Assembly (NCBI GenBank): GCA_050010755.1
Contig: JBEKKK010000002.1
Location: 1 to 64,000 of the forward strand
Origin: Candidatus Bathyarchaeia archaeon
GTDB lineage: Archaea > Thermoproteota > Bathyarchaeia > Bathyarchaeales > Bathycorpusculaceae
Length of the DNA stretch: 64,000 bases
Direction of reading: 5' to 3'
The notes under the pieces were generated by a model. The model did not search any database. It was not told the origin of the DNA and worked only from the letters and a program-made list of their open reading frames with translations. This document shows, in pieces, positions 1 through 64,000 of the stretch. How positions within the stretch are numbered: position 1 is the first letter of the stretch; each line of letters starts with the position of its first letter. A program made the translations under genes and the position numbers.

Positions 1-1350
1 TCCTTACTTGGAAATACCACCTTTCCAGACTCGAACTTATGCTCTTCAAAGTTAACCTGTCTTTTGGCAAGAATCTTTAAAACTTCGTCAAGCCTTTTCT
101 CCGTCTGTTCTCTTCTCGTGGTTTCCGCTCTTCTTTCGTCCTCAGCTTGTGCAAGAGCCTTTTCTAGCTCTTCAATCTTAACATGGTTTTTGCCGTTTCC
201 GTTAATGACTATTGACGGCATAGCTCGAAGGTAAACATCTCTAAGCTGGTCGGTTGAAATGTAAGCACTTTCCGCAATTTTCTTGCCTACGATTTGCTTC
301 CATTGACTCTCACTAGCCACGGCACTTAATCGGTCAATCAGATATTTTCTTAGGTTGTGGAATCTTACTCTTTTTTCGCCAGCTACGAGATGAGCCTTTT
401 CGAACAGTCGTTGAAGACATTGGGTTAAGCTTTGTTCGTCCCAATCGAGAACCTTATCACTGTCTTTTGCTTCTGGGGTTCGCTCTAAAAATGCCTTAAC
501 GATTTGCACAGCGTCACTATCAAGAAATGGGTAAGCTGGAATATGCTCTTTCTGGGTCACGACTTCACCTAAGCTAATTGGTGCTTCGCCTTCGATGTGG
601 ATGCTCCGAAAATCTCCATAAGTGAAGGTTAGAAAATCGCCCGCTCTCAATCCAACACTTTTCCCAACGAGCAAAACATAACGCTCGGTAGGGCTTGCTT
701 GTTCGCTCATTTTGGCTAAGTCTTCCTTCGTAAAAAGATAGTCTTGGGTGCTTCTGTTTGTTTCTTGCAGAGTTTTTGTTTCGCTCCGAGTGAATTCGAG
801 TTTCAATCTGTGTGAAGCCAGAAAGCCTCTTATTGCCGAAGAGCCTAATGTGGCGAAGTTCTCACTCTTTCCCTTTTCAATCAACCACGCTTTGAACGCT
901 AAAACCTTTTTCTGGGTTAGTGCGTCCGTATCCGCTTTCCTAAACTCTAATGTTTCTTTCCCGTTCATGCCACTAAAATTAATCCAATACTTGAAGAGCG
1001 GCGAATAAGCGTTTTTAGAATGAGGCTTTAGACCGTTGAGAAATTCCGTAAGAACCGAGTCGAATTCTTGAGCACATTCGATTCTTTTCATTCTCTCACT
1101 TCCCTTTAATGTCTCTGGGTCTAAATGGCTCAGAGAATCCAAAAAAAGAAATGAAGCTTGAAGACTCGGTTTTTGGCTTTTCCCTCTTCTTTCCGAAAGC
1201 TCCAACAGAAAAACCCTTTTTGTTAGCACCTTAGTTCTTTCGTGTGCCCATGTTTCGAGTTTTTCCGTCTTCATGTCGTTTTTGTCTTACCATACTATAA
1301 TGCGAAACATCTATAAATAGTTTCGTGTAAACAAATCATATTGACTGTTA
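1..1350. mobile_element. Right end of a probable integrated element carrying the integrase
   Basis: Integrase gene pointing away from a junction where a chromosomal repeat copy is truncated (~1348). Confidence 0.55.
3..1091 (-). CDS. Tyrosine recombinase/integrase, partial (runs off left edge; absent from ORF track)
   Basis: Manual translation MKRIECAQEFDSVLTEFLNGLKPHS...VGKSVGLRAGDF...RVRFHNLRKY...IVGKKIAESAY shows catalytic R, HxxR and Y motifs; frame stays open upstream to ATG 1274. Confidence 0.88.
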   Translation of the reverse strand, partial: MKRIECAQEFDSVLTEFLNGLKPHSKNAYSPLFKYWINFSGMNGKETLEFRKADTDALTQKKVLAFKAWLIEKGKSENFATLGSSAIRGFLASHRLKLEFTRSETKTLQETNRSTQDYLFTKEDLAKMSEQASPTERYVLLVGKSVGLRAGDFLTFTYGDFRSIHIEGEAPISLGEVVTQKEHIPAYPFLDSDAVQIVKAFLERTPEAKDSDKVLDWDEQSLTQCLQRLFEKAHLVAGEKRVRFHNLRKYLIDRLSAVASESQWKQIVGKKIAESAYISTDQLRDVYLRAMPSIVINGNGKNHVKIEELEKALAQAEDERRAETTRREQTEKRLDEVLKILAKRQVNFEEHKFESGKVVFPSK

Positions 1351-1397
1351 AATGCAACATTACATCTGATGTAAAGAAAAAAAGGGGAGGGGGGGGC
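1348..1397 (+). repeat. Dispersed polarised repeat copy 1 (5'-truncated)
   Basis: TTAAATGCAACATTACATCTGATGTAAAGAAAAAAAGGGGAGGGGGGGGC; lacks the CAACATGG left part. Confidence 0.92.
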
Positions 1398-2032
1398 GCC
1401 CGCAACGATTTGCACATTGCAATCTCAAACAGATTCAGACCTGGAGCTCAAGGCCGCCGGACGACTCATAAGACGAGCTTTAACGCGCGCGCTAAGCGGA
1501 CACCACCGTCTGGCATGTCTATTTGAAATCTTAATTGGCCATACTGAAAACTTAAGAACAGAAAAAGCCAGACCTATCGCCGACCCCGACAGGTTGGAAC
1601 AACATGAAAAAGAAAGCACGCAACAAACCTTCCGATCTCCCAGCGCCCACCAGCAACGTCGAATACGGCGTCTTCTTCTATCAACGAAACGGATGCAAAG
1701 TGCGTGCAGAACTCTCCAAACGAACAGATTCCAAATCTGCACAATTAACCGCAGAAACAATCACAGCATAATCACACAAGTGCACGTTGTTTCTCACTTT
1801 TCTCTCATGGCTTCATGCATACTCGAGATATGCGGAACAATGCATTTCCAGGAACCTATCATCCAACGCCAGACTGTGCCCCACAAACGGAGATAATTTG
1901 AGAGAACGTGCTAACAAACCGATCCTATGTTTTTTCTTTCCCTTCGTCGAAATGCGACCTCTCCGACCTGAAGTAGCCACGCATTTGAACGAAGACGAAT
2001 AGAGCCAACACGACTTCCTGACGCCAACGCAA

Positions 2033-2198
2033 GCGCGCGCTTCTGAAATTCAGTGCTTCCAAATCTCTCATATAGTCTCATGACCAAATCTGTCTTTCTA
2101 ACTTTGCTCTGATGCCTCATGTCCAGAATGTAGTAGACAACACCTATCAACACACCCGCAGAAGCAATGGCGATAGAAACAGTCTGTATATCAATCAT
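2033..2198 (-). pseudogene. Truncated tandem paralog of the DUF4760-like gene
   Basis: MIDIQTVSIAIASAGVLIGVVYYILDMR...TEFQK matches the N-terminus of 2200-2670, then similarity stops at GCGCGCGC (2033-2040). Confidence 0.75.
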
Positions 2199-2199
2199 T

Positions 2200-2670
2200 T
2201 TACGCACCTTTTTGTTTGAGCTTCTGTTCTCTTTTCTGCATTTCATTGTAGAGGTATTCAAACCATTCGAGTATGGTAGGTTGATTTCTGATTTTCCTAA
2301 TTTCAATTACGTTGTCCTTCATTTTGAGCCATGTGTCGTTGACAGGCATGGTGAACATGTCATCTATCAATTCTATGTCTATGAGCTTTCTCTTCAGTAG
2401 AATACCGATTCCTTCAAAGAACAAACCTACTGCACTCACTTCGGTCGAACCGTACTTCTCATTATATTCACGATAATTCTTGGCTTCTCTGTTCAGAATG
2501 TCATGCCAAATTCTTTGGAATTCAAGACTGTTGAACTGTGAATAGAGGCTCATCACAAGGTTCGTTTGTCTTTGTCTAGCCTGATTTCTCATATCTAGAA
2601 TGTAGTATACAACACCAACTAACACACCTGCTGCAGCTACTACTGCTGAGACCTCTGTAATGTCAACCAT
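2200..2670 (-). CDS. DUF4760-like membrane-anchored protein
   Basis: N-terminal TM helix followed by FFEGIGILLKRKLID and EWFEYLY motifs. Confidence 0.8.
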   Translation of the reverse strand: MVDITEVSAVVAAAGVLVGVVYYILDMRNQARQRQTNLVMSLYSQFNSLEFQRIWHDILNREAKNYREYNEKYGSTEVSAVGLFFEGIGILLKRKLIDIELIDDMFTMPVNDTWLKMKDNVIEIRKIRNQPTILEWFEYLYNEMQKREQKLKQKGA

Positions 2671-2859
2671 CGGAGATACCGATTAGTTCTATTCGGATAG
2701 GTTCAGCTATAACTTTTCCGCAAAACCGCAGGCGTGAACCTAAAAACAAGAAGAAGAAGAAAAAGATAAAACTTTATCCAACGCATAGTAAACGTGCTCC
2801 AATGATAAGTCGCCGTAGAGTTAATACAATCCGAAAGTGACTTTCAACTGGCGAGAAAT

Positions 2860-3303
2860 ATGGAAAGTTTCCTAAACAATCTAGTTGGCAGGTAGAATCT
2901 TCGTGGCAAGATGGGTGACAAAAATCTGTTGCAGAAGGCTGTAGGGCGATGGGTTCTGAACGACTTGTTTCTTGAACTCCGTTTCAAGGCAATACAAATT
3001 GGAAAAGAAGGCAACCCGCCGTATGAAGCAATATATCTCATAGGCTGCGACAACAAAACTGGAGACTATGTCCTGAACTTGTTTGACACTTTCGGAGTAA
3101 CGTCGAAACCAGTTCCAGGTCTAGGAAAATTGGAGCACAATGCCATCCGTTTCGTATTCACTCATGACACTAGTCTCTTCATAAACGTGTTCACATGGTA
3201 TCCGAGAAAACGTTCTTGGACTATGTTGCTGACCTCCCAAAAAGAGGGAAAAACAAAGATTTTCGCAAAGAAAGAGATGACACTGTCGATCAGTCATTCG
3301 TAA
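2860..3303 (+). CDS. DUF1579-like hypothetical protein with in-frame TAG at 2893-2895 (possible pseudogene)
   Basis: ATG 2860 MESFLNNLVGR*NLRGKM is in frame with ORF 2911-3303; the stop falls where W is expected in LVGxW. Confidence 0.55.
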
Positions 3304-3523
3304 CCAGCACGTCCTAGCAATCTGCTTTTCTGCAATAGACCACCATCATCAAGCGTGTGTGGGTTTGGGGTTTGGGGGGGTAAAGTTTTATCCCCAAACC
3401 CAACCCCTCTCTATTAGCCCAAGTTTTTCGATAGTTCAATAGTAAATCAATGCGGTGCTCATGGAAATGATAACTTGCTTATTAGGCGCGCCAAATGTCT
3501 AAGTAAAAGGGGCACGCCAGAGC

Positions 3524-4246
3524 ATGTCAAATGAGCCGACGCATGAAGGCGCCAAGGTTAAGATGCGCATCGCGCCTGAGTCGTTTTCAGACATTATTTT
3601 CGGATTGGCTCTTTCAATAGGTTCGCTGGTCCTGATTCAAAATCAAATAAGAACTTGGAATGATTTTGTCGGCAACATCTTCGTCTTTGGCTTCAGCTTC
3701 CTGATTATTGCGTCAACTTGGGTGCTGTTCTCGAGGACCATCAGCCAACTTTCAACAGAAAGCAATTCTGTTTTGTTGCTCAATCTTGCTTTGTTTTTCT
3801 GCGTTGCCTTAGAACCTTATCTTTTCTATCTGCTTTGGAACAACTCGCCTGCAATTGTGAGTCTTCTAGGAGCAACCTCTGCTACTTACGCGCTTGATGT
3901 AGGTTTCATGTTCATGATTCTGGCAACCCTAGGGTTGGTTGTTGTCAGGCAGAATGCCGATGGCGGAAAAGTTCCCCTGCGAAATCTCAATACCTTAAGA
4001 CGCGACATCGTTGCTAGGTACGCTGTTGGCTTAGCGTTCCTGCTTTCCGCCGCCCCAATTTTCTGGATTCCCACTCCAATTGCAACACAACACTTGAGGA
4101 GCTTGATTTGGTATGCTTCGTTTGTCAGCTTTTTTATTGCACATGGCTCCGGTATTAGGGAAAAAATCAAGCATCGAAAACCTGCAATAAAACCTCAAAT
4201 TGAGAAAAAAGAGTCGCCTAGCAGCCAAAAACCACAGAATAGCTGA
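3524..4246 (+). CDS. TMEM175/DUF1211-family membrane protein (putative K+ channel-like)
   Basis: ESFSDIIFGLALSIG motif in TM1 and about six TM helices. Confidence 0.75.
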   Translation: MSNEPTHEGAKVKMRIAPESFSDIIFGLALSIGSLVLIQNQIRTWNDFVGNIFVFGFSFLIIASTWVLFSRTISQLSTESNSVLLLNLALFFCVALEPYLFYLLWNNSPAIVSLLGATSATYALDVGFMFMILATLGLVVVRQNADGGKVPLRNLNTLRRDIVARYAVGLAFLLSAAPIFWIPTPIATQHLRSLIWYASFVSFFIAHGSGIREKIKHRKPAIKPQIEKKESPSSQKPQNS

Positions 4247-4425
4247 GCTGGAGAAGAACAAAGTTCGTTAAGTGAACAAGGCCACGGTCAGCCCAACACG
4301 CACCTGCATTTTTGCTTATAATCGACACACCCCGAAACGACTAACGACAGATCTCTAAATCCTCAAAAATCGAGTTTTCAGCGCGCGCTACTCAAGCTTC
4401 TAGGATAGAAAGCAGCCGCAACAAT

Positions 4426-4908
4426 TTAGTGTCGATTTAGTTCCTTCACTAAAACTTTGGCCTCAGGTGGAAGTCTGGGCTTGTTTCTTCCACTTATAAT
4501 CAAGAACAAGGACCCAACGAAAATCAGTGCCCCTCCGAAAAACGCTACACTCTCTGTGGGTAGAATTCCTAAGCTAAGTCCAACAGTGAAAAAAACCATT
4601 GCAACCCCAACAACAACCATTATCGTGTTGCTCATGGCAGCTGTTGAATACAGGGCAAATTCCTTTTTTCCCGTATCGGTCACAAGATAGTAGCCCTGTT
4701 TTTCCTCTATCATACCAGCGTTGACTAAGTAGTTCCAATCGTAGTGAAAATGCCCATCAGACTTGTAGCCCAGGGCGGAACTGATGCTTGATTTTGTCCC
4801 AGGCGCAGCTTTAATCCTACTGTTAGGAGCGGAATAAATAAGATACAGCAGTCTGGTTCTCGGCGACTGAATATCAGTACTTATCCCACGTGACTTCGAC
4901 AACGCCAA
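4426..4908 (-). CDS. Hypothetical protein, winged-helix-like N-terminus plus two TM helices
   Basis: YLVNAGMIEE...YLVTDTGK pattern followed by hydrophobic segments. Confidence 0.6.
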   Translation of the reverse strand: MALSKSRGISTDIQSPRTRLLYLIYSAPNSRIKAAPGTKSSISSALGYKSDGHFHYDWNYLVNAGMIEEKQGYYLVTDTGKKEFALYSTAAMSNTIMVVVGVAMVFFTVGLSLGILPTESVAFFGGALIFVGSLFLIISGRNKPRLPPEAKVLVKELNRH

Positions 4909-5128
4909 CCCTGCACTTGCTAAGTTGCACAGGTAAAGATAAACAAAGCTCTACACCTGCCATTTTCTTGCATATTTCTGGCTCCAGCCAAGCTTTCTGC
5001 ATATGACTCTAACTCTTAGAGCCAGCACTCTAACTGTTGGGGCCTTCTTCGAGCTTTTGTTCTAAATGTTAGGGCTATATCCCTCCTTGACTCTGTACGT
5101 TTTCAAAAAATGGGAGGAAAAGAAAAAA

Positions 5129-5821
5129 ATGAATGTAAGTCTCGAATACAGCAAGACTCTGGCCGGCGAGGGCTCAATACTCCTACTTCTGAGCCTTGTT
5201 CCCTACGCTGGCTGGATACTAGGCATAATCGGTGTAGTCCTGTTACTCAGGGGTATGAAGGAACTGTCAAACTACTACCAAGATGAAGAAATCTACAAAA
5301 ACTCACTCACGGGTGTGAAATATTACATAATAGCTCTGGTAGCGGCTGGAGTTGCGATTGCCGCAATAACAATTGGCATTGGATCCGCAACAGGTTTCAA
5401 ATTCAAAGCAGGCTTCTCACTCACACCGGCCTTCGGAATCGGCTTAACAGCTTTCTTCGCAGGGCTTATCATTGCTTTCGTATTCTATCTGCTCGCAACA
5501 TCGCACCTGAGAAAAACCTTCAACACACTCGCACAGAAATCAGGAGAATCATCCTTTACCACTGCTGGCACGTTGCTCCGGTGGGGAGCCATACTGACAA
5601 TCGTTCTCGTCGGCCTGGTACTGATATTCATCGCCTGGATATTCGCCACAATAGGATTCTTCACGATGAAACCTCAACAACTGCAGCAACCATACAATCC
5701 GCAACAACCAGCACAAACTCCACCATCAACACAACTTCAACAAGCAAAACCAGTCGAGAGCAAAGGAATGAACACAATCAAATATGCCCAATCAGAAACA
5801 CTGGAAAGGAGAGTAATTTAA
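5129..5821 (+). CDS. DUF996-family membrane protein
   Basis: GWILGIIGVVLLLRGMKELS and FTTAGTLLRWGAILTI motifs; Q/P-rich tail. Confidence 0.75.
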   Translation: MNVSLEYSKTLAGEGSILLLLSLVPYAGWILGIIGVVLLLRGMKELSNYYQDEEIYKNSLTGVKYYIIALVAAGVAIAAITIGIGSATGFKFKAGFSLTPAFGIGLTAFFAGLIIAFVFYLLATSHLRKTFNTLAQKSGESSFTTAGTLLRWGAILTIVLVGLVLIFIAWIFATIGFFTMKPQQLQQPYNPQQPAQTPPSTQLQQAKPVESKGMNTIKYAQSETLERRVI

Positions 5822-6387
5822 TGGCTCAGGAAGTTGAAGTTGAAAACGCTGCAGACGGGAAGAAATTCGTAAGAAAACACTGGAAAATGATCGCCGTGTT
5901 CGCAGCAGCAGCCATATTGGCCGTCATAGGCGCAGTCTACGTCTTTCGATGGTTCGTAAGTGACGCTCAATCAACGGGCCTGGTGCCAGCAACTCTAAAC
6001 CTGTGGACAATGGACAATCTGGTGAGCTTCATTCTCTACGCCATCTTTTACGAGCTTATCCTAATCGGAATCCCCGTAGCAATCAGCGCAATACTGGGCT
6101 GGCAATGGTGGAAGAGACTGCCCGACGAGGAAAAGAAAGAAAACCTCCTCGGACAAAGCTCACGATCACGCAGAGCAGGAGGAGCAATATCGCCACTGCT
6201 TTTCATCGCCTTCGCCATCAAAGTCTACGTCGACGGAAACTGGAACACACCCATCGCAAGCTTCACAGTGAACTATGTCGCAGACTCAACGATAACAATA
6301 CTCGTCTGGACAGCCGCCATCTTCGCAATTCCTGCCGCAATAGCCCTCATCTGGTGGATACACCACGACACGAACAAAAAACCCTGA
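5821..6387 (+). CDS. Hypothetical membrane protein
   Basis: ATG at 5821 abuts the previous stop; four TM segments. Confidence 0.7.
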   Translation: MAQEVEVENAADGKKFVRKHWKMIAVFAAAAILAVIGAVYVFRWFVSDAQSTGLVPATLNLWTMDNLVSFILYAIFYELILIGIPVAISAILGWQWWKRLPDEEKKENLLGQSSRSRRAGGAISPLLFIAFAIKVYVDGNWNTPIASFTVNYVADSTITILVWTAAIFAIPAAIALIWWIHHDTNKKP

Positions 6388-6500
6388 ACCTTTTCCACAT
6401 AACCCCGCCGATTAAACGAATCACCCGGATTAACCGACAACGAGCAGTACAAGCAACATTAATAGCGCGCGTAGAAACACCGATTCAGAAGCACTCACGG

Positions 6501-6570
6501 CAACATGGACACATATGTGTGTCCATTACATCCCAACATTACATCTGATGTAAAGAAAAAAAAGGGAGGG
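6501..6570 (+). repeat. Dispersed repeat copy 2 (subtype B)
   Basis: CAACATGGACACATATGTGTGTCCATTACATCCCAACATTACATCTGATGTAAAGAAAAAAAAGGGAGGG. Confidence 0.92.
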
Positions 6571-6619
6571 CCTGCGGTTCAGTGCCTCTTTTCTTATCCA
6601 AGTTTTCATGGTTAACACG

Positions 6620-7039
6620 TTAGGGTTTGCTGTGAAGTTCTATCCAGACTCCGTCTGGATCTCTCACAAAGGCCAGAGTGGTGCCATCTTCATCCCAAGG
6701 CTCAACCGCTGATACAGCACCACCCGCGAGCGCTCTCCTGTAGCTTTCTCGAACATCATCACAAGAGAACGCCAAGTGATCTAGCTCTGAGCCCGTAACA
6801 TACTCCTCGTAGAATCTGCTTCCAGGCGGATAATAATTCAGCTCCAACGGATGGCTTGACCCTTTGCTCTTTAACTCCACCCAGATCCCTCCAGCCTCCA
6901 TCCTTCCCCTGCGCACTTCCTTCATGTCCATCGTTTCCGTATAGAATCTAATCGAACGTTCCAGATTTCTGACCCGAATTCCAGTATACATGAACTGCAT
7001 CATCAACACTTCGCATTCCAGACTGTACAAGTCTCTCAT
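6620..7039 (-). CDS. VOC/glyoxalase family protein
   Basis: YTGIRVRNLERSIRFY, LELNY, DHLAF and FVRDPDGVWIEL motifs. Confidence 0.9.
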   Translation of the reverse strand: MRDLYSLECEVLMMQFMYTGIRVRNLERSIRFYTETMDMKEVRRGRMEAGGIWVELKSKGSSHPLELNYYPPGSRFYEEYVTGSELDHLAFSCDDVRESYRRALAGGAVSAVEPWDEDGTTLAFVRDPDGVWIELHSKP

Positions 7040-7159
7040 GCGCGAGAGAACTAATACTGTTTTCGTCCAATCTTCATCAGGATTTCAATCTAACGTTTTG
7101 ATTCTCCTCTGACTTGGCAAAGGCTTTAAACATGATTTGCAGAATCTAAGAGTTCATGC

Positions 7160-7720
7160 GTGATCACGTTGAAAGAACTTGAGCTGAAACTAATTTCTGA
7201 ACTGATGAAGAACAGCCGCAGGAGCGACAGAGAACTGGCAAAGGCCATCGGCGTCTCACAGCCCACGATCAGCAGGTTGATCAAGAAGCTCGAAAATCAG
7301 GGGATCATCAAAGAGTACACGATGATCCCAGACTTCTCAAAGCTAGGCTTCAGTATGCTGTCCCTCATCATGCTTAAAACGAGCCCCCTTCCTGACGAGC
7401 AGATTCAGGAGCTACAAACAGCAGCGCACGAAATAGACAATCAAGAACGCCGCCCATACCTAATGATTATGAATGGAATAGGTCTCGGAAAGAATGTTGC
7501 AATCCTCACATTCCACAAGAACTACGGAGAATACGCCGCACACGTAAACAGCATCAAAGACGCAGCACATTCAAGGATGAAAGCATTCTTGGATGTCGAG
7601 GGAGCCGAGGGTTTCATAGCAGACCTCAACTTTGCAGGTCACTATCAACCAATAACATTCTCGAAAATGGCTGCCAATCTTCAAACAAAAGAGAACGAAA
7701 GCGAACCCGCAATCTACTAG
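7160..7720 (+). CDS. Lrp/AsnC-family transcriptional regulator
   Basis: LMKNSRRSDRELAKAIGVSQPTISRLIKKLE HTH followed by YTMIPDFSKLG. Confidence 0.9.
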   Translation: MITLKELELKLISELMKNSRRSDRELAKAIGVSQPTISRLIKKLENQGIIKEYTMIPDFSKLGFSMLSLIMLKTSPLPDEQIQELQTAAHEIDNQERRPYLMIMNGIGLGKNVAILTFHKNYGEYAAHVNSIKDAAHSRMKAFLDVEGAEGFIADLNFAGHYQPITFSKMAANLQTKENESEPAIY

Positions 7721-7895
7721 TATGTTCCAGACTTTCAGTTCCCTAAACTCCCAGGGGACCGTTCATGTTAAAACCTCGTAATCCAACATGAACTCAAGCC
7801 TAAACTCACACGAAGGGCCGACTTTAACGCACGTGCCATTTTGGCCCACCTTTTCGAGACGCTGCACACGCAACATAGCGCGCGCGAGAGAGCTT

Positions 7896-8330
7896 CTAGA
7901 TGATTCCGACCGCAAGTATGACGGCACCGCTGATGAGAGAGACAGCCCACATTATGAAAGTGGGCATCATCAGCCACTTCCTTCGTGCACAGGTCATTTG
8001 CTGCAGGGGCTTGAACGCCCACGAGGCAACGATAAATATCCCCAGGATCTCTGCCGCTGTACCTGTGACGACATGCAGCCAAACAGTTAACGATTGGAGA
8101 ATCGAAAGGTCTCCGATAGAATCAAAGTTAACGGAAAAGGAAGGAACCATGACGACTAACATAGTTATCGTGTGCAACACGAGAGCTAACGCAGCCAAAT
8201 AGCCATGCCTGATAAGATTCCTCTTTCCACCCTTCCTCCTAAAAAACGGAAGCCCCGGTACCAACAAAAACAGACTTACGATTTGAAGAAAGAGAACCAC
8301 AATCCCCATAGGGCTAAGCGGGACTACCAT
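7896..8330 (-). CDS. DUF420-like four-TM membrane protein
   Basis: TM helices with spaced His residues (RHG, LH, WLH); start uncertain. Confidence 0.6.
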   Translation of the reverse strand: MVVPLSPMGIVVLFLQIVSLFLLVPGLPFFRRKGGKRNLIRHGYLAALALVLHTITMLVVMVPSFSVNFDSIGDLSILQSLTVWLHVVTGTAAEILGIFIVASWAFKPLQQMTCARRKWLMMPTFIMWAVSLISGAVILAVGII

Positions 8331-8412
8331 GCCACCGAAAACGGAACTGCTATTCTTAAAGGTTTGTAAACACGCGAGCTCTCCTCTTGCCCGACTCATT
8401 CCATCGTTCTTT

Positions 8413-8486
8413 CAACATGGAAAACTTACAAAGCAACATTACATTACAACATTACATCAGATGTAAAGAAAAAAAAGGGAGGGGGC
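8413..8486 (+). repeat. Dispersed repeat copy 3 (subtype A)
   Basis: CAACATGGAAAACTTACAAAGCAACATTACATTACAACATTACATCAGATGTAAAGAAAAAAAAGGGAGGGGGC. Confidence 0.95.
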
Positions 8487-8570
8487 AAGCTTCATAGCAG
8501 AAACCGAATAATCAGACGGTAAACTCGAACAAAAGGGGCCATCGGCACGCGCCACCGTGCCGGAACCAGA

Positions 8571-8674
8571 TTTAATTCTTTCTTCGGAACACTGCCCACG
8601 TAACATGGAAATTTACGCTTACACATTACAAAGCAACATTACAATAGACGTAAAGAAAAAAAAAGGGAGGGGGC
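8571..8674 (+). repeat. Dispersed repeat copy 4 (subtype C, with 5' extension)
   Basis: TTAATTCTTTCTTCGGAACACTGCCCACGTAACATGGAAATTTACGCTTACACATTACAAAGCAACATTACAATAGACGTAAAG-A9-GGGAGGGGGC. Confidence 0.93.
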
Positions 8675-8714
8675 AACCACAACGATTCGTGCAGAGAGCG
8701 ATTATTATTCCGCT

Positions 8715-9959
8715 CTACCCAGGCTTGTACCTCAACAGAGCGGCAAAGCCTCCCAAGGCCCTGAGCTTTGCTTTCTCCTCCGACTCTGTAGATATCACCT
8801 CAACCCTCGCATCTGTCTGTGAAGCCGCATCCTCAAGAACATCTATTATATCCTTCTCCTCCACCTCATAATCAACCCCCCTGCACTTCTCACACGGACT
8901 CGAAATCATCCCCTGCACAGCCTGAACCTTCATCTTCTCATCCATTATCTTCGCCCTCGACAATCCGCACCTCTTGCACTTCACAACTGCTTCTACCATA
9001 TCCGTATTATCAGCGACAAGTGCAACATCCACCTCACCATTCTTCAGCGCCTCCAGCACCGAATCCAAGCCGGCAACTGCGCGACCATCCTGCTTGCCCA
9101 ACTCTGCCAGAAGACGCTGCACAATACTCTTCTCCTCCGGCGTGCACATGTTCTTCAGCGCCTCAGACGATTTGCTGAGCACCTCCCTCACGCCTTCCCT
9201 GCCCGCGGACTGCGTGTCAACCCTGTCCAGAAGCGCATTCTTCAACTCATAATGAAGATAATCACCCCTCAAGAAATCCTCCTTCGTCAGACCCGGCCCC
9301 CCAACAATCAACACCGTAACCCTATGATCTCCGAGAAACGCCTTCGCCGCATGCTCCGCAACCCTATGGAAAAAGTAAGCAAGATCCATATCCCGCTCTC
9401 TTTCATACCTCCTCTGGCTCTGCCCGCCCTTCCCAGACTTACCCGGAACCCCAGACGTGATATCCTCGACAAACTCGAACCGCTCACCATCAAGAATCCC
9501 GAAGCCAGCCTCCTTCGAATCCAAGGCGATAATCCCCACAACTTTTAGGTCTCTCAGCATCTCCCTAAGCGGCTCCAACCGGAAATGATCATCAACCTCG
9601 AAAAGAAACTTGGTAATCGGCTCAGGCGGAACGATTTCTTCAACGCTCAAAACCTCGCTCTCCGAATCGCCCGCGGCGAAAGTTCCAGCAAATATCGCCA
9701 GCCCATTGTCTGGAATCTCCTTCTGCAGCTTCAGATGCTGGATTACATTCTTGACGGCGTCTTGAAGACGATCCCTAACACCCTCAGATTTCACGACAGC
9801 AGAATCAGACTCCCTCTTGAGCATTGCGACTACCTCATCTATCGATTTCTCCCGAGGTAAGTAGAGCGAGACAAACTCCATTCCCCGCCCCTCTTTGTCT
9901 GACAGGCATGCCATAAGCTTCCTCAGTTTGTGCTGTTTCACGGAATTAGTGGTTGCCAT
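8715..9959 (-). CDS. Peptide chain release factor aRF1/eRF1-like protein (divergent)
   Basis: GRGMEFVSLY, GKGGQSQRRYER and LGGFAALLRY motifs plus Zn-finger mini-domain; likely start MATTNS at 9959. Confidence 0.9.
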   Translation of the reverse strand: MATTNSVKQHKLRKLMACLSDKEGRGMEFVSLYLPREKSIDEVVAMLKRESDSAVVKSEGVRDRLQDAVKNVIQHLKLQKEIPDNGLAIFAGTFAAGDSESEVLSVEEIVPPEPITKFLFEVDDHFRLEPLREMLRDLKVVGIIALDSKEAGFGILDGERFEFVEDITSGVPGKSGKGGQSQRRYERERDMDLAYFFHRVAEHAAKAFLGDHRVTVLIVGGPGLTKEDFLRGDYLHYELKNALLDRVDTQSAGREGVREVLSKSSEALKNMCTPEEKSIVQRLLAELGKQDGRAVAGLDSVLEALKNGEVDVALVADNTDMVEAVVKCKRCGLSRAKIMDEKMKVQAVQGMISSPCEKCRGVDYEVEEKDIIDVLEDAASQTDARVEVISTESEEKAKLRALGGFAALLRYKPG

Positions 9960-10066
9960 CTGGCATCCGTAAAAATGCGTTACTTTTTCAGTCACCAAAG
10001 TTGGCACCTTCGAATCAGTTACCCAAGAGACCAATTTATCAGTTTCTTCAAAATGGAAGCATTTTG

Positions 10067-10489
10067 TCACGGATGACGATGACTTTCGAACTTCAGAGGC
10101 AGCAAATCCGCAACCGTCACCTTGTAAGGATGCTCCAATGATCCAACTATTACCCAAATGTCCTTGCCGAAATCACTGATCAGTTGACGACATCTTCCGC
10201 AAGGGCTCATCAATTCATAAGAGCCTTTTCCGTCTCCCCACACAGCCACAATAGCTTCGAAATCCCTGTAACCGTGTGCTAGCGCATGACACAGTGCCGC
10301 AACCTCACCGCACACATCAGCAAAGCCGCAGCTAGCATTAGTGTGAATGCCAGTGAACACCTTCTTGTCCTTCGTTCGAAGAGCCGCAGCAACCGTGTGA
10401 ATATCGTCAAGGTGCAACCGGTCAGCAGTTTCCTTGGCTACGCGAATTAAATCAAAATCCTCTTCGTTTAACTCAGTTCTCGAATCCAC
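10067..10489 (-). CDS. Cytidine deaminase family protein (all-Cys zinc site, blasticidin S deaminase-like)
   Basis: VAAALRT, VCGE and SPCGRCRQ motifs. Confidence 0.85.
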   Translation of the reverse strand: MDSRTELNEEDFDLIRVAKETADRLHLDDIHTVAAALRTKDKKVFTGIHTNASCGFADVCGEVAALCHALAHGYRDFEAIVAVWGDGKGSYELMSPCGRCRQLISDFGKDIWVIVGSLEHPYKVTVADLLPLKFESHRHP

Positions 10490-10560
10490 TCATTTCACCT
10501 ATTCTACGCGCGCAGAAGCGCAGGGCTTCATTCATGCGGTTATTGGGCGCTATCAACCTA

Positions 10561-11448
10561 TCATTTTCGTCCAGGCACTATTAGAACAGAGCATTCTGCT
10601 TTTTGGGTCACGCTGTCGCTGACGCTGCCGAGCAGAAAGCGTTCCACCGTTCCAGTGCCTCGTCGACCCACCACGATGACATCGTATTTTCCTTTCTTGG
10701 AAACTTCGAGAATTGTCTTCGATGGTACACCCATTTCAAGTCTTCTCTCAACCTTCAGTCCCGTCTTTCCAACGTTGGCTAGAGCACTTTCAAGAACTCG
10801 GGCACCATGTTCTTCAGCAACTTTAGGAGATACCTTGTGAAGCGCGTGTTCCTGAACGTTGATTAGGGTGAGCTCTGAACCCACCTTCTCGCCAAATTTA
10901 AGAGCGTAATCCAAAGCCCTTTTCGACTGCTGAGATCCATCAACGCAGACGAGCATCCTTGCCAGGCCGGTCACTGTTTTTGAGATGAGTATTGGACAAT
11001 CTGCGTGCATTATCACCTTTCTTGTCACGCTTCCAAGAGCGAAGGGCTCGGTCTCGTTTTCACCATGGGCTCCCATCATAATCAGGTCGTAGCCTTCCTT
11101 CGAGAATTTTAGAATTTTTTCAGCTACGTCTCCGCTTGCAGTTTCTGTATTTGCTTGGACGTTTTCTTCGTCGAACAATGTCTGAGCACTGCTGAGGATA
11201 ATCTCGGAGCGCTGCTGTCCACTCTCCAAGACCTCATTCTCAACTGCTTTAGGAAGAGGGTATACAGACCACAACTCGGGCAGAACATGCAAGGCTGTAA
11301 TAGAAGCTCCGGTCTTCTTGGCGATAGATGCGGCTGTCTCCTCAGCCACGACACTCAACGGTGACCCATCTGTAGGAACAAGAATTTTCCTCAAGACATC
11401 CTTTTCTACCAAGAGAGAAGCCACATCCCCTGAAATCTCGAATAGCAA
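10561..11448 (-). CDS. Universal stress protein, tandem USP domains (true start probably ~11394)
   Basis: KILVPTDGS...MGAHG...LGSVT and CVDGS...GRRG...LLGSVS. Confidence 0.92.
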   Translation of the reverse strand: MLFEISGDVASLLVEKDVLRKILVPTDGSPLSVVAEETAASIAKKTGASITALHVLPELWSVYPLPKAVENEVLESGQQRSEIILSSAQTLFDEENVQANTETASGDVAEKILKFSKEGYDLIMMGAHGENETEPFALGSVTRKVIMHADCPILISKTVTGLARMLVCVDGSQQSKRALDYALKFGEKVGSELTLINVQEHALHKVSPKVAEEHGARVLESALANVGKTGLKVERRLEMGVPSKTILEVSKKGKYDVIVVGRRGTGTVERFLLGSVSDSVTQKAECSVLIVPGRK

Positions 11449-11627
11449 GAGCCTTTATCGCTATTTTAGTTTTTCCGCCGTTATCTCCAAAAGGGCTGCA
11501 AAACAACGAGAAAACGACTACTTCACCATATCTTGATTAAAACATACCCACTGTCGTTTGTTTCCGGGTCTGCCATGCGACAAGGCTTAATAGACGATTT
11601 TGCATACGCTGAACAGGTGAAGAGAAT

Positions 11628-12581
11628 ATGAGCGGAGTGGATTCCTTCAAGAAGATACTGGTCCCCGTGGATGATTCAGTTTCTTCCTTGGCGGCTGAGG
11701 AACTCGTAGCCCTGATAGCTAAGAAGTATGATTCAGAAGTTACGGCTCTTTACGTTGTTTCTCACCCGTTTATGAATCGTTCGGTGATGAATATGGTTGG
11801 AGAAGTGGCTGAGCAGGAGTATGCGCCCAGCCAGACTGCTAGAGGTGGGGATCATTCCATGCCGAAACTGTTCGGGCCGCCAGACCAGGGCAGGCCATTG
11901 CCTGATGGGGTGGTCGGCGAGATAAGCGATTGGTACCATGAAAGGGGAGAGGAAATAGCAGGTGAAGCCTTCAAACTGCTTAAGGCTGAGGATGTTAAGG
12001 TTGACAAACGAGTTGTCGAGTTTCATGATCCTGCTTCTGCCATAATCAGACAGGTTGAACATGAAGATTATGACAGCATAGTAATGGGAAGAAGTGGCGA
12101 GAAATCAAAACAGCCGCATCTCGGAAGTACGGCTGAGAAAGTCGTGCGTCACGCCAAGGTGCCGGTCATGGTAGTCGCAGAATCTAGGCAAGCGTCAAAG
12201 GTCTTGGTTCCTGTTGATGGCTCTTATGCGGCAAACAAAGCTTTGAAGACCGCGGTGAACCTCGCGAAGAGAATGAATGCGAAGATCACGCTGCTTCACG
12301 TTCAAGAGACCGGCGTTTCCAGGATTAGACCTGAACTGGCCGAAGACATGGGGAACGCGATTCTGACGCAGGCCGCGAGCATGGTCAGAGACGTAGAGTT
12401 TGACAAGAGACTAGAGTCTGGCAGTCCTGGAACTGTGATTACCGGCATCGCGGAAGAGGAAAACTCTGATCTTATCGTGATGGGCGACAAGGGCCATGGT
12501 AGCGTCAGAAAATTCTTGCTCGGCAGCGTCAGCAACCACGTGCTGCACTACTCGAATCGAACCATCCTAATCGTGAAATAA
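11628..12581 (+). CDS. Universal stress protein, tandem USP domains
   Basis: KILVPVDDS...LGSTAE and VPVDGS...LLGSVSNHV. Confidence 0.92.
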   Translation: MSGVDSFKKILVPVDDSVSSLAAEELVALIAKKYDSEVTALYVVSHPFMNRSVMNMVGEVAEQEYAPSQTARGGDHSMPKLFGPPDQGRPLPDGVVGEISDWYHERGEEIAGEAFKLLKAEDVKVDKRVVEFHDPASAIIRQVEHEDYDSIVMGRSGEKSKQPHLGSTAEKVVRHAKVPVMVVAESRQASKVLVPVDGSYAANKALKTAVNLAKRMNAKITLLHVQETGVSRIRPELAEDMGNAILTQAASMVRDVEFDKRLESGSPGTVITGIAEEENSDLIVMGDKGHGSVRKFLLGSVSNHVLHYSNRTILIVK

Positions 12582-12717
12582 AACTGTTGAGCGCAAACAT
12601 TGAAGCGCGCGCTGGTTGTCACTTTAATTTAAATCATGTTTTCAGACAGCACGCGTCGTGAAATCTTTAACTCGCACGTTGAGAAGTGGGCGATTTTAGC
12701 AATGGGAACTTTGAAGG

Positions 12718-13098
12718 CTAATGTTGTGGAATGTCTGTTGCTCCAATCTTTGTCTTGAACTTTTCGATGAGACGTTCGGTCTTCTGTTTCCGTTCCCGTT
12801 CTTGCTTGTAGAATTCTGTGAGGTTTTCGCTGTCCTGCGGAATTTCTCTTGCATAGGGCCATTTGACATGGACCTCCGTGCAGCCTTGTCTTTCCTTGAA
12901 AACGAACTCTATCTCTAACGCTTTCCCAATCCAGCCGGGGCTGTATTCTACCAACAAGTAATTCGGATGGACTTCTTTCTTCATAATCAAGTTTTCCAGG
13001 CCCACCTCATTCAACGCCCTTTGAACCAAAGAAGAACACTCTTCGATTGGCGTGCTGACCAAGTATTTGCTTTCGAGGAATTTCAACAGCATTTGCAT
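12718..13098 (-). CDS. Hypothetical protein
   Basis: 126-aa ORF with normal protein composition, filling the gap. Confidence 0.6.
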   Translation of the reverse strand: MQMLLKFLESKYLVSTPIEECSSLVQRALNEVGLENLIMKKEVHPNYLLVEYSPGWIGKALEIEFVFKERQGCTEVHVKWPYAREIPQDSENLTEFYKQERERKQKTERLIEKFKTKIGATDIPQH

Positions 13099-13341
13099 CG
13101 TCCCGATTAACTTCAGACTCTCTTCTCATAAGCCTTATTCCATCCAAACCTAAAAGAAAATACTGGATTTAGAGATAGTCTCGACCGTTGGAGCCAACGG
13201 ACTATGTCTGTGCGTCTGGATTCCTAGCCGTTTTGTCGCCCGTGCCGTCGCGTTTCATCCGTTTTGTCGTATCGTTTGAGTATGAATTGTGGGTTCGTAA
13301 TTCTTTTACCCTCGGGTCGTGACAGAAACCATACAGGCTTA

Positions 13342-14244
13342 ATGGTTAGCTCTGGTGGGAGCTGTATATCTAGAATTGGTCGCGATTCGAGAGGTCTCAG
13401 CAACGTAGTAGTTGTGATGCTTAGCCTTATCATAGTGGTCACCATCGTCGTCAACGTGGTTCTCTTTAGTTATCAGATGAACCAGTCCGATCTGGAAAGG
13501 ATGCGTGAGAACGTTAAGATTATTGGCGTTTCTCAGGTCAACGGTTCTTCTCCCTGGTTTCCAGTTCAGCAAGAATTCACGGTGGACGCGGGCAGCAGGG
13601 TGAATGGCACCTACGTGGACACCCAAAGTCTCGACGGTTCATATGAGAGCTTTTCAGAGAGCCAATTCAACAACAGGCTCGAAATAGACGGCATTTTTGC
13701 AATAGACATCTCAACATATTCCCCCACCAACATCCAAACCGTCGAAATCCTCATCACCTACAATTCCAGCGACACTGGCGAGAACTTGTACATGGAAGCC
13801 TACAATTGGACCTCATCAGCCTTCAGCGACTTCGGCTTCAACTCAACATCAGGCAGCCTGCCCACAACGGGATGGAACAACTACGCCGTCAACCTAACGG
13901 ACCAGTGGAGCAGCTACGTCAGCAGCAACGGAACCGTGCTGGTAAAGATGTATGATCAGGGAACCGGCACAAACCAGACAACCATCGACATCGAGTTCAT
14001 GGCAGTGAGGGTAACGGCGCCGATGGCAAGCTTCACATTCGAAAACGACGGATCCAATACGGTTCACCTCATCGACTTGTGGATAGACAACTCCACATTG
14101 CATCAAAGATACGACATAAGCGTGTACATCAACTCCGGAGACACAGTCTCATACACCACTGCAAACATAAACCTGGCAGAAAAACCCTACACTGTCAAAG
14201 TCGTAACAGAAAGAGGAAACATTGCCATCTACCCAGCTGACTAA
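13342..14244 (+). CDS. Archaeal pilin/archaellin-like protein with class III signal peptide
   Basis: SRG|LSNVVVVMLSLIIVVTIV, N-glycosylation sequons and C-terminal VKVVTERGN; start uncertain. Confidence 0.7.
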   Translation: MVSSGGSCISRIGRDSRGLSNVVVVMLSLIIVVTIVVNVVLFSYQMNQSDLERMRENVKIIGVSQVNGSSPWFPVQQEFTVDAGSRVNGTYVDTQSLDGSYESFSESQFNNRLEIDGIFAIDISTYSPTNIQTVEILITYNSSDTGENLYMEAYNWTSSAFSDFGFNSTSGSLPTTGWNNYAVNLTDQWSSYVSSNGTVLVKMYDQGTGTNQTTIDIEFMAVRVTAPMASFTFENDGSNTVHLIDLWIDNSTLHQRYDISVYINSGDTVSYTTANINLAEKPYTVKVVTERGNIAIYPAD

Positions 14245-14376
14245 CGTTCACAGAGTAACCGTTACGTTTTGGAATCGGTAGGGCAGCTTTGGATACATAA
14301 CCGATTTGGAAGGTTGCAAGCTGTTTAGGAAAAGGAAATAAACGCGTAATGTGAAAGTGTCCGTGGTCTAATCTGG

Positions 14377-14454
14377 GCGGTCGTAGTCTAGTTTGGTCTA
14401 GGACATCAGCCTGCCACGCTGACGACCCGGGTTCAAATCTCGGCGACCGCACCA
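14377..14454 (+). tRNA. tRNA-Gly(GCC)
   Basis: GCGGTCG/CGACCGC acceptor stem, TCAGC-CTGCCAC-GCTGA anticodon arm, GGTTCAAAT T-loop, encoded CCA. Confidence 0.97.
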
Positions 14455-14542
14455 ACACCCTTCTTGAAGAGAGCCAGACATATCTCGCCAAAAAACTGCT
14501 TACATTCTTCTTCAAACTCGGATGTCTGAGAGGGCCTCGAGA

Positions 14543-15115
14543 TTAGCTCTTTCCACTCGCACGCTCTGGCGTCGATTGCGAAATGAAATTCGTGATGATT
14601 TCTGGGTTCAGAACTTCTGGATGGAACAAACAACCATAGAATCTCTTGTGTTTGTGTTCAAACATGCAGGTTAAGTTTCCAGAATGGCCTAGCGTTTCAA
14701 AGTTTTCATTCGGCTCTACAGCTTTGGAATTCAAGAAATAGGAGTTAAACTCATTCTTGGATGTGAGGTTGTTTTTCCTTACGATCTTGACTCTGTATTT
14801 GCCGATTCTTGTCCTCTCGAGGAGTCTGCAGTCGTAGAGTTTTCCAAGAATTTGCATTCCTGCGCACAGGCCGAGAACGGGCTTGTCAACTTCCGTTATC
14901 CACGTGAATTTCTCCATTTTGTCCATGTATCCAAAATCCTTCATGGCTGTTCCGCATATGATCACCCTTTCAGCTTGGCTGATGTCCCGACGATTCAGAC
15001 TCAGGTAGCGCTTTGTGACAGAATTCAATCCGGTTTTCCCAACAATGTCTTCGACAGGTTTCACAAACTCAAAATAGCTGAGTCCGTCCGAACAAACGTT
15101 GACTATGAGAATCAT
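14543..15115 (-). CDS. Class I glutamine amidotransferase (stand-alone)
   Basis: PVLGLCAGMQ nucleophile elbow and FHPE. Confidence 0.88.
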   Translation of the reverse strand: MILIVNVCSDGLSYFEFVKPVEDIVGKTGLNSVTKRYLSLNRRDISQAERVIICGTAMKDFGYMDKMEKFTWITEVDKPVLGLCAGMQILGKLYDCRLLERTRIGKYRVKIVRKNNLTSKNEFNSYFLNSKAVEPNENFETLGHSGNLTCMFEHKHKRFYGCLFHPEVLNPEIITNFISQSTPERASGKS

Positions 15116-15792
15116 TTGTCCATCAACCTGACATGTTTTATCGTGAACACGCCTGAATAGTCCTTGTAAGACACGTCATGATCCAAGATTTCGAGTCTTC
15201 TCTTAAAAAAAGGGGCATCCGTGACCGTGGTCTCCAATTCCCCACCTTCTCCAGCAGGGCTCAAGCCGTATTCTTGCTTCAACCTCTCCAGCCTCCGAAT
15301 CATATCAATGTCCAACCTTCGGCCTAGGAATTCTCTGTTCAAAGGAAAAGCAAAAACGCCCGATATGATAACTTCGAATCCACCTTGAACAACCTCGTTC
15401 AAGAGTTCAATCTCATCCTTAAGCCACAATGGGTCAAAGCACCACAAACCGAGTCGATTACAGATTCTCTGCACACGCGTCGACTGGTACACTGATTTCA
15501 CGGCGCCCGTCACGATTCCTCCTAAGCCAAAATCGGCTTTGGCCTCATCCACAGCACTTTTCAAGTCCTCAAGTTCCCTCTCTTTCTCGCCCTTCGTCCT
15601 TCTCTGAACAATAGGCAGCCCGATGGCCTCAGCCTGTCTCCCAGTCACCTCTATGTTGGGCACATGAAACATGTAGCTCTCCCGGTTCTCGGAAATCAAA
15701 CTGATCAAACAAACCACATCGTGAAAACACATCGACTTCTGCAACGCCAAACAAGAATCCTTCCCACCTGAAAACAACACCCCAACTCTCAT
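15112..15792 (-). CDS. Diphthine--ammonia ligase (Dph6) family PP-loop ATPase
   Basis: LFSGGKDS, SYMFH, PLW and GEGGELET motifs. Confidence 0.9.
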   Translation of the reverse strand: MRVGVLFSGGKDSCLALQKSMCFHDVVCLISLISENRESYMFHVPNIEVTGRQAEAIGLPIVQRRTKGEKERELEDLKSAVDEAKADFGLGGIVTGAVKSVYQSTRVQRICNRLGLWCFDPLWLKDEIELLNEVVQGGFEVIISGVFAFPLNREFLGRRLDIDMIRRLERLKQEYGLSPAGEGGELETTVTDAPFFKRRLEILDHDVSYKDYSGVFTIKHVRLMDK

Positions 15793-16009
15793 GAACCGTG
15801 ACTAGAACACCCTCCGCTAATAAAGACATTTTTCCCTCCTTCAAGACAAACAAGCCAAAACAACAAAACCGAACAAGATAGCTTTGCGATGCACGAAGCA
15901 CGTGAAATTGCATGGATCCATGTCCATGAAAAAACAAAACTATATTGAGCAGGTCTGACAGAATGACCCCGCCCTCGAAATACTTCGAAGACAAACGGAT
16001 GGCGCACAA

Positions 16010-17689
16010 TTGAAGGAGAAGAGTATCTTTGCTTATTCACTCACATTTCTCTTAATTCTCGGCGTTCTTTCATTACTCATGGCGCGGTATGGCCCTTCCA
16101 GCTCCTGGAAATTTCTGCTTGCCCTTTATCCGTTGGTCGTGATTCTGTTCGGGGTCGCCTTTCTGCGCAGAAGCGGTTTGTTCATGGCCGTGGTTGGCTT
16201 AGTGCTCGTCATCGCGTTGGCATTCCTGCAGTTCAGCACACCGTTTGAGGTGACTTTGCGTGCTTCATTGCACGGATTTCTCAGCAGTTTCGGGGTCTCA
16301 ATCTCGGTTGCTGCAACCATGCTGATGATATACCTCATGAAGGAAGCAGGCGCGCTTCAGACCGTTTCCAAAGTCATCAAGCAGCAAGTAATCGGTGATG
16401 AAGTCCGAGCGTTATACATCGGAATCGGCTTCGGCTCCTTCCTCACTTCCCTTGGCGTTGTCACTCCGGCACTGTTTCCTCCCCTCCTTCTGGCAATGGG
16501 TTTCAGCCCACTTGCTTCCATTGCCATAGCCGTTCTCGGCTACAATGCCACAACGAGCTTTGCGTTACTATCCATTCCCATAACTCTTCCAGCCTCCACT
16601 TTCGGCTTCAACCCCTTGGCCTTAGCCTTCAAAATCTCTGCTTTTCTACCCGTAATTTCAACGGGCTTTGCCTTTGCCGTCCTCTGGTTAATAGGCGGGA
16701 AAAAGTCGATGCGTAAAGGCGCCGTTCCGGCGCTAATCAGCGGCTTGGTTCTGGCCTTCGCCTGTCTTGCAACAACAAGCCTCGACTACTTCACCGGAGT
16801 GCAAATCGTTCCTCTCACACTCGTCGGAGTCATAGCAGGACTCTCCGCTATGCTCTCACTTCACCTGTATCAGAGACTCAAGCCCACACATGCAGAAGTA
16901 GTCAAGGATGCCGACTATCCGCCGAACCGCGAGGTTTGGCGTTCCTTTTCCCCCTGGATAATCCTCTCAGTGCTGGCAGGGGTCACGAGTATAAGTCAGA
17001 TCAGTGATTGGCTCCTACATTTTCCAGGAGACGCGCAGGTGATCAGAGTCTTCTCCAACGAACCAATCAACCTGAAGATTCTAACAGAGCCCTACACCTG
17101 GATATTCATCGCCATACTCCTGTCACTTTTCACCCTCAAACCTACAAAAAGCCAGATGAAAACCGCCACGAGCGTCTGGCTCAAACATTTCCTCGGCCCA
17201 TTCCTAACCTACAGCCTCTACTTTTCAATATCCTTCGTGATGGCGTTCTCAGCAATGCAGATCGTAAACGGTGCCCTGAACACAAATCCCCCAGGCTTCA
17301 ACCAACTGAACATGAACGTGATTCTAGGCACAACACTCGCATCAGTATTCGGCGCGGGCTACATCTTCGTAGCCGCCTCACTCGGCCTCTTCGGCGCAAT
17401 AGTCGCCGGCTCAGAAACCAGCTCCAACATCCTCTTCTACAGCATCCAAAAAACCGCCACCAACAGCCTCGGCCTAAACTCAGACTTCATGACAATCTAC
17501 AGTAGCCACGCCGTAGCAGGAGGCGTCGCAAGCGCCGTGACCCCGGCCAAAATCAACAACGCCGTAGTCACCATAGACGAATCACACGAAATCGAATCAC
17601 AAATGATGAGAAAAAACCTCATCATCGCACTCGCCCTAACAATCGCAACAGGCATACTCACAGCCGTACTCATCAGCCTAGGAATCTAA
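16010..17689 (+). CDS. L-lactate permease (LctP) family transporter
   Basis: Many TM helices; GAIVAGSETSSNILF and GGVASAVTPAKI motifs. Confidence 0.8.
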   Translation: MKEKSIFAYSLTFLLILGVLSLLMARYGPSSSWKFLLALYPLVVILFGVAFLRRSGLFMAVVGLVLVIALAFLQFSTPFEVTLRASLHGFLSSFGVSISVAATMLMIYLMKEAGALQTVSKVIKQQVIGDEVRALYIGIGFGSFLTSLGVVTPALFPPLLLAMGFSPLASIAIAVLGYNATTSFALLSIPITLPASTFGFNPLALAFKISAFLPVISTGFAFAVLWLIGGKKSMRKGAVPALISGLVLAFACLATTSLDYFTGVQIVPLTLVGVIAGLSAMLSLHLYQRLKPTHAEVVKDADYPPNREVWRSFSPWIILSVLAGVTSISQISDWLLHFPGDAQVIRVFSNEPINLKILTEPYTWIFIAILLSLFTLKPTKSQMKTATSVWLKHFLGPFLTYSLYFSISFVMAFSAMQIVNGALNTNPPGFNQLNMNVILGTTLASVFGAGYIFVAASLGLFGAIVAGSETSSNILFYSIQKTATNSLGLNSDFMTIYSSHAVAGGVASAVTPAKINNAVVTIDESHEIESQMMRKNLIIALALTIATGILTAVLISLGI

Positions 17690-17789
17690 CACTCACATCT
17701 ATTTCGAAATTGTATTGCCGGAGCGTGAAAGAGCATCGAAGGGACCTTCCGCCGCTAGAGCGAGTGCGCTGTTTTTGAATAGACAGCTG

Positions 17790-17867
17790 CACGTAACATG
17801 GAAATTTACGCTTACACATTACAAAGCAACATTACAACAGACGTAAAGAAAAAAAGGGGAGGGGGGC
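17790..17867 (+). repeat. Dispersed repeat copy 5 (subtype C)
   Basis: Near-identical to copy 4: CACGTAACATGGAAATTTACGCTTACACATTACAAAGCAACATTACAACAGACGTAAAG-A7-GGGGAGGGGGGC. Confidence 0.95.
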
Positions 17868-17954
17868 ACGCTTCATGGTCGAAATTATAGCGTTATACGG
17901 CAAACTCACAAAAGTGGCGACCGACGCGCATGCCTTTTTTGACCCCCATTTTCT

Positions 17955-18042
17955 GAACACTGCACCACGCAACATGGAAACTTACAAAGCAACATTACAT
18001 TGCAACATTACATCTGATGTAAAGAAAAAAAGGGAGGGGGGC
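17955..18042 (+). repeat. Dispersed repeat copy 6 (subtype A)
   Basis: GAACACTGCACCACGCAACATGGAAACTTACAAAGCAACATTACATTGCAACATTACATCTGATGTAAAG-A7-GGGAGGGGGGC. Confidence 0.95.
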
Positions 18043-18211
18043 CAACTGGACGAAGCGAACGCACCTGAAACCGAAACGTTTCACAAGTTCTCACGATGGG
18101 CTGATGTTCATAAACGTACATTTCATCATCACTGTAAGGTAACGCTTAAATCCTGATTGATTCACACTTGCTAGTTCCAAAAAGTTTGCATATGTAAAGG
18201 AGAGAGAAAGA

Positions 18212-19819
18212 ATGTCAGAAAGAACCCATAAGAATAGCTCTTATCTAAACGGCAAATCAACCACCGGAAGCCAAACACGCGTCAAAGACACAAGCCCCAC
18301 AAGCGGAATGTGCCCCATATGCATCCGCGACTGCCCATTCCTCTGCGAAATAAGCCTATCAGCATTCAGAGGAAGAGAAGCACTCTACCCTGAACCAGCA
18401 CAGTTCGGAACAAGCACCGCAGGCGCCCTCAAAGACTTCGGACTAGACTGGTCACACTTCAACATACAAGCAGGCCTCTTCGAAGCAGAAGGCACCGAAC
18501 CCATCAGCGACGTCATGATATTCCCCAACGTAAAACTCGAAACCAAAGTCGGAGGCATACAACTCAAACTCCCCATCCTCAACGGAGCCTTCGGCTCAAC
18601 AGACGTCGCAAGACTCAACTGGGAAGGACTCGCAATAGGCGCAGCCCTCGCAGGCACCTCTGTCATAGTAGGAGAAAACGTCGGCGGCATGGACGCAGAA
18701 GCACAAATCACCGGAGGCAAAATCACCCAATCCAAAGAACTCAAACGCAGAGTAGACCTATTCAGAAAATTCTGGGACGGAAAGAACGGAGACATAGTAA
18801 TACAGACCAACGTTGAAGACCAGAAACTCGGCGTCGACGTCTACGCCATCTCAAAACTCGAAGTAAACGTCATCGAAAGAAAATGGGGACAAGGCGCAAA
18901 AGCCATCGGCGGCGAAGTCCGCGTGAGAGACCTAGAAAAAGCCATCCTGCTCAAGAAAAGAGGCTACGTAGTCATCCCAGACCCGGAAGATCCCAACGTC
19001 CAAAAAGCATTCAAAGACGGCGTATTCAAATCCTTCGAAAGACACAGCAGAGTAGGCATACCCAAAGAGAAACCATTCATCGAAGACATCGAATGGCTCA
19101 GAAAACAAGGAGCAAAACACGTAACACTCAAAACAGGAGCATACAGACCATCAGCCGTCGCCTGGACAATGAAAATGGCATCAGAAGCCAAAATCGACTA
19201 CCTTTCCTTCGACGGCGCCGCAGGCGGAACAGGCATGAGCCCAGTGCCAATGATGGACGAAATGAGCATCCCAACAGTCTACCTTGAATCCATCGTCCTC
19301 AGATGCGCACAGATACTGAAAAAGAAAGGACGCTACGTTCCAGACCTCATAATGGCCGGCGGATTCATCGAAGAAACATCCATATTCAAAACCCTCGCCA
19401 TGAGCAACTTCGGAAACGGCCCATTCATAAAAGCCGTCCTCCTCGGACGCTCACCAATAACCGCCGTCATGAAATCCAGCTACTTCAAACAACTATCCGA
19501 AGAAGGCAAACTGCCAAAATCCTTCTCCGACAAATTCGGTTCAACCCCAGACAAATTCTTCATCGCAACACCCGAACTCAAAGCAAAATACGGCACACGC
19601 TTCAAAGAAATACCCTACGAAGCCATAGGAATGTACACCTACCTAACAGACAGAATAGGCGTAGGACTCAAACAACTACTCGCAGGAAACAGAAAATGGA
19701 AACTAGAACTCGCTAACAGAAACGACCTCATGAGCCTATCTGAAAGAGCCACCAAAGTCACGGGCATACCAATGGCCGACGAAGTAGAAAAAGACGCAAT
19801 CGAAAGAATCCTCGAATAA
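18212..19819 (+). CDS. FMN-binding glutamate synthase family protein
   Basis: CPICIRDCPFLCE, KWGQGAKAIGGE, DGAAGGTGMSP and MAGG motifs. Confidence 0.9.
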   Translation: MSERTHKNSSYLNGKSTTGSQTRVKDTSPTSGMCPICIRDCPFLCEISLSAFRGREALYPEPAQFGTSTAGALKDFGLDWSHFNIQAGLFEAEGTEPISDVMIFPNVKLETKVGGIQLKLPILNGAFGSTDVARLNWEGLAIGAALAGTSVIVGENVGGMDAEAQITGGKITQSKELKRRVDLFRKFWDGKNGDIVIQTNVEDQKLGVDVYAISKLEVNVIERKWGQGAKAIGGEVRVRDLEKAILLKKRGYVVIPDPEDPNVQKAFKDGVFKSFERHSRVGIPKEKPFIEDIEWLRKQGAKHVTLKTGAYRPSAVAWTMKMASEAKIDYLSFDGAAGGTGMSPVPMMDEMSIPTVYLESIVLRCAQILKKKGRYVPDLIMAGGFIEETSIFKTLAMSNFGNGPFIKAVLLGRSPITAVMKSSYFKQLSEEGKLPKSFSDKFGSTPDKFFIATPELKAKYGTRFKEIPYEAIGMYTYLTDRIGVGLKQLLAGNRKWKLELANRNDLMSLSERATKVTGIPMADEVEKDAIERILE

Positions 19820-19901
19820 AAAACCTCTCTTTTTTTATATTTTCTAAGCAACATTTAAAAGCGTTGACTTGTCTAGCCAAATGAAAATAGAGGTATCATC
19901 C

Positions 19902-21149
19902 ATGGCAACACAGACAGCCCTATCCGTAGCCCTAGAACAGCTGAACATAGCTACGGACAAGCTAAAACTCGATTCAGGCCTCCGCGATATGCTAGCAAAC
20001 CCAAAACGCTCACTACTCGTTTCCATTATAGTAAAAATGGACGACGGAAACATAAACGTCTTCAACGGTCTCCGCGTGCAACACTGGGACGCCCGAGGAC
20101 CCTTCAAAGGCGGCATAAGATACCACCCGAACGTCACCCTGGACGAGGTGTCCGCCCTAGCAATGTGGATGACCTGGAAATGCGCCGTAGTAGACATCCC
20201 CTACGGTGGAGCCAAGGGAGGAATCTGCTGCAACCCCAAGAAGATGTCAAAGGGCGAGCTGGAAAGAATGACAAGACGCTTCACGAGCCTCCTATACGAC
20301 TTCATCGGACCCTACCGCGATGTGCCAGCCCCCGACGTCTACACAGACTCCCAAACCATGGCATGGATAATGGACACTTACAGCCAAATAAGAGGCTACA
20401 GCGTCCCAGAGTGCGTCACCGGAAAACCCCTAAGCGTAGGCGGCTCTGAAGGAAGATCCGAAGCAACCTCGCTAGGCGTTGATGTCTGCGCAAGAGAGGC
20501 TGCAAAACAAATGGGACTAAAACTAAAAGGAGCAACAGTCGCCGTTCAAGGTTTCGGCAACGTAGGCTGGAACGCCGCCAAAATAGCGTACGACATGGGA
20601 TGCAAAATCCTAGCAGTGAGCGATTCAACCGGAGGAATCTGCACCTCAAAAGGCTTGAACCCCTATCAAGTCTATGACCATAAATCCAAAACCGGATCCG
20701 TCCTTAACTTCAAAGGAACCGAAAACATAACGAACAAGGAAATACTCGAAACAAAATGTGACATCCTAATACCCGCAGCACTGGAAAACCAGATAACCAA
20801 AACAAACGTAGACAAGATAGACACAAAGATAGTAGCTGAGGGGGCAAACGGACCAACGACACCAGAAGCCGACAGAGCACTCCACGAAAAAGGAATCGTA
20901 CTAATCCCAGACATCCTCGCAAACTCTGGAGGAGTCGCAACAAGCTATTTCGAGTGGGTTCAAAACCTAACCCGCGAGCACTGGGCCTTAGAAGATGTCT
21001 GCAAGAAACTGGAGAACAAAATGGTAAAAGCATTCTACGACGTCCACAAACTAGCCAACAAAGAAGAGAGCGATTTACGCACTGCGGCTCTAATGCTCGG
21101 TGTGGGAAGAGTTGCTGAAGCAATAAAGACCCTGGGCCTGTGGCCATGA
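19902..21149 (+). CDS. gdhA: Glutamate dehydrogenase
   Basis: RGPFKGGIRYHP, GGAKGG, DVPAPD, QGFGNVG, EGANGP and SYFEW motifs. Confidence 0.96.
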   Translation: MATQTALSVALEQLNIATDKLKLDSGLRDMLANPKRSLLVSIIVKMDDGNINVFNGLRVQHWDARGPFKGGIRYHPNVTLDEVSALAMWMTWKCAVVDIPYGGAKGGICCNPKKMSKGELERMTRRFTSLLYDFIGPYRDVPAPDVYTDSQTMAWIMDTYSQIRGYSVPECVTGKPLSVGGSEGRSEATSLGVDVCAREAAKQMGLKLKGATVAVQGFGNVGWNAAKIAYDMGCKILAVSDSTGGICTSKGLNPYQVYDHKSKTGSVLNFKGTENITNKEILETKCDILIPAALENQITKTNVDKIDTKIVAEGANGPTTPEADRALHEKGIVLIPDILANSGGVATSYFEWVQNLTREHWALEDVCKKLENKMVKAFYDVHKLANKEESDLRTAALMLGVGRVAEAIKTLGLWP

Positions 21150-21305
21150 GAACATAGGGTGAAAAGATACTCTCTCGTTCTCACATTCCAAGAAAGTAAT
21201 CTCATTATTTATCCCCTCACACTCTTTAATCTAAACTTTTAAGCAGCAATCTCCATCTTGTCCTGCACCGACTGCAATGGATCGAGTACCGAGAAGGGGA
21301 AGAAT

Positions 21306-21875
21306 ATGCCACGAACTGTCGCGTCAAAAATCGCCTCTCAAGATTTCTGCTTTGAGAACTCGATAGTAAGGATACTTGCAAACAGAGCCTCCCCTGAAAT
21401 CAAACTCGGAGGTCTATGCGTGGGCCCCTTTGAGGAAGGGAACGAATACGAAGTTTATTTTTGGACAGCTCTAGAGCTCGAAAAGTCAGGAATCGCCCGC
21501 ATTCATGAAGAAGAAAAAGTTGATGCGGCCAAGCTTAACAAGATTCAATGGACTGAGCGCATCCAGAGTCCTGGCCAAATATCTAAAATTCCTGAGAGTT
21601 TCTACCCGAAAGTTCGAAGATACCTGAAGAACTTGAAGCAAGAGATTGTGAGAGATCCCGAAAAGGTGCGCGAATACGAAAGAGTCAGACAATTGGCTCA
21701 GGACATCGTGAATTCGAGAATGAAGAAAATCATCTCCATCGCCTCAACCCCAGCCCAAACTGAAAATGCATTGAGAAATCTTGCAGACGAGGAAAAGTTT
21801 CTCTACGAAAAGCTGTTCAAGCTTATCTCCCAGTGGAAGACCCAAATAATAGAACAACAAGAGGGACGCAGATGA
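21306..21875 (+). CDS. GINS subunit Gins23 (Psf2/Psf3-like)
   Basis: B-domain-first layout; overlaps the mcm start, the usual gins23-mcm operon. Confidence 0.8.
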   Translation: MPRTVASKIASQDFCFENSIVRILANRASPEIKLGGLCVGPFEEGNEYEVYFWTALELEKSGIARIHEEEKVDAAKLNKIQWTERIQSPGQISKIPESFYPKVRRYLKNLKQEIVRDPEKVREYERVRQLAQDIVNSRMKKIISIASTPAQTENALRNLADEEKFLYEKLFKLISQWKTQIIEQQEGRR

Positions 21876-23908
21876 CCGAAGAACTGGAGGCTGTGGACCC
21901 ACAAGAACGATTTCAAGATTTCCTAAAGACGGAAAGATACCGTCAAAGGATCTCACAGATGGCATTGGCAGGCATGACATCACTGGTAATGGAGTTTGAA
22001 GATCTTCTGGCCTTTGATCAAAGGTTAGCAGAGGAACTGCTAGAAAAACCCGAAGAATACCTCAAGCACGCCAATAATGCCGCGTTTGCCCAGCTGCAGA
22101 TAGAAGATCCAGAATACGCCGAAAAAGCCACAACCGTGAATGTTAGAATCGTACGTCTATTAGAAGCGGAGCCACTGCGTAAACTCGGTTCAAGGCAGAT
22201 TGGCAAACTCGTAATGATTGAAGGGATCGTAGTTCGTTCATCACCAGTCCGCCCTATGGTCATGCAAGCGGCATTCAAGTGCAAAAGATGTGGAACGTTG
22301 AACCCAGTGAACCAGACAGGCACATACCTAAAAGCACCTTTTGCATGCAGCAGCCCAGATTGCGGATCAAAGGGGCCATTCGAATTTGTCCAAGAGGAAT
22401 CGACCTTCATAGACTCTCAGGAGCTACGAGTCCAAGAAAGACCCGAAGACTTGCCACCAGGACAACTGCCCAGAACGCTGAGCATCAAGCTGGTTGGAAC
22501 CGAAATCGTTGACATCGCAAGACCCGGCGACGACGTTTCCACAGTAGGAATAGTGCACGCTTTCGCACCGACACTGCCAGGCGTCGGAAAGCTTCGAACC
22601 TTCATTCTCCACTTGGATGCCAACTCAATCGAGGTTCTTGGGAAAGAACCAGAAACGGCGCAGCCGTCGCCGGAAGAAGAACAAAAAATCCTCGAACTCG
22701 CGAAGGATCCGTGGGTGCATCGCAAAATAATAGGCTCGATCGCTCCATCAATCTACGGCTACGATCACATCAAAGAGGCAATAATGTACCTCTTGTTCGG
22801 AGGTGTGCCAAAGACGCTGCCGGACATCTCGATAAGAGGAGAGCTAAACGCGCTAATAGTGGGCGACCCCGGAACTGCAAAATCTCAGTTGTTGCAATAC
22901 GTAGCAAGAATCGCACCTCGAGGCCTATACACGTCTGGGAGAGGCACCACGGCCGCAGGCTTGACGGCTGCAGTAATCCGAGAAAAGGGAGGCGGAATGA
23001 GCCTCGAAGCTGGAGCCTTGGTGCTGGCTGACAAGGGAATTGCATGCATCGACGAAATGGATAAGATGCGCCCAGAGGACAGGGTAGCAATCCATGAGGC
23101 CATGGAACAACACACCGTATCAGTTGCAAAAGGCGGCATCGTAGCAACACTCAATGCCAGAGCGGCGATCCTTGCGGCTGCAAATCCCGCATTGGGAAGA
23201 TACGAACCGCACCGTACCGTTGCTGAAAACATCTCCTTGCCAGTAACGATACTCTCCAGGTTTGACGTCATCTTTGTGTTAAGAGACGTACCGAACAAGG
23301 AATCAGACACGAAGATGTCTGAACACATCCTCGAGATACACAGGAAAGGTGCCAGCCCTATTGAACCACCAATAACGGTGGAACTCCTACGGAAATACAT
23401 CAGCTATGCTAAGGGAGTGAAGCCTGTTCTAGGCCAAGAAGCCCTCAAACGTCTAGGGGATTTCTATTTGGCAATGCGTTCGGCCAGCGAAACAGAAGGC
23501 TCACCCGTGGCAATCACCGCACGACAACTGGAGTCTCTCGTCCGAACAGCCGAAGCAAGAGCCCGCGTGGCTCTCAGAAAAGAAGTAACGGCCGAAGATG
23601 CGGAAGCTGCGGTGGCAATCATGAAAAAATCGCTCGAAGAAGTCGGCATAGACCTGTCCTCGTACAAAATAGACATAGATATAATTATGACAGGAAAACC
23701 CAAAAGTATGAGAGATCGGCTGCAAATAATCCTCTCAGCGCTGATTGAAATGGAGAAAGAAACCGGAATGGTCGAAAGAGCGGCACTGTTCGACGAGCTT
23801 GAAACAAAATACAAGATTCCAAGAGGAGAGGCAGATCGTCTCACAGGACAACTGCTACGTGAAGGAACAATTTACGAACCCAGAGAAGGCTACCTCAAAA
23901 AAACATAG
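21872..23908 (+). CDS. mcm: Replicative helicase MCM
   Basis: GDPGTAKSQ, IDEMDKM, EAMEQ, AAANP and SRFD motifs; Zn finger; C-terminal wHTH. Confidence 0.98.
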   Translation: MTEELEAVDPQERFQDFLKTERYRQRISQMALAGMTSLVMEFEDLLAFDQRLAEELLEKPEEYLKHANNAAFAQLQIEDPEYAEKATTVNVRIVRLLEAEPLRKLGSRQIGKLVMIEGIVVRSSPVRPMVMQAAFKCKRCGTLNPVNQTGTYLKAPFACSSPDCGSKGPFEFVQEESTFIDSQELRVQERPEDLPPGQLPRTLSIKLVGTEIVDIARPGDDVSTVGIVHAFAPTLPGVGKLRTFILHLDANSIEVLGKEPETAQPSPEEEQKILELAKDPWVHRKIIGSIAPSIYGYDHIKEAIMYLLFGGVPKTLPDISIRGELNALIVGDPGTAKSQLLQYVARIAPRGLYTSGRGTTAAGLTAAVIREKGGGMSLEAGALVLADKGIACIDEMDKMRPEDRVAIHEAMEQHTVSVAKGGIVATLNARAAILAAANPALGRYEPHRTVAENISLPVTILSRFDVIFVLRDVPNKESDTKMSEHILEIHRKGASPIEPPITVELLRKYISYAKGVKPVLGQEALKRLGDFYLAMRSASETEGSPVAITARQLESLVRTAEARARVALRKEVTAEDAEAAVAIMKKSLEEVGIDLSSYKIDIDIIMTGKPKSMRDRLQIILSALIEMEKETGMVERAALFDELETKYKIPRGEADRLTGQLLREGTIYEPREGYLKKT

Positions 23909-23924
23909 TTAGTCTCCTATGTAT

Positions 23925-24698
23925 CTAGGAAATGTAGGTGACTTTCTTGTCTTCTTCTTTCCTCGTTTCCTCAGCTTCCAGCGTTCTTTTTTCTTCGATG
24001 CTCTGCAAACGTGTCACCATCTTGTCTGCCTTCGCGATTTCCTCATCTAGTCCAGCCAAGCTTACTTCAGTGTCGAGTAGTGACTGCAAGACTTCCAAGA
24101 CGCTCTTGGCTGACTTCGGATCCGGCAGGTATCCTCGTGTCTCTCCCAAGAGGCAGAGAGCATCGATATTCTTGAAGTGCGAGAGTCCCAAAATAAGTCC
24201 AGCAGTGCCCACAATAGGGCTTCCTGTCGGACTGATCTCAGCACCTGCTCGTAGTGCTTTGTTCAGTAGTTCCTGACTCGTGGCAGCGGCGACAACCTTA
24301 GGCTTGTCCTTGGCTTCCATTCGGTAGCCACCTATCGTTATAATGGTCTTCACTTTGCACTGGCTGGCAAAACTCAATATGCCGTTAGAAATCTCATATT
24401 GCCCTTCTATTGTCTGCGCTTGACTGTCACCAGTGAAAAGGATGAGATCGTTGTTACGGTTCTTGTTCTTCCACAAATAGAACGTCCCACGCAAAAGTCT
24501 CACATTTCCCTTCCTACTCACAAGCACAAAGTAGGGAAAGTGCGGTGAATAAATGTACGCGAGTTTATCCGCTTTCAACATTTTCACTAAATATCGAATA
24601 GCGATTTTGCCCACAAGCCCTAGACCAGGCAATCCCTCGACTAAAACGGGGTTGTTCAATTCAACCTTCTTGAGTTCCTTGATGACCGTCTTTTTCAC
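23925..24698 (-). CDS. PAC2-family proteasome assembly chaperone
   Basis: VEGLPGLGLVGKIA, TGDSQ and LLGETRGYLPDPKSA motifs. Confidence 0.9.
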   Translation of the reverse strand: MKKTVIKELKKVELNNPVLVEGLPGLGLVGKIAIRYLVKMLKADKLAYIYSPHFPYFVLVSRKGNVRLLRGTFYLWKNKNRNNDLILFTGDSQAQTIEGQYEISNGILSFASQCKVKTIITIGGYRMEAKDKPKVVAAATSQELLNKALRAGAEISPTGSPIVGTAGLILGLSHFKNIDALCLLGETRGYLPDPKSAKSVLEVLQSLLDTEVSLAGLDEEIAKADKMVTRLQSIEEKRTLEAEETRKEEDKKVTYIS

Positions 24699-24865
24699 TC
24701 TTTAGGACTCTCCATCTTCAAGGCCATTCGGAATCTTAGGTACTTGTCTTCAGGTGAGAATTTTGGCGGGTGAGGCACTTTGAGTCCCCCGCCACAGTAT
24801 GGGCATACACTCCTATTCAATGTGTAACTTCCACATTGCCGACATTTCCTCAGCAGCAAAACCAT
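24695..24865 (-). CDS. nop10: H/ACA RNP protein Nop10 (not in ORF track)
   Basis: MVLLLRKCRQCGSYTLNRSVCPYCGGGLKVPHPPKFSPEDKYLRFR. Confidence 0.93.
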   Translation of the reverse strand: MVLLLRKCRQCGSYTLNRSVCPYCGGGLKVPHPPKFSPEDKYLRFRMALKMESPKE

Positions 24866-25653
24866 CATTTTTCCCTCTTGAAACTGCCCTGTCCACCGGC
24901 TTTGATGATGCTCGTGACTATGTTCTGAGCTACGCTTGAAAACGTGTCTTCAGCGCGTTTGTAGTCCTCAGCTAAGACTTCTATGCTGTATTTCGGAGCG
25001 GCAATTACATAGAAACGAATCTTCGTACTGCCAAGTTTTTCTGTCTTCTTGGCGCTCGAAAAAGCTTCCTTTATGATTTTCACTCCGTTCGGCTTCATGC
25101 ATCGAAGCTCGATCGTTCCTTTTACCCTAACCATTGGTACGTGTATCCTTTCTTGACCGACCTCAAAGATTGCTTTGGCAATTTCTTCAGGTATGCCGAT
25201 TTTCACTAGGGGGTCCGCGCCTTCTTTCACGGCCTTTTCGAAGCCTTCGTACAGACCGTACTCATTTTCCATGGGCCCTCCTGCTTTGTCATAGACTTCC
25301 TGTAAGGGTAAACCTGTTTTCTCAGCGACACCTCGAATCAGAGCTTCAGCTTTCCTTTCCTTCTTCCAAGCCATTGTCTTCTCGATTTTTTCCCTCTTCG
25401 TCACTCGTCTAAGCGATAAATCCACGTGTTCCTTTTCAGGATCAACACGCAGAACCTTCAAAACAAGCTTCTGTCCCTCTCGAACAAAATCGCGAATGTT
25501 ACGAACCCACGATGAAGAGATTTCCGAAACATGAAGTAGCCCTCTCTTATTGTACTCGTCCAGTTTTACGTAAGCACCGAAATCTGTTACATTTTCTACA
25601 GTGGCCATTACCAGGTCGCCTGTCTCGGGCCACTCTGACTTTCTAAGAGACAT
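24865..25653 (-). CDS. Translation initiation factor 2 alpha subunit (aIF2-alpha)
   Basis: S1 domain GAYVKLDEY...HVSEISSSWVRNI...VDLSLRRV and AAPKY. Confidence 0.96.
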   Translation of the reverse strand: MSLRKSEWPETGDLVMATVENVTDFGAYVKLDEYNKRGLLHVSEISSSWVRNIRDFVREGQKLVLKVLRVDPEKEHVDLSLRRVTKREKIEKTMAWKKERKAEALIRGVAEKTGLPLQEVYDKAGGPMENEYGLYEGFEKAVKEGADPLVKIGIPEEIAKAIFEVGQERIHVPMVRVKGTIELRCMKPNGVKIIKEAFSSAKKTEKLGSTKIRFYVIAAPKYSIEVLAEDYKRAEDTFSSVAQNIVTSIIKAGGQGSFKREK

Positions 25654-25666
25654 GTGACCCTCGCCC

Positions 25667-25864
25667 CTATTCGAAAACCGCGACTATTTCTCCCTTAATA
25701 CTTGCTTTTCCGCTTGACGGTAAGGCCAGCTCGATTCCGCAAACGTTGCATTTCACTTTATTCACGGCGCTGCTGAAAACTATTTGCTCGTTCCCGCATT
25801 TCAGACATTTCACACGGATGAAACTGCTTCTCGGTCTCGGAATGAGTCTTTCCCAATCTGACAT
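25667..25864 (-). CDS. rps27e: 30S ribosomal protein S27e
   Basis: PRSSFIRVKCLKCGNEQIVFS...CNVCG. Confidence 0.96.
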   Translation of the reverse strand: MSDWERLIPRPRSSFIRVKCLKCGNEQIVFSSAVNKVKCNVCGIELALPSSGKASIKGEIVAVFE

Positions 25865-25883
25865 GAGAGTCCTCCTCAAACAA

Positions 25884-26159
25884 TTACACGATAGCCAACT
25901 TTCTAAGTCGTATACCGTCCTTGTGCCTCATGAAACCGCAGACTTTGCACTTCAACTTTAGAGTCTGCTTCTTCGTTGTCTTCGCAAACTCTCTCTGAAG
26001 CGGATACTTTTGCCCACCATAACCCCTCTTTTCCCGCGAATGTTGACGCTCGCCCTTGGCCAAAGCTCTCCGTTTGCCAGCCTTATAAAGAGTGACAGAA
26101 TGAGCCTGATGCTGTTTGCACTTTGGACAATATGTTTTCATTTCCTTTGGAACGTTCAC
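25884..26159 (-). CDS. rpl44e: 50S ribosomal protein L44e
   Basis: PKEMKTYCPKC...GYGGQKYP...AKTTKK...CKVC. Confidence 0.96.
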   Translation of the reverse strand: MNVPKEMKTYCPKCKQHQAHSVTLYKAGKRRALAKGERQHSREKRGYGGQKYPLQREFAKTTKKQTLKLKCKVCGFMRHKDGIRLRKLAIV

Positions 26160-26325
26160 GTTAGGCACGACCAGCTTTGCATTAAGAAACGACAGATACA
26201 CTTATACTTTTTCGCGCCTTCTCAAAGAGGACAAGTCACGAACGCTTTCCATCTCTTCGAGAAATTAGTTTATTAGTTTCCGAATGTCTAAACTGTGTCA
26301 ATAAAGACGGCATCGTGGTTTCTGA

Positions 26326-27348
26326 ATGCTTAACGACACATCTAAGTCACGTTCGATAACCAACACACTTTTGATACTCCTACCCTTGTTTGCTTTCGTC
26401 ATCCCCATCACCGTGTTATATTCTCTGAACCCTGTCGTCTTCGAGAAAACATGGAAGGGCAGAATATTCTACGTTTTCTTCTTGTGGCTGATCTCTTTGG
26501 AAATGATCTTGAGTTTGGAAGAACTTCAAACTGGAAAAATCAAAAAGGCGAGATCTATACGAACTGGTGTTTTCGTTTTATCTCTTTTCTTGCCAATTGC
26601 GTACGTTGTGATATCTAACTTCTATGGATTGAATAGTATGATTACGAACCTAGCGCTTAGCAATGGCATTCAGCCTACTTGGGCGGATGTGATGCCTCTA
26701 TCAACTGAATACTTGGTGTTTGCAGCTCTTTTTGCGTTGATAGTCCTGCTGGAATACGGTGTTCGCGGTTTGAAGGTGCACTCAATATCTGGTGTTTTCT
26801 TAGGGCTCATCGGATTGATATATACCATAGACAATTTCTACCCTCAAGGAAGCTTCACGCCTTTCCAACTTTTTGTGCCAACCACAGCGTCGTTTGCAGC
26901 AAATTTTCTAAATTTCTTGGGGTATCGGGTTGTGGGATATGGCGTAAATGGCGGTGTGCCCATGATGACTGCAATCGGTTCCCACGGGTTTTTCGGTGCC
27001 CAAATCGAATGGCCTTGCTCTGGCATTGAGAGTCTACTGATATACTCTGTTACAATTCTGTTATTCCTGAGAAACAGTGGAATTCCTTGGAAGCAAAGAG
27101 CAGTTTATTTTGTGGCCGGGGGAGCTGTCACATATTTTATAAACGTATTGAGAATAGTTACTATTTTCATGATTGGAGCGGACGGTCCCGCTGGTCCAAC
27201 TGCCGCTCAAACCTTTCATGATTACTACGGTCAATTGTTTTCCATTGCGTGGATAGTTTTCTATCCATTGCTGATAATGAGCAGCCGAGCATTTTGGACA
27301 GGAAATGTAAACGTTGACACCGCAACCGCTAAAGACGGTTCAGACTAG
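26326..27348 (+). CDS. Archaeosortase/exosortase family protein
   Basis: Multi-TM with catalytic Cys (EWPCSG), Arg (INVLR) and His (FHD). Confidence 0.85.
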   Translation: MLNDTSKSRSITNTLLILLPLFAFVIPITVLYSLNPVVFEKTWKGRIFYVFFLWLISLEMILSLEELQTGKIKKARSIRTGVFVLSLFLPIAYVVISNFYGLNSMITNLALSNGIQPTWADVMPLSTEYLVFAALFALIVLLEYGVRGLKVHSISGVFLGLIGLIYTIDNFYPQGSFTPFQLFVPTTASFAANFLNFLGYRVVGYGVNGGVPMMTAIGSHGFFGAQIEWPCSGIESLLIYSVTILLFLRNSGIPWKQRAVYFVAGGAVTYFINVLRIVTIFMIGADGPAGPTAAQTFHDYYGQLFSIAWIVFYPLLIMSSRAFWTGNVNVDTATAKDGSD

Positions 27349-27893
27349 TTAATTTCAACTTTTTCAGCCAGATTCTGCTTGGCCAGAATCCTTGCGTTCT
27401 CAACAGGAATGGATGCAACGTCCTCGGTTTTGAACGGCCCGTAGGTTTTCATGTCTGCTCCGATAATAGCTGGAATTTCTTTCAACATGCGCATTGTAAT
27501 CCGCTTGTGTTTCAAGTCGCTCATGGTTTTGGGTTCATGCCCATGCAAAGTTTCGGATGTAAAACTTGAGACTGTCTCGACCAATGGTGAAATCTTCGCG
27601 TAAAACTGCTCTTCCTCAACCGTCAATACTTCTCGAGGTGTCTCCTCTCCGCTCGCAACTTTGCCCAGGATCTTTCGGTACCTTGCCTGTACCAATTCCT
27701 TCACCATGCGTTTCGTGTTCTGCATTTCTTTTCTGAGGAGATTCGCTTTCACTGTTCTCTTGTCCAGCATTCTGCTTTCTTCTTTGAGCTTTTTCACGTA
27801 TTCAACAACTCTCGCGTAAAAGTCTGGTGGCAACTTAACCAATTCAGGGTATCTGAGCTCCTGTTTCCAAACTTCATACAACTGACTGTACAT
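27345..27893 (-). CDS. GINS subunit Gins15 (Gins51)
   Basis: LVKLPPDFY helical A-domain plus IIGADMKTYGPF B-domain; directly downstream of priS. Confidence 0.88.
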   Translation of the reverse strand: MYSQLYEVWKQELRYPELVKLPPDFYARVVEYVKKLKEESRMLDKRTVKANLLRKEMQNTKRMVKELVQARYRKILGKVASGEETPREVLTVEEEQFYAKISPLVETVSSFTSETLHGHEPKTMSDLKHKRITMRMLKEIPAIIGADMKTYGPFKTEDVASIPVENARILAKQNLAEKVEIN

Positions 27894-29108
27894 TTATTGT
27901 GTCACTTCTGCTCTTTTTCTGCAGACAAGAAGTATGGCCGCTGCTGTTGGAAGCTCAATTTTCTGATTTCTGTAAGGTCCAAACGTTTGGTCTCCCAGCC
28001 TAAACGCGGGTGCATCGGAGACCAGAACTGTGGCTGTCCCCTTTTTAAAGGCTATCGCACTCTTGAAGGGATCGAAGTTCTCTATCGCTGGTATCGGAAA
28101 CCCTGTTTTTTTCAGCCCCGTTTTGCCGTGCAAAGTGCCCCCTAACCTGATCAGACGGTGAGTGTCCGTTGTAACAACCGTATCCACACTGGCCGATTGT
28201 GACATTACGAAGTGTTCCATTATCTTCTTCCACGTTTCGGGACCCACTCCCTTCACTGCTTCCCATGGGTCTGATTCATTGAGGTTCTTCAAGACTGCAG
28301 CCCTGCTCTTGACCAAAGCTTCAGCCAGATTTCCTTTCAGCCCTATGTCCCTATAGTCCTCTTCTTTCGCATTAAGTGCAAAGTCATGGATGCTTTTGGC
28401 GATTCGTCCTCGCCAGCCAGGATCGTTCACACTCAACTTCCTCGATCCTTTCTCATTCAGCCCGAAGAAAGGGTTCTCCAAGCCCAGGCCGCAGACATAA
28501 TCAGCAATTTCTTTGCGGGCGACACTGTCAAGATTCTTGACGGCTTCATGTTCAACGTGTACGTGATAGCCCCTATGCCCTGAAAAGAAAACTCGAAGCT
28601 CTTTGTCAGAAAAGCCGAAATCTTTTGTCAACATGTCCAGGAGCTTCACGCTCTCGTATTTTGCAGAGGTTAGACAAACTTCACAGGGCCAAGTGCTTTC
28701 GTCGAACTTTTCACTTCCGCAAGCAGGACAATTCTCCGGCGCTGCTCCCTTTCCTGCGAAGCCGCATTTGCCACACGTCCATCGATCATGAACCTTTTCG
28801 CAAGATGTAGGAATATGATCAGCATCAATGTCAAAAACCAAGTCCGATCCCAACCATCCCTTCTTTTCCATCTCAGCCTGTGGATCTTCATAATAAGCGC
28901 AAGAGAAGTAGACATCTCGGGGGGCTGAATCGCCAAGAAAAGAGATTAGCCCATTCCTAGTGGCAAAACTCTTATGGCGAATCATCCATCCTTCAAAAGA
29001 TGCGAAACCGAATTCGCGCTTCTCAATCATTGGTGGGCATTCGTTGAAAGAAAAATCCTTCGTGTAGTGTTCTCTAAACGCTCTTTGTACAAAAGCACTT
29101 GAATTCAA
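27894..29108 (-). CDS. priS: DNA primase small subunit
   Basis: REFGF, DLVFDIDAD, FSGHRGYH and DTHRLIRL motifs. Confidence 0.96.
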   Translation of the reverse strand: MNSSAFVQRAFREHYTKDFSFNECPPMIEKREFGFASFEGWMIRHKSFATRNGLISFLGDSAPRDVYFSCAYYEDPQAEMEKKGWLGSDLVFDIDADHIPTSCEKVHDRWTCGKCGFAGKGAAPENCPACGSEKFDESTWPCEVCLTSAKYESVKLLDMLTKDFGFSDKELRVFFSGHRGYHVHVEHEAVKNLDSVARKEIADYVCGLGLENPFFGLNEKGSRKLSVNDPGWRGRIAKSIHDFALNAKEEDYRDIGLKGNLAEALVKSRAAVLKNLNESDPWEAVKGVGPETWKKIMEHFVMSQSASVDTVVTTDTHRLIRLGGTLHGKTGLKKTGFPIPAIENFDPFKSAIAFKKGTATVLVSDAPAFRLGDQTFGPYRNQKIELPTAAAILLVCRKRAEVTQ

Positions 29109-29344
29109 GTATGTTCAACTCTAAATCTGATATAAGGGTAAAAAACATTTCGTTCTAAGCCAAATTCCCAAGTAAGCCCGCCACCAACGCAAACACTTTC
29201 ATTCCGAGAAGAATAGCACATCCTAAAGTTAGGCCAGGATTCTCAACCAACTCGGAGAGAGTCTCTCCCCCGTGAGCAATGAATGTCTTATTACTCGCTG
29301 GAAAACTTGCTTTTGAAGTGACTAGCGAAAGTTGGCATAGACTT

Positions 29345-30030
29345 TCAGTAGCACAGGTTCCTAACCATTATTTTTTTTAATAGACGTTGGTTCACAATGA
29401 TAGACCATTGACTCACAAGAGACTTCCTGGCGCTCATTTTTTTCAATCTCTTATAGAGTTCATAAGCTTCACCCCCAAGCAAACCAGCATCGAACATTCC
29501 CCACGGATTAGAAGTTCTTTGAAAAAAAACCATAGTTCAACTGACAGAATGTTTCCCAGAGCTCCGAATCTCTTTTCTACCTTCACATAATAATTCTTCC
29601 ACTCCGTTGAGCAGGCGCCCTAGAATCCTTCTCCGATGAAAAGTTCCGGAACCTTCACCATCTCTGCATTTTCCTCATTGCATTTTGTAACACATTCTTC
29701 AACCACACATCTGAATAGTATCTGATCAGAATCAACGAAGAAGACATGCTTCCCTGCAGAGCCGGCAATGCCTACGTTCCTTGCTAATGCCGGATTTGAT
29801 TTCCATTGTGCAACCTTCGCTCCAAAGGCCTTCGCAATAATCGTAGTATACTCATTGCTGAAATTGTCAACGATAATGACTTCAATGGGAAAGCTTTTGA
29901 CGCAACAGGCCCTAGAGTTTGGAAATCGTACAGCGAAGCTATTCGTTTTTAACACACCGAAATTCTGCAATTGTCGCAAACTTCTTGACACGCAAAAACC
30001 GTCCAAGGTAGGTATTTTCAGTTACAGGTA
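29345..30030 (-). pseudogene. Degraded GT2 glycosyltransferase
   Basis: EVIIVDNFS...ARNVG...FVDSD, then in-frame TAG at 29620, a frameshift into GMFD...GEAYEL, and no intact N-terminus. Confidence 0.8.
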
Positions 30031-30243
30031 ACGCGTTTGAATTCATTAAAAGGTTGATATCATTCTCTCAAAGGATTGATTGACTACATTTCCGCTCATA
30101 ATGCTCTTCTGGCTTTTGAGAGGTTTGTTCATCAAGCGGCCACTCCACCAGCTATAAATGGTTGGTAGCAGCGCATAAAACAGATCTTCACGTGTTTGAA
30201 ATTCCTCCGAGCTTTTCGCATTGGAAAACTATAAAGCATAAAC

Positions 30244-31518
30244 ATGAACATTTTGAGAACGAGAAAGATGAAAGTGCTGGCGTTCGTTGAGTACTTGCCA
30301 CCAAAATTGGGAAGCGACAGAAGGATATTTGAGCTCATGAAGCGGATGGCCAATAGAAATGAGGTGCACTTTGCCGTTTTTCCTCCGTTTCGTGAATTAC
30401 GTGACAAATCATACATGGACAAACAAGCCACTCAGAGTCATACACGCGACGAGAAGGCCGTTATTCGCTACGAAGGTATTTTTGAACATTCGGTACGAGT
30501 CTCGCCTCGAGTTTCTCTACTGTGGCAACATTCGTTGATAGCTGCGTATTTTGTGACCGCCGTTTCAGTGTTCTTGAGTTCATTCAAGATTTTGAGAGTG
30601 ATAGACCCAGATGTCATCGTGCTAAATTATCCCAGTCCTTACACTGGTCTGTTGGGCTTTCTGGAAGGAAAACTGTGGAGAAAAAAAGTTGTCGCCGATT
30701 TCAATGATTTGATTGCTCAGTACAGCAGCGTTCTCCTCAATATTGACCAAAAAAGTTTAACAGCTAAGCTACTTGTTCAAGTTCAGCGGTTTGTTGTCAG
30801 AAAGTCGGACAGGACAATCGCACCTACACGGTTCATAAAGAACTACGCAGTTTCATTAGGTGTTTCTCAACGCAAGATTTCTATAATTCCAAACGGTGTC
30901 GATACCAAGCTGTTCGACTCGAACGGCTTGGATTCCGCCAAAGTGAGATCAGATTTGCATCTCAACAAAGAGAGATTGTGTGTTTACTCAGGGCGCTTGG
31001 ACGGATGGGCGGGAATGAACATATTGCGGAGGTTATGCGAAGACGCGAGATTGAAAAAACTCAATGTGAGATTTTTGCTCGTCGGAAGTGGTGACAGTAA
31101 GAATATCAATGAGGATAATGTCCTGTACGTAGGAGAAATGCCCCACGAAGAGATTCCTTCCATATTGTCAGTTGCAGACGTTGTACTTGTTCCATTTCCT
31201 AACAACGAAATCTCCCATGCAGCAAGCCCGCTGAAACTTTTTGAGGGAATGTCAATGCGGAAACCTGTCATTGCCAGCAGGGTAGCTGGCATTCAAGAGA
31301 TAATTTTGGATGGAGAAAATGGTTTTCTTGCGGATCCAGACAATGCTGAAGAATGGATAAGGAAGCTTGAGACCTTGTTGAACTCTGAAAAGCTAGGAGC
31401 AAGAATGGGGGAAAATGCTAGGCGGACCGTTGAGGACAGATTCGATTGGGGAGCGTTGGCAAAGCAGTACGAAGAAGCCTTAAATGCCATTTTGTCTCAA
31501 CCACCACACATTGTTTGA
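30244..31518 (+). CDS. GT4 family glycosyltransferase
   Basis: IIPNGVD, YSGRL and PLKLFEGMSMRKPVIAS motifs. Confidence 0.92.
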   Translation: MNILRTRKMKVLAFVEYLPPKLGSDRRIFELMKRMANRNEVHFAVFPPFRELRDKSYMDKQATQSHTRDEKAVIRYEGIFEHSVRVSPRVSLLWQHSLIAAYFVTAVSVFLSSFKILRVIDPDVIVLNYPSPYTGLLGFLEGKLWRKKVVADFNDLIAQYSSVLLNIDQKSLTAKLLVQVQRFVVRKSDRTIAPTRFIKNYAVSLGVSQRKISIIPNGVDTKLFDSNGLDSAKVRSDLHLNKERLCVYSGRLDGWAGMNILRRLCEDARLKKLNVRFLLVGSGDSKNINEDNVLYVGEMPHEEIPSILSVADVVLVPFPNNEISHAASPLKLFEGMSMRKPVIASRVAGIQEIILDGENGFLADPDNAEEWIRKLETLLNSEKLGARMGENARRTVEDRFDWGALAKQYEEALNAILSQPPHIV

Positions 31519-31539
31519 CCTAAGCCGAGAGTATAGAAC

Positions 31540-32712
31540 ATGCGCATACTGCAAGTCACACCGCGGTTTCCTCCAGCAATTGGCGGAGTGGAAGAACACG
31601 TCTATCGAATTTCTCGCGAACTTACTAAGAGAGGGCACAATGTAACCGTCATAACTTCAAACGAGGTAGATGGAAAAGTCTCTCCTGTAAAGAAGGAAAA
31701 TCTCGATGGCATAAAAGTTTGCCGCTTCCCCTTGTTCATGCCGAGCATTTTCAGGGAACTCTGGTTCATACCTGAAGTCGTGAAGATTGTCAAAGAAATC
31801 GAAGCCGACGTAGTTCACGCACATGGTTATAGGTGCTTGAGTTCCCTCGAGGCGGTCTACATCTCTCACATCAGGGGTGTCCCATCTGTTCTCACACCGC
31901 ACGGGATTTATCCTCACAGATCTCTAGCAAACGGATTCGCGAAAGATTTTTTTGACAAGTCTTCAGGTCGTCTGCTGCTTAATTCCTCTGACAGAATAGT
32001 AGCACTGAGCAGGCACAACAAGCGTCTTATTTCAAATTTAGGTGCGCCAGAGCACAAGATAGCCATCGTGCCCAACGGCGTTGATGCTGTGGAATATGCA
32101 AATCTTCATCGAAGCAAGAGAATTCTTGAGGAACTCCACTCAGATGGTCCTATATTGCTCTACGTTGGGAGGATAGATTGGAATAAGCGAGTGGATAAGA
32201 TCGTTGAGGCTCTACCCGCTATCTTGAAAGATTTTCCGTCCGCTAAGCTTGTCGTTGTTGGCCCCGACTACTCAAATTGCGTAAATGAACTTTTAGACGT
32301 CTCTAGGAAGCTCAAAGTGAAGGATTCTCTTGTTATTACGGGCAACGTTCCGAGGGAGAAGCTACTCGAGTTCTATTCAGTCGCCAATGTTTTCCTGTTC
32401 CCATCTTCATACGAAGGGTTCGGTCTAAGTATGCTCGAAGCGATGTGCAGCAAAATTCCTGTCATTGCTTCTCCTTCTGGGGGCCCAGGCGATATTTTGA
32501 AGGATAGAACACACGCGTTGTTACTCAAGGAATCTACTTCTGGCGAAATCTCAAAATTGGTTCATGCTGTGCTGACAGATCAGTCGTTGAAAGAGGAACT
32601 CGTCAAGAACGCATTGGAACTCGTCGAGACAAAGTATACTTGGAAAAAGGTCGTGAACCATTTAGAAATGGTTTACGGACGAGCTATTGCAGAAAAGAGA
32701 GTGAGCGCGTAG
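31540..32712 (+). CDS. GT4 family glycosyltransferase
   Basis: IGGVEEH, VPNGVD, YVGRI and PSSYEGFGLSMLEAM motifs. Confidence 0.93.
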   Translation: MRILQVTPRFPPAIGGVEEHVYRISRELTKRGHNVTVITSNEVDGKVSPVKKENLDGIKVCRFPLFMPSIFRELWFIPEVVKIVKEIEADVVHAHGYRCLSSLEAVYISHIRGVPSVLTPHGIYPHRSLANGFAKDFFDKSSGRLLLNSSDRIVALSRHNKRLISNLGAPEHKIAIVPNGVDAVEYANLHRSKRILEELHSDGPILLYVGRIDWNKRVDKIVEALPAILKDFPSAKLVVVGPDYSNCVNELLDVSRKLKVKDSLVITGNVPREKLLEFYSVANVFLFPSSYEGFGLSMLEAMCSKIPVIASPSGGPGDILKDRTHALLLKESTSGEISKLVHAVLTDQSLKEELVKNALELVETKYTWKKVVNHLEMVYGRAIAEKRVSA

Positions 32713-32897
32713 CCGCCCGCCGAAGGCCTATCAGGCCCAAATACGGGCACCATATTCCATTGCCATGTGCAGATGACTTCTCTCTTTACTTAGGATTGTT
32801 ATTCTCCAAAAACGAATGCAAAGGGATCTGCCCGCGGTTTTTCTCCCTTATGCGCGCAGATTTCAACAAGTCTGTTCAGGCCTAGGTTCAACCAACG

Positions 32898-33671
32898 CTA
32901 GCCTGCCGATTCTTTTAGTCTCTTAATTTTTAAAATCTCCGAGGTGAACTCCTTGATTTCGTTTGCGGAGAGCTTCGATTTTCCGTTCTTTCTATTAACG
33001 AAGGTCATCGGGAATTCCCTTACGTCGAATCCTCTTTTGTGGGCTTGCCGTATAGTTTCTATTTGTATTTCGTAGGTTTCACTGTGCAAGTCTGGGACCA
33101 TTTCTCTGACAAGCCTTGTCGAGTAGCATCGCAAACCGCTGGTGTAGTCATGGATTTTTGCTCTCACCAAAATGTAAGCGAGAATGTTTGCTATACGACT
33201 GGTCAGGCGGCGAAATATGCTCCATTTCACCACGCCGCCTCCCTTGCAGTATCTACTTCCTATTGCCAGACCTTTGCTTTCTCTTGCGGTTTGGATTGCG
33301 CGCGGAACTTCTCTGGGATTGTGCGAGTAGTCAGCGTCCATGGTCACTATGTAGCTTGGAGGGTTCTTCAATGATATGAGTGTCTTGAAACCGTCGGTTA
33401 TGGCTGTTCCAAGGCCGGACTTCTTCGGTCTCACTAGGAGGAGAATGTTGCTGTACTTTTTCTGCAGTGTCCGAACGGCATCAGCCGTCCCATCTGGGCT
33501 GGAATCGTCGATGACTAGGATGCGGACATCAAGATCCAAGCTTTCGATGTCGCCTATTAGCTTTTCAATGTTTGAAACTTCACAATACGTGGGGAGGATC
33601 AGTCCGATCTCTGATTTTGCGCCTAGGTCTCCTTCAACGCGTGCGAGGTTTGCTGTTATTGTTTGGTTCAT
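32898..33671 (-). CDS. Polyprenol-phosphate mannose synthase-like GT2
   Basis: PTYCE, IDDSSPDGT, MDADYSHNP, GSRY and DYTSG motifs. Confidence 0.9.
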   Translation of the reverse strand: MNQTITANLARVEGDLGAKSEIGLILPTYCEVSNIEKLIGDIESLDLDVRILVIDDSSPDGTADAVRTLQKKYSNILLLVRPKKSGLGTAITDGFKTLISLKNPPSYIVTMDADYSHNPREVPRAIQTARESKGLAIGSRYCKGGGVVKWSIFRRLTSRIANILAYILVRAKIHDYTSGLRCYSTRLVREMVPDLHSETYEIQIETIRQAHKRGFDVREFPMTFVNRKNGKSKLSANEIKEFTSEILKIKRLKESAG

Positions 33672-33773
33672 CTTTCCCTGTCCTGTAGGACGAACTGATT
33701 TGTTACGCTGTCAATATTAAACTTTTGACCGTTCTGGCATACAAGCATACAGCCATCACGGTTTTAACTCTTT

Positions 33774-34814
33774 CTAGTGTGGGGATGTAACCTTTCTTCT
33801 ATAGTAGCCCAATGGATGATGTATCCTTCTGCACAGGCTATCAGGGTTTATGCAAACTCCGTGAGTTTTCAGCGTGTCACATTTTGGAGTTGTGTAGCGG
33901 GTTCGGGAGCCTCTTTCTCCAGCTATGTGTTCAACCTGGTAGCGGGTCATTCTTTCGTTGAAATCGGAGATGTTTTTGAAGAGTTCCACAACTTTTTCCG
34001 AGGGCATTCCGATGTTTACGAGGAATGATGTTAGGGTGAACCTGCCGATGTGTGAGAGGTGGCGTCCAGATGAAAAGGCCTCGTATAGTTTCTGTATGCA
34101 GGGTGGAAAGGCTGTTTGTGTTATGGACTTCGGAAAGCCTTCTATCTCGGTTTTGCCTATTTTGTCTATTGCCAGTTTGTTGATTCTTTCGGCTGTTTCT
34201 AGGACTTTTGTCGGAAATTTGGGCAGTTCTTCGGTTTCTGTGTGTTCTTCGACGTATCTGCGAACTTCTTCGGCGAGCAGTCTGGCGGTTTCGCCGCTTG
34301 TTAGGTAGACTTTTCCGTTTGCCAAAGGGCGGTTGATGAGTTTCCATTTTTTTTCTCGCAGGTATGTCGTGTTCTTGAGGTAACTGGTGAAGTCGAGTGC
34401 GAATTCGTATGGTATTTGGAGGTTGTTGTTGGGTTGCAGTTTCCATTGAAAGTTCTGGGCGATTTTTGCTAGTTTTTCTTTGGGTTCGAGTTTGAAGTCT
34501 TCGTATGCTTGTTTTGCTTCGGCCAGTGCGTATCTCTTCTTGATGAACGTGTTTTGGGTTGCTATCGTTAGGACTATGGCGACTGTGAATGAGAGGATTT
34601 CTACGTCTTCGGCGTGGTGGGGGTTTCTGGTGACTCTTGTGTATAATATCGCTTCTTCGACTCTTTCTTCTGCTCGGTCGAGTATCTGTTTGAGTTCGAT
34701 GTTTTCTAGGTCTTCGATGTTTAGGTTTGGGAGTTTCAGGTATTTTGCTGCTTCTTTTAGGAATGGGTATTTGGTGTAGTCGCTTTTGGCGAATTTGGAG
34801 AAGACGGTTTGCAT
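33774..34814 (-). CDS. priL: DNA primase large subunit
   Basis: FPPCI, DFNERMTRYQVEH and Fe-S cysteines (PKC...GVC...LC). Confidence 0.95.
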   Translation of the reverse strand: MQTVFSKFAKSDYTKYPFLKEAAKYLKLPNLNIEDLENIELKQILDRAEERVEEAILYTRVTRNPHHAEDVEILSFTVAIVLTIATQNTFIKKRYALAEAKQAYEDFKLEPKEKLAKIAQNFQWKLQPNNNLQIPYEFALDFTSYLKNTTYLREKKWKLINRPLANGKVYLTSGETARLLAEEVRRYVEEHTETEELPKFPTKVLETAERINKLAIDKIGKTEIEGFPKSITQTAFPPCIQKLYEAFSSGRHLSHIGRFTLTSFLVNIGMPSEKVVELFKNISDFNERMTRYQVEHIAGERGSRTRYTTPKCDTLKTHGVCINPDSLCRRIHHPLGYYRRKVTSPH

Positions 34815-34827
34815 GTGGTTTTTCTCG

Positions 34828-35583
34828 TTATTCGCTTTCGATTCGGGGTGCGAGGTAGAAGGTTAGTTTTCCTTCTTTTGCCTGTTGGAAGTCTAGTTTT
34901 ATGGGCATGTCTGAGGAGAATTCGAGTGTTGCTATGTCTGAGGTTGCGGATGCCGTTTTTATTATTTCAGTCAGGTAGCTGAGGCTGAAGGTTGCTTTTT
35001 GCTGTTCTTTGGCGTCGAGTTCGAGCAGGGTGTCGCTTCCTTTTTGGAGGGTTATCGTTGCGCCCATCAGGTCTCCGGCGGCGTTGAAGACCACTTTTTC
35101 GGGGTCTGCTTCGATTCTCACGTGGTCGCTCACGAGCTGGGCGTCTTCGATTGCTTGGCTCAGGCCTTCGGTCGTGGCTTTTATTTTGACGTTGAATGTG
35201 ATTTTGGGTGTTGGGACTTCCTCTTCTGAGGCTTCGAGTGTGGGCATGGTGAAGTTGCGCGAGTATTTTCCGGTGATTGAGATTTGTAGTTTTCCGGTTT
35301 TTTCGTCTTTGGAGAGTTCGAGCGTTTCGTCTTTGCCGGCTCTCTTGAGGAGTTTGAGGAGTTCGGTTATGTTTACGCACATTTTTGTGGGTTCCGTGCA
35401 GATGTATTCCTCGAAGATGGTTTTGGGCCATTCGAAGTCTATCATGGCGACGCGTGATGGGTCCATTGCGCGAAGTTTGATGCCTTCTGCGTCGAGTTTG
35501 AAAGTGGCTTCGTCTACGAGTATGGAGATGGATGTGATCATGTCTCTGAGTTGTTTGGCGTCGGCGACTTTGACTTTGAACAT
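34828..35583 (-). CDS. pcn: DNA polymerase sliding clamp PCNA
   Basis: LRAMDPSRVAM and FYLAPRIE motifs. Confidence 0.97.
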   Translation of the reverse strand: MFKVKVADAKQLRDMITSISILVDEATFKLDAEGIKLRAMDPSRVAMIDFEWPKTIFEEYICTEPTKMCVNITELLKLLKRAGKDETLELSKDEKTGKLQISITGKYSRNFTMPTLEASEEEVPTPKITFNVKIKATTEGLSQAIEDAQLVSDHVRIEADPEKVVFNAAGDLMGATITLQKGSDTLLELDAKEQQKATFSLSYLTEIIKTASATSDIATLEFSSDMPIKLDFQQAKEGKLTFYLAPRIESE

Positions 35584-35744
35584 GAGTGTCACCTTTGGAG
35601 GTGTGTTTAGTTGTTGTTTATGACTTTATTTAGCTTTAGGTTGGCTTCTGCTGGGACCTGCTGTGTGTGTCGTCCTGTTTGGGCGGCGGGGGTTGATGGT
35701 TTTTTGCGAAATTTTTAAGTTGTTCTTGTCCGTAGGCTGTTGGT

Positions 35745-36143
35745 ATGCACGAGTGGGCGCTGGCTGAAGCCGTAGTATCTGCGGCTTCTGAGGCGGCGGA
35801 GAAGGAGGGTTTTAGAGAGGTCAAGGAAGTGAGGATTAGGGTTGGGGAGCTGCAGCAGATAGATGAGGACGTGTTATTGTTTGCTCTTCAACAGGTCAAG
35901 GGGCCCAGGTTCGAGAGTGCGGTGTTCAAGGTTGAGGAGGCGCGGGCGAGGTTGAGTTGTCGGGTGTGTGGTCGTGTGTGGGTTTTTGACAGGCGGAAGC
36001 TGGATGAGGGCGTGGTTGAGGCTATTCATTTTGTTCCTGAGGTGGCGCACGCGTATGTTAAGTGTCCGAGGTGTGGGAGTCCGGATTTTGAGGTGGTGGA
36101 GGGGCGTGGGGTTTCACTTGTTAGCGTTAGGGGTGTGAGGTAG
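35745..36143 (+). CDS. hypA: Hydrogenase nickel incorporation protein HypA
   Basis: MHEWALA, GELQ and CxxC...CPxC motifs. Confidence 0.95.
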   Translation: MHEWALAEAVVSAASEAAEKEGFREVKEVRIRVGELQQIDEDVLLFALQQVKGPRFESAVFKVEEARARLSCRVCGRVWVFDRRKLDEGVVEAIHFVPEVAHAYVKCPRCGSPDFEVVEGRGVSLVSVRGVR

Positions 36144-36145
36144 GC

Positions 36146-36868
36146 TTGGTTGATCCTCGGGCGAGCATCGTGAATGAGAGGTTGAAGGGTGTGCGTCGCA
36201 TCATAGCAGTTTCAGGTGGCAAGGGTGGGGTGGGCAAGAGCCTGTTTGCGACGACGTTTGCCTTGATTCTTGCTAGGAAGGGGTTCAAAGTCGGTCTATT
36301 TGACCTGGATTTCACGAGCCCGTCTACGCATGCTGTCTTAGGCGTTCAGGATCTGCGACCTATGGAGGATAAGGGCATTGTTCCTCCGCGGGTGTGCGGT
36401 TTGGAGTATATGTCGATTGTCTATTTTTCGGGTAGTCTTGCGACTCCGCTGAGGGGGGTGGATGTTTCTAATGCGTTGTTGGAGCTTTTGTCGGTGGTTG
36501 TGTGGGGGGAGCTGGATTATCTTGTGCTTGATGTGCCGCCGGGGATTGGTGATGCTACTCTTGATTTGGTGAGGTTGATTGGGAGGGTGGAGTTTCTGAT
36601 TGTGACGACGCCTTCGCGGTTGGCTTTTGAGACTGTGAGGAGGCTGGTTGGGTTGTTGCAGGAGTTGAGGGTGCGGGTGATTGGGGTTGTTGAGAATATG
36701 GAGTTGGTTCGTTCCGATGTTGTGGAGCGAGAGGCGGATGCGTTGGGTTTGGCGTTCTTGGGGAGGATTCCTTTTGACGAGGGGGTGGAGGCGGCGTTGG
36801 GGAAGCCTGATGAGCTTCTGGGCACCGTCTTTGCGGAAAAGGTGAGACAGCTCGCCTCGAGAATCTGA
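36146..36868 (+). CDS. Mrp/NBP35 ATPase (probable ATPase-type HypB)
   Basis: GGKGGVGKS, DVPPG and ENM motifs; directly after hypA. Confidence 0.88.
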   Translation: MVDPRASIVNERLKGVRRIIAVSGGKGGVGKSLFATTFALILARKGFKVGLFDLDFTSPSTHAVLGVQDLRPMEDKGIVPPRVCGLEYMSIVYFSGSLATPLRGVDVSNALLELLSVVVWGELDYLVLDVPPGIGDATLDLVRLIGRVEFLIVTTPSRLAFETVRRLVGLLQELRVRVIGVVENMELVRSDVVEREADALGLAFLGRIPFDEGVEAALGKPDELLGTVFAEKVRQLASRI

Positions 36869-36884
36869 CAAAATCGGTGCAGTT

Positions 36885-36960
36885 GCCCCCTCCCCTTTTT
36901 TTCTTTACATCAGATGTAATGTTGCTGTGTAATGTTGCCGTGTAAGTTTTCCATGTTGCG
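36885..36960 (-). repeat. Dispersed repeat copy 7 (subtype A)
   Basis: + strand reads GCCCCCTCCCC-T7-CTTTACATCAGATGTAATGTTGCTGTGTAATGTTGCCGTGTAAGTTTTCCATGTTGCG. Confidence 0.95.
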
Positions 36961-37068
36961 CGTGCGCGTTGCGGAAAACGCTAAAACTTGGTCCTAGCTG
37001 GAGTCTAGGTCGCCCTTTTTCTTCGGGTTTGCTCTGGCATCACTTAGATTGCGATGTTGAACGGTGCT

Positions 37069-37169
37069 CCCCTCCCCTTTTTTTACACACATCAGATGTA
37101 ATGGATCCGTGTAATGGATCCACGTGTGTGTCCATGTTGCGTGGCGCAGTGTTCCGGAAAAAGAATTAA
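37069..37169 (-). repeat. Dispersed repeat copy 8 (subtype B, with 5' extension)
   Basis: + strand reads CCCCTCCCC-T7-ACACACATCAGATGTAATGGATCCGTGTAATGGATCCACGTGTGTGTCCATGTTGCGTGGCGCAGTGTTCCGGAAAAAGAATTAA. Confidence 0.92.
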
Positions 37170-37259
37170 TTTTGGTTCTGGCTTGTGTTGCGCGTGCTGG
37201 TCGTCTCTTTTGTTCGAGTTTGTCGATTAACGTTATGTGGTTTCGACGATGAAGCGTGA

Positions 37260-37332
37260 CCCCCTCCCCTTTTTTTCTTCACATCAGATGTAATGTTGCA
37301 ATGTAATGTTGCAGCGTAAACCGCGATGTTGC
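37260..37332 (-). repeat. Dispersed repeat copy 9 (subtype A variant)
   Basis: + strand reads CCCCCTCCCC-T7-CTTCACATCAGATGTAATGTTGCAATGTAATGTTGCAGCGTAAACCGCGATGTTGC. Confidence 0.93.
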
Positions 37333-37455
37333 TTTTTGTCCTTGTGTCCAGTGTTTGTGAGGTTGGTTGTAGTGCGCTTGGGTGATGCTGTTTTGATGTG
37401 AGTATGTTTTTATTAGTGCTTGGAGGTAACGTATAGGCTGGGAGGTTTGTGTTGT

Positions 37456-38427
37456 TTGAGTTTCGAGATGTGGGCTGAGAAGTACAGGCCAAAGAAGCTG
37501 AGCGATATTGTTGATCAGAAGGATATTGTGGAGCGTTTGAAGAGTTTCGCGGAGTCTAGGAACGTTCCTCATTGCATTTTTGCGGGGCCGCCGGGCACTG
37601 GGAAGACGACTGCGGCTCTTTGTTTGGCGAGGGATCTTTATGGTGATGTGTTTAGGGAGCATATGCTGGAGTTGAATGCGAGCGATGAGAGGGGCATTGA
37701 CGTGGTGAGGGAGACCGTGAAGACTTTTGCGAGGGTGAAGTCGATTGGTGAGATTCCGTTTAAGATTATGATTCTGGATGAGGCGGATAACATGACTTCT
37801 GATGCTCAGCAGGCGTTGAGGCGAACGATGGAGCGTTACACTGGGACTTGCCGTTTTATCATGTGTGCTAATTATAGTGGGAGGATAATCGAGCCCATTC
37901 AGTCCCGTTGTGCTCCTTTCAGGTTTGCTCATTTGCCGAGAGAAGCTCAGGATTCTTACTTGAAGGGCATTGCCGAGAAGGAGAAAGTGAAGTTGTTAGT
38001 TGATGGTTTCGAGGCTATTTTTGAGGTTTCTGGCGGAGACTTGAGACGTGCCATTAATACGCTACAGTCTGCTGCTTCCTTGGACAAGCCCATTGATGCG
38101 AAGGTTGTTTATTCTGTTACTGGAAAGGCTAGCCCTGCAGACGTGGCGAAGATGATCATGACGGCTATGGAGGGTGACTTTGTCGGTGCGCGAAAAAGAC
38201 TGCGCGAAATGATCCAGCAGTACGGTGTGGCCGGGAGCGATTTGATGCGTCAGATTCACACGGAGATTTTCAGATCTGAGATGCCCGAGCAGTGGAAGAT
38301 AAAGCTGGCTGACGTTGTGGGTGAGGCGGATTTCAGGCTCGTTGAAGGAGCTGATGAGGAGATCCAGTTGAGCGCGTTGCTGGCTAGGCTCGTTGAAGCA
38401 GGCTGCGACATGAGAAGCGCAAAATAG
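37456..38427 (+). CDS. rfcS: Replication factor C small subunit
   Basis: WAEKYRP, GPPGTGKT, ELNASDERG, LDEAD and SRC motifs. Confidence 0.97.
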   Translation: MSFEMWAEKYRPKKLSDIVDQKDIVERLKSFAESRNVPHCIFAGPPGTGKTTAALCLARDLYGDVFREHMLELNASDERGIDVVRETVKTFARVKSIGEIPFKIMILDEADNMTSDAQQALRRTMERYTGTCRFIMCANYSGRIIEPIQSRCAPFRFAHLPREAQDSYLKGIAEKEKVKLLVDGFEAIFEVSGGDLRRAINTLQSAASLDKPIDAKVVYSVTGKASPADVAKMIMTAMEGDFVGARKRLREMIQQYGVAGSDLMRQIHTEIFRSEMPEQWKIKLADVVGEADFRLVEGADEEIQLSALLARLVEAGCDMRSAK

Positions 38428-38437
38428 GTGCGAACTC

Positions 38438-39697
38438 TTGCACTATGCTTGGACTGCTAAGCACAAGCCGAAATCTCTGGCTGGAATCATCGGGAACGCT
38501 GACGCGGTTGAAAAGTTCGCCGAATGGATAAAATCTTGGCAGAAAGGAATTCCAAAGAAAAGAGCTGCATTTCTCTATGGGCCGCCAGGCGTGGGAAAAA
38601 CTATCACTGTGGAGGCTCTGGCTCATGATAATGGCATGGAGTTCGTGGAGAAAAACGCAAGCGACTATCGAACCGAAGACGCCATAAACCGTTTTGCCGG
38701 ACTGGCCTCACAATACGGCTCACTGTTCGGTGGAAAAAGAATCATTCTTCTTGACGAACTGGACGGTATAACGGGGACCTCAGACAGGGGCGGGGTGAAG
38801 GCAATAACCGACGTGGTCAAGGCTGCCCAGTGCCCGGTAGTCCTGATTTCTAACAGCGCTTACGAGCCTCGCTTCTTAACCCTTCGCAGTTACTGCCTTC
38901 TTATAGAGTTCAAGAGGCTGGCGGCAGGCGAAGTTGCGAAGCTTTTGAAATTGATAAGCCAAGATGAGGGGATTCAGGCAGATGAGGCGGCGCTGAGGTT
39001 CATTGCTCAACGCTCGGGAGGCGATGTGCGGTCGGCAGTGAACGATCTTCAGGCGCTGGGCCAGAGCAAGAAGACGTTGACCTACGAGGATGTTTCATGG
39101 CTGGGGTACCGGGATAGACAAGACAGTATCTTCAACGTTTTGAGAATGATACTCTACGGAAAGACCTGTTCCAGCGCGAAGCAGGCGGCCAACACGGCGG
39201 ACGTTGACTCTGACATGCTTTTCGAATGGATCTACGAGAACGTTCCAGCACACTTGACGGATCCTCATGATCTGGCCGACGCGATGGATGCACTGTCCAT
39301 TGCAGATGTCTACAGGGGCAGAATTCGCGCCACTCAGGATTGGGGTCTGCTGCGTTACGTCATGGACTACATGACGGCCGGGGTGGCCTTGTCCAGAAAG
39401 AACACCAAACCTCCAGGGTGGATTCCTTTCAAGTTCCCTGAACGTATCCAAATGCTTTCGAGATCCAGAGGCGAGCGTGCCATGAAGCTGAGCATAGGTG
39501 CCCAGGTTAAGCGGAGGAACCACATTTCAGCTAGAAGAGCCACGACGGAAGTCCTTCCGTACCTTAGGATAATTTTCAACAACAATCCTGAGATGGCGGC
39601 TGGACTGGCAAAGTGGCTGGATTTGAGCCAGGAAATGGTTGAGTATCTGGTCGACAGCGAGAAAAAGGCTGAAACCATCATCAAACTTATTGGTTAG
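38438..39697 (+). CDS. rfcL: Replication factor C large subunit
   Basis: GPPGVGKT, EKNASD, LLDELD and GDVRSAVNDLQ motifs; follows rfcS. Confidence 0.95.
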   Translation: MHYAWTAKHKPKSLAGIIGNADAVEKFAEWIKSWQKGIPKKRAAFLYGPPGVGKTITVEALAHDNGMEFVEKNASDYRTEDAINRFAGLASQYGSLFGGKRIILLDELDGITGTSDRGGVKAITDVVKAAQCPVVLISNSAYEPRFLTLRSYCLLIEFKRLAAGEVAKLLKLISQDEGIQADEAALRFIAQRSGGDVRSAVNDLQALGQSKKTLTYEDVSWLGYRDRQDSIFNVLRMILYGKTCSSAKQAANTADVDSDMLFEWIYENVPAHLTDPHDLADAMDALSIADVYRGRIRATQDWGLLRYVMDYMTAGVALSRKNTKPPGWIPFKFPERIQMLSRSRGERAMKLSIGAQVKRRNHISARRATTEVLPYLRIIFNNNPEMAAGLAKWLDLSQEMVEYLVDSEKKAETIIKLIG

Positions 39698-39712
39698 ATA
39701 CTGGATCGCTTG

Positions 39713-40039
39713 CTAGTGGATTCTGCTTCCGATTGCAATGTCTTTTTCGGGCTGCAAGATCACCACGTTGCCCTTATCGTCCTCTGCGGCGAATACCATA
39801 CACTGGGATTCGACACCCATCATTTTGCGTTTTTGAAGGTTGAGAATAAAGGCGCACTTTCTGCCCGTGAGATCCTCGGGTTTGTACCACTGCAAGAGGC
39901 CAGCAACGGCTTGTCTCTTTTCGGTTCCGAAGTCGACTATCATTCTTATTAGGTTTCGTGACCCTGGGATTTGGTTGGCTTCCACTATTTTGCCAATGCG
40001 CAGATCGAGTTTCTGGAATTCATCAAAGGAGATTTCCAA
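39713..40039 (-). CDS. tRNA-binding OB-fold protein (Trbp111/CsaA/MetRS C-terminal domain)
   Basis: ISFDEFQKLDLRIG, NLQKRKMMGVESQ motifs. Confidence 0.9.
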   Translation of the reverse strand: MEISFDEFQKLDLRIGKIVEANQIPGSRNLIRMIVDFGTEKRQAVAGLLQWYKPEDLTGRKCAFILNLQKRKMMGVESQCMVFAAEDDKGNVVILQPEKDIAIGSRIH

Positions 40040-40080
40040 TCTTATTTCCCTGTTTCTCAGTTTTCACGCTGGTTGGGCTA

Positions 40081-40797
40081 TTAAGTTTTGCGCGTTTTCC
40101 TTCTGCGACGTATTTTTTCAATGGTTTTTTCAACGCCTTCCCAGCCTTCGACTGACTTCGAATGGACTATTTCGAAGGCTTCCTTCGAGTTCATCATGAA
40201 AAGTTCTTGACCCACGGCTCTTCTTGAAAGGTATGCTGCTGCATTCAGGATTTCGCCGTTCAAAAGTGAATCTGTGGAGTCTGCCAAGTGGCATATCAGA
40301 GCCTCAACAGTCTTCGGTCTTATCGGTCCTGCCTCGCCATGGTGTGCCGATACTATGTGAATCAGTTCCAGCGGAAAGTCCCTGCGAACGAGTTCCGAAG
40401 TTGCGAGTAACAGGTGGTCCAAGTAGTCGGCCAAGCTTGCTGAGCTGTAGCTTCCGTTCTTGTTGATCGTGTAAGTTGCTGGTTTGAATATGTCGTGCAA
40501 CAGAACGCCTGATATGACAAGGTCGCGGTTTACTTTGCCGTGGTACGTGTTCTCAACGGAGTCGCACAATGCTAATGCGAGGTTTGCTGTTGAAGCGACG
40601 TGCTCAATGTATCCGCCGGGGTAGCTGTGATGACGTGAGATGCCGGCGGGCGATGTTTTAAGTGGTAAGCCTGTGTATGTTCTGCCGTTGATTTCGATGC
40701 TGGGGTTTTTCAGCAGTTCTATGACTTTTCGGCGAAGGGGCTCGTTGCGAATTTTTTTGGCCAATGCGTTGAGTGTTGGATCCAGCAATTCATTCAC
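40081..40797 (-). CDS. HD-domain hydrolase (YhaM-like catalytic domain)
   Basis: PAGISRHHSYPGGYIEH, LLHDIFK, SAHHG and HLAD motifs. Confidence 0.85.
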   Translation of the reverse strand: MNELLDPTLNALAKKIRNEPLRRKVIELLKNPSIEINGRTYTGLPLKTSPAGISRHHSYPGGYIEHVASTANLALALCDSVENTYHGKVNRDLVISGVLLHDIFKPATYTINKNGSYSSASLADYLDHLLLATSELVRRDFPLELIHIVSAHHGEAGPIRPKTVEALICHLADSTDSLLNGEILNAAAYLSRRAVGQELFMMNSKEAFEIVHSKSVEGWEGVEKTIEKIRRRRKTRKT

Positions 40798-41483
40798 TAA
40801 CGGTTCTTAATGTCATAGAGGATATTGATTTTTCGTTTTTCTGCTGTTGCTAGGCTGTGGGCCATGAGAATGGGTTCTGGTATTCGGTTGTTCTTGGCGC
40901 AGTGCCTGACTATTTCGATGGCAGTTTCTAGAGAAATCATGTTTCCAACGCTGACGTAGACGGGTTTGCATCCTCTGTTGGTTATCACTGCTGCGCCGAC
41001 GATTTTTTGGTGGTACTCGATGAGATTCGCATCGGCTTCGGATTTTGCGGCTTTGACTTCGCCTATCAATTTGTTTTTTGCAACGCCGATTACCGGTTTT
41101 CTCAGAATGAGTCCCAGATGGCTTGCAAGTCCGCAGTGGTAAGGGTGCGCGAAACCGTGGGCGTCTACCATGAACAAGTCTGGTTGGTTGCCCAGTTTTC
41201 GGATGCACTGGATTGCGGGTTCTGCTTCTCTGAAGGAGAGTAGGGTTGGAATGTAGGGAAAACGGGTCTTGCAGAAGGCTGTTTGCTTTTCCATGGGCTT
41301 GAAGGAGTCATAATCTAGAACTGCCACGGCTCCTATTGATGTGCCTTCGGTATAGGCGATGTCTACTCCAGCTACTGTGCGGATTGTTTTGGGGAGTCTG
41401 TCCTGGAAAACGATCTTCTCGGACATGCGTAGTTGTGTTTGGTGGGCTTTCTTGGCGGAAAAGTGATGCTTGATGTTATTCAC
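40797..41483 (-). CDS. nfi: Endonuclease V
   Basis: AGVDIAY, FPYIPTLLSFRE, GLASHLG, GVAK and RIPEP motifs. Confidence 0.95.
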   Translation of the reverse strand: MNNIKHHFSAKKAHQTQLRMSEKIVFQDRLPKTIRTVAGVDIAYTEGTSIGAVAVLDYDSFKPMEKQTAFCKTRFPYIPTLLSFREAEPAIQCIRKLGNQPDLFMVDAHGFAHPYHCGLASHLGLILRKPVIGVAKNKLIGEVKAAKSEADANLIEYHQKIVGAAVITNRGCKPVYVSVGNMISLETAIEIVRHCAKNNRIPEPILMAHSLATAEKRKINILYDIKNR

Positions 41484-41509
41484 CGATGTTTTTCGGTGCC
41501 GGTGGGGGT

Positions 41510-42148
41510 TTATTTTCTGCTTTTGGCGTATTTTTCAAACTGTTTGAGATGTTTCTCGAGTTCGTTTCTTCGGATTTCTTGGGTTATGTCTCCGCGTGTG
41601 ATCTCGATGAGTTTTCTGGCGACGTCGCATTTTCTTCTTAGGCCTGGCACTAGCATGTAGGATTCGTCCATGGCCATGAGTTCGATGTAGATTTGGTCCA
41701 TTGTTTGCAGGTATTTTTCTCCTTTTCTTGTGTTACCTTCGCGCAGCGCGTCGAGCACGGCTCTTCGGCATTCGCCTATGACATCGGCCAGTCCGAGGAT
41801 GTAGTCATCGGATGGGGCATCGATTTCTTTGGGCGTTATGAACTTTGATTCTTGGACTAGCTTTAGGAATATGTTTGCTTCCGAGTATTCTTGAAGGGCG
41901 GCGCTGTGTTGGCCGCTGTAGATTATGCTGGGTTGCGATGCTGACATTTCGTTAACTGTTAGAATGTTTTTGTGGGCTTTTTCGATGGATTTTTCTGCTT
42001 CTTTTAATCTTTTTTGATGGATGAGGAGTATTGCTTGTTTGGAGAGGCTTGTTGCTTCTCTTAGGTCTTTGAAGGCTGTTTCGCGCACTTTGTCCTTGCA
42101 CATTAGCTCTTTTTTTGTTTCGTTCAGTATGGTTTTTAGTGTGTCCAT
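41510..42148 (-). CDS. Translin/TRAX (C3PO) family protein
   Basis: ALQEYSEA, YILGLADVIGE and LRRKCD motifs. Confidence 0.92.
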   Translation of the reverse strand: MDTLKTILNETKKELMCKDKVRETAFKDLREATSLSKQAILLIHQKRLKEAEKSIEKAHKNILTVNEMSASQPSIIYSGQHSAALQEYSEANIFLKLVQESKFITPKEIDAPSDDYILGLADVIGECRRAVLDALREGNTRKGEKYLQTMDQIYIELMAMDESYMLVPGLRRKCDVARKLIEITRGDITQEIRRNELEKHLKQFEKYAKSRK

Positions 42149-42244
42149 TGCGTTGGCTCCTTTTCGTATGGAATGTTTAGAATGAACGGGTATTTTATGG
42201 TATCTTCAAAAATAGGGAGGGGCGACTGTTGCCGTGTGCCTTGT

Positions 42245-42442
42245 TCATTCTTCTGGTGCTGGTTCTATCCATTTCTCTACCAGTAGTTTGGTGTCGCCGC
42301 TTGGTTTGAAGGATATCTTTACGAATATGGAGTCGGAGCCCTTGAATGGGAACATGCTGTCTTCGGCTAAGTCTTTCGGAATGTAGATGAGGAATTTGCC
42401 GTCTTTTCTTCGGAATAGGCGCCCTCGTCCGTCATTAACCAT
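42245..42442 (-). CDS. Small hypothetical protein, AbrB-like swapped hairpin
   Basis: GKFLIYIPKDLA pattern; SD-like GAGGTG upstream. Confidence 0.65.
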   Translation of the reverse strand: MVNDGRGRLFRRKDGKFLIYIPKDLAEDSMFPFKGSDSIFVKISFKPSGDTKLLVEKWIEPAPEE

Positions 42443-42729
42443 CCATCAACACCTCGATTTAATCTTTGGTTTAAGAGTAAGGGTAATGCTCAAGGGAATA
42501 TAAGCTTTGTTCTCATTTGATTCAAGAATACCTCTTGTTAATCTGGGAAGTTGTCCAATATTGAATAAACTGCAAAGAATATTGCGCATTGTTAAATCTC
42601 GTAGAACTGCGAGGATTGCTCACCAGTGTAATCGGGGCGTTCTGCGGTGGGCTGGACGCATTTCGAGTTTGGCAACCTTCGGGTTTGTTGCGCGGCTGTT
42701 TCAGGGATGAGAATGGGGTTGTCGAGTTG

Positions 42730-43911
42730 TTAGGAGTCGAAGCAGTATTGGGGTTTCTGGAATTCGGTTGCGAGTTTTGCTACGCTTTTTTTGATGGTGT
42801 CTGGTTTTTCGTTGTCGATGATTGTTCTTTTGACTAGTTCGGCTATTTTCTGCATTTCTGGTTCTTTCATTCCGCGTCTTGTGGCTTCGCAGGTGCCGAA
42901 TCTGATTACGCAGTCTGTGATTATGTTTGCGCGTTGGAGTTTTTCTGCTATGGTTCTTCCTTTTTCGTAGTTTCCATAGTCTACGATGACCTGGTGTGAC
43001 TGGGTGAAGCCTATCTGGCCGCAGACGACTGGGCAGCCGATGTCATTCAGTGCTTTTGCTAGGGTTTTCGCGTTGCGTGTGACTTGTGTGGCGTAGGCTT
43101 TGCCGAATCGTTTCATTTCTGCTAGGGCCATTGCGAGGGCTGCGATGCGGTTCCAGTGGGCGTTGTCTACGAAGGCGGGGTAGATTTTTTGTTTTAGGGG
43201 TTCTCCGATTTCTTTGTTTGCGAGTAGTATGCCTCCTTGTGGGCCGAAGAGGCTCTTGTGGGTTGAGCCGAACAGGGCTTCTGCTCCTTCGCGAAGTGGG
43301 TCTTGGAATTGTTGGCCGGCGATGAGTCCTAGGACGTGGGAGCCGTCGTATCCTACGGTTGCGCCGTTTTCGTGGGCGATTTTGGCCATGGTGGCGAGTT
43401 GGTATGGGAAGAGTATGAGGCTTGCGCCGAAGATGACTATTCGGGGCTTGTGCTGTGTTATGGCTTGTTTGGCTTCTTCGGTTTTTATGTTCCAGTCTGT
43501 TTTTGAGAATGGGAAGGGGATTGTTTTGAGTTTGAAGAGTCCTGCGAGGCCTTCGTTCCACATTCCGGGGTATCCTCCGTCTTCGGGGCTGATGCACATG
43601 AGGGTGTCGCCGGGTTTTGTGAGGTTTGCCAGGATGATGGTGTCGGCGATGTGTCCTGAGAGGGGTCGCAGATCCGCGGTTTCGGCTTTGAAGAGTTCTC
43701 TTGCGAGTTTTTCGCCGGTTTGTTCGATTTCGTCGGTGAAGTGTGTTCCCATGTAGAACCGATCTACCGAGGTGTAGCGGTGTGCGAGTTCTGAGCTGAG
43801 AAGTTTGCGCGCTGTCGGGCTCATTATGTTCTCGGATGGGATTAGGTTTAAACACTGTTTGCCGCGCCACTCTTCATGCTTTTTGACCAGGTTTAGAATT
43901 TCCTCGCTCAT
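42730..43911 (-). CDS. glyA: Serine hydroxymethyltransferase
   Basis: LNLIPSEN, YDGSH, GSTHKSLFGPQGG and TRRGM motifs. Confidence 0.95.
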   Translation of the reverse strand: MSEEILNLVKKHEEWRGKQCLNLIPSENIMSPTARKLLSSELAHRYTSVDRFYMGTHFTDEIEQTGEKLARELFKAETADLRPLSGHIADTIILANLTKPGDTLMCISPEDGGYPGMWNEGLAGLFKLKTIPFPFSKTDWNIKTEEAKQAITQHKPRIVIFGASLILFPYQLATMAKIAHENGATVGYDGSHVLGLIAGQQFQDPLREGAEALFGSTHKSLFGPQGGILLANKEIGEPLKQKIYPAFVDNAHWNRIAALAMALAEMKRFGKAYATQVTRNAKTLAKALNDIGCPVVCGQIGFTQSHQVIVDYGNYEKGRTIAEKLQRANIITDCVIRFGTCEATRRGMKEPEMQKIAELVKRTIIDNEKPDTIKKSVAKLATEFQKPQYCFDS

Positions 43912-44093
43912 GTCTGGATGCCTCGAACCCAATACTGCTCATTTCAGGCTTAAGTTGCTTTTCGTTGACGCACGTTTGCTCGCACGCACCTGCTTCCATG
44001 ATTCTGGGGCGAATATTTTTTGGTGCCTTACGTTCGGGTTCAAGGAGTGGTTTAGCAGGATCATTAGTGTGAAGCTTACGAGTGGCGCGATCG

Positions 44094-44168
44094 GCCCCTC
44101 CCTTTTTTTTCTTTACATCAGATGTAATGTTGCAATTTAATGTTGCTTTGTAAGTTTTCCATGTTGCG
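44094..44168 (-). repeat. Dispersed repeat copy 10 (subtype A)
   Basis: + strand reads GCCCCTCCC-T8-CTTTACATCAGATGTAATGTTGCAATTTAATGTTGCTTTGTAAGTTTTCCATGTTGCG. Confidence 0.95.
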
Positions 44169-44377
44169 CGGGGGCGTTCCGAGAAAGGCAGGGACTTGTT
44201 GGGCGCGAGTTGCAATATTGTGTTTTTCATCATCCATCGTGGATGGTTTATTGTCAAACAGCCGGGACGTCGGACGGAACCGTTAAGAAGGGGAAACCGT
44301 TTTGTGGCTGATTTCGGAATTGACATCCGAGTGAGGGTTGTGGGGCGATGAAAAGGTAAAGTTTAAAATGCACCCTA

Positions 44378-46561
44378 GTGTTAGAGTTGTTCACAATCTT
44401 GGATGTATGGTTCGAGGGAAGACGGTTGGCGAAGATTCGGCTTAGAGCCAAACAGTTGACGTGTTTGTTCTTGATGTTTACATCTGTGCTGTTGGGTTTT
44501 TCATTCTTGCCCAGGGCCAAGGCTCAGATGGAGGTGTTCTCCGTTACTCCTACGACTGGAAATGTGGGTACTAACGTTACGGTGGTGGCGAACCTGACTA
44601 CGGTGAATGGGGCGTATAATGTTGCTTTTAATGGGGCAGTTCTTGCGGTTGGAACTGCTGTTGGAAACAGTGTGACGGCTTCGTTTTTCGTTCCGGAAGC
44701 CGCGGCCGGCAATTACACGGTAACGGTAAACGATGTGAGCGCTAATGAGAGCGCCACGTTTGAGAACTTCACTGTTTTGACAGCGTATTTCCTGAATGTG
44801 ACTGTGCCTCCCGCTCCCGCCCAGTTTCAGGAAGGCAACTCGGTGCCGATTTCGTTTAATGTGACTGGTGATGGTGCCGACGTTGCTGAAGACGCTCAGA
44901 TTGAGGTTGTGAACCCAGATGGTTTATCATATCAAGAATCGGTAGGCCTTGTAACATCAGCACTTGGAAGCGGCGTCGTAACGGTGCCTTATCCTGGGAA
45001 TTTCACTTCGGGCGCTAACACGAACTTCGTTGGCATTTACACCGTTTCCACTGTTGCTAACGGCACTTTGGTGTCGCCAATCGGGTTCCCGGTGGGCTTG
45101 ACTAATTCGACGGAATATCACAGGCTGCAGACGGTTTACATAGTGGCAACCGGATACAATGTTAACGAAAATGTCACGCTGAATGTGACGGGAACCAACG
45201 TTCAATATTCCGTGAACTTGACCGCCACCCCTGCGGGTTTAATCAATTTTTCGGGCTTTGTAGTACCGACGAATGCGACTGTGGACAACTACACTGTGAG
45301 CATTGTTTCAACAGAGATCGCTCTTCCTACGGCGAAGGTTCCTCCAGATACCCAGGTCTTCGAGGTTCCAGGTTTTGCTTTCAATGTGACTACGGTGAAT
45401 TTGGCCGGAGAGGCTGTGCCAGGCGTCGTTGTTGAGGCGTTTGAAAACGGGACGTCGGTCAGCAATCAAACGGCCGATTCGAATGGTCTGACGGTGTCTA
45501 TGCTTGAAATTGGGAACTTCACTTTGGAAGGATTTTATCAAGCTGTAGAGGTCGGAGAGGGCAATTTTACGGTGAACAACACTGAGACAGGTAATCTTGT
45601 GCTCAATCTTACGGATCTTGGCGTTAAGGTTGTTGCATTTGTGAACGGCAATGAAGTGGGTATTCCCGAGGCGGGGGTGAACTTGACGCCTGTGGACGTG
45701 ACTTTGTTTACTGATGTCAACGGAAATGCGGAAGAGCAATCGTTGCTGCCGAATAGTACCTACGATCTGACAGCGGGTCGGTACGATACGCTGTTCAACG
45801 CGACGAACGTTATTGAGTCTTCTTCCAATAGCACTCTGTCCAACGGAACGATTTTGAATCTTTTTGTTGGTGAAAGTCCAGTTGCAGTCTACAACGTGAC
45901 CATAGCTTGTCCGTCGTTCGCGTTGCAAATCGTGGCCTTGGAGGCGAGTGGGCAGCCGTTTAGTAATGCGACGGTGGAGGCAAGCGAGCTGGCTGGCGGT
46001 ATTAACTATGAAGGAAGTACAGATTCGAGTGGTGCTGTCGTTTTCCAGAATGCCACTTTTGGCGAGTACTATGTGGAAGTTTTTGACAGTGCTGGAACGG
46101 AGATTAACAGCACAACGTTGGAATTGTTCCAGGATCAAAATGTGACCGTGAACTGTTATCTCTACGGCTTGAGTATTTCGGTAACTGTGACTGATTACTT
46201 TGGTCAACCTTTTGGGAACACAGAGGTAACGTTGCAGGGAAATGGTGTTCAGCCTGTTTCGAGTAGAACACAGGCCAATGGCACGGTTACGTTCGCCAAT
46301 CTGGTAGGGCAAAGTTACAACGTCTCGGTTTACTTGTCAAATAATGGTTCGCCGAATTACGTGGCGAATCTTTTTGTTGACGGTTCAACGGCGGTTTCGA
46401 TTAAGATGAACAGGTACGTGTTGCTGGCTGGCGATCCAGTGGAGACAACTCAACTGGTTGTGGTCATAATCATCGTACTGACCGTGCTTCTGGTGCTTGT
46501 GTTTGAAGTATTCAGGAGAATGAGAGGCAGGGGCAAGAAACAGACGGTTGAGTCGAAATAA
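44378..46561 (+). CDS. Cell-surface glycoprotein with repeated Ig/prealbumin-like folds
   Basis: Signal peptide, many NxT/S sequons, repeated TDxxG motifs, C-terminal TM and basic tail; start uncertain. Confidence 0.8.
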   Translation: MLELFTILDVWFEGRRLAKIRLRAKQLTCLFLMFTSVLLGFSFLPRAKAQMEVFSVTPTTGNVGTNVTVVANLTTVNGAYNVAFNGAVLAVGTAVGNSVTASFFVPEAAAGNYTVTVNDVSANESATFENFTVLTAYFLNVTVPPAPAQFQEGNSVPISFNVTGDGADVAEDAQIEVVNPDGLSYQESVGLVTSALGSGVVTVPYPGNFTSGANTNFVGIYTVSTVANGTLVSPIGFPVGLTNSTEYHRLQTVYIVATGYNVNENVTLNVTGTNVQYSVNLTATPAGLINFSGFVVPTNATVDNYTVSIVSTEIALPTAKVPPDTQVFEVPGFAFNVTTVNLAGEAVPGVVVEAFENGTSVSNQTADSNGLTVSMLEIGNFTLEGFYQAVEVGEGNFTVNNTETGNLVLNLTDLGVKVVAFVNGNEVGIPEAGVNLTPVDVTLFTDVNGNAEEQSLLPNSTYDLTAGRYDTLFNATNVIESSSNSTLSNGTILNLFVGESPVAVYNVTIACPSFALQIVALEASGQPFSNATVEASELAGGINYEGSTDSSGAVVFQNATFGEYYVEVFDSAGTEINSTTLELFQDQNVTVNCYLYGLSISVTVTDYFGQPFGNTEVTLQGNGVQPVSSRTQANGTVTFANLVGQSYNVSVYLSNNGSPNYVANLFVDGSTAVSIKMNRYVLLAGDPVETTQLVVVIIIVLTVLLVLVFEVFRRMRGRGKKQTVESK

Positions 46562-46669
46562 GTAGCTTTGAAGAAAAAAGTTTATATGACGTTCAAGGCA
46601 TGATATTGCTTAAGAGACTTAGCTGACGACGCAGTTTTGTGAATGAAATGGTCAAAGGAAGTGGAAACA

Positions 46670-46957
46670 ATGACACAGGTTAAGGCTTGTTCTCCAACGT
46701 GTCAATCCTTCAAGTGCTCAAAGGACGCAACTGTTCCCCGCCGGGATGTCGTGTGGTGCAGATGGACGGAGGAGACGTGCGCCATAGCAAATTGCACGTA
46801 TGCGATGTGCTTGAAAAGGCGGCTTTTGCCAAGAGGCGTGTGTGGAGAAACAATCAAGAGGAAAACTGTTGAAAAAGAGCCAGACGAGGTCGTGGGCCCC
46901 GCGATAAAGCTTCGCGGCAGAGCGGCCCGAAAGATCGGAGAAAAGGAGATATTCTAA
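46670..46957 (+). CDS. Small Cys-rich hypothetical protein
   Basis: Eight Cys residues (CSPTC, FKC, WC, C..C..C, GVC). Confidence 0.65.
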   Translation: MTQVKACSPTCQSFKCSKDATVPRRDVVWCRWTEETCAIANCTYAMCLKRRLLPRGVCGETIKRKTVEKEPDEVVGPAIKLRGRAARKIGEKEIF

Positions 46958-47019
46958 ACCGGGACTTTCAGAAGTGAGAGAGCGAGTTACAGAAAAATCC
47001 TATTCTATTTTTCTCTCTT

Positions 47020-47187
47020 TCACTTGGCCTGAATACGCTTGACAACGGGCGGCTTCGCTTTGCGCAGGATTCTGTAGCCGCAGACAATGCATTTAGTTTC
47101 CCCGCCCCGCATCTCCAGTTCTTCAGAGGGAACTTTTGCTCCACACCTTACGCATTCATAAACTATGCCGGCTGGTAACCTTTCCAT
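47020..47187 (-). CDS. rpoP: RNA polymerase subunit P/Rpo12 (not in ORF track)
   Basis: VYECVRCG...TKCIVCGYRILRKAKPPVVKRIQAK. Confidence 0.93.
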   Translation of the reverse strand: MERLPAGIVYECVRCGAKVPSEELEMRGGETKCIVCGYRILRKAKPPVVKRIQAK

Positions 47188-47398
47188 GATAACCCTCTTC
47201 CTAAGAAGGAAATCCGTTCTGCATTTAAATGTTTTCCAGAGATTTCCATATCCATAGCCCGGCCTGCGGCAACGATCATGAGTCTCCGGAAGGATCTTGA
47301 GGAGAGCGTTTCTTTTTGCCAGACGAAGCGTCGTTCATGAAAGAGTTTTATAGTTATGAAGCAGAAGGGAATTGGAGGGATAGCTCATCAAGAAGAAG

Positions 47399-47662
47399 TT
47401 GATGGAAATACTCGCCTGTCCAATTGACAAATATTACCCCCTTGAACTGGTTGTCTTTGAGGAAAAAGAAGAGATCGTGGAAGGGATGATTATCTGTCCG
47501 AAATGTTCAAGGTGGTACCCGATACGCGATGAGATTCCTGAAATGCTGCCAGATGAGTTGAGAGTTGAAAAGGATGACTTGCCCTTCTTAAAGAAGTGGA
47601 AGGCTAAAACTCCTGAGAAGATTCTGAAGGAGGGGCAGCCGTTCAACCTGGGAAAACGCTGA
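47399..47662 (+). CDS. Trm112 family methyltransferase activator
   Basis: LMEILACP...CPKCSRWYPIRDEIPEMLP. Confidence 0.92.
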   Translation: MMEILACPIDKYYPLELVVFEEKEEIVEGMIICPKCSRWYPIRDEIPEMLPDELRVEKDDLPFLKKWKAKTPEKILKEGQPFNLGKR

Positions 47663-47675
47663 CAATCTGCTTTGT

Positions 47676-48623
47676 CTATTTCAATTTTATTATTCTGTCG
47701 GTCATTGAGGATTTTATAGCAGATTCAGCTATCCTGAGCGCTTTCAGGCCGTCGAGGCCTGTTACCAGCGGTTTCTCTTTCTTAAGGATGCAATTTGCGA
47801 AGTGCTGAAGCTCAAGTTTTAGGGGTTCTTGGATTTGGTATCTCGGCTGCATCGTTTGCGTTGCGTCTTCAACTGTTAACTCTTGGGTGATGTAGTCGAG
47901 TTTCAATATAGCGTCGCTGCCAGTGGCTGTCAGAATTCGAGTCTTGTACGGCGTCAGCCAGTTGGATTCGATGAACGCGCTTTTTCCTCCTTCGAAGGTT
48001 AGCATTATCTGGGCGTAATCCTCAAATTTTTTGTGTTTCATGTTTCCAGTCTTGGCGTAAACGGAAATCGGGTCTTGGTTGAACAGGTATAACATTACGT
48101 CTATGTCGTGAATAGCGGTGTCTTTGACTACGCCGACGTCGCCTATTCTTTCAGGCCATTGAGAAACTCTCTTGGCGGTGGCGCATACGAGTTCCCCGAT
48201 TGATTTGTTTTCAACTGCTTTTTTCATTTCTCGTAACCCTGGGATGAACCGCATCAAGAATCCGACGGTGAGGAGTACCCCCATTTTTTCAGATGCGGCG
48301 AGAAGTTTCTCTGCCTGTTTCGTGTTTGCGGCCATGGGCTTCTCGACGAGGACGTGTTTTCCATGCTCCACAGCCTTGGTGGCTTCCTTTGCCAGGCTAG
48401 TTGACCATGTGCAAACGCTCACGGCTTCGATGTCTTCGTTCCTGAGCATCTTTTCCACGCTGCTGTAGGGTGTGACGCCTAGCTGTTTGGCCAGGTTGTT
48501 GGCCCTTTCAGCGTCTATGTCGCATATGGCCAGGAGTTCTGTTTCTGCCAGTTCCTTGTATGTTCTCGCGTGGTTTTTGCCCCAGGAACCTGTTCCTATC
48601 ACGGCCGTTTTTACTTTGTTCAT
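47676..48623 (-). CDS. Gfo/Idh/MocA oxidoreductase (UDP-sugar 3-dehydrogenase-like)
   Basis: IGTGSWG, HVLVEKP and DTAIHDID motifs. Confidence 0.9.
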   Translation of the reverse strand: MNKVKTAVIGTGSWGKNHARTYKELAETELLAICDIDAERANNLAKQLGVTPYSSVEKMLRNEDIEAVSVCTWSTSLAKEATKAVEHGKHVLVEKPMAANTKQAEKLLAASEKMGVLLTVGFLMRFIPGLREMKKAVENKSIGELVCATAKRVSQWPERIGDVGVVKDTAIHDIDVMLYLFNQDPISVYAKTGNMKHKKFEDYAQIMLTFEGGKSAFIESNWLTPYKTRILTATGSDAILKLDYITQELTVEDATQTMQPRYQIQEPLKLELQHFANCILKKEKPLVTGLDGLKALRIAESAIKSSMTDRIIKLK

Positions 48624-49996
48624 TCCGTCCAGACACCCCGTCCTAGCCCTCGGTATAGGAAACCTTCCTTTTCAATCTTGCTAGGGTCGGCTACGCCCTG
48701 CAGGTCGATTATGGCTGCGGGCATTTTCATCGTGAGCTTCATTTTCTTGAGGTTCAGGCGTTTGAACTGGTCGTGTGCCGTCAAGATTATTACGCAGTCA
48801 GCGCGTTCCATGGCTTCGGTTGAGTCTTTTTTGAAGTGATACGAGGTTTCTGCAATTTCGGTTTCTAACACGTGCGGGTCGTAAATGCTTATTTTTGCTC
48901 CTCTTGCTTCTAGAGTGTCGATGATTTTTCTTGCTGTTTTCTTGATGGGGCTTTGCATGTTGGGGGTTTGTGTGACTCCCAGAATGGCAATTCTTGCTCG
49001 TTTCATTGTTTTTCCACAGTCTTTCAACGCATCCTTGACTAGGTTGGCCACGTGTCTAACTGTCTCTTCGTTCGTGTCTCTTGCCGCCATTGCCAGTCGA
49101 GGCTTAAGGTTGAGGCTTTCGGCATCATTCAACAGAACGTATGGCTTATCGCTGAGACTGTCGTCCAGGAGCGTCGGTGTGGGAGACAGCTTGTCAATGT
49201 CTGTCCCAGCGATTCTGACGGCTTCAGTGTAGTCCACGCCTACTTTTTCACAGAGGAGTGCAGTTTCATTTCCTAACGCGATGCTTACGTCCCGCTGTAG
49301 GACTTCGAGGAGCGCGGCCACTTCAGCCGTTTTCATGTCGCCTGTTCCTCGGACGCCTCGTTTAGCAAGCTTTTCAAGAACGAGTGAAGCACTTCTGAGG
49401 CTGTCCTTGTCGGTTGCTGCGACGACTCTCTGATAATTTGCGGCTTCCTCACAAGTCGAGGCGTGCACTTTTTGAATTGGACTGTACGCCAGTCCGAAGT
49501 CCTTGCCGATTTTGAGTCCTGAAGTGTTTTCCAATGTGTCTTTTATGAGGCCTTCTGTGAGGCCGATTCCGGTTAGGCTCGTAACTATTACGAGGGATCC
49601 GGGGCGAAGGTTTGAGCCGATTTTTTTGCAGGTGTTTTCTAAGTCTGAGCACTCTGCTTTTTTCCTCAGGTTGATTTTTACGGGGGTTGTGATTATGATT
49701 AGGTCGCTGTGGGCGGCCGCTTCTCCGATTTCACTGGTTGCGGTCAAGTGTCCTGTTTTCACGTGGTTTTTGAGTTTGGTCCATATTTCTGACGTCGCCG
49801 CGGCCCTTCCCTTTGTTATGCGTGCGATCGTGGTTTGGTCAGTGTCCACGCAGGTCACCTTGAAGCCTGCGTCGGCAAAGAGAACCGCTTGAAGAATGCC
49901 GGCTTGTCCACATCCTATTATACTTACAACACGGTTTCCCCGTTTTTCCGGGGAATCTAGATCCTCTGATTTGGTTTGTATCATCGACGATGACAT
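48620..49996 (-). CDS. Nucleotide-sugar dehydrogenase family protein, catalytic motifs degenerate
   Basis: GCGQAG, DFGLAYSP, RDVSIALGNE, YDP and TAHDQF scaffold present; GGHC motif absent. Confidence 0.85.
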   Translation of the reverse strand: MSSSMIQTKSEDLDSPEKRGNRVVSIIGCGQAGILQAVLFADAGFKVTCVDTDQTTIARITKGRAAATSEIWTKLKNHVKTGHLTATSEIGEAAAHSDLIIITTPVKINLRKKAECSDLENTCKKIGSNLRPGSLVIVTSLTGIGLTEGLIKDTLENTSGLKIGKDFGLAYSPIQKVHASTCEEAANYQRVVAATDKDSLRSASLVLEKLAKRGVRGTGDMKTAEVAALLEVLQRDVSIALGNETALLCEKVGVDYTEAVRIAGTDIDKLSPTPTLLDDSLSDKPYVLLNDAESLNLKPRLAMAARDTNEETVRHVANLVKDALKDCGKTMKRARIAILGVTQTPNMQSPIKKTARKIIDTLEARGAKISIYDPHVLETEIAETSYHFKKDSTEAMERADCVIILTAHDQFKRLNLKKMKLTMKMPAAIIDLQGVADPSKIEKEGFLYRGLGRGVWTE

Positions 49997-50029
49997 TGGG
50001 TTGTTCTCCGCGGGCTTTGTCTTAGCTGT

Positions 50030-51403
50030 TTAGCTTAGGTCTTTGATTATTTTTTGGAGTTTCGAGCTGTATTCTTTGACGAGTTTTTTGGTTGTTTGGC
50101 TGGTTTTGGCTTCGGCGTATATTCTGTAGATTGGTTCGGTGCCGCTTGGCCTTATTAGTATGCTGCTCTTGTCTTTGAACCAGATTTTGACGCCGTCGAG
50201 AGTGTTCGTTTTTAGGCCTTTGGTTTGTTCGATGAGTTTTTGCAGGATTTCTTGTTTGAGTTCTTCTTTGCATTCGATTTTGGCTTTTTCGATGAAGTAT
50301 AGGGGTAGTTCTTTTATGAGTGTGGAGAGTTTTTTGCCGGTTCTGGCCATGATGTTCAAGATTAATGCTGTTGTCATCGCGCCGTCTCTGACTGGCTGGT
50401 GAGGTCCGTAGAAGACTCCGCCGTTTTCTTCGCCTCCGAGTTTGGCTTTCAGTTCTTTCATGGTTTGTGCGACTGTTACGCTTCCTATTTTGGTCCATTC
50501 GATTTTTCCGTTGTATTCGTCGGCTATGTCCTGGATTATGGTTGAGGAGCTCACGGGTGTGACGATTTTTTCGCCTGGGTTGTCTTTCAGAAAGTATTTG
50601 GCGACGAGGGCGAAGGTTTGGTCTCCCATGATGATGTTGCCTTTCTCGTCGACGAAGATGGAGCGGTCCGCGTCGCCATCATATGCTACTCCTAGGTCTG
50701 AGTTTGTTGCCTTGACGGCGATGGCTAGGTCTCCTAGGTTTTCGGGGCGGGGTTCGGGTGGTCTGCCTGGGAATGTTCCGTCTATGTTCGCGTTTATCGT
50801 CGTGACCTTGCATCCTAGTTCTCGGGCGAGGCGTGGTCCTGTCAGGCTGCCTACGCTGTTTGCTCCGTCGATTAGGATGTGGTAGTGTTTCTGGGTTATT
50901 GCTTTGGTGTTGACGTGTTTTTTTATGGCGTTGATGTATTCGTCGATTATTCCTGGCAGTTCTTGCGTTGTTCCCAGTGCGTTCCATGGGGCGAGCTTTG
51001 CTTTTTCGTTGAAGTAGATGTTTTCGATTTCGATTTCATATTCGTGTGGTATTTCTATTCCGTCGTTTCCTATGACTTTGATTCCGTTGTATTCCGGCGG
51101 GTTGTGTGATGCTGTGATGATGACTCCGCCGCTGGGCTTGTGATGTTTCACGGCGAACTGGAGTGTCGGCGTCGGAGCCATCCCTGCTAGGAGGACGTTG
51201 CATCCTGTCGAGTTTAGGCCGGCGACGACGGCCTTTTGGAGCATGGGTCCTGTGGTTCTGGCGTCGTGGCCGATTATGAGTTCGCCTTGTTTGAAGAAGG
51301 TGCCTATGGCACTGCCGACTTTGATGGCCATTTCGGGGGTGAGTTCTTTGTTGGCGAGGCCGCGGATGCCGTTGGTGCCGAATAAGTGTTTTGAGGTTAA
51401 CAT
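50030..51403 (-). CDS. glmM: Phosphoglucosamine mutase/phosphomannomutase
   Basis: FGTNGIRG, TASHNP, DGDADR, GEENG and RPSGTEP motifs. Confidence 0.92.
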   Translation of the reverse strand: MLTSKHLFGTNGIRGLANKELTPEMAIKVGSAIGTFFKQGELIIGHDARTTGPMLQKAVVAGLNSTGCNVLLAGMAPTPTLQFAVKHHKPSGGVIITASHNPPEYNGIKVIGNDGIEIPHEYEIEIENIYFNEKAKLAPWNALGTTQELPGIIDEYINAIKKHVNTKAITQKHYHILIDGANSVGSLTGPRLARELGCKVTTINANIDGTFPGRPPEPRPENLGDLAIAVKATNSDLGVAYDGDADRSIFVDEKGNIIMGDQTFALVAKYFLKDNPGEKIVTPVSSSTIIQDIADEYNGKIEWTKIGSVTVAQTMKELKAKLGGEENGGVFYGPHQPVRDGAMTTALILNIMARTGKKLSTLIKELPLYFIEKAKIECKEELKQEILQKLIEQTKGLKTNTLDGVKIWFKDKSSILIRPSGTEPIYRIYAEAKTSQTTKKLVKEYSSKLQKIIKDLS

Positions 51404-51428
51404 GATCTGATGAGCCTCTTTCTTTCTA

Positions 51429-52514
51429 TCAGACGCAGTTAGATGTTAATACGCTTTCGGAGACTTCGTTTGCTGGGCAGATTGTGGTTCCCTGGGCGAG
51501 GGACACGTCGTTTTTTATTTTGGCGTGGTCGCCGATTATGCAGCCTTTCTGGATTTTGGCTCTTTCTCCGATGATTGCGCCTTCGCCGATTATTGCGCCC
51601 GTTATAATAGAAGAGTCTTGTATGATGGCTCCTGAGAAGATGATTGAATCTATTATCTGCACGTTTTTTCCGATGATGACATCCTTGCCCAAGACTGCGT
51701 ATGGTCCCAGGGTGGTTTCTTGTCCTATGCGGACGTTTTTGTCGATGGCCACGGGTTTCTCGAAGTTTACGTTCTTGGCTGGTCTGCTTTTCTGTTGTTC
51801 GTTTGTGTTGTTGAGCATTTTTCGGTTGATTTGCATGTAGTCTTCGGGTTTGCCGATGTCCATCCATGTGCCGTTGAAGGTGTGTGCGTAGAGTTTGCCT
51901 TCTTGGGCGAGTTTTGGGAAGATTTCGTGTTCGATGCTGACGGCTCGTCCTTCGGGGATGTAATCGAAGATTTGGGGGTTGAAGGCGTAGGCTCCGGCGT
52001 TGATGAGGTTTGAGGGGGCGGTTCCTTGTGGGGGTTTTTCGACGAATCTTGTTATGCGGTTGTCTTGGGCTAGTTGGACGACTCCGTATCTGCTCGGGTC
52101 TTCTACGCTGTGGACGGCTAATGTTGCTACTGCTTTGTTTTGTTTGTGGGTTTGCATGAGTTCTGTGTAGTTTACGTCTGCGAATATGTCTCCGTTGAGT
52201 ACGATGAAGGGTTGGTCGTGTCCGATTCGTTTTTCTGCTCTTTTTATTGAGCCGCCGGTTCCTAGGGGTTTTCTGAGTGGATCATGCGAGTAGGTTACGT
52301 GGACGCCGGATCTTGGGACTCGGTGGTGTTTTATGTACATCTCGGTTTGGTAGAAGACAGCCATTATGGCGTCTTGTATGTTGTTGCGTGCGAGTCTTTC
52401 ATAAGTCCACTGAAGCAGGGGTTTGTTGACTATGGGGAAGAGTATTTTTGGTCTTGTGCAGCTGAGCGGTCTCAGTCTTGTGCCGAAGCCCCCTGCGAGA
52501 ATAACTGCCTTCAG
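51429..52514 (-). CDS. NDP-sugar pyrophosphorylase (nucleotidyltransferase with hexapeptide repeats), probable CTG start
   Basis: Frame extends 150 nt past the ORF-track start to give LKAVILAGGFGTRLRPLSCTRPK; also LGTGG, NGD and WMDIG motifs. Confidence 0.9.
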   Translation of the reverse strand: MKAVILAGGFGTRLRPLSCTRPKILFPIVNKPLLQWTYERLARNNIQDAIMAVFYQTEMYIKHHRVPRSGVHVTYSHDPLRKPLGTGGSIKRAEKRIGHDQPFIVLNGDIFADVNYTELMQTHKQNKAVATLAVHSVEDPSRYGVVQLAQDNRITRFVEKPPQGTAPSNLINAGAYAFNPQIFDYIPEGRAVSIEHEIFPKLAQEGKLYAHTFNGTWMDIGKPEDYMQINRKMLNNTNEQQKSRPAKNVNFEKPVAIDKNVRIGQETTLGPYAVLGKDVIIGKNVQIIDSIIFSGAIIQDSSIITGAIIGEGAIIGERAKIQKGCIIGDHAKIKNDVSLAQGTTICPANEVSESVLTSNCV

Positions 52515-52588
52515 GGTTTTTTCACCGCCATTAATAATGTAGGTTTATATGCGGTGTGTTTGCTAATAAAACAGTTTGGTGTTGAAGT

Positions 52589-53347
52589 TTGAAGGTTTTG
52601 CTTCATGAGATGAGTTGGCCTGAGGCTAAGGAGTACTTTTCGAAGAACGACATTGCGATTCTTCCAGTTGGCGCTAATGAGCAGCATGGGGGGGCGAACC
52701 CGTTGGGGACGGATCATCTTATTGCCAAGAGCATCGGGGAGGAGACTGCGAGGCGCACGGGCGTTGTGTGTCTGCAGGTTGTTCCGTTCGGTGTTAGCGC
52801 GCATCATAAGCAGTTTTGGGGGACGATTTTTATTTCTCCTAAGTCGTTGAAGAGTTACGTTAGAGACGCGTGCCAGTCTCTCATGTATTATGGTGTGCGT
52901 AAGATTGTGGTTGTTAACGGTCACGGGGGTAATTTGGCGGCTTTGACGGAGTTGGCTAGGGAGTTGAGGGAGGAAGGGGTTTTCATGTCTGTTTTTCAGT
53001 GGTGGCCCGCGGCTGGGAAGCTTGTGCCCGACGTTTTCACCGCTATAGAACGGAGGCACGCAGGGGCTGAGGAAACATCTGTGAATCTGGCTTTACACCC
53101 GAACCTTGTCAACATGAAAGCAGCGTTTGATGAGAAGCCTCGTGAACACGCGTTACAAGGCGAAGGCCTAACACTACCGTTAAGCACGGTGGATGAGACA
53201 GGCTCAGGCGTTTACGGGACACAATCAACAGCTTCGGCAGAAAAAGGCAAGAAAGTCCTGGAAGCCTGCATAAGCGAGCTAGTCAGACACGTCAACCTGC
53301 TGAAGAAGGCAAGAATGGACGATCTAATACAGAAGCCGAAGGTCTAA
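52589..53347 (+). CDS. Creatininase family amidohydrolase
   Basis: PVGANEQHG, LGTD, NGHGGN and HAGAEETS motifs. Confidence 0.92.
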   Translation: MKVLLHEMSWPEAKEYFSKNDIAILPVGANEQHGGANPLGTDHLIAKSIGEETARRTGVVCLQVVPFGVSAHHKQFWGTIFISPKSLKSYVRDACQSLMYYGVRKIVVVNGHGGNLAALTELARELREEGVFMSVFQWWPAAGKLVPDVFTAIERRHAGAEETSVNLALHPNLVNMKAAFDEKPREHALQGEGLTLPLSTVDETGSGVYGTQSTASAEKGKKVLEACISELVRHVNLLKKARMDDLIQKPKV

Positions 53348-53372
53348 AAACGAAATTCATGCGAGGGCTGGT

Positions 53373-53431
53373 CCCACGGCTTTTTTTCTTTACGTCTATT
53401 GAAATGTTGCTTTGTAATGTTGCTTTGTAAA
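53373..53431 (-). repeat. Dispersed repeat copy 11 (subtype C-like, degenerate G-tail)
   Basis: + strand reads T7-CTTTACGTCTATTGAAATGTTGCTTTGTAATGTTGCTTTGTAAA. Confidence 0.85.
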
Positions 53432-53484
53432 GCCGTATTTAAACGTCCGTGTCGAAGGTTGACGCGGACTGGGAGAATCTGCCG

Positions 53485-53543
53485 GCCCCTCCCTTTTTTT
53501 CACACACATCCAATGTAATGGATCCACATATGTGTCTATGTTG
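53485..53543 (-). repeat. Dispersed repeat copy 12 (subtype B, one unit shorter)
   Basis: + strand reads GCCCCTCCC-T7-CACACACATCCAATGTAATGGATCCACATATGTGTCTATGTTG. Confidence 0.88.
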
Positions 53544-53592
53544 ACAAGCAGAGTTTGCGGCGCCTGCTTAAGATTTCTGTGTTTCAGCTTGA

Positions 53593-55356
53593 CTAGATCT
53601 TTTCGTGAGACATGGTTTTCTTTTTGTAGATTATGATTGCTAGTAGTGTTGCTATCATGAACAATGGCAGAATTAGGAATGATGGAAACTCTGGAACTAC
53701 TGCATATGGAACCGTAAGCGGATAGTAGTCTGTGTTGTTTGCGTCAATGACGTATGATGTGTTCCAGACGCCGTCTGTTTCGGTGGCGTTCGGATACTTT
53801 GTCAGGTAGTCGCTCCAGTAGTTACCCACGCTCCCATTATCCCAAACGTTGGTTCCGCCAGAAAAGAAAGGAGGAACTTGGCTGGTGTTGTTTATGAAGT
53901 TGTTGTGGTATATCGTATTATTGTTAGAAGAAGAATCGAGACAGATTCCCCACAAGTTGTTTGCAACGTTGTTGCCAGATAAAGTGTTATTAGAACAAGA
54001 GCCGAGGCTGATGCCATAGTTTTGGTTTCCTGTTATGTTGTTTCCGGAAATATCGTTGCTGTCACAAGAGTCGAGACAAATGCCTTCGAGCTCGTTTGCG
54101 GTTACGTTGTTTCCAGAAATGCTGTTGCTGTTGGAAGAGTCCTCAAGAAAGATGCCCTGGCCACTTCCAGCTGCACTGTTGTCTGAAATAGTGTTATTGT
54201 TACAAGACTCCATGAGAACGATGCCTACGCCGAACCCTGTTACATTAGCTGTTACGACGTTTCCAGAGATAATGTTGTCATTACAAGAATTCTCGAGATT
54301 TATGCCATCGCTGGTGCCTGTAAGGTCAATTAAGGCGTTTCCAGAAATAGTGTTATTATTAGAAGAATCCGTGAGAAGAATAGCTATTTGTCCATCGTAG
54401 TCGTTTGTGACGTTGTTGCCAGACAAAGTGTTACTGGAAGAAAACTCGAGGTCAATGCCCAACTTGTTGTCTGCGATGTTGTTGCCGGTGATTTTTGAGT
54501 CGTTTGTATAAGCGAGTAGAAGTCCTTGGCCGTTGTTTGTTAGGTTCATACCTTGCACGGTCACGTTGACACAGCCAACGAAGCCCAAGAATCCAACCTC
54601 TGGATATGCATCAGGGTTTACTATCATGTTCGACTGGTTCACGAAGTAATAGACGGGTTTACCGTCCACGAGGTTTGAGGCGTCAATGGACTGTGGAAAG
54701 TCGCCAAAAACAGTGCCAAGGACGCCAAAGTTGTATTCGTTTCCCACCATAACGTTGTCAGATAAAGTGTTGCCAGAAGAAGATTCGAGATAAATGCCAT
54801 AATCGAGGTTTGCCGTAACGTTGTTGCCAGACAAAGTGTTCCCAGAAGAAGCGTAGAGCGCAATGCCCTCCCCGTTGTTTGCGATGTTGTTGCCAGACAA
54901 AGAGTTATTAGAAGAATAAGAGCCGAGTTCAATGCCATCCACGCTGTTTGCCGTAACGTTGTTGCCAGACAAAGTGCAGTTAGAAGAAGAGTAGAGCCAA
55001 GTGCCATATGTGAAGTTCTTTATCGTCAGGTTTCTTACTGTCACGTTGCTTATGCCCGTAAGCGCTATTCCGTCGCTGCTGGAAGAGTTGCTTCCAGTCA
55101 CGGTGTAGTCTGCCCCATTCAAAACAATGTTGTCTCTCTCAATCACGATTCCATCGCTAACGGCGGTGATGTTGCCAGTTAACGTGTATGTGACATTATC
55201 TGCAGTGTAAATGGGAGCTGTTGACGGGCTTATGCTTCCGTCTGCATTGATGGTAATGGTTCCACCCTCAGCCTTGACTACTCTTATCAATCCCGTCATT
55301 GACGATACGGAAAGCAAAAGCAGAATTGCAATCAAAGCAAAAACAACTCTGTTCAT
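53593..55356 (-). CDS. NosD/parallel beta-helix surface protein with PEF-CTERM-like sorting tail
   Basis: Repeated GIxLxxSxNNTLSGN units, GNYWSDY, DYYPL and VPEFPS-TM-KKK tail. Confidence 0.9.
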   Translation of the reverse strand: MNRVVFALIAILLLLSVSSMTGLIRVVKAEGGTITINADGSISPSTAPIYTADNVTYTLTGNITAVSDGIVIERDNIVLNGADYTVTGSNSSSSDGIALTGISNVTVRNLTIKNFTYGTWLYSSSNCTLSGNNVTANSVDGIELGSYSSNNSLSGNNIANNGEGIALYASSGNTLSGNNVTANLDYGIYLESSSGNTLSDNVMVGNEYNFGVLGTVFGDFPQSIDASNLVDGKPVYYFVNQSNMIVNPDAYPEVGFLGFVGCVNVTVQGMNLTNNGQGLLLAYTNDSKITGNNIADNKLGIDLEFSSSNTLSGNNVTNDYDGQIAILLTDSSNNNTISGNALIDLTGTSDGINLENSCNDNIISGNVVTANVTGFGVGIVLMESCNNNTISDNSAAGSGQGIFLEDSSNSNSISGNNVTANELEGICLDSCDSNDISGNNITGNQNYGISLGSCSNNTLSGNNVANNLWGICLDSSSNNNTIYHNNFINNTSQVPPFFSGGTNVWDNGSVGNYWSDYLTKYPNATETDGVWNTSYVIDANNTDYYPLTVPYAVVPEFPSFLILPLFMIATLLAIIIYKKKTMSHEKI

Positions 55357-55591
55357 CCTATCCCCTTCCACGCATAATTCATAGGTTGATTGAATCAATA
55401 CTTATGATTTTTGGAAGAATCCTCAATTGAAATCGTGACTATAAGCAAACAAAAGGGAGCCCAGCGCGCTGGCTTGTCCCAAAATTAAGTGTTGAAGTAA
55501 GTCGGTGACACTGCTTTGTCTTTTCGCTAGGTGTTTTGAGCGCGTGTTTTAAATTCATCAGTCCCTGATTGGAGCTAATAGCTGGCGGTTC

Positions 55592-56509
55592 TTGGTGATC
55601 GATACAGAAAACCTGACAAAAAAATTCGGGAACCTTACAGCCGTTGACAGCCTCACGCTGCATGTTAATGATGGCGAAGTTTTCGGCTTTCTCGGTCCGA
55701 ATGGCGCAGGGAAAACAACGACTGTCAGAATGCTTTGCTGTCTAATATCAAAGACTGGCGGCTCTGCGAAGATAGGAAATTACGAAGTCGGAAACAGAGC
55801 AGATCAACAGAAAATAAGAAGAATGATCGGTCTACTGACTGAAAATGTCGGTCTCTACGAGGAACTGAGCGCCTATGACAATCTCGATTTTTACGGTCGA
55901 TTCTACAGGCTGGACGAACAGAAAAGGAAAGAGCAAATACAGTATCTTCTCAAGATGCTGGGGTTATGGGAAAGAAGAAACGAAGCAGCAGGAACTTTTT
56001 CCAAGGGGATGAAGCAGAAACTCGCAATAGCCCGCGCCCTCATCCATGACCCACAAGTCCTGTTCTTGGATGAGCCAACTGCAAACCTCGATCCGGAAGC
56101 CGCTAAGACGGTTAGAGACTTCATTCTCGAGCTGAAAAAGGAGAAAAGAACAATCTTCCTAAATACGCATCTTTTGGATGAGGCTGAAAAGATCTGTGAC
56201 CGGGTTGCGATACTAAACACTCGACTAATCGCAACAGGCACCCCGCAAGAGCTAAGGCGTTCGCTATCTGGCAGAAAGATAAAGGTTCAGCTTCAGCGGG
56301 TTGATAATGTAATCGTGGAAGCGATAAAGAAAATCGGTTTCCAAGTTTCCGAGGTAACTCCTAATAGTCTAGTCGTTGATGTCAGCGACCCTGAAAAAGA
56401 GAATCCAGCAATTTTAAAAGCGATTGAAGCTGCAGGCGGACACGTGCAATTCGTAACGGAGATCGGCTCGTCTTTAGAAGATGTGTATCTCAAGCTTGTG
56501 AGGGGATGA
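55592..56509 (+). CDS. ABC transporter ATP-binding protein
   Basis: GPNGAGKT, FSKGMKQ and LDEPT motifs. Confidence 0.96.
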   Translation: MVIDTENLTKKFGNLTAVDSLTLHVNDGEVFGFLGPNGAGKTTTVRMLCCLISKTGGSAKIGNYEVGNRADQQKIRRMIGLLTENVGLYEELSAYDNLDFYGRFYRLDEQKRKEQIQYLLKMLGLWERRNEAAGTFSKGMKQKLAIARALIHDPQVLFLDEPTANLDPEAAKTVRDFILELKKEKRTIFLNTHLLDEAEKICDRVAILNTRLIATGTPQELRRSLSGRKIKVQLQRVDNVIVEAIKKIGFQVSEVTPNSLVVDVSDPEKENPAILKAIEAAGGHVQFVTEIGSSLEDVYLKLVRG

Positions 56510-57255
56510 AAAAAATGGATTTGCGAAGCGCTTGGGCAGTTGCCGCAAAAGACTTCAAGATCTTCAAACGGAAGAGTACAGTCATCTATGCATGTATTGC
56601 TATTCCTCTTGTAGTCGGAATTGCGTTCCCATTGATTGTGCAGTATGCACTGCACATTGGCAGCGGTCATGGAATAACCGCCTTAACTGTTCCCAGGTAC
56701 ATGGACGCGTTCTCGGTATGGTTTCTCATAGGAGCAGCCATAATTCCCGCCACTATAGCCTCCTACAGTTTAGTAGGAGAGAAGATCCAAAAGAGCTTGG
56801 AACCACTTCTGGCAACGCCAATGACCGACGGAGAAATCCTGTTGGGCAAAACCATTTCAGGGCTCGTCGTACCTTTAGCGGCGATCTATGCCGGTTCAGT
56901 GATATACATGTCGCTCATGGATTTGGTGACGCACAGCACACTGGGCTATCTTTACTATCCTAACTGGCATATGGGGGCGATTTTGCTTGTTGCGCCATTG
57001 ATATGTCTTCTCAGCGTTGAACTAAATATCATTATCTCATCCAGACTAAACGATGTGCGATCAGCGCAACAAATGGGAATGCTGGCCGCATTCCCCTTCA
57101 TTGGATTATACGTAGCGTCTGAAGTTGGATTCTTTGCGTTCAATGACACAAATCTGATGATTTTGGCAGGTATTATCTTGGTAATAGATGTGGTTGTCTT
57201 CTTTGTCAGCAGGGTCACATTCCAGAGGGAGGAAATACTGACAAAATGGAAGTAA
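56506..57255 (+). CDS. ABC-2 type permease
   Basis: VGEKIQKSLEPLLATP...ILLGK; six TM helices. Confidence 0.92.
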   Translation: MKKMDLRSAWAVAAKDFKIFKRKSTVIYACIAIPLVVGIAFPLIVQYALHIGSGHGITALTVPRYMDAFSVWFLIGAAIIPATIASYSLVGEKIQKSLEPLLATPMTDGEILLGKTISGLVVPLAAIYAGSVIYMSLMDLVTHSTLGYLYYPNWHMGAILLVAPLICLLSVELNIIISSRLNDVRSAQQMGMLAAFPFIGLYVASEVGFFAFNDTNLMILAGIILVIDVVVFFVSRVTFQREEILTKWK

Positions 57256-57311
57256 AGGCTCTTTATCTTTGCCGAGAAGTGAAAAGCACAATTAATGAGA
57301 GGTAGTAGTAA

Positions 57312-57563
57312 ATGACAAAAGCCAAGTTTGAAATAGGAGAGACTGAAAAACATACCATTATTATTAATGCGAGCGCGCTTCTAAAATACATCAAGATAGA
57401 AGTGGATGGCGAAAAAGTCGTTAATGAAGCAAACTTTCAGCCATTGCCAAAGAAGTTCCAGTTGGACGTGGGAAATTCCGAAAAGCATCATTTGGAAATC
57501 AGCGCTGGACCGTTCTCGCCTATCAAACTATTCGTGGACGGAAAAGAAGCTCAAAAAACCTGA
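57312..57563 (+). CDS. Hypothetical protein
   Basis: Internal duplication (GETEKH..IEVDGE / GNSEKH..LFVDGK); SD GAGGT upstream. Confidence 0.7.
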   Translation: MTKAKFEIGETEKHTIIINASALLKYIKIEVDGEKVVNEANFQPLPKKFQLDVGNSEKHHLEISAGPFSPIKLFVDGKEAQKT

Positions 57564-57695
57564 AAGTGCATCGCGCGCGCCCGGTATGCACCGAAAAGCC
57601 CCGATGGCTAACAAACAATCCCTTAAGAAGTCAGAAGTTGCGAAGGGTTATTTGACAAATCTGAAGTTTAATTAGGCATTTGCAACTATTCTTTC

Positions 57696-58643
57696 TTGGA
57701 GAGGACTGGTTTGGCACATAACCTACTTCGCAAAACGATTGTAGCTGTTCTCATTACAATGCTTCTTATCCTCATAAGTTCGACAATCGTGATAGCTTCG
57801 ATGCCTATCGAAAGCTTTCCTATCAGAGGCACGTTCACGTACAACGTATGGGTTGAGCCAGACTACGAGGCCAACGTCGACCCTGTTTCATTTGTCTACT
57901 CCATTTCGTCTGTTGCCTTCAGCTACGGTTCGTACTGGGATGTTACTACTCCTGTTTATCAGTCTTTACCGATGGACAGGCTGAGAATCTTTCCGGACAC
58001 GTTAGAAGACGACCTTTTGGGTGTGGGTAATGGATCGCCCCTTGCTGACGATGACAACTTTCACGTCGCCGTCTCGTACTCTTGGCTGAATACTCGAAAC
58101 AGTTCGTCCAATTCTCCCGTGAGCGGCACTTATTGGGTTGCCAATTCCAGAGGAATCACTCCTCCAGATGGAAATGATGAAGGATACCAATTTCCAACGG
58201 TTGTAGTTGACTTGAACGATATTATCTCCAGATCAAACGTCATAAACGACACGTTAACCCTGACATGGAGCCTTAATTTCGGTCGATTAATAGCCACCTT
58301 TGACACTCACCCGCCCCAGCAGGGCTTCATGAAATCTGCATGGATAGATCAAACCTATGTGCAAGATTATACACTGTACGTGCAGGTTGTAAACGGAACT
58401 GCAATCACAGTGACGGCCAGCAACGAAACGACAGGCATTTCATACTCCTCAGCCCCGGGCATCCTCTTCAACACTACAGAATGGGTTTATCAGGATTCAC
58501 TGGACATTCCAAACCCAACTGTCCTGCAGGCGAAAGAAGACATTCCTATTCTTTTGGCAGCAAGCTTCATTCTAGCATGCGCAATTCCGATAGCTCAATA
58601 CTATCCAAGACCGAAGCAAACGCCCGTACCAGAACCTGGCTAG
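57696..58643 (+). CDS. Hypothetical secreted, membrane-anchored protein
   Basis: N-terminal signal/TM, sequons and C-terminal TM. Confidence 0.7.
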   Translation: MERTGLAHNLLRKTIVAVLITMLLILISSTIVIASMPIESFPIRGTFTYNVWVEPDYEANVDPVSFVYSISSVAFSYGSYWDVTTPVYQSLPMDRLRIFPDTLEDDLLGVGNGSPLADDDNFHVAVSYSWLNTRNSSSNSPVSGTYWVANSRGITPPDGNDEGYQFPTVVVDLNDIISRSNVINDTLTLTWSLNFGRLIATFDTHPPQQGFMKSAWIDQTYVQDYTLYVQVVNGTAITVTASNETTGISYSSAPGILFNTTEWVYQDSLDIPNPTVLQAKEDIPILLAASFILACAIPIAQYYPRPKQTPVPEPG

Positions 58644-58772
58644 TGCATCTGGATTTCTGCTCGTCGCAAACCAGCAAATTTGTTCCGGCTTAGGGCGAAG
58701 AAGCTTCATTCTCGATACGAGAAAATCTTATACAGTGCAACGTTGCTTTGTCATCATTGATCAAGCAAAAAG

Positions 58773-59339
58773 GTGGGGTCGACGGCGAGAAAACTCCCTC
58801 GTAGATACATTGGCATCGCAGTTATTCTTGTCTTGGTTGCCGTTTTTGGCGCAGAAGTTTACGCACATAATTACGTGCAGGTTGCCACCTTGCCAGTTGT
58901 AACGGCCGATTATGCCCTAAGTCATCTGAGAGCAATGAATATCGCGATAAATGATACATACATATTTTCAAGTAACGGGGCCACGTGGTTGCTGGTATTA
59001 TCATTGTATAGAATTTCAAATCCAGGGGCCGTTTTGCTGTACGTTTTCAAAATTCAAGAAAATACAACTTTTTTCACTCAGAGCGTTGACCTCGTGGGCG
59101 TAAGTTTTGACGTTTCATCTCGACCCATGAATATCGTTCTCCCATACTCGAGCATTAGCTTCGGACTCAACGATGGCAACAGCAGTATTCTTCTTGCGCA
59201 ATATACGGTCAGCTCTCCAGGAACCTTTTATTTTGATTTTGCCTTCACCTTCAAGACTTACGAAAAGACACTAGTTGGCATTCTGTCAAGTGGCAAAATG
59301 ACTGTTCTCTTCACAGAAAACATTGCTATTCCAGAATAG
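58773..59339 (+). CDS. Hypothetical membrane-anchored protein
   Basis: Basic N-terminus, TM helix and beta-rich domain. Confidence 0.65.
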   Translation: MGSTARKLPRRYIGIAVILVLVAVFGAEVYAHNYVQVATLPVVTADYALSHLRAMNIAINDTYIFSSNGATWLLVLSLYRISNPGAVLLYVFKIQENTTFFTQSVDLVGVSFDVSSRPMNIVLPYSSISFGLNDGNSSILLAQYTVSSPGTFYFDFAFTFKTYEKTLVGILSSGKMTVLFTENIAIPE

Positions 59340-59431
59340 CGCGAGGCTGTCGCCAATAACTTAACAGTATCAGCAGACAGATAAGATTTAATTTAGGTCT
59401 GTAAACTAGGATAGAGCGATAGATCTTTAAA

Positions 59432-59519
59432 GCGGGGGTTGCCAAGCATGGTCAAAGGCGTAGGCCTGAGGCGCCTATCCTGTAGGGGTTCGTGGGTTCA
59501 AATCCCACCCCCCGCACCA
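59432..59519 (+). tRNA. tRNA-Leu(GAG)
   Basis: GCGGGGG/CCCCCGC acceptor stem, TAGGC-CTGAGGC-GCCTA anticodon arm, long variable arm, GGTTCAAAT, encoded CCA. Confidence 0.97.
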
Positions 59520-60445
59520 TCATTGAACACCCCGCTGTTAATGAGATTCTGACCAAATATCTGAACTATTTGCTATGCAAGAAAGCCTTGAAGCCAACTA
59601 CCATCAAGCGAAAAGTCAAGACAATCAAGAGCCTTTTGAAACACGGTGTTGAACTGCCTAATCCAGACAATGTGATAGCCTTCTTGAATACTAGTGGTTG
59701 GGCTAGTGGAACTAAGGACATCACGATTGACGCTTATCGAGACTATCTGAATATGCTGGGATTGACAGAGGTCAAGTTGCCTCACATTAGAAGAGAGGAG
59801 ACTTTGCCTTTTGTTCCGTTGGAAGAAGAACTGGATTCCGTCATTTCAAGTGTTAGAACGAAGATGGCAACGTTTCTCAGGGTGCTGAAAGATACGGGTG
59901 CTCGACCTATTGAGGCTTGGACGTTGAAATGGACTGACATTAGCACAACTGCTAAGTGTGTTACTATTACGCCAGCAAAATACAGTCACGCAAGGAAACT
60001 CGGCATTACGGAGCAGACATTGAATATGCTTCTAGCCCTGCCAAAGAAGAACCAATACGTTTTTTCCTCAAGCGGTCAAAGAGACAGATTCGCTGATGAA
60101 CTGGAGCATTTCGCTATCAATTTTGTCAAAGCAAGAACCAGAGTAGCAAATAAGATGCAAAACCCTCGAATCAGGTTGATAAGTCTTAGGACTTTTAGAC
60201 ATTGGAAAGCCACAATGCTCTACCACAGAACAAAAGACATTCTGTTTGTCAAGGAAAGTCTTGGGCACGTCAACATTCAGAATACGCTAAGATACATCCA
60301 TTTAGCAAACGCTGTTGCGACTATTCAGGACGAATATGTGTGCAAGGCGGCTAAGACAATCGAAGACGCATCGCAATTGATTGAGAACGGATTTGAGTAT
60401 ATCTGTGACCTTGATGATGCGAGATTATTCAGGAAAAGGAAGTGA
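59492..60445 (+). CDS. Tyrosine integrase, probable Int(C) fragment of SSV-type split integrase
   Basis: Frame begins inside the tRNA 3' half (GSNPTPRT); TGARPIE, TFRH, LGH and TLRY motifs. Confidence 0.88.
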   Translation: MGSNPTPRTIIEHPAVNEILTKYLNYLLCKKALKPTTIKRKVKTIKSLLKHGVELPNPDNVIAFLNTSGWASGTKDITIDAYRDYLNMLGLTEVKLPHIRREETLPFVPLEEELDSVISSVRTKMATFLRVLKDTGARPIEAWTLKWTDISTTAKCVTITPAKYSHARKLGITEQTLNMLLALPKKNQYVFSSSGQRDRFADELEHFAINFVKARTRVANKMQNPRIRLISLRTFRHWKATMLYHRTKDILFVKESLGHVNIQNTLRYIHLANAVATIQDEYVCKAAKTIEDASQLIENGFEYICDLDDARLFRKRK

Positions 60446-60450
60446 GAACA

Positions 60451-60546
60451 ATGACTGAGCGAGAACAGATTATTGAGTTACTGAAAGAAATCAGCAAGAA
60501 ACTTGACGAAGCAAATTCGCTCTTGAACCAAATCGCCTTTAAATAA
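60451..60546 (+). CDS. 31-aa coiled-coil micro-protein
   Basis: MTEREQIIELLKEISKKLDEANSLLNQIAFK, 5 nt after the integrase stop and followed by a T-tract. Confidence 0.5.
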   Translation: MTEREQIIELLKEISKKLDEANSLLNQIAFK

Positions 60547-60976
60547 TAGCCCCACTTTTTTCCATTTTCGTTTTTCTAGTCTATTTCCCAGTTGTAACTT
60601 TTTCTGCAAAACCGAAAACTGGCGTGAAAGGACTGAAAAGAAACTATCAGCAACCATATTCAGCCATCAATTCAAGCTATCATACACTTCGATGATGCAT
60701 TAACACTTTTTGTTAAGTAGTCTCCATCATCTCAACGTAGATTTTCTGTCTTTTCCCTATCTTATATAATTCATTAGTTGTTGAGTATAGTATCGATGAT
60801 TGATGTAGTTACTAGGTTAATCACTATTACAATTCTAACTAACAGTAACTGACTACCTAACTGACTGATAACTAACAAAAACTGTAAATACAGCATCGAA
60901 AAAGTGACGGGTTCGCTTTTGTCTGTTGTGTTGGTGTGGATGTTAAAAGAAATATTCGTGCGTTTAACACTTTTTG

Positions 60977-61657
60977 TTAATGAATGACTTGAAGGTAGCT
61001 GGGCTTTAGACGTGTCTGTTGCTTTGGTTGCAAGAATCTGTTACCATAGTATTCCTTTTTCAGCCAGTAGAAATTCCTGATGAGTTTGCCTTTCGCTTTT
61101 TGTTCTTGTGCAGGAGTCAGTATTTGCATCCCTAAACCGTGGACTTTCCAGCCGTGTTTATTGAGATAAAGGCGGAGTGATTTTCTAGGCTTGAAACTGA
61201 AAAGGACAATCTTGTGCCTGTGGTTGAGGGGATACCGTCTTTTTATGACGTTCTTGTCAAGCCAATCCTCTGAAACTGTATGGTCAACTTGTTTCTTGCT
61301 CAGGTTTTTGCATTCGATGACCACATCAATTCTCGGTATGGTTATGTCTGCTCGCTTGTTTTGGTAGCAGGGATACGTGTTATCGAAAGGGTTATGATTG
61401 TGCGGTATCTTCAAAGAGTATAAGGCTGTGCTAACTGCCCTTTCCAGCAACAAGCCCTTAATGTCGTTTCTGTTGAGCCGTTTTCCCATAGCAAGACGTT
61501 TCAATTCAAGCTGAGACATCTTACACACTAGGGGTTGCGCACCTTGCTTCACACAGCACCTACAACATATACCAATACGGCAGACTGACCCACTATCAAG
61601 AGTTATCCTAGTATATTCTTGTCCGCATACTGTGCACTTGTAGTCTATTATGTTCAT
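60977..61657 (-). CDS. PD-(D/E)xK nuclease-like protein with N-terminal Cys motifs
   Basis: GLLLERAV...ADI...VIECKN; CTVC and CCRCC. Confidence 0.65.
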   Translation of the reverse strand: MNIIDYKCTVCGQEYTRITLDSGSVCRIGICCRCCVKQGAQPLVCKMSQLELKRLAMGKRLNRNDIKGLLLERAVSTALYSLKIPHNHNPFDNTYPCYQNKRADITIPRIDVVIECKNLSKKQVDHTVSEDWLDKNVIKRRYPLNHRHKIVLFSFKPRKSLRLYLNKHGWKVHGLGMQILTPAQEQKAKGKLIRNFYWLKKEYYGNRFLQPKQQTRLKPSYLQVIH

Positions 61658-62267
61658 TGGGCTTGGATAGACTGCCGTTCGGTTATGTAATTTATGAATA
61701 GAGAATCAGTTTAACAAAAATTGTTTTAACAAAAGTATATTTGCATAAAGGGTTTGGTAAGTCGAAAAACCGTAGTGGTTGCTCGCTTAAAGTCTCATAA
61801 AAAAGATACTATTATCAATTTGGGGTCTATTCATTGAAAGAAACTTGCTGTGGATTCTATAAACTACTCTCTCAGCCCAACAACCCCTATTTCCTTTTGG
61901 CTGGCTAAAAAGCCGTTTGTGAAAAGATGCTTATGGAATGGGGGATTTCGGTTCTTGCGTCAAATATGGCGTAAGTCGCCTTTGAAATCGAATGGGAATC
62001 GGCTAGAAAATGGCTGCAAAAAGCCAGTTTAAAAATTCCAGCTTAAAAATCAAATTTTTCGAAAAATCGCCGCTATGTACTCTCTTTCCCTTCAACCAGT
62101 TTATCTCCCCTGCCTTCTGTCACCCTAGCCAAATCATTTGGTCATACGTCCGTGTATGCTTGAAATGGTGCTGGATAGTGGATGGTATTAACAATTATTG
62201 ATAAGTGATATAGAGGTTGATTGGTTCCTTTCGCCTTTCCTCTATCAACTTGTATTTCTCATTCTTA

Positions 62268-63221
62268 TCAGAGGTGTTCTTGCTCTGCAAATTGTTGTAT
62301 CTGGTTAATGTAGTCCTTTGTTTTGTCATATAAAAAGTACGGGTCAGTATTGTTTGCTGTCCCATCATAATGAGGTTCAATCTCTGTTCTTTCAACATAC
62401 TCGTTCCACGAAGTTATCATTATAGTGTCAATCCTTCCATCTTTCCAGAGTTTTATGGCATTTTCCCACTCTTTATCGTAAGTTCCTTGAGTCAAGTTAG
62501 GGTCAACTACACAACTGGGCGTTCTGTAACGAGAATCATCAAATCTGGGAGTTACGCTGATTTCATTGGTATAGGGCACACGGCTCGGTTGCACGTAATA
62601 GTCCAAATCAGTATAAACCCATTGGACGTAGGGTGATTGCCCCACGAGAACGGTATTGAACCTTCTGTCCAGTGGAATGGAACCATTATCAGTCAAGTTC
62701 TCGTCATTAAAGAAACAAATCAAAGGCATAGTAGTGTAATTGTAGTAAATCGAAGAATAAGGCACAACGAATTCATCGTAAATATGGTCGTAGATTCCGC
62801 TATAATCATAGGAGTTGCCTGTCTTGTTGAAAGGTTCAACCATAATGGCAAATTTCAAATTAGTCATATTGTCTTCTGCTACCTCGAAAACCTGTTTTGT
62901 CGCATTATCAATGAACTGCTCATACGGAGAATAGAACCCCCACCAAGAAATCACAACGAAATCAATACCTGCGTCTTTCATCCAAATAAGTTGTTGTTTT
63001 ATTACCGTGGCGTTGGAACTGCTGTAATTACCCAAAACGGGATAGTCAATGAACTTTGAGGCGTTCCAATTGTCTGAGTCAGGGGCACCGTACCAAAGAT
63101 AATAGAAGATTCCGATTTTAGGAGCGACAACCTTTGAAGGCGGGGGGAGAGTTATCAAATAAGCGACAAAAGCACTCACAATCACTATACAAATCAAGAC
63201 TGCAACTAGCCACCGCTTCAT
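62268..63221 (-). CDS. GH99-like glycoside hydrolase with N-terminal anchor
   Basis: FYYLWYG, AGIDFVVISWW and ITSWNEYVERTEIEP motifs. Confidence 0.82.
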   Translation of the reverse strand: MKRWLVAVLICIVIVSAFVAYLITLPPPSKVVAPKIGIFYYLWYGAPDSDNWNASKFIDYPVLGNYSSSNATVIKQQLIWMKDAGIDFVVISWWGFYSPYEQFIDNATKQVFEVAEDNMTNLKFAIMVEPFNKTGNSYDYSGIYDHIYDEFVVPYSSIYYNYTTMPLICFFNDENLTDNGSIPLDRRFNTVLVGQSPYVQWVYTDLDYYVQPSRVPYTNEISVTPRFDDSRYRTPSCVVDPNLTQGTYDKEWENAIKLWKDGRIDTIMITSWNEYVERTEIEPHYDGTANNTDPYFLYDKTKDYINQIQQFAEQEHL

Positions 63222-63335
63222 TCTCTCCCTCAAGCTCCATTTTCTGTTGCTGTGCAGATTAAAGATTTCTGTGTTTGAGTATTTGCAGAAGTAGTTATAA
63301 GAGCAAAATGCCATAGGGTTGAATAGTGACGGAAG

Positions 63336-63614
63336 TTGACAAAGAGAGTTGACATATATCATCATTCAGCGAAGGACACCTCTGACACTAAACCTTGTGC
63401 TTGGTGTAAAGGCAAGGGCACGTTAGCCAACAGCATTACAGGTTCGAGAAAGACTTGTGATGTTTGTGGCGGAACAGGCTGGAACGCATTTCACGGAACA
63501 GTAAAAGTTTGTGGAACGTGTAGTGGCACGGGTTCAAAAGGAACAACACTTGTAATGAGCAATCGCATCAGATGTCCTATTTGCCGCGGCAAAGGCTATA
63601 ATGAAATTGGTTGA
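63336..63614 (+). CDS. Stand-alone DnaJ-type zinc finger protein
   Basis: Four CxxCxGxG repeats and no J domain. Confidence 0.75.
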   Translation: MTKRVDIYHHSAKDTSDTKPCAWCKGKGTLANSITGSRKTCDVCGGTGWNAFHGTVKVCGTCSGTGSKGTTLVMSNRIRCPICRGKGYNEIG

Positions 63615-63680
63615 AGAGCAGAAGAGGATGAGAAACTCATAGAGCTGGATACTGCAAATATAAGGGTGGTGTATTAGAGG

Positions 63681-64000
63681 ATGATAGACCCACTCCTAAT
63701 TCCAATACTGCTGGTAATACTGATAGTGTTTGGCATTCCATTTTTTATTGGATTTAAGGTTGCAGACTCGATAAACAAAAAGTACAGATTAAAGACTGCT
63801 ATTGTAGTTTGGTATTTAATTCCTAACTCTATAATTTTTGTTATTCCAATCTTAGTCTTCAATAAATTTTGGACTATGACGGCATTATTAACCCGTTCGC
63901 TGATGCTTGTAGGGTTTCTTTCCATCTTTACGATACCAATTTGGTTGATTGGAACAGCATTATTAGTTCACAGGAATCGTGAATATAAGAAAACAGCCAC
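63681..64000 (+). CDS. Hypothetical membrane protein, partial
   Basis: MIDPLLIPILLVILIVFGIPF... open to the window edge, three TM segments. Confidence 0.6.
   Translation, partial: MIDPLLIPILLVILIVFGIPFFIGFKVADSINKKYRLKTAIVVWYLIPNSIIFVIPILVFNKFWTMTALLTRSLMLVGFLSIFTIPIWLIGTALLVHRNREYKKTA

What the first reader, a model, noticed from the sequence alone, without database searches (positions are those of the whole stretch)
1..1397. Integrase element appears inserted into the repeat itself
Seen: copy 1 keeps only the last TTACA unit, the palindrome and the tail. Its left part is replaced at ~1348 by DNA leading within 260 bp into a tyrosine recombinase gene, and no tRNA is nearby. Inference: the repeat may serve as attB, giving a mobile element many equivalent non-tRNA landing pads, or the recombinase may be functionally tied to the repeat.
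Basis: partly seen in the sequence, partly recalled or inferred. Interest (0 to 1): 0.75.

Follow-up and report, generated by a model that had tools for sequence, protein, structure and literature searches.

The report
Archaeal integrase elements inserted in repeats
Four small foreign DNA elements in this peat archaeon each sit at the same short sequence inside a dispersed intergenic repeat, so the repeat family appears to offer their integrase dozens of equivalent landing sites rather than the usual tRNA gene.

Summary
Confirmed. The window is the start of contig C2 of a 2.19 Mb Bathyarchaeia genome. Window 1353-1399 is the right half of a ~100-nt intergenic repeat (67 copies counted genome-wide, 3 of them truncated). 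To its left lies low-GC foreign DNA whose first gene (start 1091, minus strand) has a tyrosine-recombinase fold.

It ends at C8:11885; the C8 tail overlaps the C2 head by 74 nt, and equally the inverted C2 tail.

The genome holds four integrase paralogs (A, B, C, D; 92%, 71% and 38% identity). Each lies beside a right half-repeat. Four matching left half-repeats lie at C8, C4, C1 and C3.

Elements C (9330 bp) and D (9323 bp) are complete within contigs. All junctions share an 8-13 bp core around CAACATTA. Joining the halves in silico gives full-length family members (65.8-78.5 bits; family range 41.7-77.6).

The repeat occurs only in this genus, including genus-mates where the integrase was not found. 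None of 31 homologous loci elsewhere carries this repeat or an adjacent tRNA.

Not shown: an empty site, a circular form, and what the repeat itself does. Verdict: a new variant of a known kind, moderately interesting.

The parts
3..1091 (-). Integrase gene, copy A. The 5' 363 codons are in the window. The last 32 codons and the stop are read on contig C8 (tail of L001).
   Evidence: ORF. The start at 1091 comes from tblastn against copy C. The C-terminus is read from C8. An AF2 model of paralog C has pLDDT 87.3. Its top Foldseek PDB hits are all tyrosine recombinases: XerA 5hxy at 1.4e-8, then IntI, lambda Int, Cre, Tn1549 Int, XerH and SSV1 Int. Pfam Phage_integrase reaches only E=0.0017 and 18.6 bits, below the 27.1 cutoff.
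1092..1352 (.). Non-coding right end of the integrated element. It holds TATA-like TTTATAGA on the integrase strand and a subterminal inverted repeat (aaacatctataaat at 1303-1316) matching the element's left end on C8. Window 1107-1285 is a ~180-bp stretch absent from copy B.
   Evidence: Sequence. The inverted-repeat alignment between C8 11886-11995 and window 1243-1352 scores 23, against a shuffle mean of 10.3 and maximum of 16.
1353..1362 (+). Shared core TGCAACATTA, present at both junctions of the element (also at C8:11876-11885). This is the presumed strand-exchange region.
   Evidence: The cores of the other elements are TACAACAT (element C), ACAACATTA (element D) and AATGCAACATTAC (C4 left end against the A/B right ends).
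1353..1399 (+). Right half of a type-1 dispersed repeat (attR side): the last ACATTACA unit, the palindrome at 1360-1374, and the tail AAAGAAAAAAAGGGGAGGGGGGGG.
   Evidence: family D5. It aligns to positions 46-89 of the 91-position family HMM only. Homology between copies A, B and C stops at 1394-1399.
17966..18044 (+). Example of an uninterrupted type-1 repeat, that is, an unoccupied landing pad. Others in the window: 6497-6575, 8410-8488, 8597-8675, 17790-17868 (+); ~36886-36960, 37066-37160, 37260-37330, 44094-44171, 53486-53543 (-).

Best explanation
Window 1-1352 is the integrase-proximal end of a ~9.2-9.3 kb integrated mobile element of a Bathyarchaeia archaeon. The element entered the chromosome by conservative site-specific recombination, catalysed by its own divergent tyrosine recombinase. 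Exchange took place within an 8-13 bp core (consensus CAACATTA) lying in the last 13-nt unit of a ~100-nt dispersed intergenic repeat.

Integration split the repeat. Its left half now flanks the far end of the element, and its right half (window 1353-1399) flanks the integrase end. The core is present at both junctions.

The genome carries roughly 55-65 uninterrupted repeats with that core in the same context, so the element family has many equivalent attB sites. Four copies (A, B, C, D) are resident at four different repeats.

Shown: the split repeats, the shared cores, reconstitution of intact repeats in silico, the foreign base composition, and the recombinase fold.

Inferred: that this integrase performed the insertions, where strand exchange occurs, and that the elements can still excise.

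The native role of the repeat is not established. My best guess is a protein-binding or transcription-boundary DNA element rather than a structured RNA.
For: (1) Missing halves. The left halves end exactly at the core and are followed by element DNA at C8:11885, C1:196164, C3 (L045 2396) and C4 (~1746, minus strand). The right halves begin at the core beside integrases A, B, C and D.

(2) Reconstitution. In-silico joins score 65.8-78.5 bits and cover HMM positions 7-89 of 91. The 54 intact copies range 41.7-77.6 bits (median 70.25). The junctions as they stand cover only positions 8-57 (attL) or 46-89 (attR).

(3) Four of four family paralogs found by tblastn in this genome abut a half-repeat. 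Two more distant recombinases (23-26% identity, at C1:1349115 and C7:14700) were not examined for this.

(4) Independent events. The flanks beyond the repeats differ, since homology between A, B and C stops at window 1394-1399. The half-repeats belong to different variants; element D sits in the paralogous type-2 repeat.

(5) Foreign DNA of constant size. Element GC is 40.0-41.2% against 47.7% for the genome. Sizes are C 9330 bp, D 9323 bp and A about 9196 bp.

(6) Recombinase identity. Foldseek top hits are all tyrosine recombinases. R150, K182, H246, R249 and Y278 are invariant in 28 homologs.

(7) The repeat predates the elements. Diverged copies that keep GCAACATTACATCTGA occur in 3 of 4 genus-mates. 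At E<=1e-10 the integrase was not found in G002 and G003. G001 has one 40% match with two stop codons. G004 has two distant 27% matches and a 59-residue fragment.

(8) No tRNA at any junction region of A, B or D, nor at the left ends. The intron-containing tRNA 100 nt beyond element C has no partial duplicate at the far end.
Against: No empty-site allele, excised circle or attP was observed.

The window's own element spans two contigs. The 74-nt C8 tail overlaps both the C2 head (A) and the inverted C2 tail (B), so which left half (C8 or C4) belongs to the window's copy is not settled.

The cores are short (8-13 bp), and the repeat contains two tandem CAACATTA units, which makes exact breakpoints slightly ambiguous.

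Terminal inverted repeats are significant only for A. C has an 11-mer at a symmetric offset, but its overall score is within shuffles. D is not significant.

Outside this genus the family does not use this repeat: 0 of 31 loci. In 3 of 3 genomes tested, the integrase-proximal 600 nt is low-copy, with 2-3 matches including self.

The integrase clade and the repeat type co-vary (A, B and C with type 1; D with type 2), which also fits the rival in which the halves belong to the elements.
Confidence: 0.82

Rival explanations
1. The half-repeats are the true termini of the mobile elements. The ~65 short repeats would then be internally deleted, non-autonomous derivatives (MITE- or CIME-like) that the integrase mobilises in trans. 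On this view the repeat is made by the element family rather than targeted by it.
For: The integrase clade and the repeat type co-vary: A, B and C with type 1, and D (38% identity) with type 2. Repeats are strictly intergenic, occur in either orientation and often cluster. A chimeric type-1/type-2 unit is joined exactly at CAACATTA at C7:~29167.
Against: The core is duplicated at both junctions, while intact repeats carry it once at that position. An internal-deletion origin does not predict this. Diverged repeats are present in genus-mates G002 and G003, where no integrase of this family was found at E<=1e-10. The half-repeats flanking the elements are as varied as random family members. Element-internal ends share their own motif, TTAATCAGTTGATTAAAAAAG, about 35-55 nt inside the left junction in A, C and D, and this motif is absent from the repeats. 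The GC drop begins at the core, not at the outer edge of the repeat.
Confidence: 0.09
2. The integrase acts as a loosely specific, Tn916/Tn1549-like tyrosine transposase. It prefers a short sequence or DNA shape that happens to be enriched in the repeat. The repeat is then an incidental hotspot rather than a recognised attB.
For: Related elements in other genera (L018, L019; 42% and 37% identity in the locus table) are bounded by a simple A/T core, TTT(T)AAAAAAA, with adjacent inverted repeats. Tn1549 Int is among the fold hits. The core is only 8-13 bp.
Against: CAACATTA occurs 175 times in the genome. Even so, all four insertions lie at the same unit of a repeat, next to its distal part, and the three type-1 insertions all use the last of two identical units. 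The sequence identity of the core at both junctions fits homology-dependent exchange.
Confidence: 0.06
3. Artefact: the pattern arises from assembly or binning chimeras, or from segmental duplication of a single insertion, not from independent integrations.
For: The genome is an 8-contig metagenome-type assembly with 4.4% estimated contamination. Contigs break inside the elements, and the head and tail of C2 are identical for 122 nt.
Against: Elements C and D, with both of their junctions, lie inside long contigs (C1 of 1.44 Mb, C3 of 191 kb). A 14,138-bp stretch that includes most of element C is 100% identical in an independent public contig of 630 kb. The elements differ by 8-60% and have unrelated flanks.
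Confidence: 0.02

Closest known systems
Archaeal and bacterial integrative elements with lambda-type (non-suicidal, pNOB8-like) tyrosine integrases that target tRNA genes
   Same: The integrase gene lies next to one junction. A short identical core sits at attL and attR. The target is restored on paper by conservative recombination. The protein has the two-domain recombinase fold.
   Different: The target is a multi-copy intergenic repeat, not a tRNA or other single-copy site. The passages I read of the review PMC8371274 describe tRNA genes as the main archaeal targets, plus single intergenic or protein-coding sites, and mention no dispersed repeat. The integrase is so divergent that Pfam mostly misses it. 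It also carries a long C-terminal helix, residues 302-356.
Mobile elements that target dispersed bacterial repeats: IS elements inserting into REP/BIME sequences, and Neisseria filamentous prophages inserting into dRS3 repeats.
   Same: The logic is the same: a high-copy intergenic repeat offers many neutral, equivalent insertion sites, which allows several co-resident copies.
   Different: As I recall, those systems use DDE or IS110/Piv-type transposases. Here the enzyme has a tyrosine-recombinase fold, the host is an archaeon, and the inserting unit is a 9.3 kb multi-gene element.
Integron integrase IntI with attC sites
   Same: A tyrosine recombinase (2a3v is among the top fold hits) acts on a family of many related, partly palindromic sites.
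   Different: There is no cassette array and no attI platform. The repeats show no significant single-strand folding, with z-scores from -1.5 to +0.4. The inserted unit carries its own integrase.
SSV-type 'suicidal' archaeal integrases
   Same: An archaeal host, a small element, and an SSV1 integrase catalytic domain among the weaker fold hits (E=0.046).
   Different: In the SSV type, attP lies inside the integrase gene, so integration splits the gene. Here the integrase ORFs of C and D are intact within their elements, and the A ORF continues without a stop onto C8.

Membership tests
Tyrosine recombinase superfamily | Two-domain fold (core-binding domain plus catalytic domain) | tested here: met
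   The AF2 model has pLDDT 87.3. There are 32 Foldseek PDB hits at E<=0.001, and all those listed are tyrosine recombinases; the best is XerA 5hxy at 1.4e-8.
Tyrosine recombinase superfamily | Catalytic residues R..K..HxxR..(H/W)..Y conserved | tested here: inconclusive
   R150, K182, H246, R249 and Y278 are invariant in 28 homologs, and the window protein has GLRAGD, HNLRK and ESAY. The position usually held by the second His/Trp appears to be G270-K271. Assigning residues to catalytic roles is my inference; I made no structural superposition of the active site.
Tyrosine recombinase superfamily | Pfam PF00589 match above the gathering score | tested here: not met
   The window protein scores 18.6 bits against a cutoff of 27.1. 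Only 7 of 28 homologs match at E<=0.01, best 3.4e-6. A profile search against PDB sequences hits only the coiled-coil tail.
Site-specific integrative element (attL/attR from attP x attB) | Identical core at both junctions, and flanks that rebuild an uninterrupted target | tested here: met
   Cores of 8-13 bp. Reconstituted repeats score 65.8-78.5 bits, within the family range of 41.7-77.6.
Site-specific integrative element (attL/attR from attP x attB) | Observed empty site and/or excised circular form | not testable with these tools
Relatives gave no synteny. There was no relative in viral contigs.
tRNA-targeting integrase | Junction within, or duplicating part of, a tRNA gene | tested here: not met
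   No tRNA lies near the junction regions of A, B or D or the left ends; the only call there is an ARAGORN prediction with a 513-nt intron near the left flank of C, which I judge spurious. The tRNA 100 nt from element C has no duplicate at the far end. In homologous loci, 0 of 31 have a tRNA next to the integrase; 2 of 31 have tRNAs 7-9 kb away.
SSV-type suicidal integrase | Integrase gene split by integration | tested here: not met
   The ORFs for C (365 aa) and D are intact, and A continues to a stop on C8.
MITE (for the repeat itself) | Terminal inverted repeats, target-site duplication, and presence/absence polymorphism | not tested
   I made no systematic search for TIRs or TSDs at the repeat's outer edges. 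Orientation and intergenic placement are described. Only a local 15-nt palindrome was found, and folding was not significant.
Virus or virus satellite (for the 9.3 kb element) | Capsid or packaging genes, or hits in viral collections | tested here: inconclusive
   One HK97-gp10-like / tail-completion hit in element C (Pfam 1.3e-5, phrog_5 9.5e-13) and one weak repressor-like hit. Of the 10 ORFs of element A, 9 have no Pfam match; one has a sub-threshold match (PF22219, E=0.0096, 16.4 bits against a cutoff of 27). No relative in IMG/VR. The ESM Atlas gave nothing above 0.83.

The most novel reading that the evidence does not exclude
The repeat family and the integrase form a working pair that reshapes the chromosome. 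Beyond inserting elements, the recombinase would exchange DNA between any two repeats, or between resident element copies, producing inversions, deletions and hybrid repeats.

Three observations would be traces of this:
- the type-1/type-2 chimera joined exactly at CAACATTA (C7:~29167);
- the two inverted element copies bounding the 200-kb contig C2;
- the breakdown of synteny beside element C.

A related bold reading is that the constant 9.3 kb size and the lone tail-completion gene mark these elements as archaeal virus satellites.
Probability: 0.12. Interest if true: 0.75.

Novelty: new variant of a known kind. Interest (0 to 1): 0.58.

Why it matters
Archaeal integrative elements are described mostly as tRNA-targeting, with occasional single intergenic or genic sites (passages of PMC8371274).

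Here an uncharacterised and widespread Bathyarchaeia integrase family appears to use a dispersed repeat as a multi-copy attB. The family had 372 hits at E<=0.001. All but one of the 31 genome loci come from records titled Bathyarchaeia or Bathyarchaeota.

Using a repeat as attB would explain how four related elements coexist in a 2.2 Mb genome. It gives a concrete, testable attP/attB pair for an uncultured lineage. It also flags the repeats as recombination hotspots that fragment assemblies of these genomes. A recombinase with dozens of natural genomic sites might also be useful as a tool.

My literature searches for a described equivalent turned up none, but they were keyword searches of an open-access library only.

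Tried and rejected
Empty-site test with reads. Eight public runs hold element C.

Empty-site test by synteny.
- Related-species contigs L053 and L054 (~90% nucleotide identity) match only from the tRNA rightwards.
- A C8 flank gene has only a 48% homolog in one genus-mate.
- The right flank of A hits only scattered paralogs.
- The records behind L053 and L054 are not held for searching.

Structured-RNA reading of the repeat.
- Rfam gave no hit.
- RNAalifold gave essentially no consensus structure (-0.12).
- Single-strand DNA folding z-scores ran from -1.5 to +0.4.
- An apparent covariation between the first TTACA/TTTACG unit and the inverted TGTAA/CGTAAA unit was not consistent across the GGACACAC subfamily, so I dropped it.

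Orientation rule for the repeat. The upstream gene is co-oriented in 44 of 65 copies that have an upstream gene (67 copies in all), and the downstream gene in 34 of 66 copies that have one. This used my own crude ORF-based gene calls and counted copies, not clusters, so it yields no firm rule. The terminator/insulator idea (T-runs on both outer edges) remains a guess.

tRNA as the true att site of element C: rejected.

Repeat association in other genera.
- 0 of 31 loci carry this repeat. Two 18-nt tail matches in L034 belong to a diverged unit next to an integrase fragment inside a ~6 kb duplication.
- In 3 of 3 genomes tested, the integrase-proximal 600 nt is low-copy.
- Only 1 informative pair (L018/L019) allowed boundaries to be read.

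Genus-mates. G001 has a 40% homolog with two stop codons, beside coding DNA and without a repeat.

Element identity. Pfam, PHROGs, IMG/VR and the ESM Atlas gave almost nothing.

Supplementary files of papers were not consulted. Those of PMC10848311 and PMC8371274 might list Bathyarchaeia proviruses or att sites that bear on novelty.

Papers. For PMC10848311 and PMC8371274 I saw passages found by term search. For all other titles I saw only the search listings and the starts of abstracts.
Full report
**Where the window lies**

The window is the first 64 kb of contig C2 of an 8-contig, 2,186,690-bp genome with 47.7% GC. Its estimated completeness is 93.5% and contamination 4.4%. Named homologs and all but one of the related loci come from records titled Bathyarchaeia or Bathyarchaeota. 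The runs that hold the DNA are labelled peat and wetland metagenomes.

**The observation**

Window 1351-1399 carries one ACATTACA unit, the palindrome TTACATCTGATGTAA (1360-1374) and the tail AAAGAAAAAAAGGGGAGGGGGGGG. The palindrome is far above chance: 16 matches on both strands against 0.11 expected.

Full copies have an extra left part. A genome-wide alignment of 57 copies gives a conserved unit of about 100 nt:

tTtcggAACac..cAACATGGAAAcTTACnnnnnACATTACAnnGCAACATTACATCtGAtGTAAAGAAAAAAAgGGGAGGGG.

After filtering I counted 67 copies, 3 of them truncated right halves. All are intergenic by my crude ORF calls. They lie in either orientation, often in clusters of 2-3 at spacings of ~180-190 nt.

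A paralogous 'type-2' repeat (..gcctgttttcaacat.gtttgtcacaaaACAACATTACAACTAACCTCACAAAC..GGGGGG) occurs about 8 times, and usually sits directly upstream of a type-1 unit.

**The gene next to it**

The ORF at 3..1274 (minus strand) runs off the contig. Homologs support a start at 1091, 261 nt from the break. The last 32 codons are on the tail of contig C8, which overlaps the C2 head by 74 nt.

Sequence methods barely recognise the protein. Pfam gives 18.6 bits, below the cutoff. Only 7 of 28 homologs match at E<=0.01. PDB sequences match only the coiled-coil tail.

An AlphaFold model of paralog C (pLDDT 87.3) hits only tyrosine recombinases at the top of a Foldseek PDB search: XerA, IntI, lambda Int, Cre, Tn1549 Int and XerH. 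R150, K182, H246, R249 and Y278 are invariant. A long C-terminal helix (residues 302-356) is an unusual addition.

**The missing half**

BLAST of window 1-1500 against the genome shows three copies of the integrase region:
- Copy B is inverted at the other end of C2, 91.6% identical, with a ~180-bp indel at window 1107-1285.
- Copy C is at C1:204474-205420, 70.9% identical.
- For A, B and C alike, homology stops at the end of the repeat tail.

tblastn adds copy D (38% identity) at C3:24487-25608.

The predicted left halves exist:
- C8:11838-11885 reads ..CAACATGGAAACCTTACAAAGCAACATTACATTGCAACATTA and then element DNA.
- C1:196122-196164 does the same for element C.
- C4:~1800-1746 (minus strand) is a further left end, whose interior runs off the contig.
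- Element D is flanked by the two halves of a type-2 repeat.

The cores shared by the two junctions are TGCAACATTA (C8 left end with the A/B right end), AATGCAACATTAC (C4 left end with the A/B right end), TACAACAT (C) and ACAACATTA (D).

A script joined the halves and scored them against an HMM of 54 intact copies. The joins give 65.8-78.5 bits over positions 7-89 of 91, inside the family range of 41.7-77.6. The junctions as they stand match only half of the model.

**The elements**

Element C is 9330 bp, D is 9323 bp, and A is about 9196 bp (7907 + 1363 - 74). GC is 40-41% against 47.7% for the genome.

They share a few ORFs and a left-end motif, TTAATCAGTTGATTAAAAAAG, about 35-55 nt inside the junction. 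Element A has significant subterminal inverted repeats; C and D do not reach significance.

Gene content is almost entirely unknown. Element C has one HK97-gp10-like / tail-completion hit and one weak repressor-like hit. Of the 10 ORFs of A, 9 have no Pfam match and one has a sub-threshold match. IMG/VR holds no relative.

**Direction of the relationship**

The repeat is confined to this genus: it was found in 3 of 4 genus-mates and in none of the other 25 genera searched. The diverged forms in genus-mates still contain GCAACATTACATCTGA.

The integrase family was not found at E<=1e-10 in G002 and G003. G001 holds only a stop-containing 40% copy. G004 holds two distant 27% matches and a 59-residue fragment. 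This fits resident repeats that were later exploited by incoming elements.

**Other genera**

Among the 31 homologous loci, none carries this repeat and none has a tRNA next to the integrase. In three genomes the integrase-proximal DNA is low-copy.

The one pair that allowed boundaries to be read (L018/L019, ~10.6 kb elements) has inverted repeats next to a simple TTT(T)AAAAAAA core. The family therefore changes targets between lineages, and repeat-targeting is a feature of this genus.

**What remains open**

- No empty site or circle was seen.
- The pairing of the C8 and C4 left ends with A and B is unresolved.
- The function of the repeat is unknown. It is not a known RNA family and does not fold significantly. 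T-runs on both outer edges and the 13-nt direct units suggest a DNA-level role, but that is a guess.
- The main rival, that the repeats are non-autonomous derivatives of the elements, is disfavoured. The core is duplicated at the junctions, the repeat is present in genomes where the integrase was not found, and the GC drop begins at the core. It is not excluded.

**Comparison with known systems**

Mechanistically this looks like ordinary lambda-type integration. The unusual points are the target (a multi-copy dispersed repeat, in an archaeon) and the very divergent integrase.

The strategy of repeat-targeting is known, from my memory, for bacterial IS elements in REP sequences and for Neisseria prophages in dRS3 repeats, which use other enzyme classes.

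The passages I read of the archaeal tyrosine recombinase review (PMC8371274) and of the Bathyarchaeia virus survey (PMC10848311) mention no such case. Three keyword searches found none.

I rate this a new variant of a known kind, with interest 0.58.

Noticed in passing
G000 C1:205626-205767 (L002 15626-15767), minus strand: An intron-containing tRNA gene that default ARAGORN and Rfam missed; ARAGORN with the intron option finds it. It lies ~100 nt beyond the right half-repeat of element C. Contigs of related species (L053, L054) lose homology exactly at its 3' end, so this spot is variable between species.
   Followed up: partly
G000 C7:~29167, minus strand: A hybrid repeat: a type-1 left half joined to a type-2 right half exactly at the CAACATTA core. 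This could be a product of recombination between two kinds of repeat.
   Followed up: no
window 1-122 and C2:200455-200576: Contig C2 (200,576 bp) is bounded by inverted copies of the integrase gene whose outermost 122 nt are identical. The segment could be invertible, and this is why the assembly breaks here.
   Followed up: partly
window 1107-1285: About 180 bp between the integrase start and the element end are present in copy A but absent from copy B.
   Followed up: no
L001 (C8) 14237-14415; C6:24-201; C3:18634-18708: A conserved non-coding block is shared by elements A and D and by the head of contig C6 (83% identity). It has no Rfam match. It could be an element-borne RNA or a replication origin. 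C6 may start inside a further element remnant that lacks an integrase.
   Followed up: partly
L002 12639-13256 (element C): An ORF with an HK97-gp10-like / tail-completion domain (Pfam 1.3e-5, phrog_5 9.5e-13) inside a 9.3 kb element, which is too small for a tailed virus. This hints at a satellite-like lifestyle.
   Followed up: partly
L034 5209-5290 and 11193-11275: Another Bathyarchaeia chromosome carries a diverged version of the repeat (..CAACATTACCACAGACGTTACCAAAAAAGGGAGGGGGG), twice, within a ~6 kb duplication. One copy is ~190 nt from an integrase fragment.
   Followed up: partly
window 53890-55030: Coding repeats with a 69-nt period (families D1, D2, D6 and D7), probably a repeat-rich surface protein. 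Unrelated to the finding.
   Followed up: no
window 37470 onward, plus strand: A cluster of three minus-orientation repeats (36886-37330) lies directly upstream of a gene whose N-terminus (MWAEKYRPKKLSDIV..) looks to me like a replication factor C small subunit. That name is recalled, not tested.
   Followed up: no
table (integrase homologs): For 16 of the 120 listed homologs, the longest contig carrying them is 8.4-11 kb, close to the element size. These could be free circular forms. The contigs could not be fetched.
   Followed up: no

Follow-up and report, generated by a model that had tools for sequence, protein, structure and literature searches.

Short, high-copy intergenic repeats with palindromic parts, mosaic arrays of different unit types, frequent location at gene 3' ends, species- or genus-specific distribution and use as insertion targets by other mobile elements are typified by the REP/BIME families. 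The chromosomal attachment sites (attB) of archaeal integrative elements that employ tyrosine recombinases are usually tRNA genes, and the attI sites of integrons consist of direct repeats beside an inverted core. Passages of a study of Bathyarchaeia proviruses mention tRNA targets only (PMC11705971), and archaeal chromosomes are thought to have little mutational strand skew (PMC12999951). The element analyzed here, from a 64,000-nucleotide stretch of a Bathyarchaeia genome (hereafter, the window), is a polar, mosaic repeat of intergenic DNA that is specific to its lineage and shares all the listed features of REP/BIMEs; its boxes, direct repeats together with an inverted pair, recall attI in their layout.

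Architecture, census and distribution of the repeat

An nhmmer profile trained on copies taken from this genome recovers all 12 copies listed in the first-pass annotation, on the same strands and at the same places (Table 1), and places 81 copies at 49 intergenic loci genome-wide. The unit spans about 100 bases; the extent originally described was too short and left out a 5' part, YTTTTCGGAACAC-N~10-CAACATGG. Similarity stops abruptly just past the G-string at the 3' boundary, the 5' end is fuzzy, and, as stated before, there are no terminal inverted repeats, the T-rich 5' part and the G-string 3' end being unlike each other. No target-site duplication was found at the single clean filled/empty comparison. 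The CAACATTACAnnG boxes are indeed phased at 13 nt, as described, but the supposedly perfect palindrome TTACATCWGATGTAA is perfect in six of the 12 copies, carries 1–2 mismatches in three and is more degenerate in three; with up to two mismatches, it was found nine times against 0.19 expected, and nine occurrences were reached in 0 of 100 shuffles. The copy listed at 1348 exists, as the 3' half of an element only. Three or four subtypes make up the mosaic family, and head-to-tail tandem arrays with a period of ~185 nt are common; the 26 multi-unit clusters all have this orientation, because they were built from same-strand hits and the arrays align in register. A degenerate D-like piece lies upstream of the three units of the array at 36881..37337.

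Table 1 Features of the window
Feature	Coordinates	Strand	Basis or values
Divergent tyrosine recombinase (integrase), predicted, of an inserted element	3..1274	-	Adjoins the copy at 1336..1399; family and fold
Element, 3' half	1336..1399	+	nhmmer, profile positions 41-104; from CAACATTACATC to G-string
Single element, mosaic (5' C-type / 3' A-type)	6483..6573	+	nhmmer
Two-unit array (A, B)	8405..8677	+	nhmmer hits 8405-8489, 8578-8677
Zone of + strand A and C gain, third codon positions, vs G004	15112..21149	+	delta +0.25 to +0.47
Two-unit array (B, A)	17774..18044	+	nhmmer hits 17774-17870, 17946-18044
Segment inverted vs congeners G002 and G004	18045..36880	.	BLAST blocks
Zone of - strand A and C gain vs G004	33774..38427	-	Deltas in + strand terms: mrp -0.82, hypA -0.54, PCNA -0.25, PriL -0.28, RFC-S -0.25
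Three-unit array (B'/A, C, A)	36881..37337	-	nhmmer hits 36881-36980, 37063-37163, 37255-37337
Zone of - strand A and C gain around the copy at 44089	40797..46561	-	Gene deltas in + strand terms: SHMT -0.44, translin -0.49, EndoV -0.20, 727-aa gene -0.20
Single A-type element	44089..44188	-	nhmmer
Two-unit array	53366..53556	-	nhmmer hits 53366-53442, 53481-53556

The intergenic placement of the 12 copies holds relative to the Pfam-supported genes of the window; genome-wide, five of the 81 hits share more than 30 nt with a crude ORF call. The copy at 6483..6573 is flanked by a plus-strand gene and the 3' end of a minus-strand glyoxalase gene, and the array at 17774..18044 lies upstream of a gltB-like gene, whereas two other arrays end close to the stop codon of a convergent gene, 38 nt from the G-string end for eRF1 (8405..8677) and 19 nt for creatininase (53366..53556). 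Across the genome, this distance is 7–50 nt in the convergent cases, and the upstream neighbor is co-directional with the element at 34 of 47 loci. Given that oligo-T is the archaeal signal for transcription termination, such an arrangement would suit a bidirectional terminator or insulator, with the 5' T-tracts serving the motif strand and CCCCTCCC-T7-9 the other strand, but we consider this highly improbable: seven loci lie between divergent gene starts, the same junctions occur in congeners without the element, and the boxes, the palindrome, the arrays, the mosaicism and the mutational footprint described below would be left unexplained.

The readings of the element as a gene product or regulon did not hold. 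An Rfam search yielded no family match for the element, which the first-pass annotation had not recognized as a described archaeal element: only two tRNAs appeared at gathering thresholds, and the E-value search of one array gave a single match with E=9.8. A structured RNA was rejected, folding being not clearly better than that of shuffles on the forward strand (five copies, z-scores +0.76 to -1.61) or the reverse strand (three copies, one at -2.48), and the long-range covariation (TTACA/TGTAA, TTACG/CGTAA, CACACA/TGTGTG) is only apparent, failing in mosaic copies. A small protein starting at the ATG in CAACATGG was rejected as well: the ATG is unconserved, single-base indels shift the frame, the orthologues differ, and no conserved ORF was found in the element. 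Nor is there a pathway regulon among the 20 scanned downstream co-oriented genes, which have unrelated functions.

The suggestion of a conserved chromosome-level system did not survive the family-wide search, which gave 59 matches in this genome (G000) and was positive in only one of 60 other genera of the family. No paper with both 'Bathyarchaeia' and 'intergenic repeat' was found in the literature. The element was not found in the orthologous intergenic regions of four congeners, and the copy at 44089..44188 sits within ~330–350 bp of intergenic DNA missing from G002, G003 and G004. Where orthologous copies exist in sister species, their ~20-nt 5' modules differ, as in module swaps. The two flanks of the array at 8405..8677 are non-adjacent in congeners, and an 18.8-kb inversion has arrays at both ends, 17774..18044 at the left breakpoint and 36881..37337 at the right one; no element was found at the ancestral junctions in congeners. 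The element behaves as dispersed, recombining repeat DNA.

Integrase-carrying inserts at the repeat

Split copies of the element are cut immediately after CAACATTA. The half-sites at C1:196164 (ending in CAACATAA) and C1:205484 (beginning at CAACATTACATC) bracket ~9.3 kb that include a phage tail-completion gene, and the 9.4-kb region around this insert has a GC content of 40% vs 47.7% for the genome. The core, CAACAT[T/A]A, is identical at both insert junctions. Integrase paralogues adjoin four half-sites, among them the one in the window, where the copy at 1336..1399 forms the right junction of an insert that extends past the start of the contig; the left flank of this copy is unrelated DNA common to the other end of the contig. 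L108, from a sister species, retains the whole element at the place corresponding to G000 C4:1757, which is cut right after CAACATTA; L093 matches the flank of the C2:199369 half-site and then runs on into whole units. Virus-like inserts that carry an integrase thus use the element as their attachment site in the chromosome, with CAACATTA as the 8-bp core. The initial notion of a protein recognition site is upheld insofar as inserts bearing a tyrosine recombinase split the element at this box, but the proviral attP arms resemble the element in the 8-bp core only, so that binding of the boxes by the integrase is putative.

The protein encoded beside the window half-site is a predicted tyrosine recombinase, by fold and catalytic residues. 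R155, H251, R254 and Y283 (R..H-x-x-R..Y) are invariant in the 30 sequences of the family, of which eight match PF00589. A structure model of a paralogue (pLDDT 86.8) has XerA (5hxy, 2e-9) as the best Foldseek match, and the listed matches include Xer, IntI, lambda Int, Cre and Tn1549 Int; comparison of the sequence with the PDB gave coiled-coil noise only. The earlier remark that no transposase accompanies the repeat is therefore right for the Y1 transposase, which was not found, but passes over this tyrosine-recombinase gene, which abuts a copy. PF01797 (RAYT / Y1, IS200-like) has 0 matches in the 93% complete genome, with the control positive in 6 of 14 known genomes, and no TnpB-linked copy of the element was found. 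Free viral genomes carrying the integrase did not emerge either, none of 26 pattern matches in viral contigs being confirmed by tblastn. The use of a repeat with ~80 copies as an attachment site would account for contig breaks and rearrangements in these metagenome-assembled genomes.

Strand-asymmetric mutation around the repeat

On the upstream side at 39 of 46 loci, and on the downstream side at 41 of 46, the flank is richer in A+C on the motif strand (seven and five flanks, respectively, lack positive skew), with mean skews of 0.09 and 0.14 vs 0.03 in 441 element-free co-directional gaps. The skew is maximal at the element and decays over 3–4 kb, reaching about 3.5 kb downstream and 1–2.5 kb upstream of a locus, has the same polarity on both sides with no sign change, and rises with dose (0.106, 0.142 and 0.219 for one, two and three units). 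At third codon positions of flanking genes, the A+C excess attains +0.8 or -0.7, depending only on orientation to the repeat.

Gene-by-gene comparison with G004, covering four loci in the window at 14.5–52 kb and three reciprocal cases, indicates that only genes within ~3–4 kb are shifted, independent of gene orientation, the difference peaking at each locus (Table 1); for genes at least 3.5 kb from an element, it is at most 0.11. In anti-oriented genes the codon skew is reversed (mrp, -0.68 vs +0.14 in G004), and the skew of a permease gene goes from -0.16 to +0.31. The codon model picked the wrong strand at mrp. All three reciprocal cases go in the predicted direction, and the motif strand's shift toward A and C at synonymous sites is not seen in the congener that lacks the element there. 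Near elements, the motif strand shows 457 T>C vs 99 C>T and 331 G>A vs 135 A>G changes (n=1499), whereas the spectrum far from elements is symmetric (147/137 and 160/136; n=798), the direction of change being set by one or a few congeners rather than by a formal rooted reconstruction. In complementary-strand terms, these are A>G and C>T on the strand carrying CCCCTCCC-T7-9. Polar as initially described, the element carries a kilobase-scale, orientation-dependent mutational footprint, as would be expected of a directional DNA transaction at this site.

Skew also occurs without the element: 14 of 32 strongly skewed domains have none within 3 kb, so that the element is not necessary for skew, and no shared repeat was found in these 14 domains. 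Moreover, several genes (gltB +0.43, RFC-S -0.27, and also SHMT) are already skewed with the same sign, though less strongly, in congeners, so that insertion into already asymmetric places may contribute. A passive selfish repeat (MITE, PATE or REP-like), non-autonomously mobile or spread by recombination and inserted or retained in one orientation relative to pre-existing asymmetry, such as that of a strand frequently single-stranded, would account for these observations, for the lineage specificity and the empty orthologous sites, and for a unit with subterminal palindromes, a sharp 3' end and a fuzzy 5' end that lacks terminal inverted repeats and target duplications. We nevertheless regard this passive reading as unlikely: the excess over the congener is centered on the element and decays with distance, the signs change at mrp and the permease, the dose effect and the reciprocal cases point the same way, and neither a Y1 transposase nor a reverse transcriptase (PF00078, 0 matches) was found in the 93% complete genome.

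The orientation dependence and the equal polarity on both sides would also fit a polar array of chromosomal protein-binding sites, much as first suggested, namely, a directional fork barrier or a loading site for a helicase or condensin, where stalled forks expose the lagging-strand template. Phased direct boxes with an inverted box, an A-tract and a G-string suit such an array, as does the rule that in bacteria and archaea the leading strand is the G+T-rich one, and in the window, elements of opposite orientations face each other across the cluster of replication genes. A replichore-scale orientation was rejected, however, given that orientation flips repeatedly along contigs. The many flips on the 1.44-Mb contig, one within 4 kb, misfit few origins, there is no origin-like sign change of skew at the element, no partner protein was identified, and the absence from congeners and from 59 of the 60 other genera searched implies that this is therefore not a core system; altogether, we find a binding array of this kind distinctly improbable.

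A further candidate is transcription of the element itself. Many units contain a TATA-like TTTTAACC or TTTCAGCC ~27 nt before CAACATGG, a T-tract ends each ~185-nt unit, both neighbors are co-directional with the element at 21 loci vs both opposed at six, and downstream co-oriented genes have high codon-model scores, all of which would suit small transcription units with their own promoter that yield an unstructured RNA, rich in A and C and with recurring CAACAUUACA motifs, for instance a protein sponge, and a transcription-associated skew. The polarity is wrong, though: where transcription biases mutation, it is the non-template strand that receives C>T and A>G (PMC12999951), and here these changes are on the would-be template strand. 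Skew is present upstream as well, 19 of 48 loci point at a convergent gene from its 3' side, and the folding, Rfam and reading-frame results above offer no help, so we think this explanation very doubtful.

Possible mechanism and comparison with known systems

From the census, the attachment-site use and the strand asymmetry, we infer a mechanism in which a protein at the CAACAT boxes or the palindrome would repeatedly nick or open the motif strand, strand-specifically; the likeliest actor would be a site-specific recombinase or nuclease, with the resident integrases as candidates. Resection or unwinding would expose the complementary strand as single-stranded over kilobases, cytosine and adenine in it would deaminate, and gap filling would then fix the changes; rearrangements and module exchange are proposed to arise from the same breaks. 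A simple 5'-3' resection from a nick is a better fit downstream of the element than upstream of it. Tentatively, then, each copy could be a cis-acting polar site of recurring nicking, unwinding or resection, a local mutator that, over several kilobases, alters its neighbors at synonymous sites, in codon usage and even in protein sequence, and that seeds inversions.

If the footprint is caused by the element, an archaeal chromosome can acquire a strong, local and strand-specific bias in mutation from a dispersed repeat, through a repeat-centered process that would be undescribed for archaeal or bacterial chromosomes; among the titles and abstract openings listed in the literature search, none reports such an asymmetry. 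This bias would confound gene calling and the inference of expression from codon usage, and would open a way to study how DNA is nicked, resected and repaired in an uncultivated lineage.

Among known asymmetries, kataegis and the heavy/light-strand asymmetry of animal mitochondria likewise involve C>T and A>G on one strand, as for single-stranded exposure, and, as in kataegis, the pattern here is tied to rearrangement breakpoints; the difference is that here it is fixed, recurrent and evolutionary, and surrounds one specific repeat of an archaeal chromosome. Double-strand break resection would flip the polarity, which the element zones keep on both sides. Archaeal ORBs resemble the element in being polar, with a dyad followed by a G-run, but the element has 81 copies, an A7-9 tract as the spacing between dyad and G-string, and no counterpart in congeners. 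A replication origin (ORB cluster) was rejected, with 49 loci of equal polarity on both sides; no Cdc6-type domain was found among the 68 window ORFs, nor Orc1/Cdc6 beside elements in the window.

MITEs have the terminal inverted repeats and target-site duplications that are missing here. A retroelement-derived (SINE-like) repeat was rejected on the lack of PF00078 matches; the polypurine 3' end and variable 5' end are mere resemblances. With PATEs of IS200/IS605, the element shares the lack of terminal inverted repeats and target duplication, subterminal palindromes and a strong orientation bias relative to chromosomal strand asymmetry, and its TTAC-containing boxes recall the target of ISHp608; it differs in the lack of a detected Y1 transposase or TnpB-linked copy, in a crossover of the tyrosine-recombinase kind and in an asymmetry local to each copy rather than replichore-wide.

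As at an attB, split copies flank low-GC inserts, with an integrase beside one junction, a short identical core at both and an unoccupied intact site in a sister species, but the target is a non-coding repeat of ~80 copies rather than a single tRNA gene, and the attP arms share the 8-bp core only. The short, high-copy, intergenic palindromic unit of REP/BIMEs is present, although the 15-nt palindrome is imperfect in many copies and weak as a hairpin; the units are head to tail, whereas those of REP/BIMEs alternate in orientation, no RAYT (Y1 transposase) was found, and the host is archaeal. We know of no REP in a kilobase-scale zone of strand-asymmetric mutation, and the literature listings, by title and abstract opening, include none. 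Our best reading, still a provisional one, is that of a REP/BIME-like polar repeat that doubles as a recombinase attachment site and undergoes a recurring strand-specific DNA transaction.

Anatomy and distribution of the repeat

All twelve intergenic copies that the first-pass annotation placed in the window are real: a profile built from genome copies gives exactly 12 matches there and 81 in the entire source genome, G000 (2.19 Mb, 8 contigs). The palindrome, with up to two mismatches, occurs 9 times in the window against 0.19 expected, a number reached in 0 of 100 shuffles. The genome copies fall into 49 same-strand clusters, of which 23 are single, 20 double and 6 triple. The 68 near-full copies among the 81 yield the consensus ttttcggaacac-N7-cangCAACATgGAaActtACg…CATTACAnnGCaACATTACAtCtGAtGTAAAgaAAAAAAgGGGaGGGG, in which the information content is zero directly past the G-string and tapers off towards the 5′ end. 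Subtypes are distinguished by a module of ~20 nt after CAACATGG, that is, AAAACTTACAnnGCAACA in A, AAATTTACGCTTACACA in B, alternating purine-pyrimidine palindromes in C, for example, ACACACGTGG/GGATCC or ACACATATGTGT, and a more distant form, …CAACATTACAACTAACCTCACAAACGCAGAGnCGGGGGG, in D; a 5′ part of one kind can be paired with a 3′ part of another. Units in arrays repeat every ~185 nt and are separated by a semi-conserved spacer, and triple arrays, frequently in the order B-C-A, can be aligned as wholes, the similarity ending directly after the last G-string.

The Rfam search suggested at first pass matched no family, so the element is not a described RNA family, and single copies fold no better than shuffles (forward-strand z +0.76 to −1.61), which argues against a structured RNA. 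A small protein was rejected as well, neither the ATG of CAACATGG nor the reading frame behind it being conserved, and so was a pathway regulon, the 20 scanned downstream co-oriented genes having unrelated functions. Neither a Y1 transposase nor a reverse transcriptase was found in the 93%-complete G000 genome.

With one copy as the BLAST query, 5 of 41 relatives' genomes gave matches, G000 included. A covariance-model scan, also suggested at first pass and run with a sequence-only model, confirmed the family in G000 (59 matches) and spoke against wide conservation, the 60 other genera searched from the same taxonomic family giving a single match, in one genus. A diverged family that shares the TTACA boxes and has an A-rich run and a G-run is present in the congeners G002 and G004. 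At six loci in these genomes (L002, L004, L007, L008, L010, L011), TTACA-box units are combined with a GC-rich hairpin that precedes TTTTC; the units terminate in ACAAACAAAAAGAGGGGG, and the inverted box is missing from them. A metagenome scan for an exact 27-mer returned 69 loci, part of them identical to G000 and the others from sister genomes of roughly 72–94% DNA identity, in which the same family is present, often at orthologous loci. Given that the element is young, lineage-specific and repeat-like, the initial suggestion of a new chromosome-level system is unsupported.

Two loci from different genera, L003 (G021:C16) and L005 (G003:C14), share a single, nearly identical element-like copy with nearly identical flanks, which suggests a recent transfer or a binning problem; the copy lies just downstream of a convergent ORF, a putative glycoside hydrolase (a guess from residues).

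Empty sites, rearrangements and integration

In G001–G004, the gltB-like gene and RFC-S are divergent neighbours with ~330 bp between them and no element; in G000, they are 19 kb apart. A segment of the window is inverted relative to G002 and G004 (see table), both breakpoints being occupied by element arrays in opposite orientation, and the other ancestral junction, permease/mrp, is ~95 nt long and contains no element. At the SHMT locus, ~330–350 bp including the element in G000 are missing from G002–G004, and, in the congeners, the sequences on either side of the eRF1 array are not neighbours. One gene adjoins an array in two sister genomes and none in G000; when its filled and empty sites are compared, homology starts exactly after GGGAGGGG. 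At orthologous loci, sister genomes retain the flanking DNA and the element's 3′ half but have a different 5′ module, which suggests that copies exchange sequence at the CAACAT repeats.

The source organism is an archaeon; among the genes of the window are those for MCM, two GINS, PriS, PriL, PCNA, RFC, aIF2-alpha and aRF1. Most of its replication genes belong to the inverted segment and its flanks (MCM, GINS23, GINS51, PriS, PriL and PCNA inside, RFC just outside). The segment has a rough symmetry around ~27.5 kb, the cumulative GC skew is lowest near 28–30 kb, and no orc1/cdc6 gene was seen.

Three copies are cut off directly after CAACATTA (CAACATAA in one), with unrelated DNA beyond, and three others, including the window copy at 1348, start only at CAACATTACATC. 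The split pair on contig C1 encloses ~9.3 kb, and the surrounding 9.4-kb region has a GC content of 40%, compared with 47.7% for the genome. This insert encodes an HK97-gp10-like tail-completion protein (phrog_5, E 9.5e-13), its other ORFs being mostly unannotated, and resembles a provirus remnant of a size insufficient for a complete tailed virus. Each right junction is adjoined by a paralogue of one protein with more than 375 homologues; 8 of the 30 aligned homologues match PF00589, and R155, H251, R254 and Y283 are invariant. The fold of its confident model (pLDDT 86.8) matches XerA, IntI, lambda Int, Cre and Tn1549 Int. Judged by sequence and modelled fold, the protein is a tyrosine recombinase, with catalysis predicted. 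An intact element is present in a sister genome at the point where contig C4 of G000 is interrupted and, together with the split copies, this indicates that the repeat is used as attB. The phage-side arms have only an 8-bp core in common with the element.

Separately, a tRNA-Leu gene in the window is directly followed by another tyrosine integrase gene, and GC falls to ~40% from 60 kb to the window end; this region looks like a second, classical tRNA-targeted integrated element.

Locations of integration-related and other features in G000 (C1–C3, contigs)
Feature	Location	Remark
Integrase paralogue	window 3–1274	
Integrase paralogue	far end of C2	
Integrase paralogue	C1:204473–205420	
Integrase paralogue	C3:24691–25641	beside D-type half-site
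Region of the C1 insert (L016)	G000:C1:195700–206200	
Inversion relative to G002 and G004	window ~18090–36870	
Inverted segment, as used for symmetry and gene content	window 18045–36880	
Shadow ORF opposite mrp	window 36338–36871 (−)	
GCGCGCGC, example site	window ~6440	
tRNA-Leu	window 59432–59519	
Tyrosine integrase gene	window 59492–60445	PF00589, E 3.5e-14
Apparent second integrated element	window 59432–64000	
Element-free skewed block (L137)	G000:C1:152001–170000	18 kb

Strand-asymmetric composition and substitution around the element

Of 46 loci, 39 have an upstream flank and 41 a downstream flank, measured 50–2050 nt away, in which the motif strand is the A+C-rich one. The mean skews are 0.09 and 0.14, respectively, compared with 0.03 for 441 co-directional gaps that contain no element and were oriented with their genes (Mann-Whitney p = 1.5e-6 and 1.3e-11). 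The profile reaches its maximum, +0.13 to +0.14, within 1–2 kb of the element (genome-wide 1-kb mean 0.001, SD 0.099); downstream, it declines to ~0.04 by 4 kb and zero by 12 kb, and upstream it has a longer low tail, ~0.02 by 8 kb. Downstream skew rises with dose (0.106, 0.142 and 0.219 for 1, 2 and 3 units). More than half of the 1-kb windows with an absolute skew of at least 0.2 (56 of 110) are within 4 kb of an element, compared with 340 of 2183 windows overall. The skew is carried by third codon positions, and its sign tracks the element, not the gene, being positive in co-oriented genes (gltB +0.80, SHMT +0.74) and negative in anti-oriented ones (hypA −0.68, mrp −0.68, RFC-S −0.53, eRF1 −0.43). 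The genome-wide gene calls are crude, with the wrong strand chosen at mrp; the argument therefore rests on composition and on Pfam-supported window genes.

Long stop-free shadow ORFs lie opposite real genes on the A+C-rich strand, because T is rare there, and a codon-usage gene caller chooses the wrong strand in such zones. The motif GCGCGCGC is counted 506 times on both strands of the genome, that is, about 250 sites or, as a rough estimate, ten times the composition expectation; 494 of these counts are outside elements, and the motif is frequent as TTAGCGCGCGC close to gene ends and at the 5′ edge of arrays.

Among 32 strongly skewed domains, 14 have no element within 3 kb, and no common repeat of another kind was found among these 14; for one of them, neither G002 nor G004 gave a DNA match, and it may be foreign. 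The block L137 has a strongly G+T-rich + strand, which carries 14 of its 21 ORFs of at least 150 aa; it lacks the element, has no match to G002 or G004 DNA and may represent a foreign island of distinct composition. Around the six G002/G004 loci and L003/L005, the motif strand is A+C-rich in 12 of 16 flanks, a weak effect.

The elements might have been inserted in a fixed orientation into already asymmetric DNA, and several genes in the congeners already show weaker skew of the same sign. Orthologues at loci without the element have moderate values (gltB +0.43, mrp +0.14, hypA −0.13, eRF1 −0.08). The extreme skew is common to sister genomes with the element. Across window 14.5–52 kb, the third-position change between G000 and G004 (delta) peaks at all four element loci (permease +0.47 and gltB +0.37; mrp −0.82; translin −0.49 and SHMT −0.44; PGM −0.27), and its sign tracks element orientation. 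Delta is at most 0.11 in all genes with midpoints at least 3.5 kb from an element; three nearer genes (GATase, RFC-L and a tRNA-binding gene) also show none. In reciprocal cases, with the element in the sister and none in G000, all three anti-oriented genes downstream have a skew that is more negative, by 0.17–0.23, in the sister, and one upstream case goes in the opposite direction, by 0.08.

Synonymous third-position differences on the motif strand, their direction (G004 to G000) inferred by comparison with a few congeners, are strongly unbalanced in genes less than 3 kb from an element (n = 1499; T>C 457 vs C>T 99, G>A 331 vs A>G 135), compared with farther genes (n = 798; 147 vs 137 and 160 vs 136). 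Lineage-specific singleton changes agree with this pattern, and synonymous divergence is somewhat higher beside arrays (mrp 0.53, hypA 0.44) than far away (0.16–0.34).

Possible sources of the footprint

Transcription running the same way as the element should give the reverse polarity, which was not seen and which also counts against small transcription units as the source; a sign change at the site, expected for an origin or a resected double-strand break, was likewise not seen. A polar fork barrier and a bidirectional terminator are further rival sources. We favour a model in which the motif strand is repeatedly nicked or opened at the element, with 5′–3′ removal of that strand and later gap filling. 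Recurrent nicking or opening would fit the footprint's larger reach on the downstream side, as well as the dose effect, the rearrangements and the exchange of modules, and the resident tyrosine recombinases, cutting in the CAACATTA box, would be the obvious, if unproven, candidates. The polarity and protein-site character proposed for the element at first pass hold up, given the polar flanking footprint and the attB use. We found no prior description of an element-centred zone of strand-asymmetric substitution in the accessible text of the literature searched. On the strand complementary to the motif, the changes are A>G and C>T, the signature expected of a strand that is often single-stranded, as known from the mitochondrial heavy strand and the bacterial leading strand.

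What the first reader, a model, noticed from the sequence alone, without database searches (positions are those of the whole stretch)
17050..53000. Local kb-scale strand-composition halos centred on the repeats, independent of gene direction
Seen by eye plus spot counts: near + copies the + strand is A/C-rich (18541-18600 is 41/60 A+C in a + gene; 9181-9240 has 27 C versus 12 G in a - gene). Near - copies it is G/T-rich (36541-36600 is 47/60 G+T in a + gene; 34441-34500 is 43/60 in a - gene). Strong zones are ~17.0-20.4, 33.8-37.9, 40.6-43.8 and 50-53 kb, reaching about 2-3 kb on the G-tail side and under 1 kb on the other. The bias fades within single genes (lctP, gdhA, rfcS). Inference: a site-anchored, strand-asymmetric mutational process, such as long-lived ssDNA deamination (C>T, A>G) from helicase loading, strand displacement or polar fork pausing.
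Basis: partly seen in the sequence, partly recalled or inferred. Interest (0 to 1): 0.88.

Follow-up and report, generated by a model that had tools for sequence, protein, structure and literature searches.

The report
Repeat-anchored strand-bias halos in a Bathyarchaeon
In this peat archaeon, copies of a small oriented repeat each sit beside a few kilobases where one DNA strand is strongly A/C-rich whichever way the genes point; I know of no matching case in a cellular chromosome.

Summary
The window belongs to a 2.19-Mb Bathyarchaeia genome assembled from metagenomes. That genome carries 79 copies (46 clusters) of a ~75-nt polar element: ATTACA-type iterons, a short dyad, an A7 run and a G4AG5 tail.

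At fourfold-degenerate sites, the strand carrying the G tail is A/C-rich for about 3-4 kb beyond the tail and about 1 kb before it. This holds in co-oriented genes (keto skew to -0.51) and in anti-oriented genes (to -0.35). Baselines are -0.05 and +0.05.
- 39 of 45 clusters show the expected sign.
- 0 of 26 element-bearing skew zones have an element in the wrong orientation.
- Orthologues in a congener that lacks the nearby element are unskewed (-0.40 versus -0.05), so the halos are derived.
- A lineage-specific 19-kb inversion with elements at both breakpoints put new genes next to elements, and only those genes became skewed.

Polarised changes on the element-sense strand are mainly T>C and G>A. 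The reverse changes are suppressed about 4-fold, and some transversions are also biased.

Expression-linked codon usage, gene-strand bias, replichore skew and motif arrays are rejected. The mechanism is unresolved. My best guess is recurrent strand-specific excision and resynthesis, or exposure, anchored at the element.

The parts
1320..1405 (+). element copy (single); weak or no halo
   Evidence: nhmmer 60 bits; fourfold skew 0-2.5 kb downstream +0.02
6491..6582 (+). element copy (single)
   Evidence: nhmmer 74 bits; downstream fourfold skew -0.33
8404..8677 (+). cluster of two element copies (8404-8495, 8593-8677), directly after the stop of the anti-oriented aRF1 gene
   Evidence: aRF1 by Pfam; downstream fourfold skew -0.24 with only anti-oriented genes
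8061..9894 (.). halo: + strand A/C-rich across a minus-strand gene (aRF1), fading within that gene
   Evidence: third-position keto -0.54, -0.60, -0.58, -0.30, -0.08
17784..18047 (+). cluster of two element copies at the left breakpoint of the lineage-specific inversion
17403..20946 (.). halo: + strand A/C-rich. It rises within the 3' part of lctP (upstream side), plateaus over the Glu-synthase-like gene and gdhA, and has a weak tail to about 23.7 kb
   Evidence: per-gene fourfold skew lctP -0.40, gltS-like -0.87, gdhA -0.61, against -0.39 to +0.19 in four congeners
18100..36870 (.). about 19-kb segment inverted relative to all four congeners; element clusters in inverted orientation sit at both junctions
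   Evidence: tblastn synteny, spacer comparison, inverted-repeat pairs I1, I4, I5, I7
33417..38413 (.). halo: + strand G/T-rich across minus-strand genes (priL, PCNA), plus-strand genes (hypA, mrp) and, on the element's other side, rfcS
   Evidence: hypA +0.75 and mrp +0.69 coding-strand fourfold skew, against -0.23 to +0.38 in congeners
36878..37335 (-). cluster of three element copies (36878-36969, 37057-37151, 37247-37335) at the right inversion breakpoint, 10 bp after the mrp stop
   Evidence: one population variant lacks about 220 bp here (joint 37043>37264)
40301..44717 (.). halo: + strand G/T-rich, declining smoothly over five minus-strand genes (SHMT, small ORF, translin-like, EndoV, HD)
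   Evidence: third-position keto 0.86 falling to 0.21 over 4.5 kb
44083..44178 (-). element copy inside an about 340-bp insertion, relative to G002, in the SHMT/x44378 divergent spacer
48780..53219 (.). halo: + strand G/T-rich over plus-strand creatininase and minus-strand NTP-transferase and PGM, with a lower shoulder to about 47.7 kb
53360..53555 (-). cluster of two (diverged) element copies, 13 bp after the creatininase stop
13700..14400 (.). A/C-rich patch without an element, next to tRNA-Gly; unexplained exception

Best explanation
The ~75-nt polar element marks a site where a strand-specific DNA transaction recurs. The element has ATTACA-type iterons, the dyad TTACATCnGATGTAA, an A7 run and a G4AG5 polypurine tail.

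My preferred version is this. The strand carrying the G tail (the sense strand) is nicked at or near the element. It is then removed and resynthesised over a tract that runs far in its 5'>3' direction (about 3-4 kb, occasionally 8 kb) and a short way in the other direction (about 1 kb). The complementary strand is therefore the exposed single strand and always the template. Lesions on it (A>hypoxanthine, C>uracil, abasic sites) become fixed as T>C, G>A, G>C and T>A on the sense strand. Lesions on the sense strand are discarded with the excised DNA.

Over evolutionary time this drives synonymous sites to 70-90% A+C on the sense strand, whatever the gene orientation.

Shown here: the anchoring, the polarity, independence from gene direction, derived status and the substitution spectrum.
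Inferred: that the cause is mutational or repair-based rather than selective; the nick; the excision-resynthesis tract; and which enzyme acts.
For: 1. Anchoring and polarity.
- The mean fourfold keto skew on the sense strand is -0.28, -0.51, -0.48, -0.30, -0.29, -0.32, -0.23, -0.19 and -0.13 in successive 0.5-kb bins downstream for co-oriented genes. It is -0.32, -0.35, -0.27, -0.21, -0.14, -0.13 and 0.00 for anti-oriented genes. Baselines are -0.05 and +0.05. It is also -0.27 to -0.45 in the first kb upstream, in both orientations.
- 39/45 clusters are negative.
- 26 of 77 strong zones hold an element in the predicted orientation and 0 hold one in the other. Of the diverged copies found later, 3 lie in or beside a further listed zone, each in the orientation that zone's sign predicts.

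2. Derived status.
- Among 1194 reciprocal-best orthologues, genes 0-1 kb downstream of an element have -0.399 in G000 and -0.052 in G002. The difference is -0.347 +/- 0.045 (co -0.365, n=13; anti -0.330, n=13).
- The difference decays to -0.240, -0.147, -0.093 and -0.042 by 4-6 kb.

3. Natural experiment.
- All four congeners share the order rfcS<|>gltS ... mrp>|<lctP. G000 inverted the 18.1-36.9 kb segment and has elements at both junctions.
- The newly adjacent genes are skewed only in G000: lctP -0.40 versus 0.00 to +0.19; mrp +0.69 versus -0.18 to -0.08; hypA +0.75 versus -0.23 to +0.38.

4. Spectrum on the G000 branch (fourfold sites where all four congeners agree, sense strand, 463 sites).
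- T>C 51/85, G>A 17/55, G>C 12/55, T>A 10/85.
- Reverse changes: C>T 7/169, A>G 8/154, C>G 3/169, A>T 2/154.
- Controls (400 sites) are symmetric at 0.12-0.19 for transitions (Fisher tests).
- Raised forward changes together with lowered reverse changes, at nearly unchanged total divergence (145/463 versus 100/400), is what replacement of one strand predicts.

5. Shape. The sign is the same on both sides. The upstream flank is steep: third positions go from -0.06 at -1.5 kb to -0.45 at -0.3 kb. The downstream plateau is long.

6. It is a compositional bias, not a motif array. No 5- or 6-mer exceeds z = 3.7 beyond a Markov expectation.

7. It is not linked to expression. Ribosomal-protein genes have fourfold keto -0.04 to +0.35, and 16 tRNA genes show no halo.

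8. The DNA is real. Contigs from three other runs match long stretches of the window (up to 9.4 kb) with no differences.
Against: - No nick, gap, binding protein or transcript was observed. The excision-resynthesis step is pure inference.
- The substitution pattern (every keto>amino class up, every amino>keto class down) is also the signature of a fixation bias or selection with a scaled coefficient of about 2-3.
- Unannotated intergenic DNA inside strong halos is much less skewed (-0.18) than fourfold sites (-0.53). A purely mutational process does not obviously predict this.
- Halos are about twice as strong where downstream genes are co-oriented, so transcription matters in some way.
- Congeners have weaker halos at PCNA-priL and rfcS|gltS without a G000-type element there.
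- Halo size does not correlate with copy number, G-tail length or model score.
- G002 has 95 copies of a related element but almost no halo. The difference to G000 orthologues is -0.07 +/- 0.04, and a generic tail motif gives 13/34 negative sites.
- Parsimony polarisation at these divergences (median 86.6% amino-acid identity) is affected by multiple hits.
- Gene calls come from my own caller. They were checked by Pfam only in the window, and indirectly through orthology.
Confidence: 0.45

Rival explanations
1. Reverse causality. The halos are produced by some other local determinant, and the elements are mobile passengers. They insert, or survive, preferentially in pre-existing skewed DNA in one orientation, for instance because insertion uses whichever strand is habitually single-stranded there.
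For:
- Congeners show moderate halos at PCNA-priL and across rfcS|gltS without a G000-type element at those places.
- There is no dose-response with copy number or element quality.
- 6 of 45 clusters have no halo.
- G002 elements have almost none.
- The element is clearly mobile or rearranging: its positions are species-specific, there is an about 340-bp insertion at SHMT, and copies sit at inversion breakpoints.
Against: - The averaged profile is focused on the element. Skew rises steeply towards it from upstream and plateaus just beyond the G tail. Random insertion into broad zones would not give this shape.
- Genes brought next to elements by the inversion (lctP, mrp, hypA) are skewed only in G000.
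- Orthologue contrasts anchored on element positions, not on skew, give -0.35 at 0-1 kb, decaying with distance.
- The orientation rule has no exception among element-bearing zones (0 of 26).
Confidence: 0.2
2. Antisense transcription with R-loop feedback. Read on the complementary strand, the element is C4TC4 followed by T7, an archaeal oligo-T terminator. Transcripts running towards the element leave the complementary (non-template) strand single-stranded. Its deamination raises G+T, and G-rich RNA then forms R-loops more readily, reinforcing the bias until it becomes extreme.
For: - 21 of 44 clusters have an anti-oriented gene on the G-tail side; 17 of these stop 6-112 bp from the G tail and the other four 191-364 bp, so the element is placed like their terminator.
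- The most conserved columns are exactly the A7 run and G-tail.
- The sign fits the usual rule that the non-template strand becomes keto-rich.
- The bias continues a short way past the element, like read-through.
- A feedback loop would explain the extreme values, halos without elements, and why one species shows the effect and another does not.
Against: - Halos are strongest over operons made only of co-oriented genes: gltS-gdhA -0.76, SHMT operon -0.77, C1:473 kb -0.73. There the model needs antisense transcription to outweigh the genes' own transcription.
- tRNA flanks (presumed highly transcribed) show no halo, and ribosomal-protein genes show at most mild coding-strand keto-richness.
- The decline is smooth across several gene boundaries.
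- No transcript data exist to support it.
Confidence: 0.15
3. Replication-based. The element is a polar fork barrier, or an origin-like or abortive initiation site resembling an ORB. Paused or locally initiated forks expose one template strand, or use a lower-fidelity polymerase on one strand, near the element.
For: - The dyad, A-rich spacer and G-string layout resembles archaeal origin recognition boxes (resemblance recalled, layout).
- The polypurine tail resembles RNA-primer-forming tracts such as the retroviral PPT, mitochondrial CSB II and ColE1 (recalled).
- Elements are polar, and the window is rich in replication genes.
- G·T-type misinsertion while copying the sense strand would give the same T>C and G>A excess (inference).
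Against: - The sign is the same on both sides of the element, not the antisymmetric jump expected at an origin.
- Halos are 2-8 kb long, not replichore- or inter-origin-scale, and the 1.44-Mb contig has no replichore-scale skew.
- Only one orc1/cdc6 gene was found, with no element within 15 kb.
- Elements of both orientations lying 17 kb apart both have halos: C1:1290512 (+) -0.47 and C1:1307405 (-) -0.45. This is hard to reconcile with forks arriving from one side.
- Clusters are direct repeats, not inverted pairs around an AT-rich unwinding region.
Confidence: 0.1
4. Selection on strand composition itself. An A/C-rich sense strand, or a G/T-rich complement, is functionally favoured near the element. 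Examples would be a G/T-rich 3' single strand preferred by the recombinase, or unstructured A/C-rich RNA. Synonymous sites respond because they are free to.
For: - All four keto>amino changes are raised and all four amino>keto changes are lowered, with little change in total divergence. This is the classical signature of a fixation bias.
- The effect is large at synonymous sites and small but same-signed at positions 1 and 2, and in amino-acid usage.
Against: - No motif is enriched beyond base composition.
- The same DNA strand is favoured whether it is mRNA-like or not, so RNA-level selection is excluded.
- Intergenic DNA, which should also be free to respond, is much less skewed.
- The congener with related elements lacks the effect.
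- Selection of scaled strength about 2-3 at thousands of synonymous sites would be unusual.
Confidence: 0.1

Closest known systems
Vertebrate mitochondrial heavy/light-strand asymmetry (strand-displacement replication from the control region)
   Same: Synonymous sites reach about 70-90% A+C on one strand. The excess comes mainly from A>G and C>T on the other strand. The bias grades with distance from a cis-acting non-coding site, is independent of gene direction, and shifts amino-acid usage. The control region also carries a G-run/A/G-run block (recalled).
   Different: Here there are about 46 separate sites in a 2.2-Mb cellular chromosome, each with a 2-8 kb reach. The strand carrying the G tail is the A/C-rich one, which is the opposite of mtDNA, where the G-rich block lies on the G/T-rich strand (recalled). 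Transversions are also biased and reverse changes are suppressed. No replication intermediates are known.
Replication-associated GC/keto skew of bacterial and archaeal replichores, and skew jumps at eukaryotic origins
   Same: Strand-asymmetric composition at synonymous sites attributed to a polar DNA transaction.
   Different: Those skews are antisymmetric about origins and termini, extend over 10^4-10^6 bp, and are typically small. Here the sign is the same on both sides, the reach is a few kb, fourfold skew is 0.5-0.9, and there is no replichore-scale trend. Two papers I consulted attribute archaeal skews largely to gene-strand bias: I read the abstract and the opening of the text of 10.1101/2023.11.15.567178 and passages of PMC12999951. 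Here that is explicitly not the cause.
Transcription-associated strand asymmetry and R-loop-linked GC skew at promoters and terminators; promoter-anchored somatic hypermutation
   Same: kb-scale bias decaying from a fixed cis site, and a possible role for the element as an oligo-T terminator on the other strand.
   Different: Transcription-linked skews follow the gene's own strand. Here co- and anti-oriented genes carry the same DNA-strand bias, and ribosomal-protein genes and tRNA flanks do not show this bias.
REP/BIME elements, MITEs and other small intergenic repeats of prokaryotes
   Same: Short, species-specific, intergenic, clustered, preferentially at gene 3' ends, and associated with rearrangements.
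   Different: There is no stable palindrome, no terminal inverted repeats, and no Y1 (RAYT-type) transposase found in G000. I know of no report that such repeats carry compositional halos; searches found none.
Archaeal origin recognition boxes (ORB / mini-ORB)
   Same: Polar element with a dyad, an A-rich spacer and a G-string (layout; the comparison itself is recalled).
   Different: Copies are dispersed in about 46 places as direct repeats. They are not beside the single orc1/cdc6 gene and do not flank an AT-rich unwinding element, and the skew pattern is not origin-like.

Membership tests
Replichore-type replication skew | Sign switches at origin and terminus; extent on the replichore scale | tested here: not met
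   50-kb bins along the 1.44-Mb contig fluctuate without trend; halos are 2-8 kb
Replichore-type replication skew / origin skew jump | Antisymmetric skew about the anchoring site | tested here: not met
   Same sign upstream and downstream of the element
Gene-strand / codon-usage skew | Bias follows the coding strand | tested here: not met
   Anti-oriented genes carry the opposite coding-strand bias: fourfold -0.32 to -0.35 on the element-sense strand. Orthologue contrast: co -0.365, anti -0.330. Pfam-verified examples: hypA, mrp, creatininase, aRF1
Gene-strand / codon-usage skew | Strongest in highly expressed genes | tested here: not met
   Ribosomal-protein genes have fourfold keto -0.04 to +0.35; 16 tRNA genes show no halo
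mtDNA-type single-strand-exposure asymmetry | Excess of C>T and A>G on one strand, grading with distance from a cis site | tested here: met
   T>C 51/85 and G>A 17/55 on the sense strand, against reverse 7/169 and 8/154; distance decay
mtDNA-type single-strand-exposure asymmetry | Asymmetry confined to deamination-type transitions | tested here: not met
   G>C 12/55 versus 2/78 in controls (p = 8e-4); T>A 10/85 versus 4/108
mtDNA-type single-strand-exposure asymmetry | Strand-displacement replication intermediates | not testable with these tools
   No experimental data; uncultured organism
Archaeal ORB / replication origin | Located beside orc1/cdc6, in inverted pairs around an AT-rich unwinding element | tested here: not met
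   Single Cdc6_C match at C1:514945-515223; the nearest elements are about 15 and 23 kb away; clusters are direct repeats
Archaeal ORB / replication origin | Dyad plus G-string architecture | tested here: inconclusive
   The layout is present, but no ORB reference sequence was compared; the resemblance is recalled
REP/BIME with RAYT | Stable palindromic stem-loop | tested here: not met
   Only a 6-bp hairpin; fold z-scores -0.7 to -1.5; 0 consensus pairs in 12 copies
REP/BIME with RAYT | Y1 (HUH) transposase gene in the genome | tested here: not met
   PF01797: 0 matches in G000 (93% complete), matches in 3 of 4 congeners
MITE | Terminal inverted repeats and target-site duplication | tested here: inconclusive
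   Conservation is one-sided with no terminal inverted repeat. The empty-site comparison at SHMT shows an about 340-bp insertion with unconserved flanks and no clear duplication
Structured non-coding RNA | Match to an Rfam family or conserved secondary structure | tested here: not met
   No Rfam match at gathering score (window) or at E<=1 (36800-37450); no consensus structure

The most novel reading that the evidence does not exclude
A dispersed family of about 80 polar cis-elements in an archaeal chromosome each launches a short, strand-specific DNA transaction. This could be nick-directed excision and resynthesis, or abortive R-loop- or polypurine-primed synthesis. It reaches about 1 kb one way and 3-8 kb the other. 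Each such locus would then behave like a small mitochondrial control region and be driven to near-mitochondrial strand asymmetry. The activity is switched on in this lineage but not in a congener with related elements, so a lineage-specific trans factor is implied. One unproven candidate is the extra small cytidine-deaminase-fold gene at 10067-10489.
Probability: 0.3. Interest if true: 0.92.

Novelty: categorically new. Interest (0 to 1): 0.85.

Why it matters
If the halos are footprints of a site-anchored, strand-specific DNA transaction, they reveal a process that leaves a readable record in sequence alone. That matters most in an uncultured archaeal class, where no genetics exists.

The finding would also be a counter-example to the view that archaeal skews merely mirror gene orientation. 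It would provide dozens of independent natural replicates, with both gene orientations and with orthologous controls, for separating mutation, repair and selection at synonymous sites.

It has practical consequences too:
- Local skew this strong (fourfold sites 70-90% A+C) distorts codon-usage statistics, gene finders, skew-based origin prediction and phylogenetic models for the affected genes.
- It slightly shifts amino-acid composition.
- The elements also mark rearrangement breakpoints.

Tried and rejected
- Expression-linked codon usage: rejected. Ribosomal-protein genes and tRNA flanks show no such bias.
- Gene-strand bias: rejected.
- Motif array: rejected. No k-mer is enriched beyond composition.
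- Structured RNA: rejected.
- Viral origin of the element: a degenerate core pattern has 0 matches in viral contigs.
- Dose-response of halo size with copy number, G-tail length or model score: none found (Spearman |r| <= 0.19).
- Element remnants at the edges of 17 element-less zones: none.
- Generality of a generic A-run/G-run tail:
  - G000: 63/76 sites negative.
  - G002: 13/34 negative.
  - 76 other Bathyarchaeia PCNA loci: only 10 sites, 6 negative. No support outside G000.
- Loss of a repair gene in G000: UDG and NucS are present in all five congeners.
- My first gene caller, a 4th-order periodic Markov model, missed atypical genes such as hypA. I replaced it with a composition-tilted codon model that reproduced every Pfam-verified strand call tested.
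- Early on I assumed an Archaeoglobus-like thermophile from genome size and GC content. That was wrong. The titles of related records and the holder runs point to peat and wetland Bathyarchaeia.
- RNA evidence: no RNA holder is listed among the 17 runs found, so expression around the elements could not be examined.
- Population polarisation: contigs of X4, X5 and X8 match long stretches of the window with no differences. X3 carries a diverged strain only at 45.8-53.3 kb, with symmetric difference counts. The listing was also truncated, so no polarised SNP spectrum could be made.
- Literature: searches returned no paper on repeat-anchored local skew or on Bathyarchaeia skew.
  - I read only the abstract and the opening of the text of 10.1101/2023.11.15.567178 and passages of PMC12999951.
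  - All other titles were seen as search listings only.
  - Supplements were not consulted.
- The script cap (40) was reached. Congeners G001, G003 and G004 were therefore analysed only over the 40-kb syntenic region, not genome-wide.

Full report
**What the window is.** The window is the first 64 kb of contig C2 of a 2.19-Mb, 8-contig genome with 47.7% G+C. Archaeal replication genes are present: PCNA, primase large subunit and RFC small subunit. The nearest relatives of its PCNA in public genomes nearly all carry the title Candidatus Bathyarchaeia or Bathyarchaeota MAG. The DNA is held by 17 peat, wetland, soil and sediment metagenome runs. My early guess of an Archaeoglobus-like thermophile was wrong. 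This is an uncultured Bathyarchaeon of a kind found in peat; completeness is 93% and contamination 4.4%.

**The repeats.** The window holds 12 copies of one element.
- + copies: 1320, 6491, 8404, 8593, 17784, 17958.
- - copies: 36878, 37057, 37247, 44083, 53360, 53473.

A profile built from these copies finds 79 hits in the genome. 69 of them score at least 40 bits and form 46 clusters: 28 single, 13 double and 5 triple, with copies about 180 bp apart in direct orientation. Conservation spans about 75 nt and stops right after the G tail. The element has a CAACATGG box, two or three GCAACATTACA-type units, the dyad TTACATCnGATGTAA, an A7 run and a G4AG4-8 tail. The A-run and G-tail are the best conserved columns.

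The element matches no Rfam family, has no consensus secondary structure, and has no match in viral contigs. It sits in non-promoter spacers:
- The gene on its 5' side is co-oriented in 34 of 44 clusters (p = 4e-4).
- Divergent spacers are avoided (3 of 44).
- Of the 21 clusters whose gene on the G-tail side is anti-oriented, 17 have that gene stopping 6-112 bp from the tail; the other four stop 191-364 bp away. Read on that strand, the element is C4TC4T7, which looks like an oligo-T terminator.

**Checking the observation.** 1-kb windows reach GC skew +0.42 with AT skew -0.32, and AT skew -0.52 at 50-51 kb. Third-position keto skew at 300-bp resolution shows plateaus of 0.6-0.9 for about 3 kb on the G-tail side of each cluster.
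- The decline is smooth over five genes from 43.8 to 39.6 kb.
- There is a steep fade within about 1 kb on the other side. In lctP the skew goes from +0.14 to -0.88 towards the element. In rfcS it goes from +0.80 to +0.38, then -0.01 in the next gene.
- gdhA does not fade internally; the skew drops at its end.

**Is it gene direction?** Skewed DNA has few stop codons on either strand, so I built a gene caller that lets codon usage tilt along the keto/amino axis. It reproduced every Pfam-verified strand call I tested and rejected the shadow ORFs. It calls 2200 genes over 85% of the genome.

At fourfold-degenerate sites, read on the element-sense strand:
- Co-oriented genes show -0.28, -0.51, -0.48, -0.30, -0.29, -0.32, -0.23, -0.19 and -0.13 in successive 0.5-kb bins beyond the G tail (baseline -0.05).
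- Anti-oriented genes show -0.32, -0.35, -0.27, -0.21, -0.14, -0.13 and 0.00 (baseline +0.05).
- The first kilobase upstream shows -0.27 to -0.45 in both orientations.
- Codon positions 1 and 2 shift by only about 0.05.

Composition 0-1.5 kb downstream is A .31, C .41, G .16, T .13 in co-oriented genes and A .29, C .36, G .19, T .15 in anti-oriented genes. The genome coding-strand baseline is .25/.28/.24/.24. Two-fold sites agree.

The largest halo is C1:473-482 kb. It has co-oriented genes at -0.79 to -0.52 and anti-oriented genes at +0.51 and +0.60 on their own coding strand. So the bias belongs to a DNA strand defined by the element, not to the coding strand. It is about twice as strong where the downstream genes are co-oriented.

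**Statistics and controls.**
- 39 of 45 clusters are negative, 30 are below -0.2 and 20 are below -0.35.
- Of 2242 control anchors (spacers more than 6 kb from any element, both orientations), 7.5% fall below -0.2 and 1.5% below -0.35. The p-values are about 1e-23 and 1e-24.
- Of 77 zones with |keto| > 0.22 per kb, 26 hold an element in the predicted orientation and none holds one in the other. 14 of the 20 longest hold one.
- Iterated searches added eight diverged copies. Three of them lie in or beside a further listed zone (1238072, 1425913, C2:132502), each in the orientation that zone's sign predicts. A fourth (478635) lies inside the longest halo.
- Ribosomal-protein genes (fourfold keto -0.04 to +0.35) and 16 tRNA genes show no such bias.
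- No oligomer is enriched beyond composition.
- The 1.44-Mb contig has no replichore-scale skew.

**Comparison with relatives.** The element in its G000 form is species-specific. A 90-nt BLAST query finds 46 matches in G000, 0-6 partial ones in the four congeners, and none in 26 genomes of other genera.

Over the syntenic 40 kb, per-gene coding-strand fourfold skews in G000 versus G002, G004, G003 and G001 are as follows. Genes far from elements agree between species.

| Gene | G000 | G002 | G004 | G003 | G001 |
|---|---|---|---|---|---|
| lctP | -0.40 | +0.15 | +0.19 | n.a. | 0.00 |
| gltS-like | -0.87 | -0.37 | -0.38 | -0.39 | -0.27 |
| gdhA | -0.61 | -0.37 | -0.24 | -0.28 | -0.11 |
| hypA | +0.75 | +0.14 | +0.02 | -0.23 | +0.38 |
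| mrp | +0.69 | -0.09 | -0.08 | -0.18 | -0.15 |
| translin-like | -0.65 | -0.08 | +0.06 | -0.06 | -0.08 |
| SHMT | -0.84 | -0.36 | -0.30 | -0.29 | -0.08 |

I then fetched nearly the whole G002 genome (2.31 Mb) and paired 1194 reciprocal-best orthologues (median 86.6% amino-acid identity). I excluded orthologues that lie near a G002 element.
- G000 genes 0-1 kb beyond an element have sense-strand fourfold skew -0.399, against -0.052 in G002. The difference is -0.347 +/- 0.045 (co -0.365, n=13; anti -0.330, n=13).
- The difference falls to -0.240, -0.147, -0.093, -0.042 and +0.024 with distance.
- Upstream it is -0.119 at 0-1 kb and -0.148 at 1-2 kb.

The halos are derived in the G000 lineage and centred on its elements.

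**A natural experiment.** All four congeners share the order rfcL<rfcS<|>gltS>gdhA ... PCNA<|>hypA>mrp>|<lctP. In G000 the segment from gltS to mrp (18.1-36.9 kb) is inverted, and element clusters in inverted orientation sit exactly at both junctions. G000 keeps about 110 bp of the gltS-proximal ancestral spacer and about 30 bp of the rfcS-proximal spacer. The middle is replaced by elements, and the congeners' spacers hold none. The genes newly placed beside elements (the 3' end of lctP, mrp and hypA) are the ones skewed only in G000.

**Substitution spectrum.** I used fourfold sites where all four congeners agree, read on the element-sense strand, in 13 halo genes (463 sites).

| Change | Halo genes | Controls | Fisher p |
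|---|---|---|---|
| T>C | 51/85 | 13/108 | 2e-12 |
| G>A | 17/55 | 12/78 | 0.054 |
| G>C | 12/55 | 2/78 | 8e-4 |
| T>A | 10/85 | 4/108 | 0.048 |
| C>T (reverse) | 7/169 | 17/103 | 8e-4 |
| A>G (reverse) | 8/154 | 21/111 | 6e-4 |
| C>G (reverse) | 3/169 | 7/103 | 0.045 |
| A>T (reverse) | 2/154 | 6/111 | 0.072 |

The 14 control genes (400 sites) are symmetric. Total change is 145/463 in halo genes against 100/400 in controls.

However, every keto>amino class is raised and every amino>keto class is lowered, with no hypermutation. That pattern is also what replacement of one strand, or a fixation bias, would give. Parsimony at this divergence is imperfect.

**What argues for caution.**
Orthologues of genes in those zones are also less skewed in G002 (0.43 versus 0.17), but that comparison suffers from regression to the mean.
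- Congeners have moderate halos at PCNA-priL and across rfcS|gltS without a G000-type element there. Across 46 Bathyarchaeia loci, PCNA-priL averages -0.16.
- Unannotated intergenic DNA in strong halos is only -0.18, against -0.53 at fourfold sites.
- Halo size does not track copy number, tail length or model score.
- G002 has its own variant of the element (95 hits, 48 clusters), yet its halos are feeble. Co-oriented genes reach at most -0.22. The orthologue difference is -0.07 +/- 0.04. Only 7 of 64 zones have a correctly oriented element, and 2 have one in the other orientation.

So the element family alone is not sufficient. Something specific to the G000 element variant, or a G000 trans factor, is needed. 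Alternatively, the elements are passengers.

**Mechanism.**
- An origin-like reading fails because the sign is the same on both sides, there is a single orc1/cdc6 gene, and no element lies within 15 kb of it.
- A one-directional fork barrier is awkward because neighbouring elements of opposite orientation both have halos.
- Ordinary transcription-associated asymmetry would require transcription towards the element. That fits the terminator-like placement after anti-oriented genes, but not the stronger halos over purely co-oriented operons.
- The model that accounts for most features is recurrent removal and resynthesis of the sense strand from a discontinuity at the element, running far in the 5'>3' direction and a short way in the other. 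The features it covers are:
  - the same sign on both sides, with a long and a short arm;
  - independence from gene and replication direction;
  - raised forward and lowered reverse changes;
  - little extra divergence.
- In that model the complementary strand is the exposed, always-copied template. I give it 0.45. It remains an inference, because no nick, gap, protein or RNA was seen.
- The data fix which strand gains A and C. They do not fix the direction in which any machine travels.

**Novelty.** I found no report of repeat-anchored, kb-scale compositional halos that are independent of gene direction in a prokaryotic chromosome. The two archaeal skew papers I consulted attribute archaeal skews to gene orientation and translational selection (abstract and opening text; passages). 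The closest analogue in amplitude and spectrum is mitochondrial DNA. I rate the phenomenon categorically new as an observation, with the mechanism open.

Noticed in passing
window 18100-36870: A 19-kb inversion relative to all four congeners, with element clusters in inverted orientation at both breakpoints. It suggests recombination between elements, or an insertion-coupled inversion.
   Followed up: yes
window 10067-10489 (-): A 140-aa cytidine-deaminase-fold ORF just upstream of aRF1. It hits PF00383 at 38.8 bits. It resembles tetrameric CDD and blasticidin-S deaminases but falls below the NCBIfam equivalog cut-offs. A second such gene was not found in G001, G002 or G004. My gene caller did not call it. 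It is probably a salvage enzyme, but it is a lineage-specific deaminase in a genome with deamination-like halos.
   Followed up: partly
window 53593-55398 (-): A 601-aa ORF built of about 69-nt (23-codon) tandem repeat units (repeat finder families D1, D2, D6, D7). It is probably a repeat protein and was not annotated.
   Followed up: no
window 13700-14400, beside tRNA-Gly 14377-14454: An A/C-rich patch (third-position keto to -0.70) at the 3' end of a plus-strand gene, with no element detectable. Genome-wide, tRNA genes show no halo, so the tRNA is probably not the cause.
   Followed up: partly
G002 whole genome (e.g. G002:C13:67370-67420, between PCNA and hypA): The congener has its own variant of the element: 95 hits, with CATGG, TTACA units, a dyad-like ACATCTGAC, an A6 run and a G5 tail. 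Variants often occur in mixed tandem arrays of two or three sub-types, at different genomic places from G000's copies. They have almost no halo.
   Followed up: yes
L015 about 10335-10875 and L016 about 9820-10845 (PCNA-hypA spacers of G001 and G003): Each congener has different short direct repeats and extremely A/C-rich, nearly G/T-free non-coding DNA upstream of PCNA on the PCNA-sense strand.
   Followed up: no
window 37043-37264 in run X3: A population variant joins 37043 to 37264 with 29 other letters in between. That strain therefore lacks about one element unit of the three-copy cluster. Depth at the elements is 8-10 times that of the flanks, as expected for a multicopy repeat.
   Followed up: no
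G000:C1 (1.44 Mb): There is no replichore-scale GC or TA skew, and only one orc1/cdc6 gene (C1:514945-515223). The element halos are the dominant strand asymmetry of this genome.
   Followed up: partly
G000:C1:154651-163143: An 8.5-kb zone in which about 11 same-strand genes have a G/T-rich coding strand, with no element nearby. It may be an operon of hydrophobic membrane proteins (composition driven by amino acids). This was not checked at fourfold sites or by annotation.
   Followed up: no
window 30244-32712 and 37420-39697: Adjacent paralogue pairs: x30244/x31540 at about 28% identity, and rfcS next to the large RFC subunit at about 28% identity.
   Followed up: no
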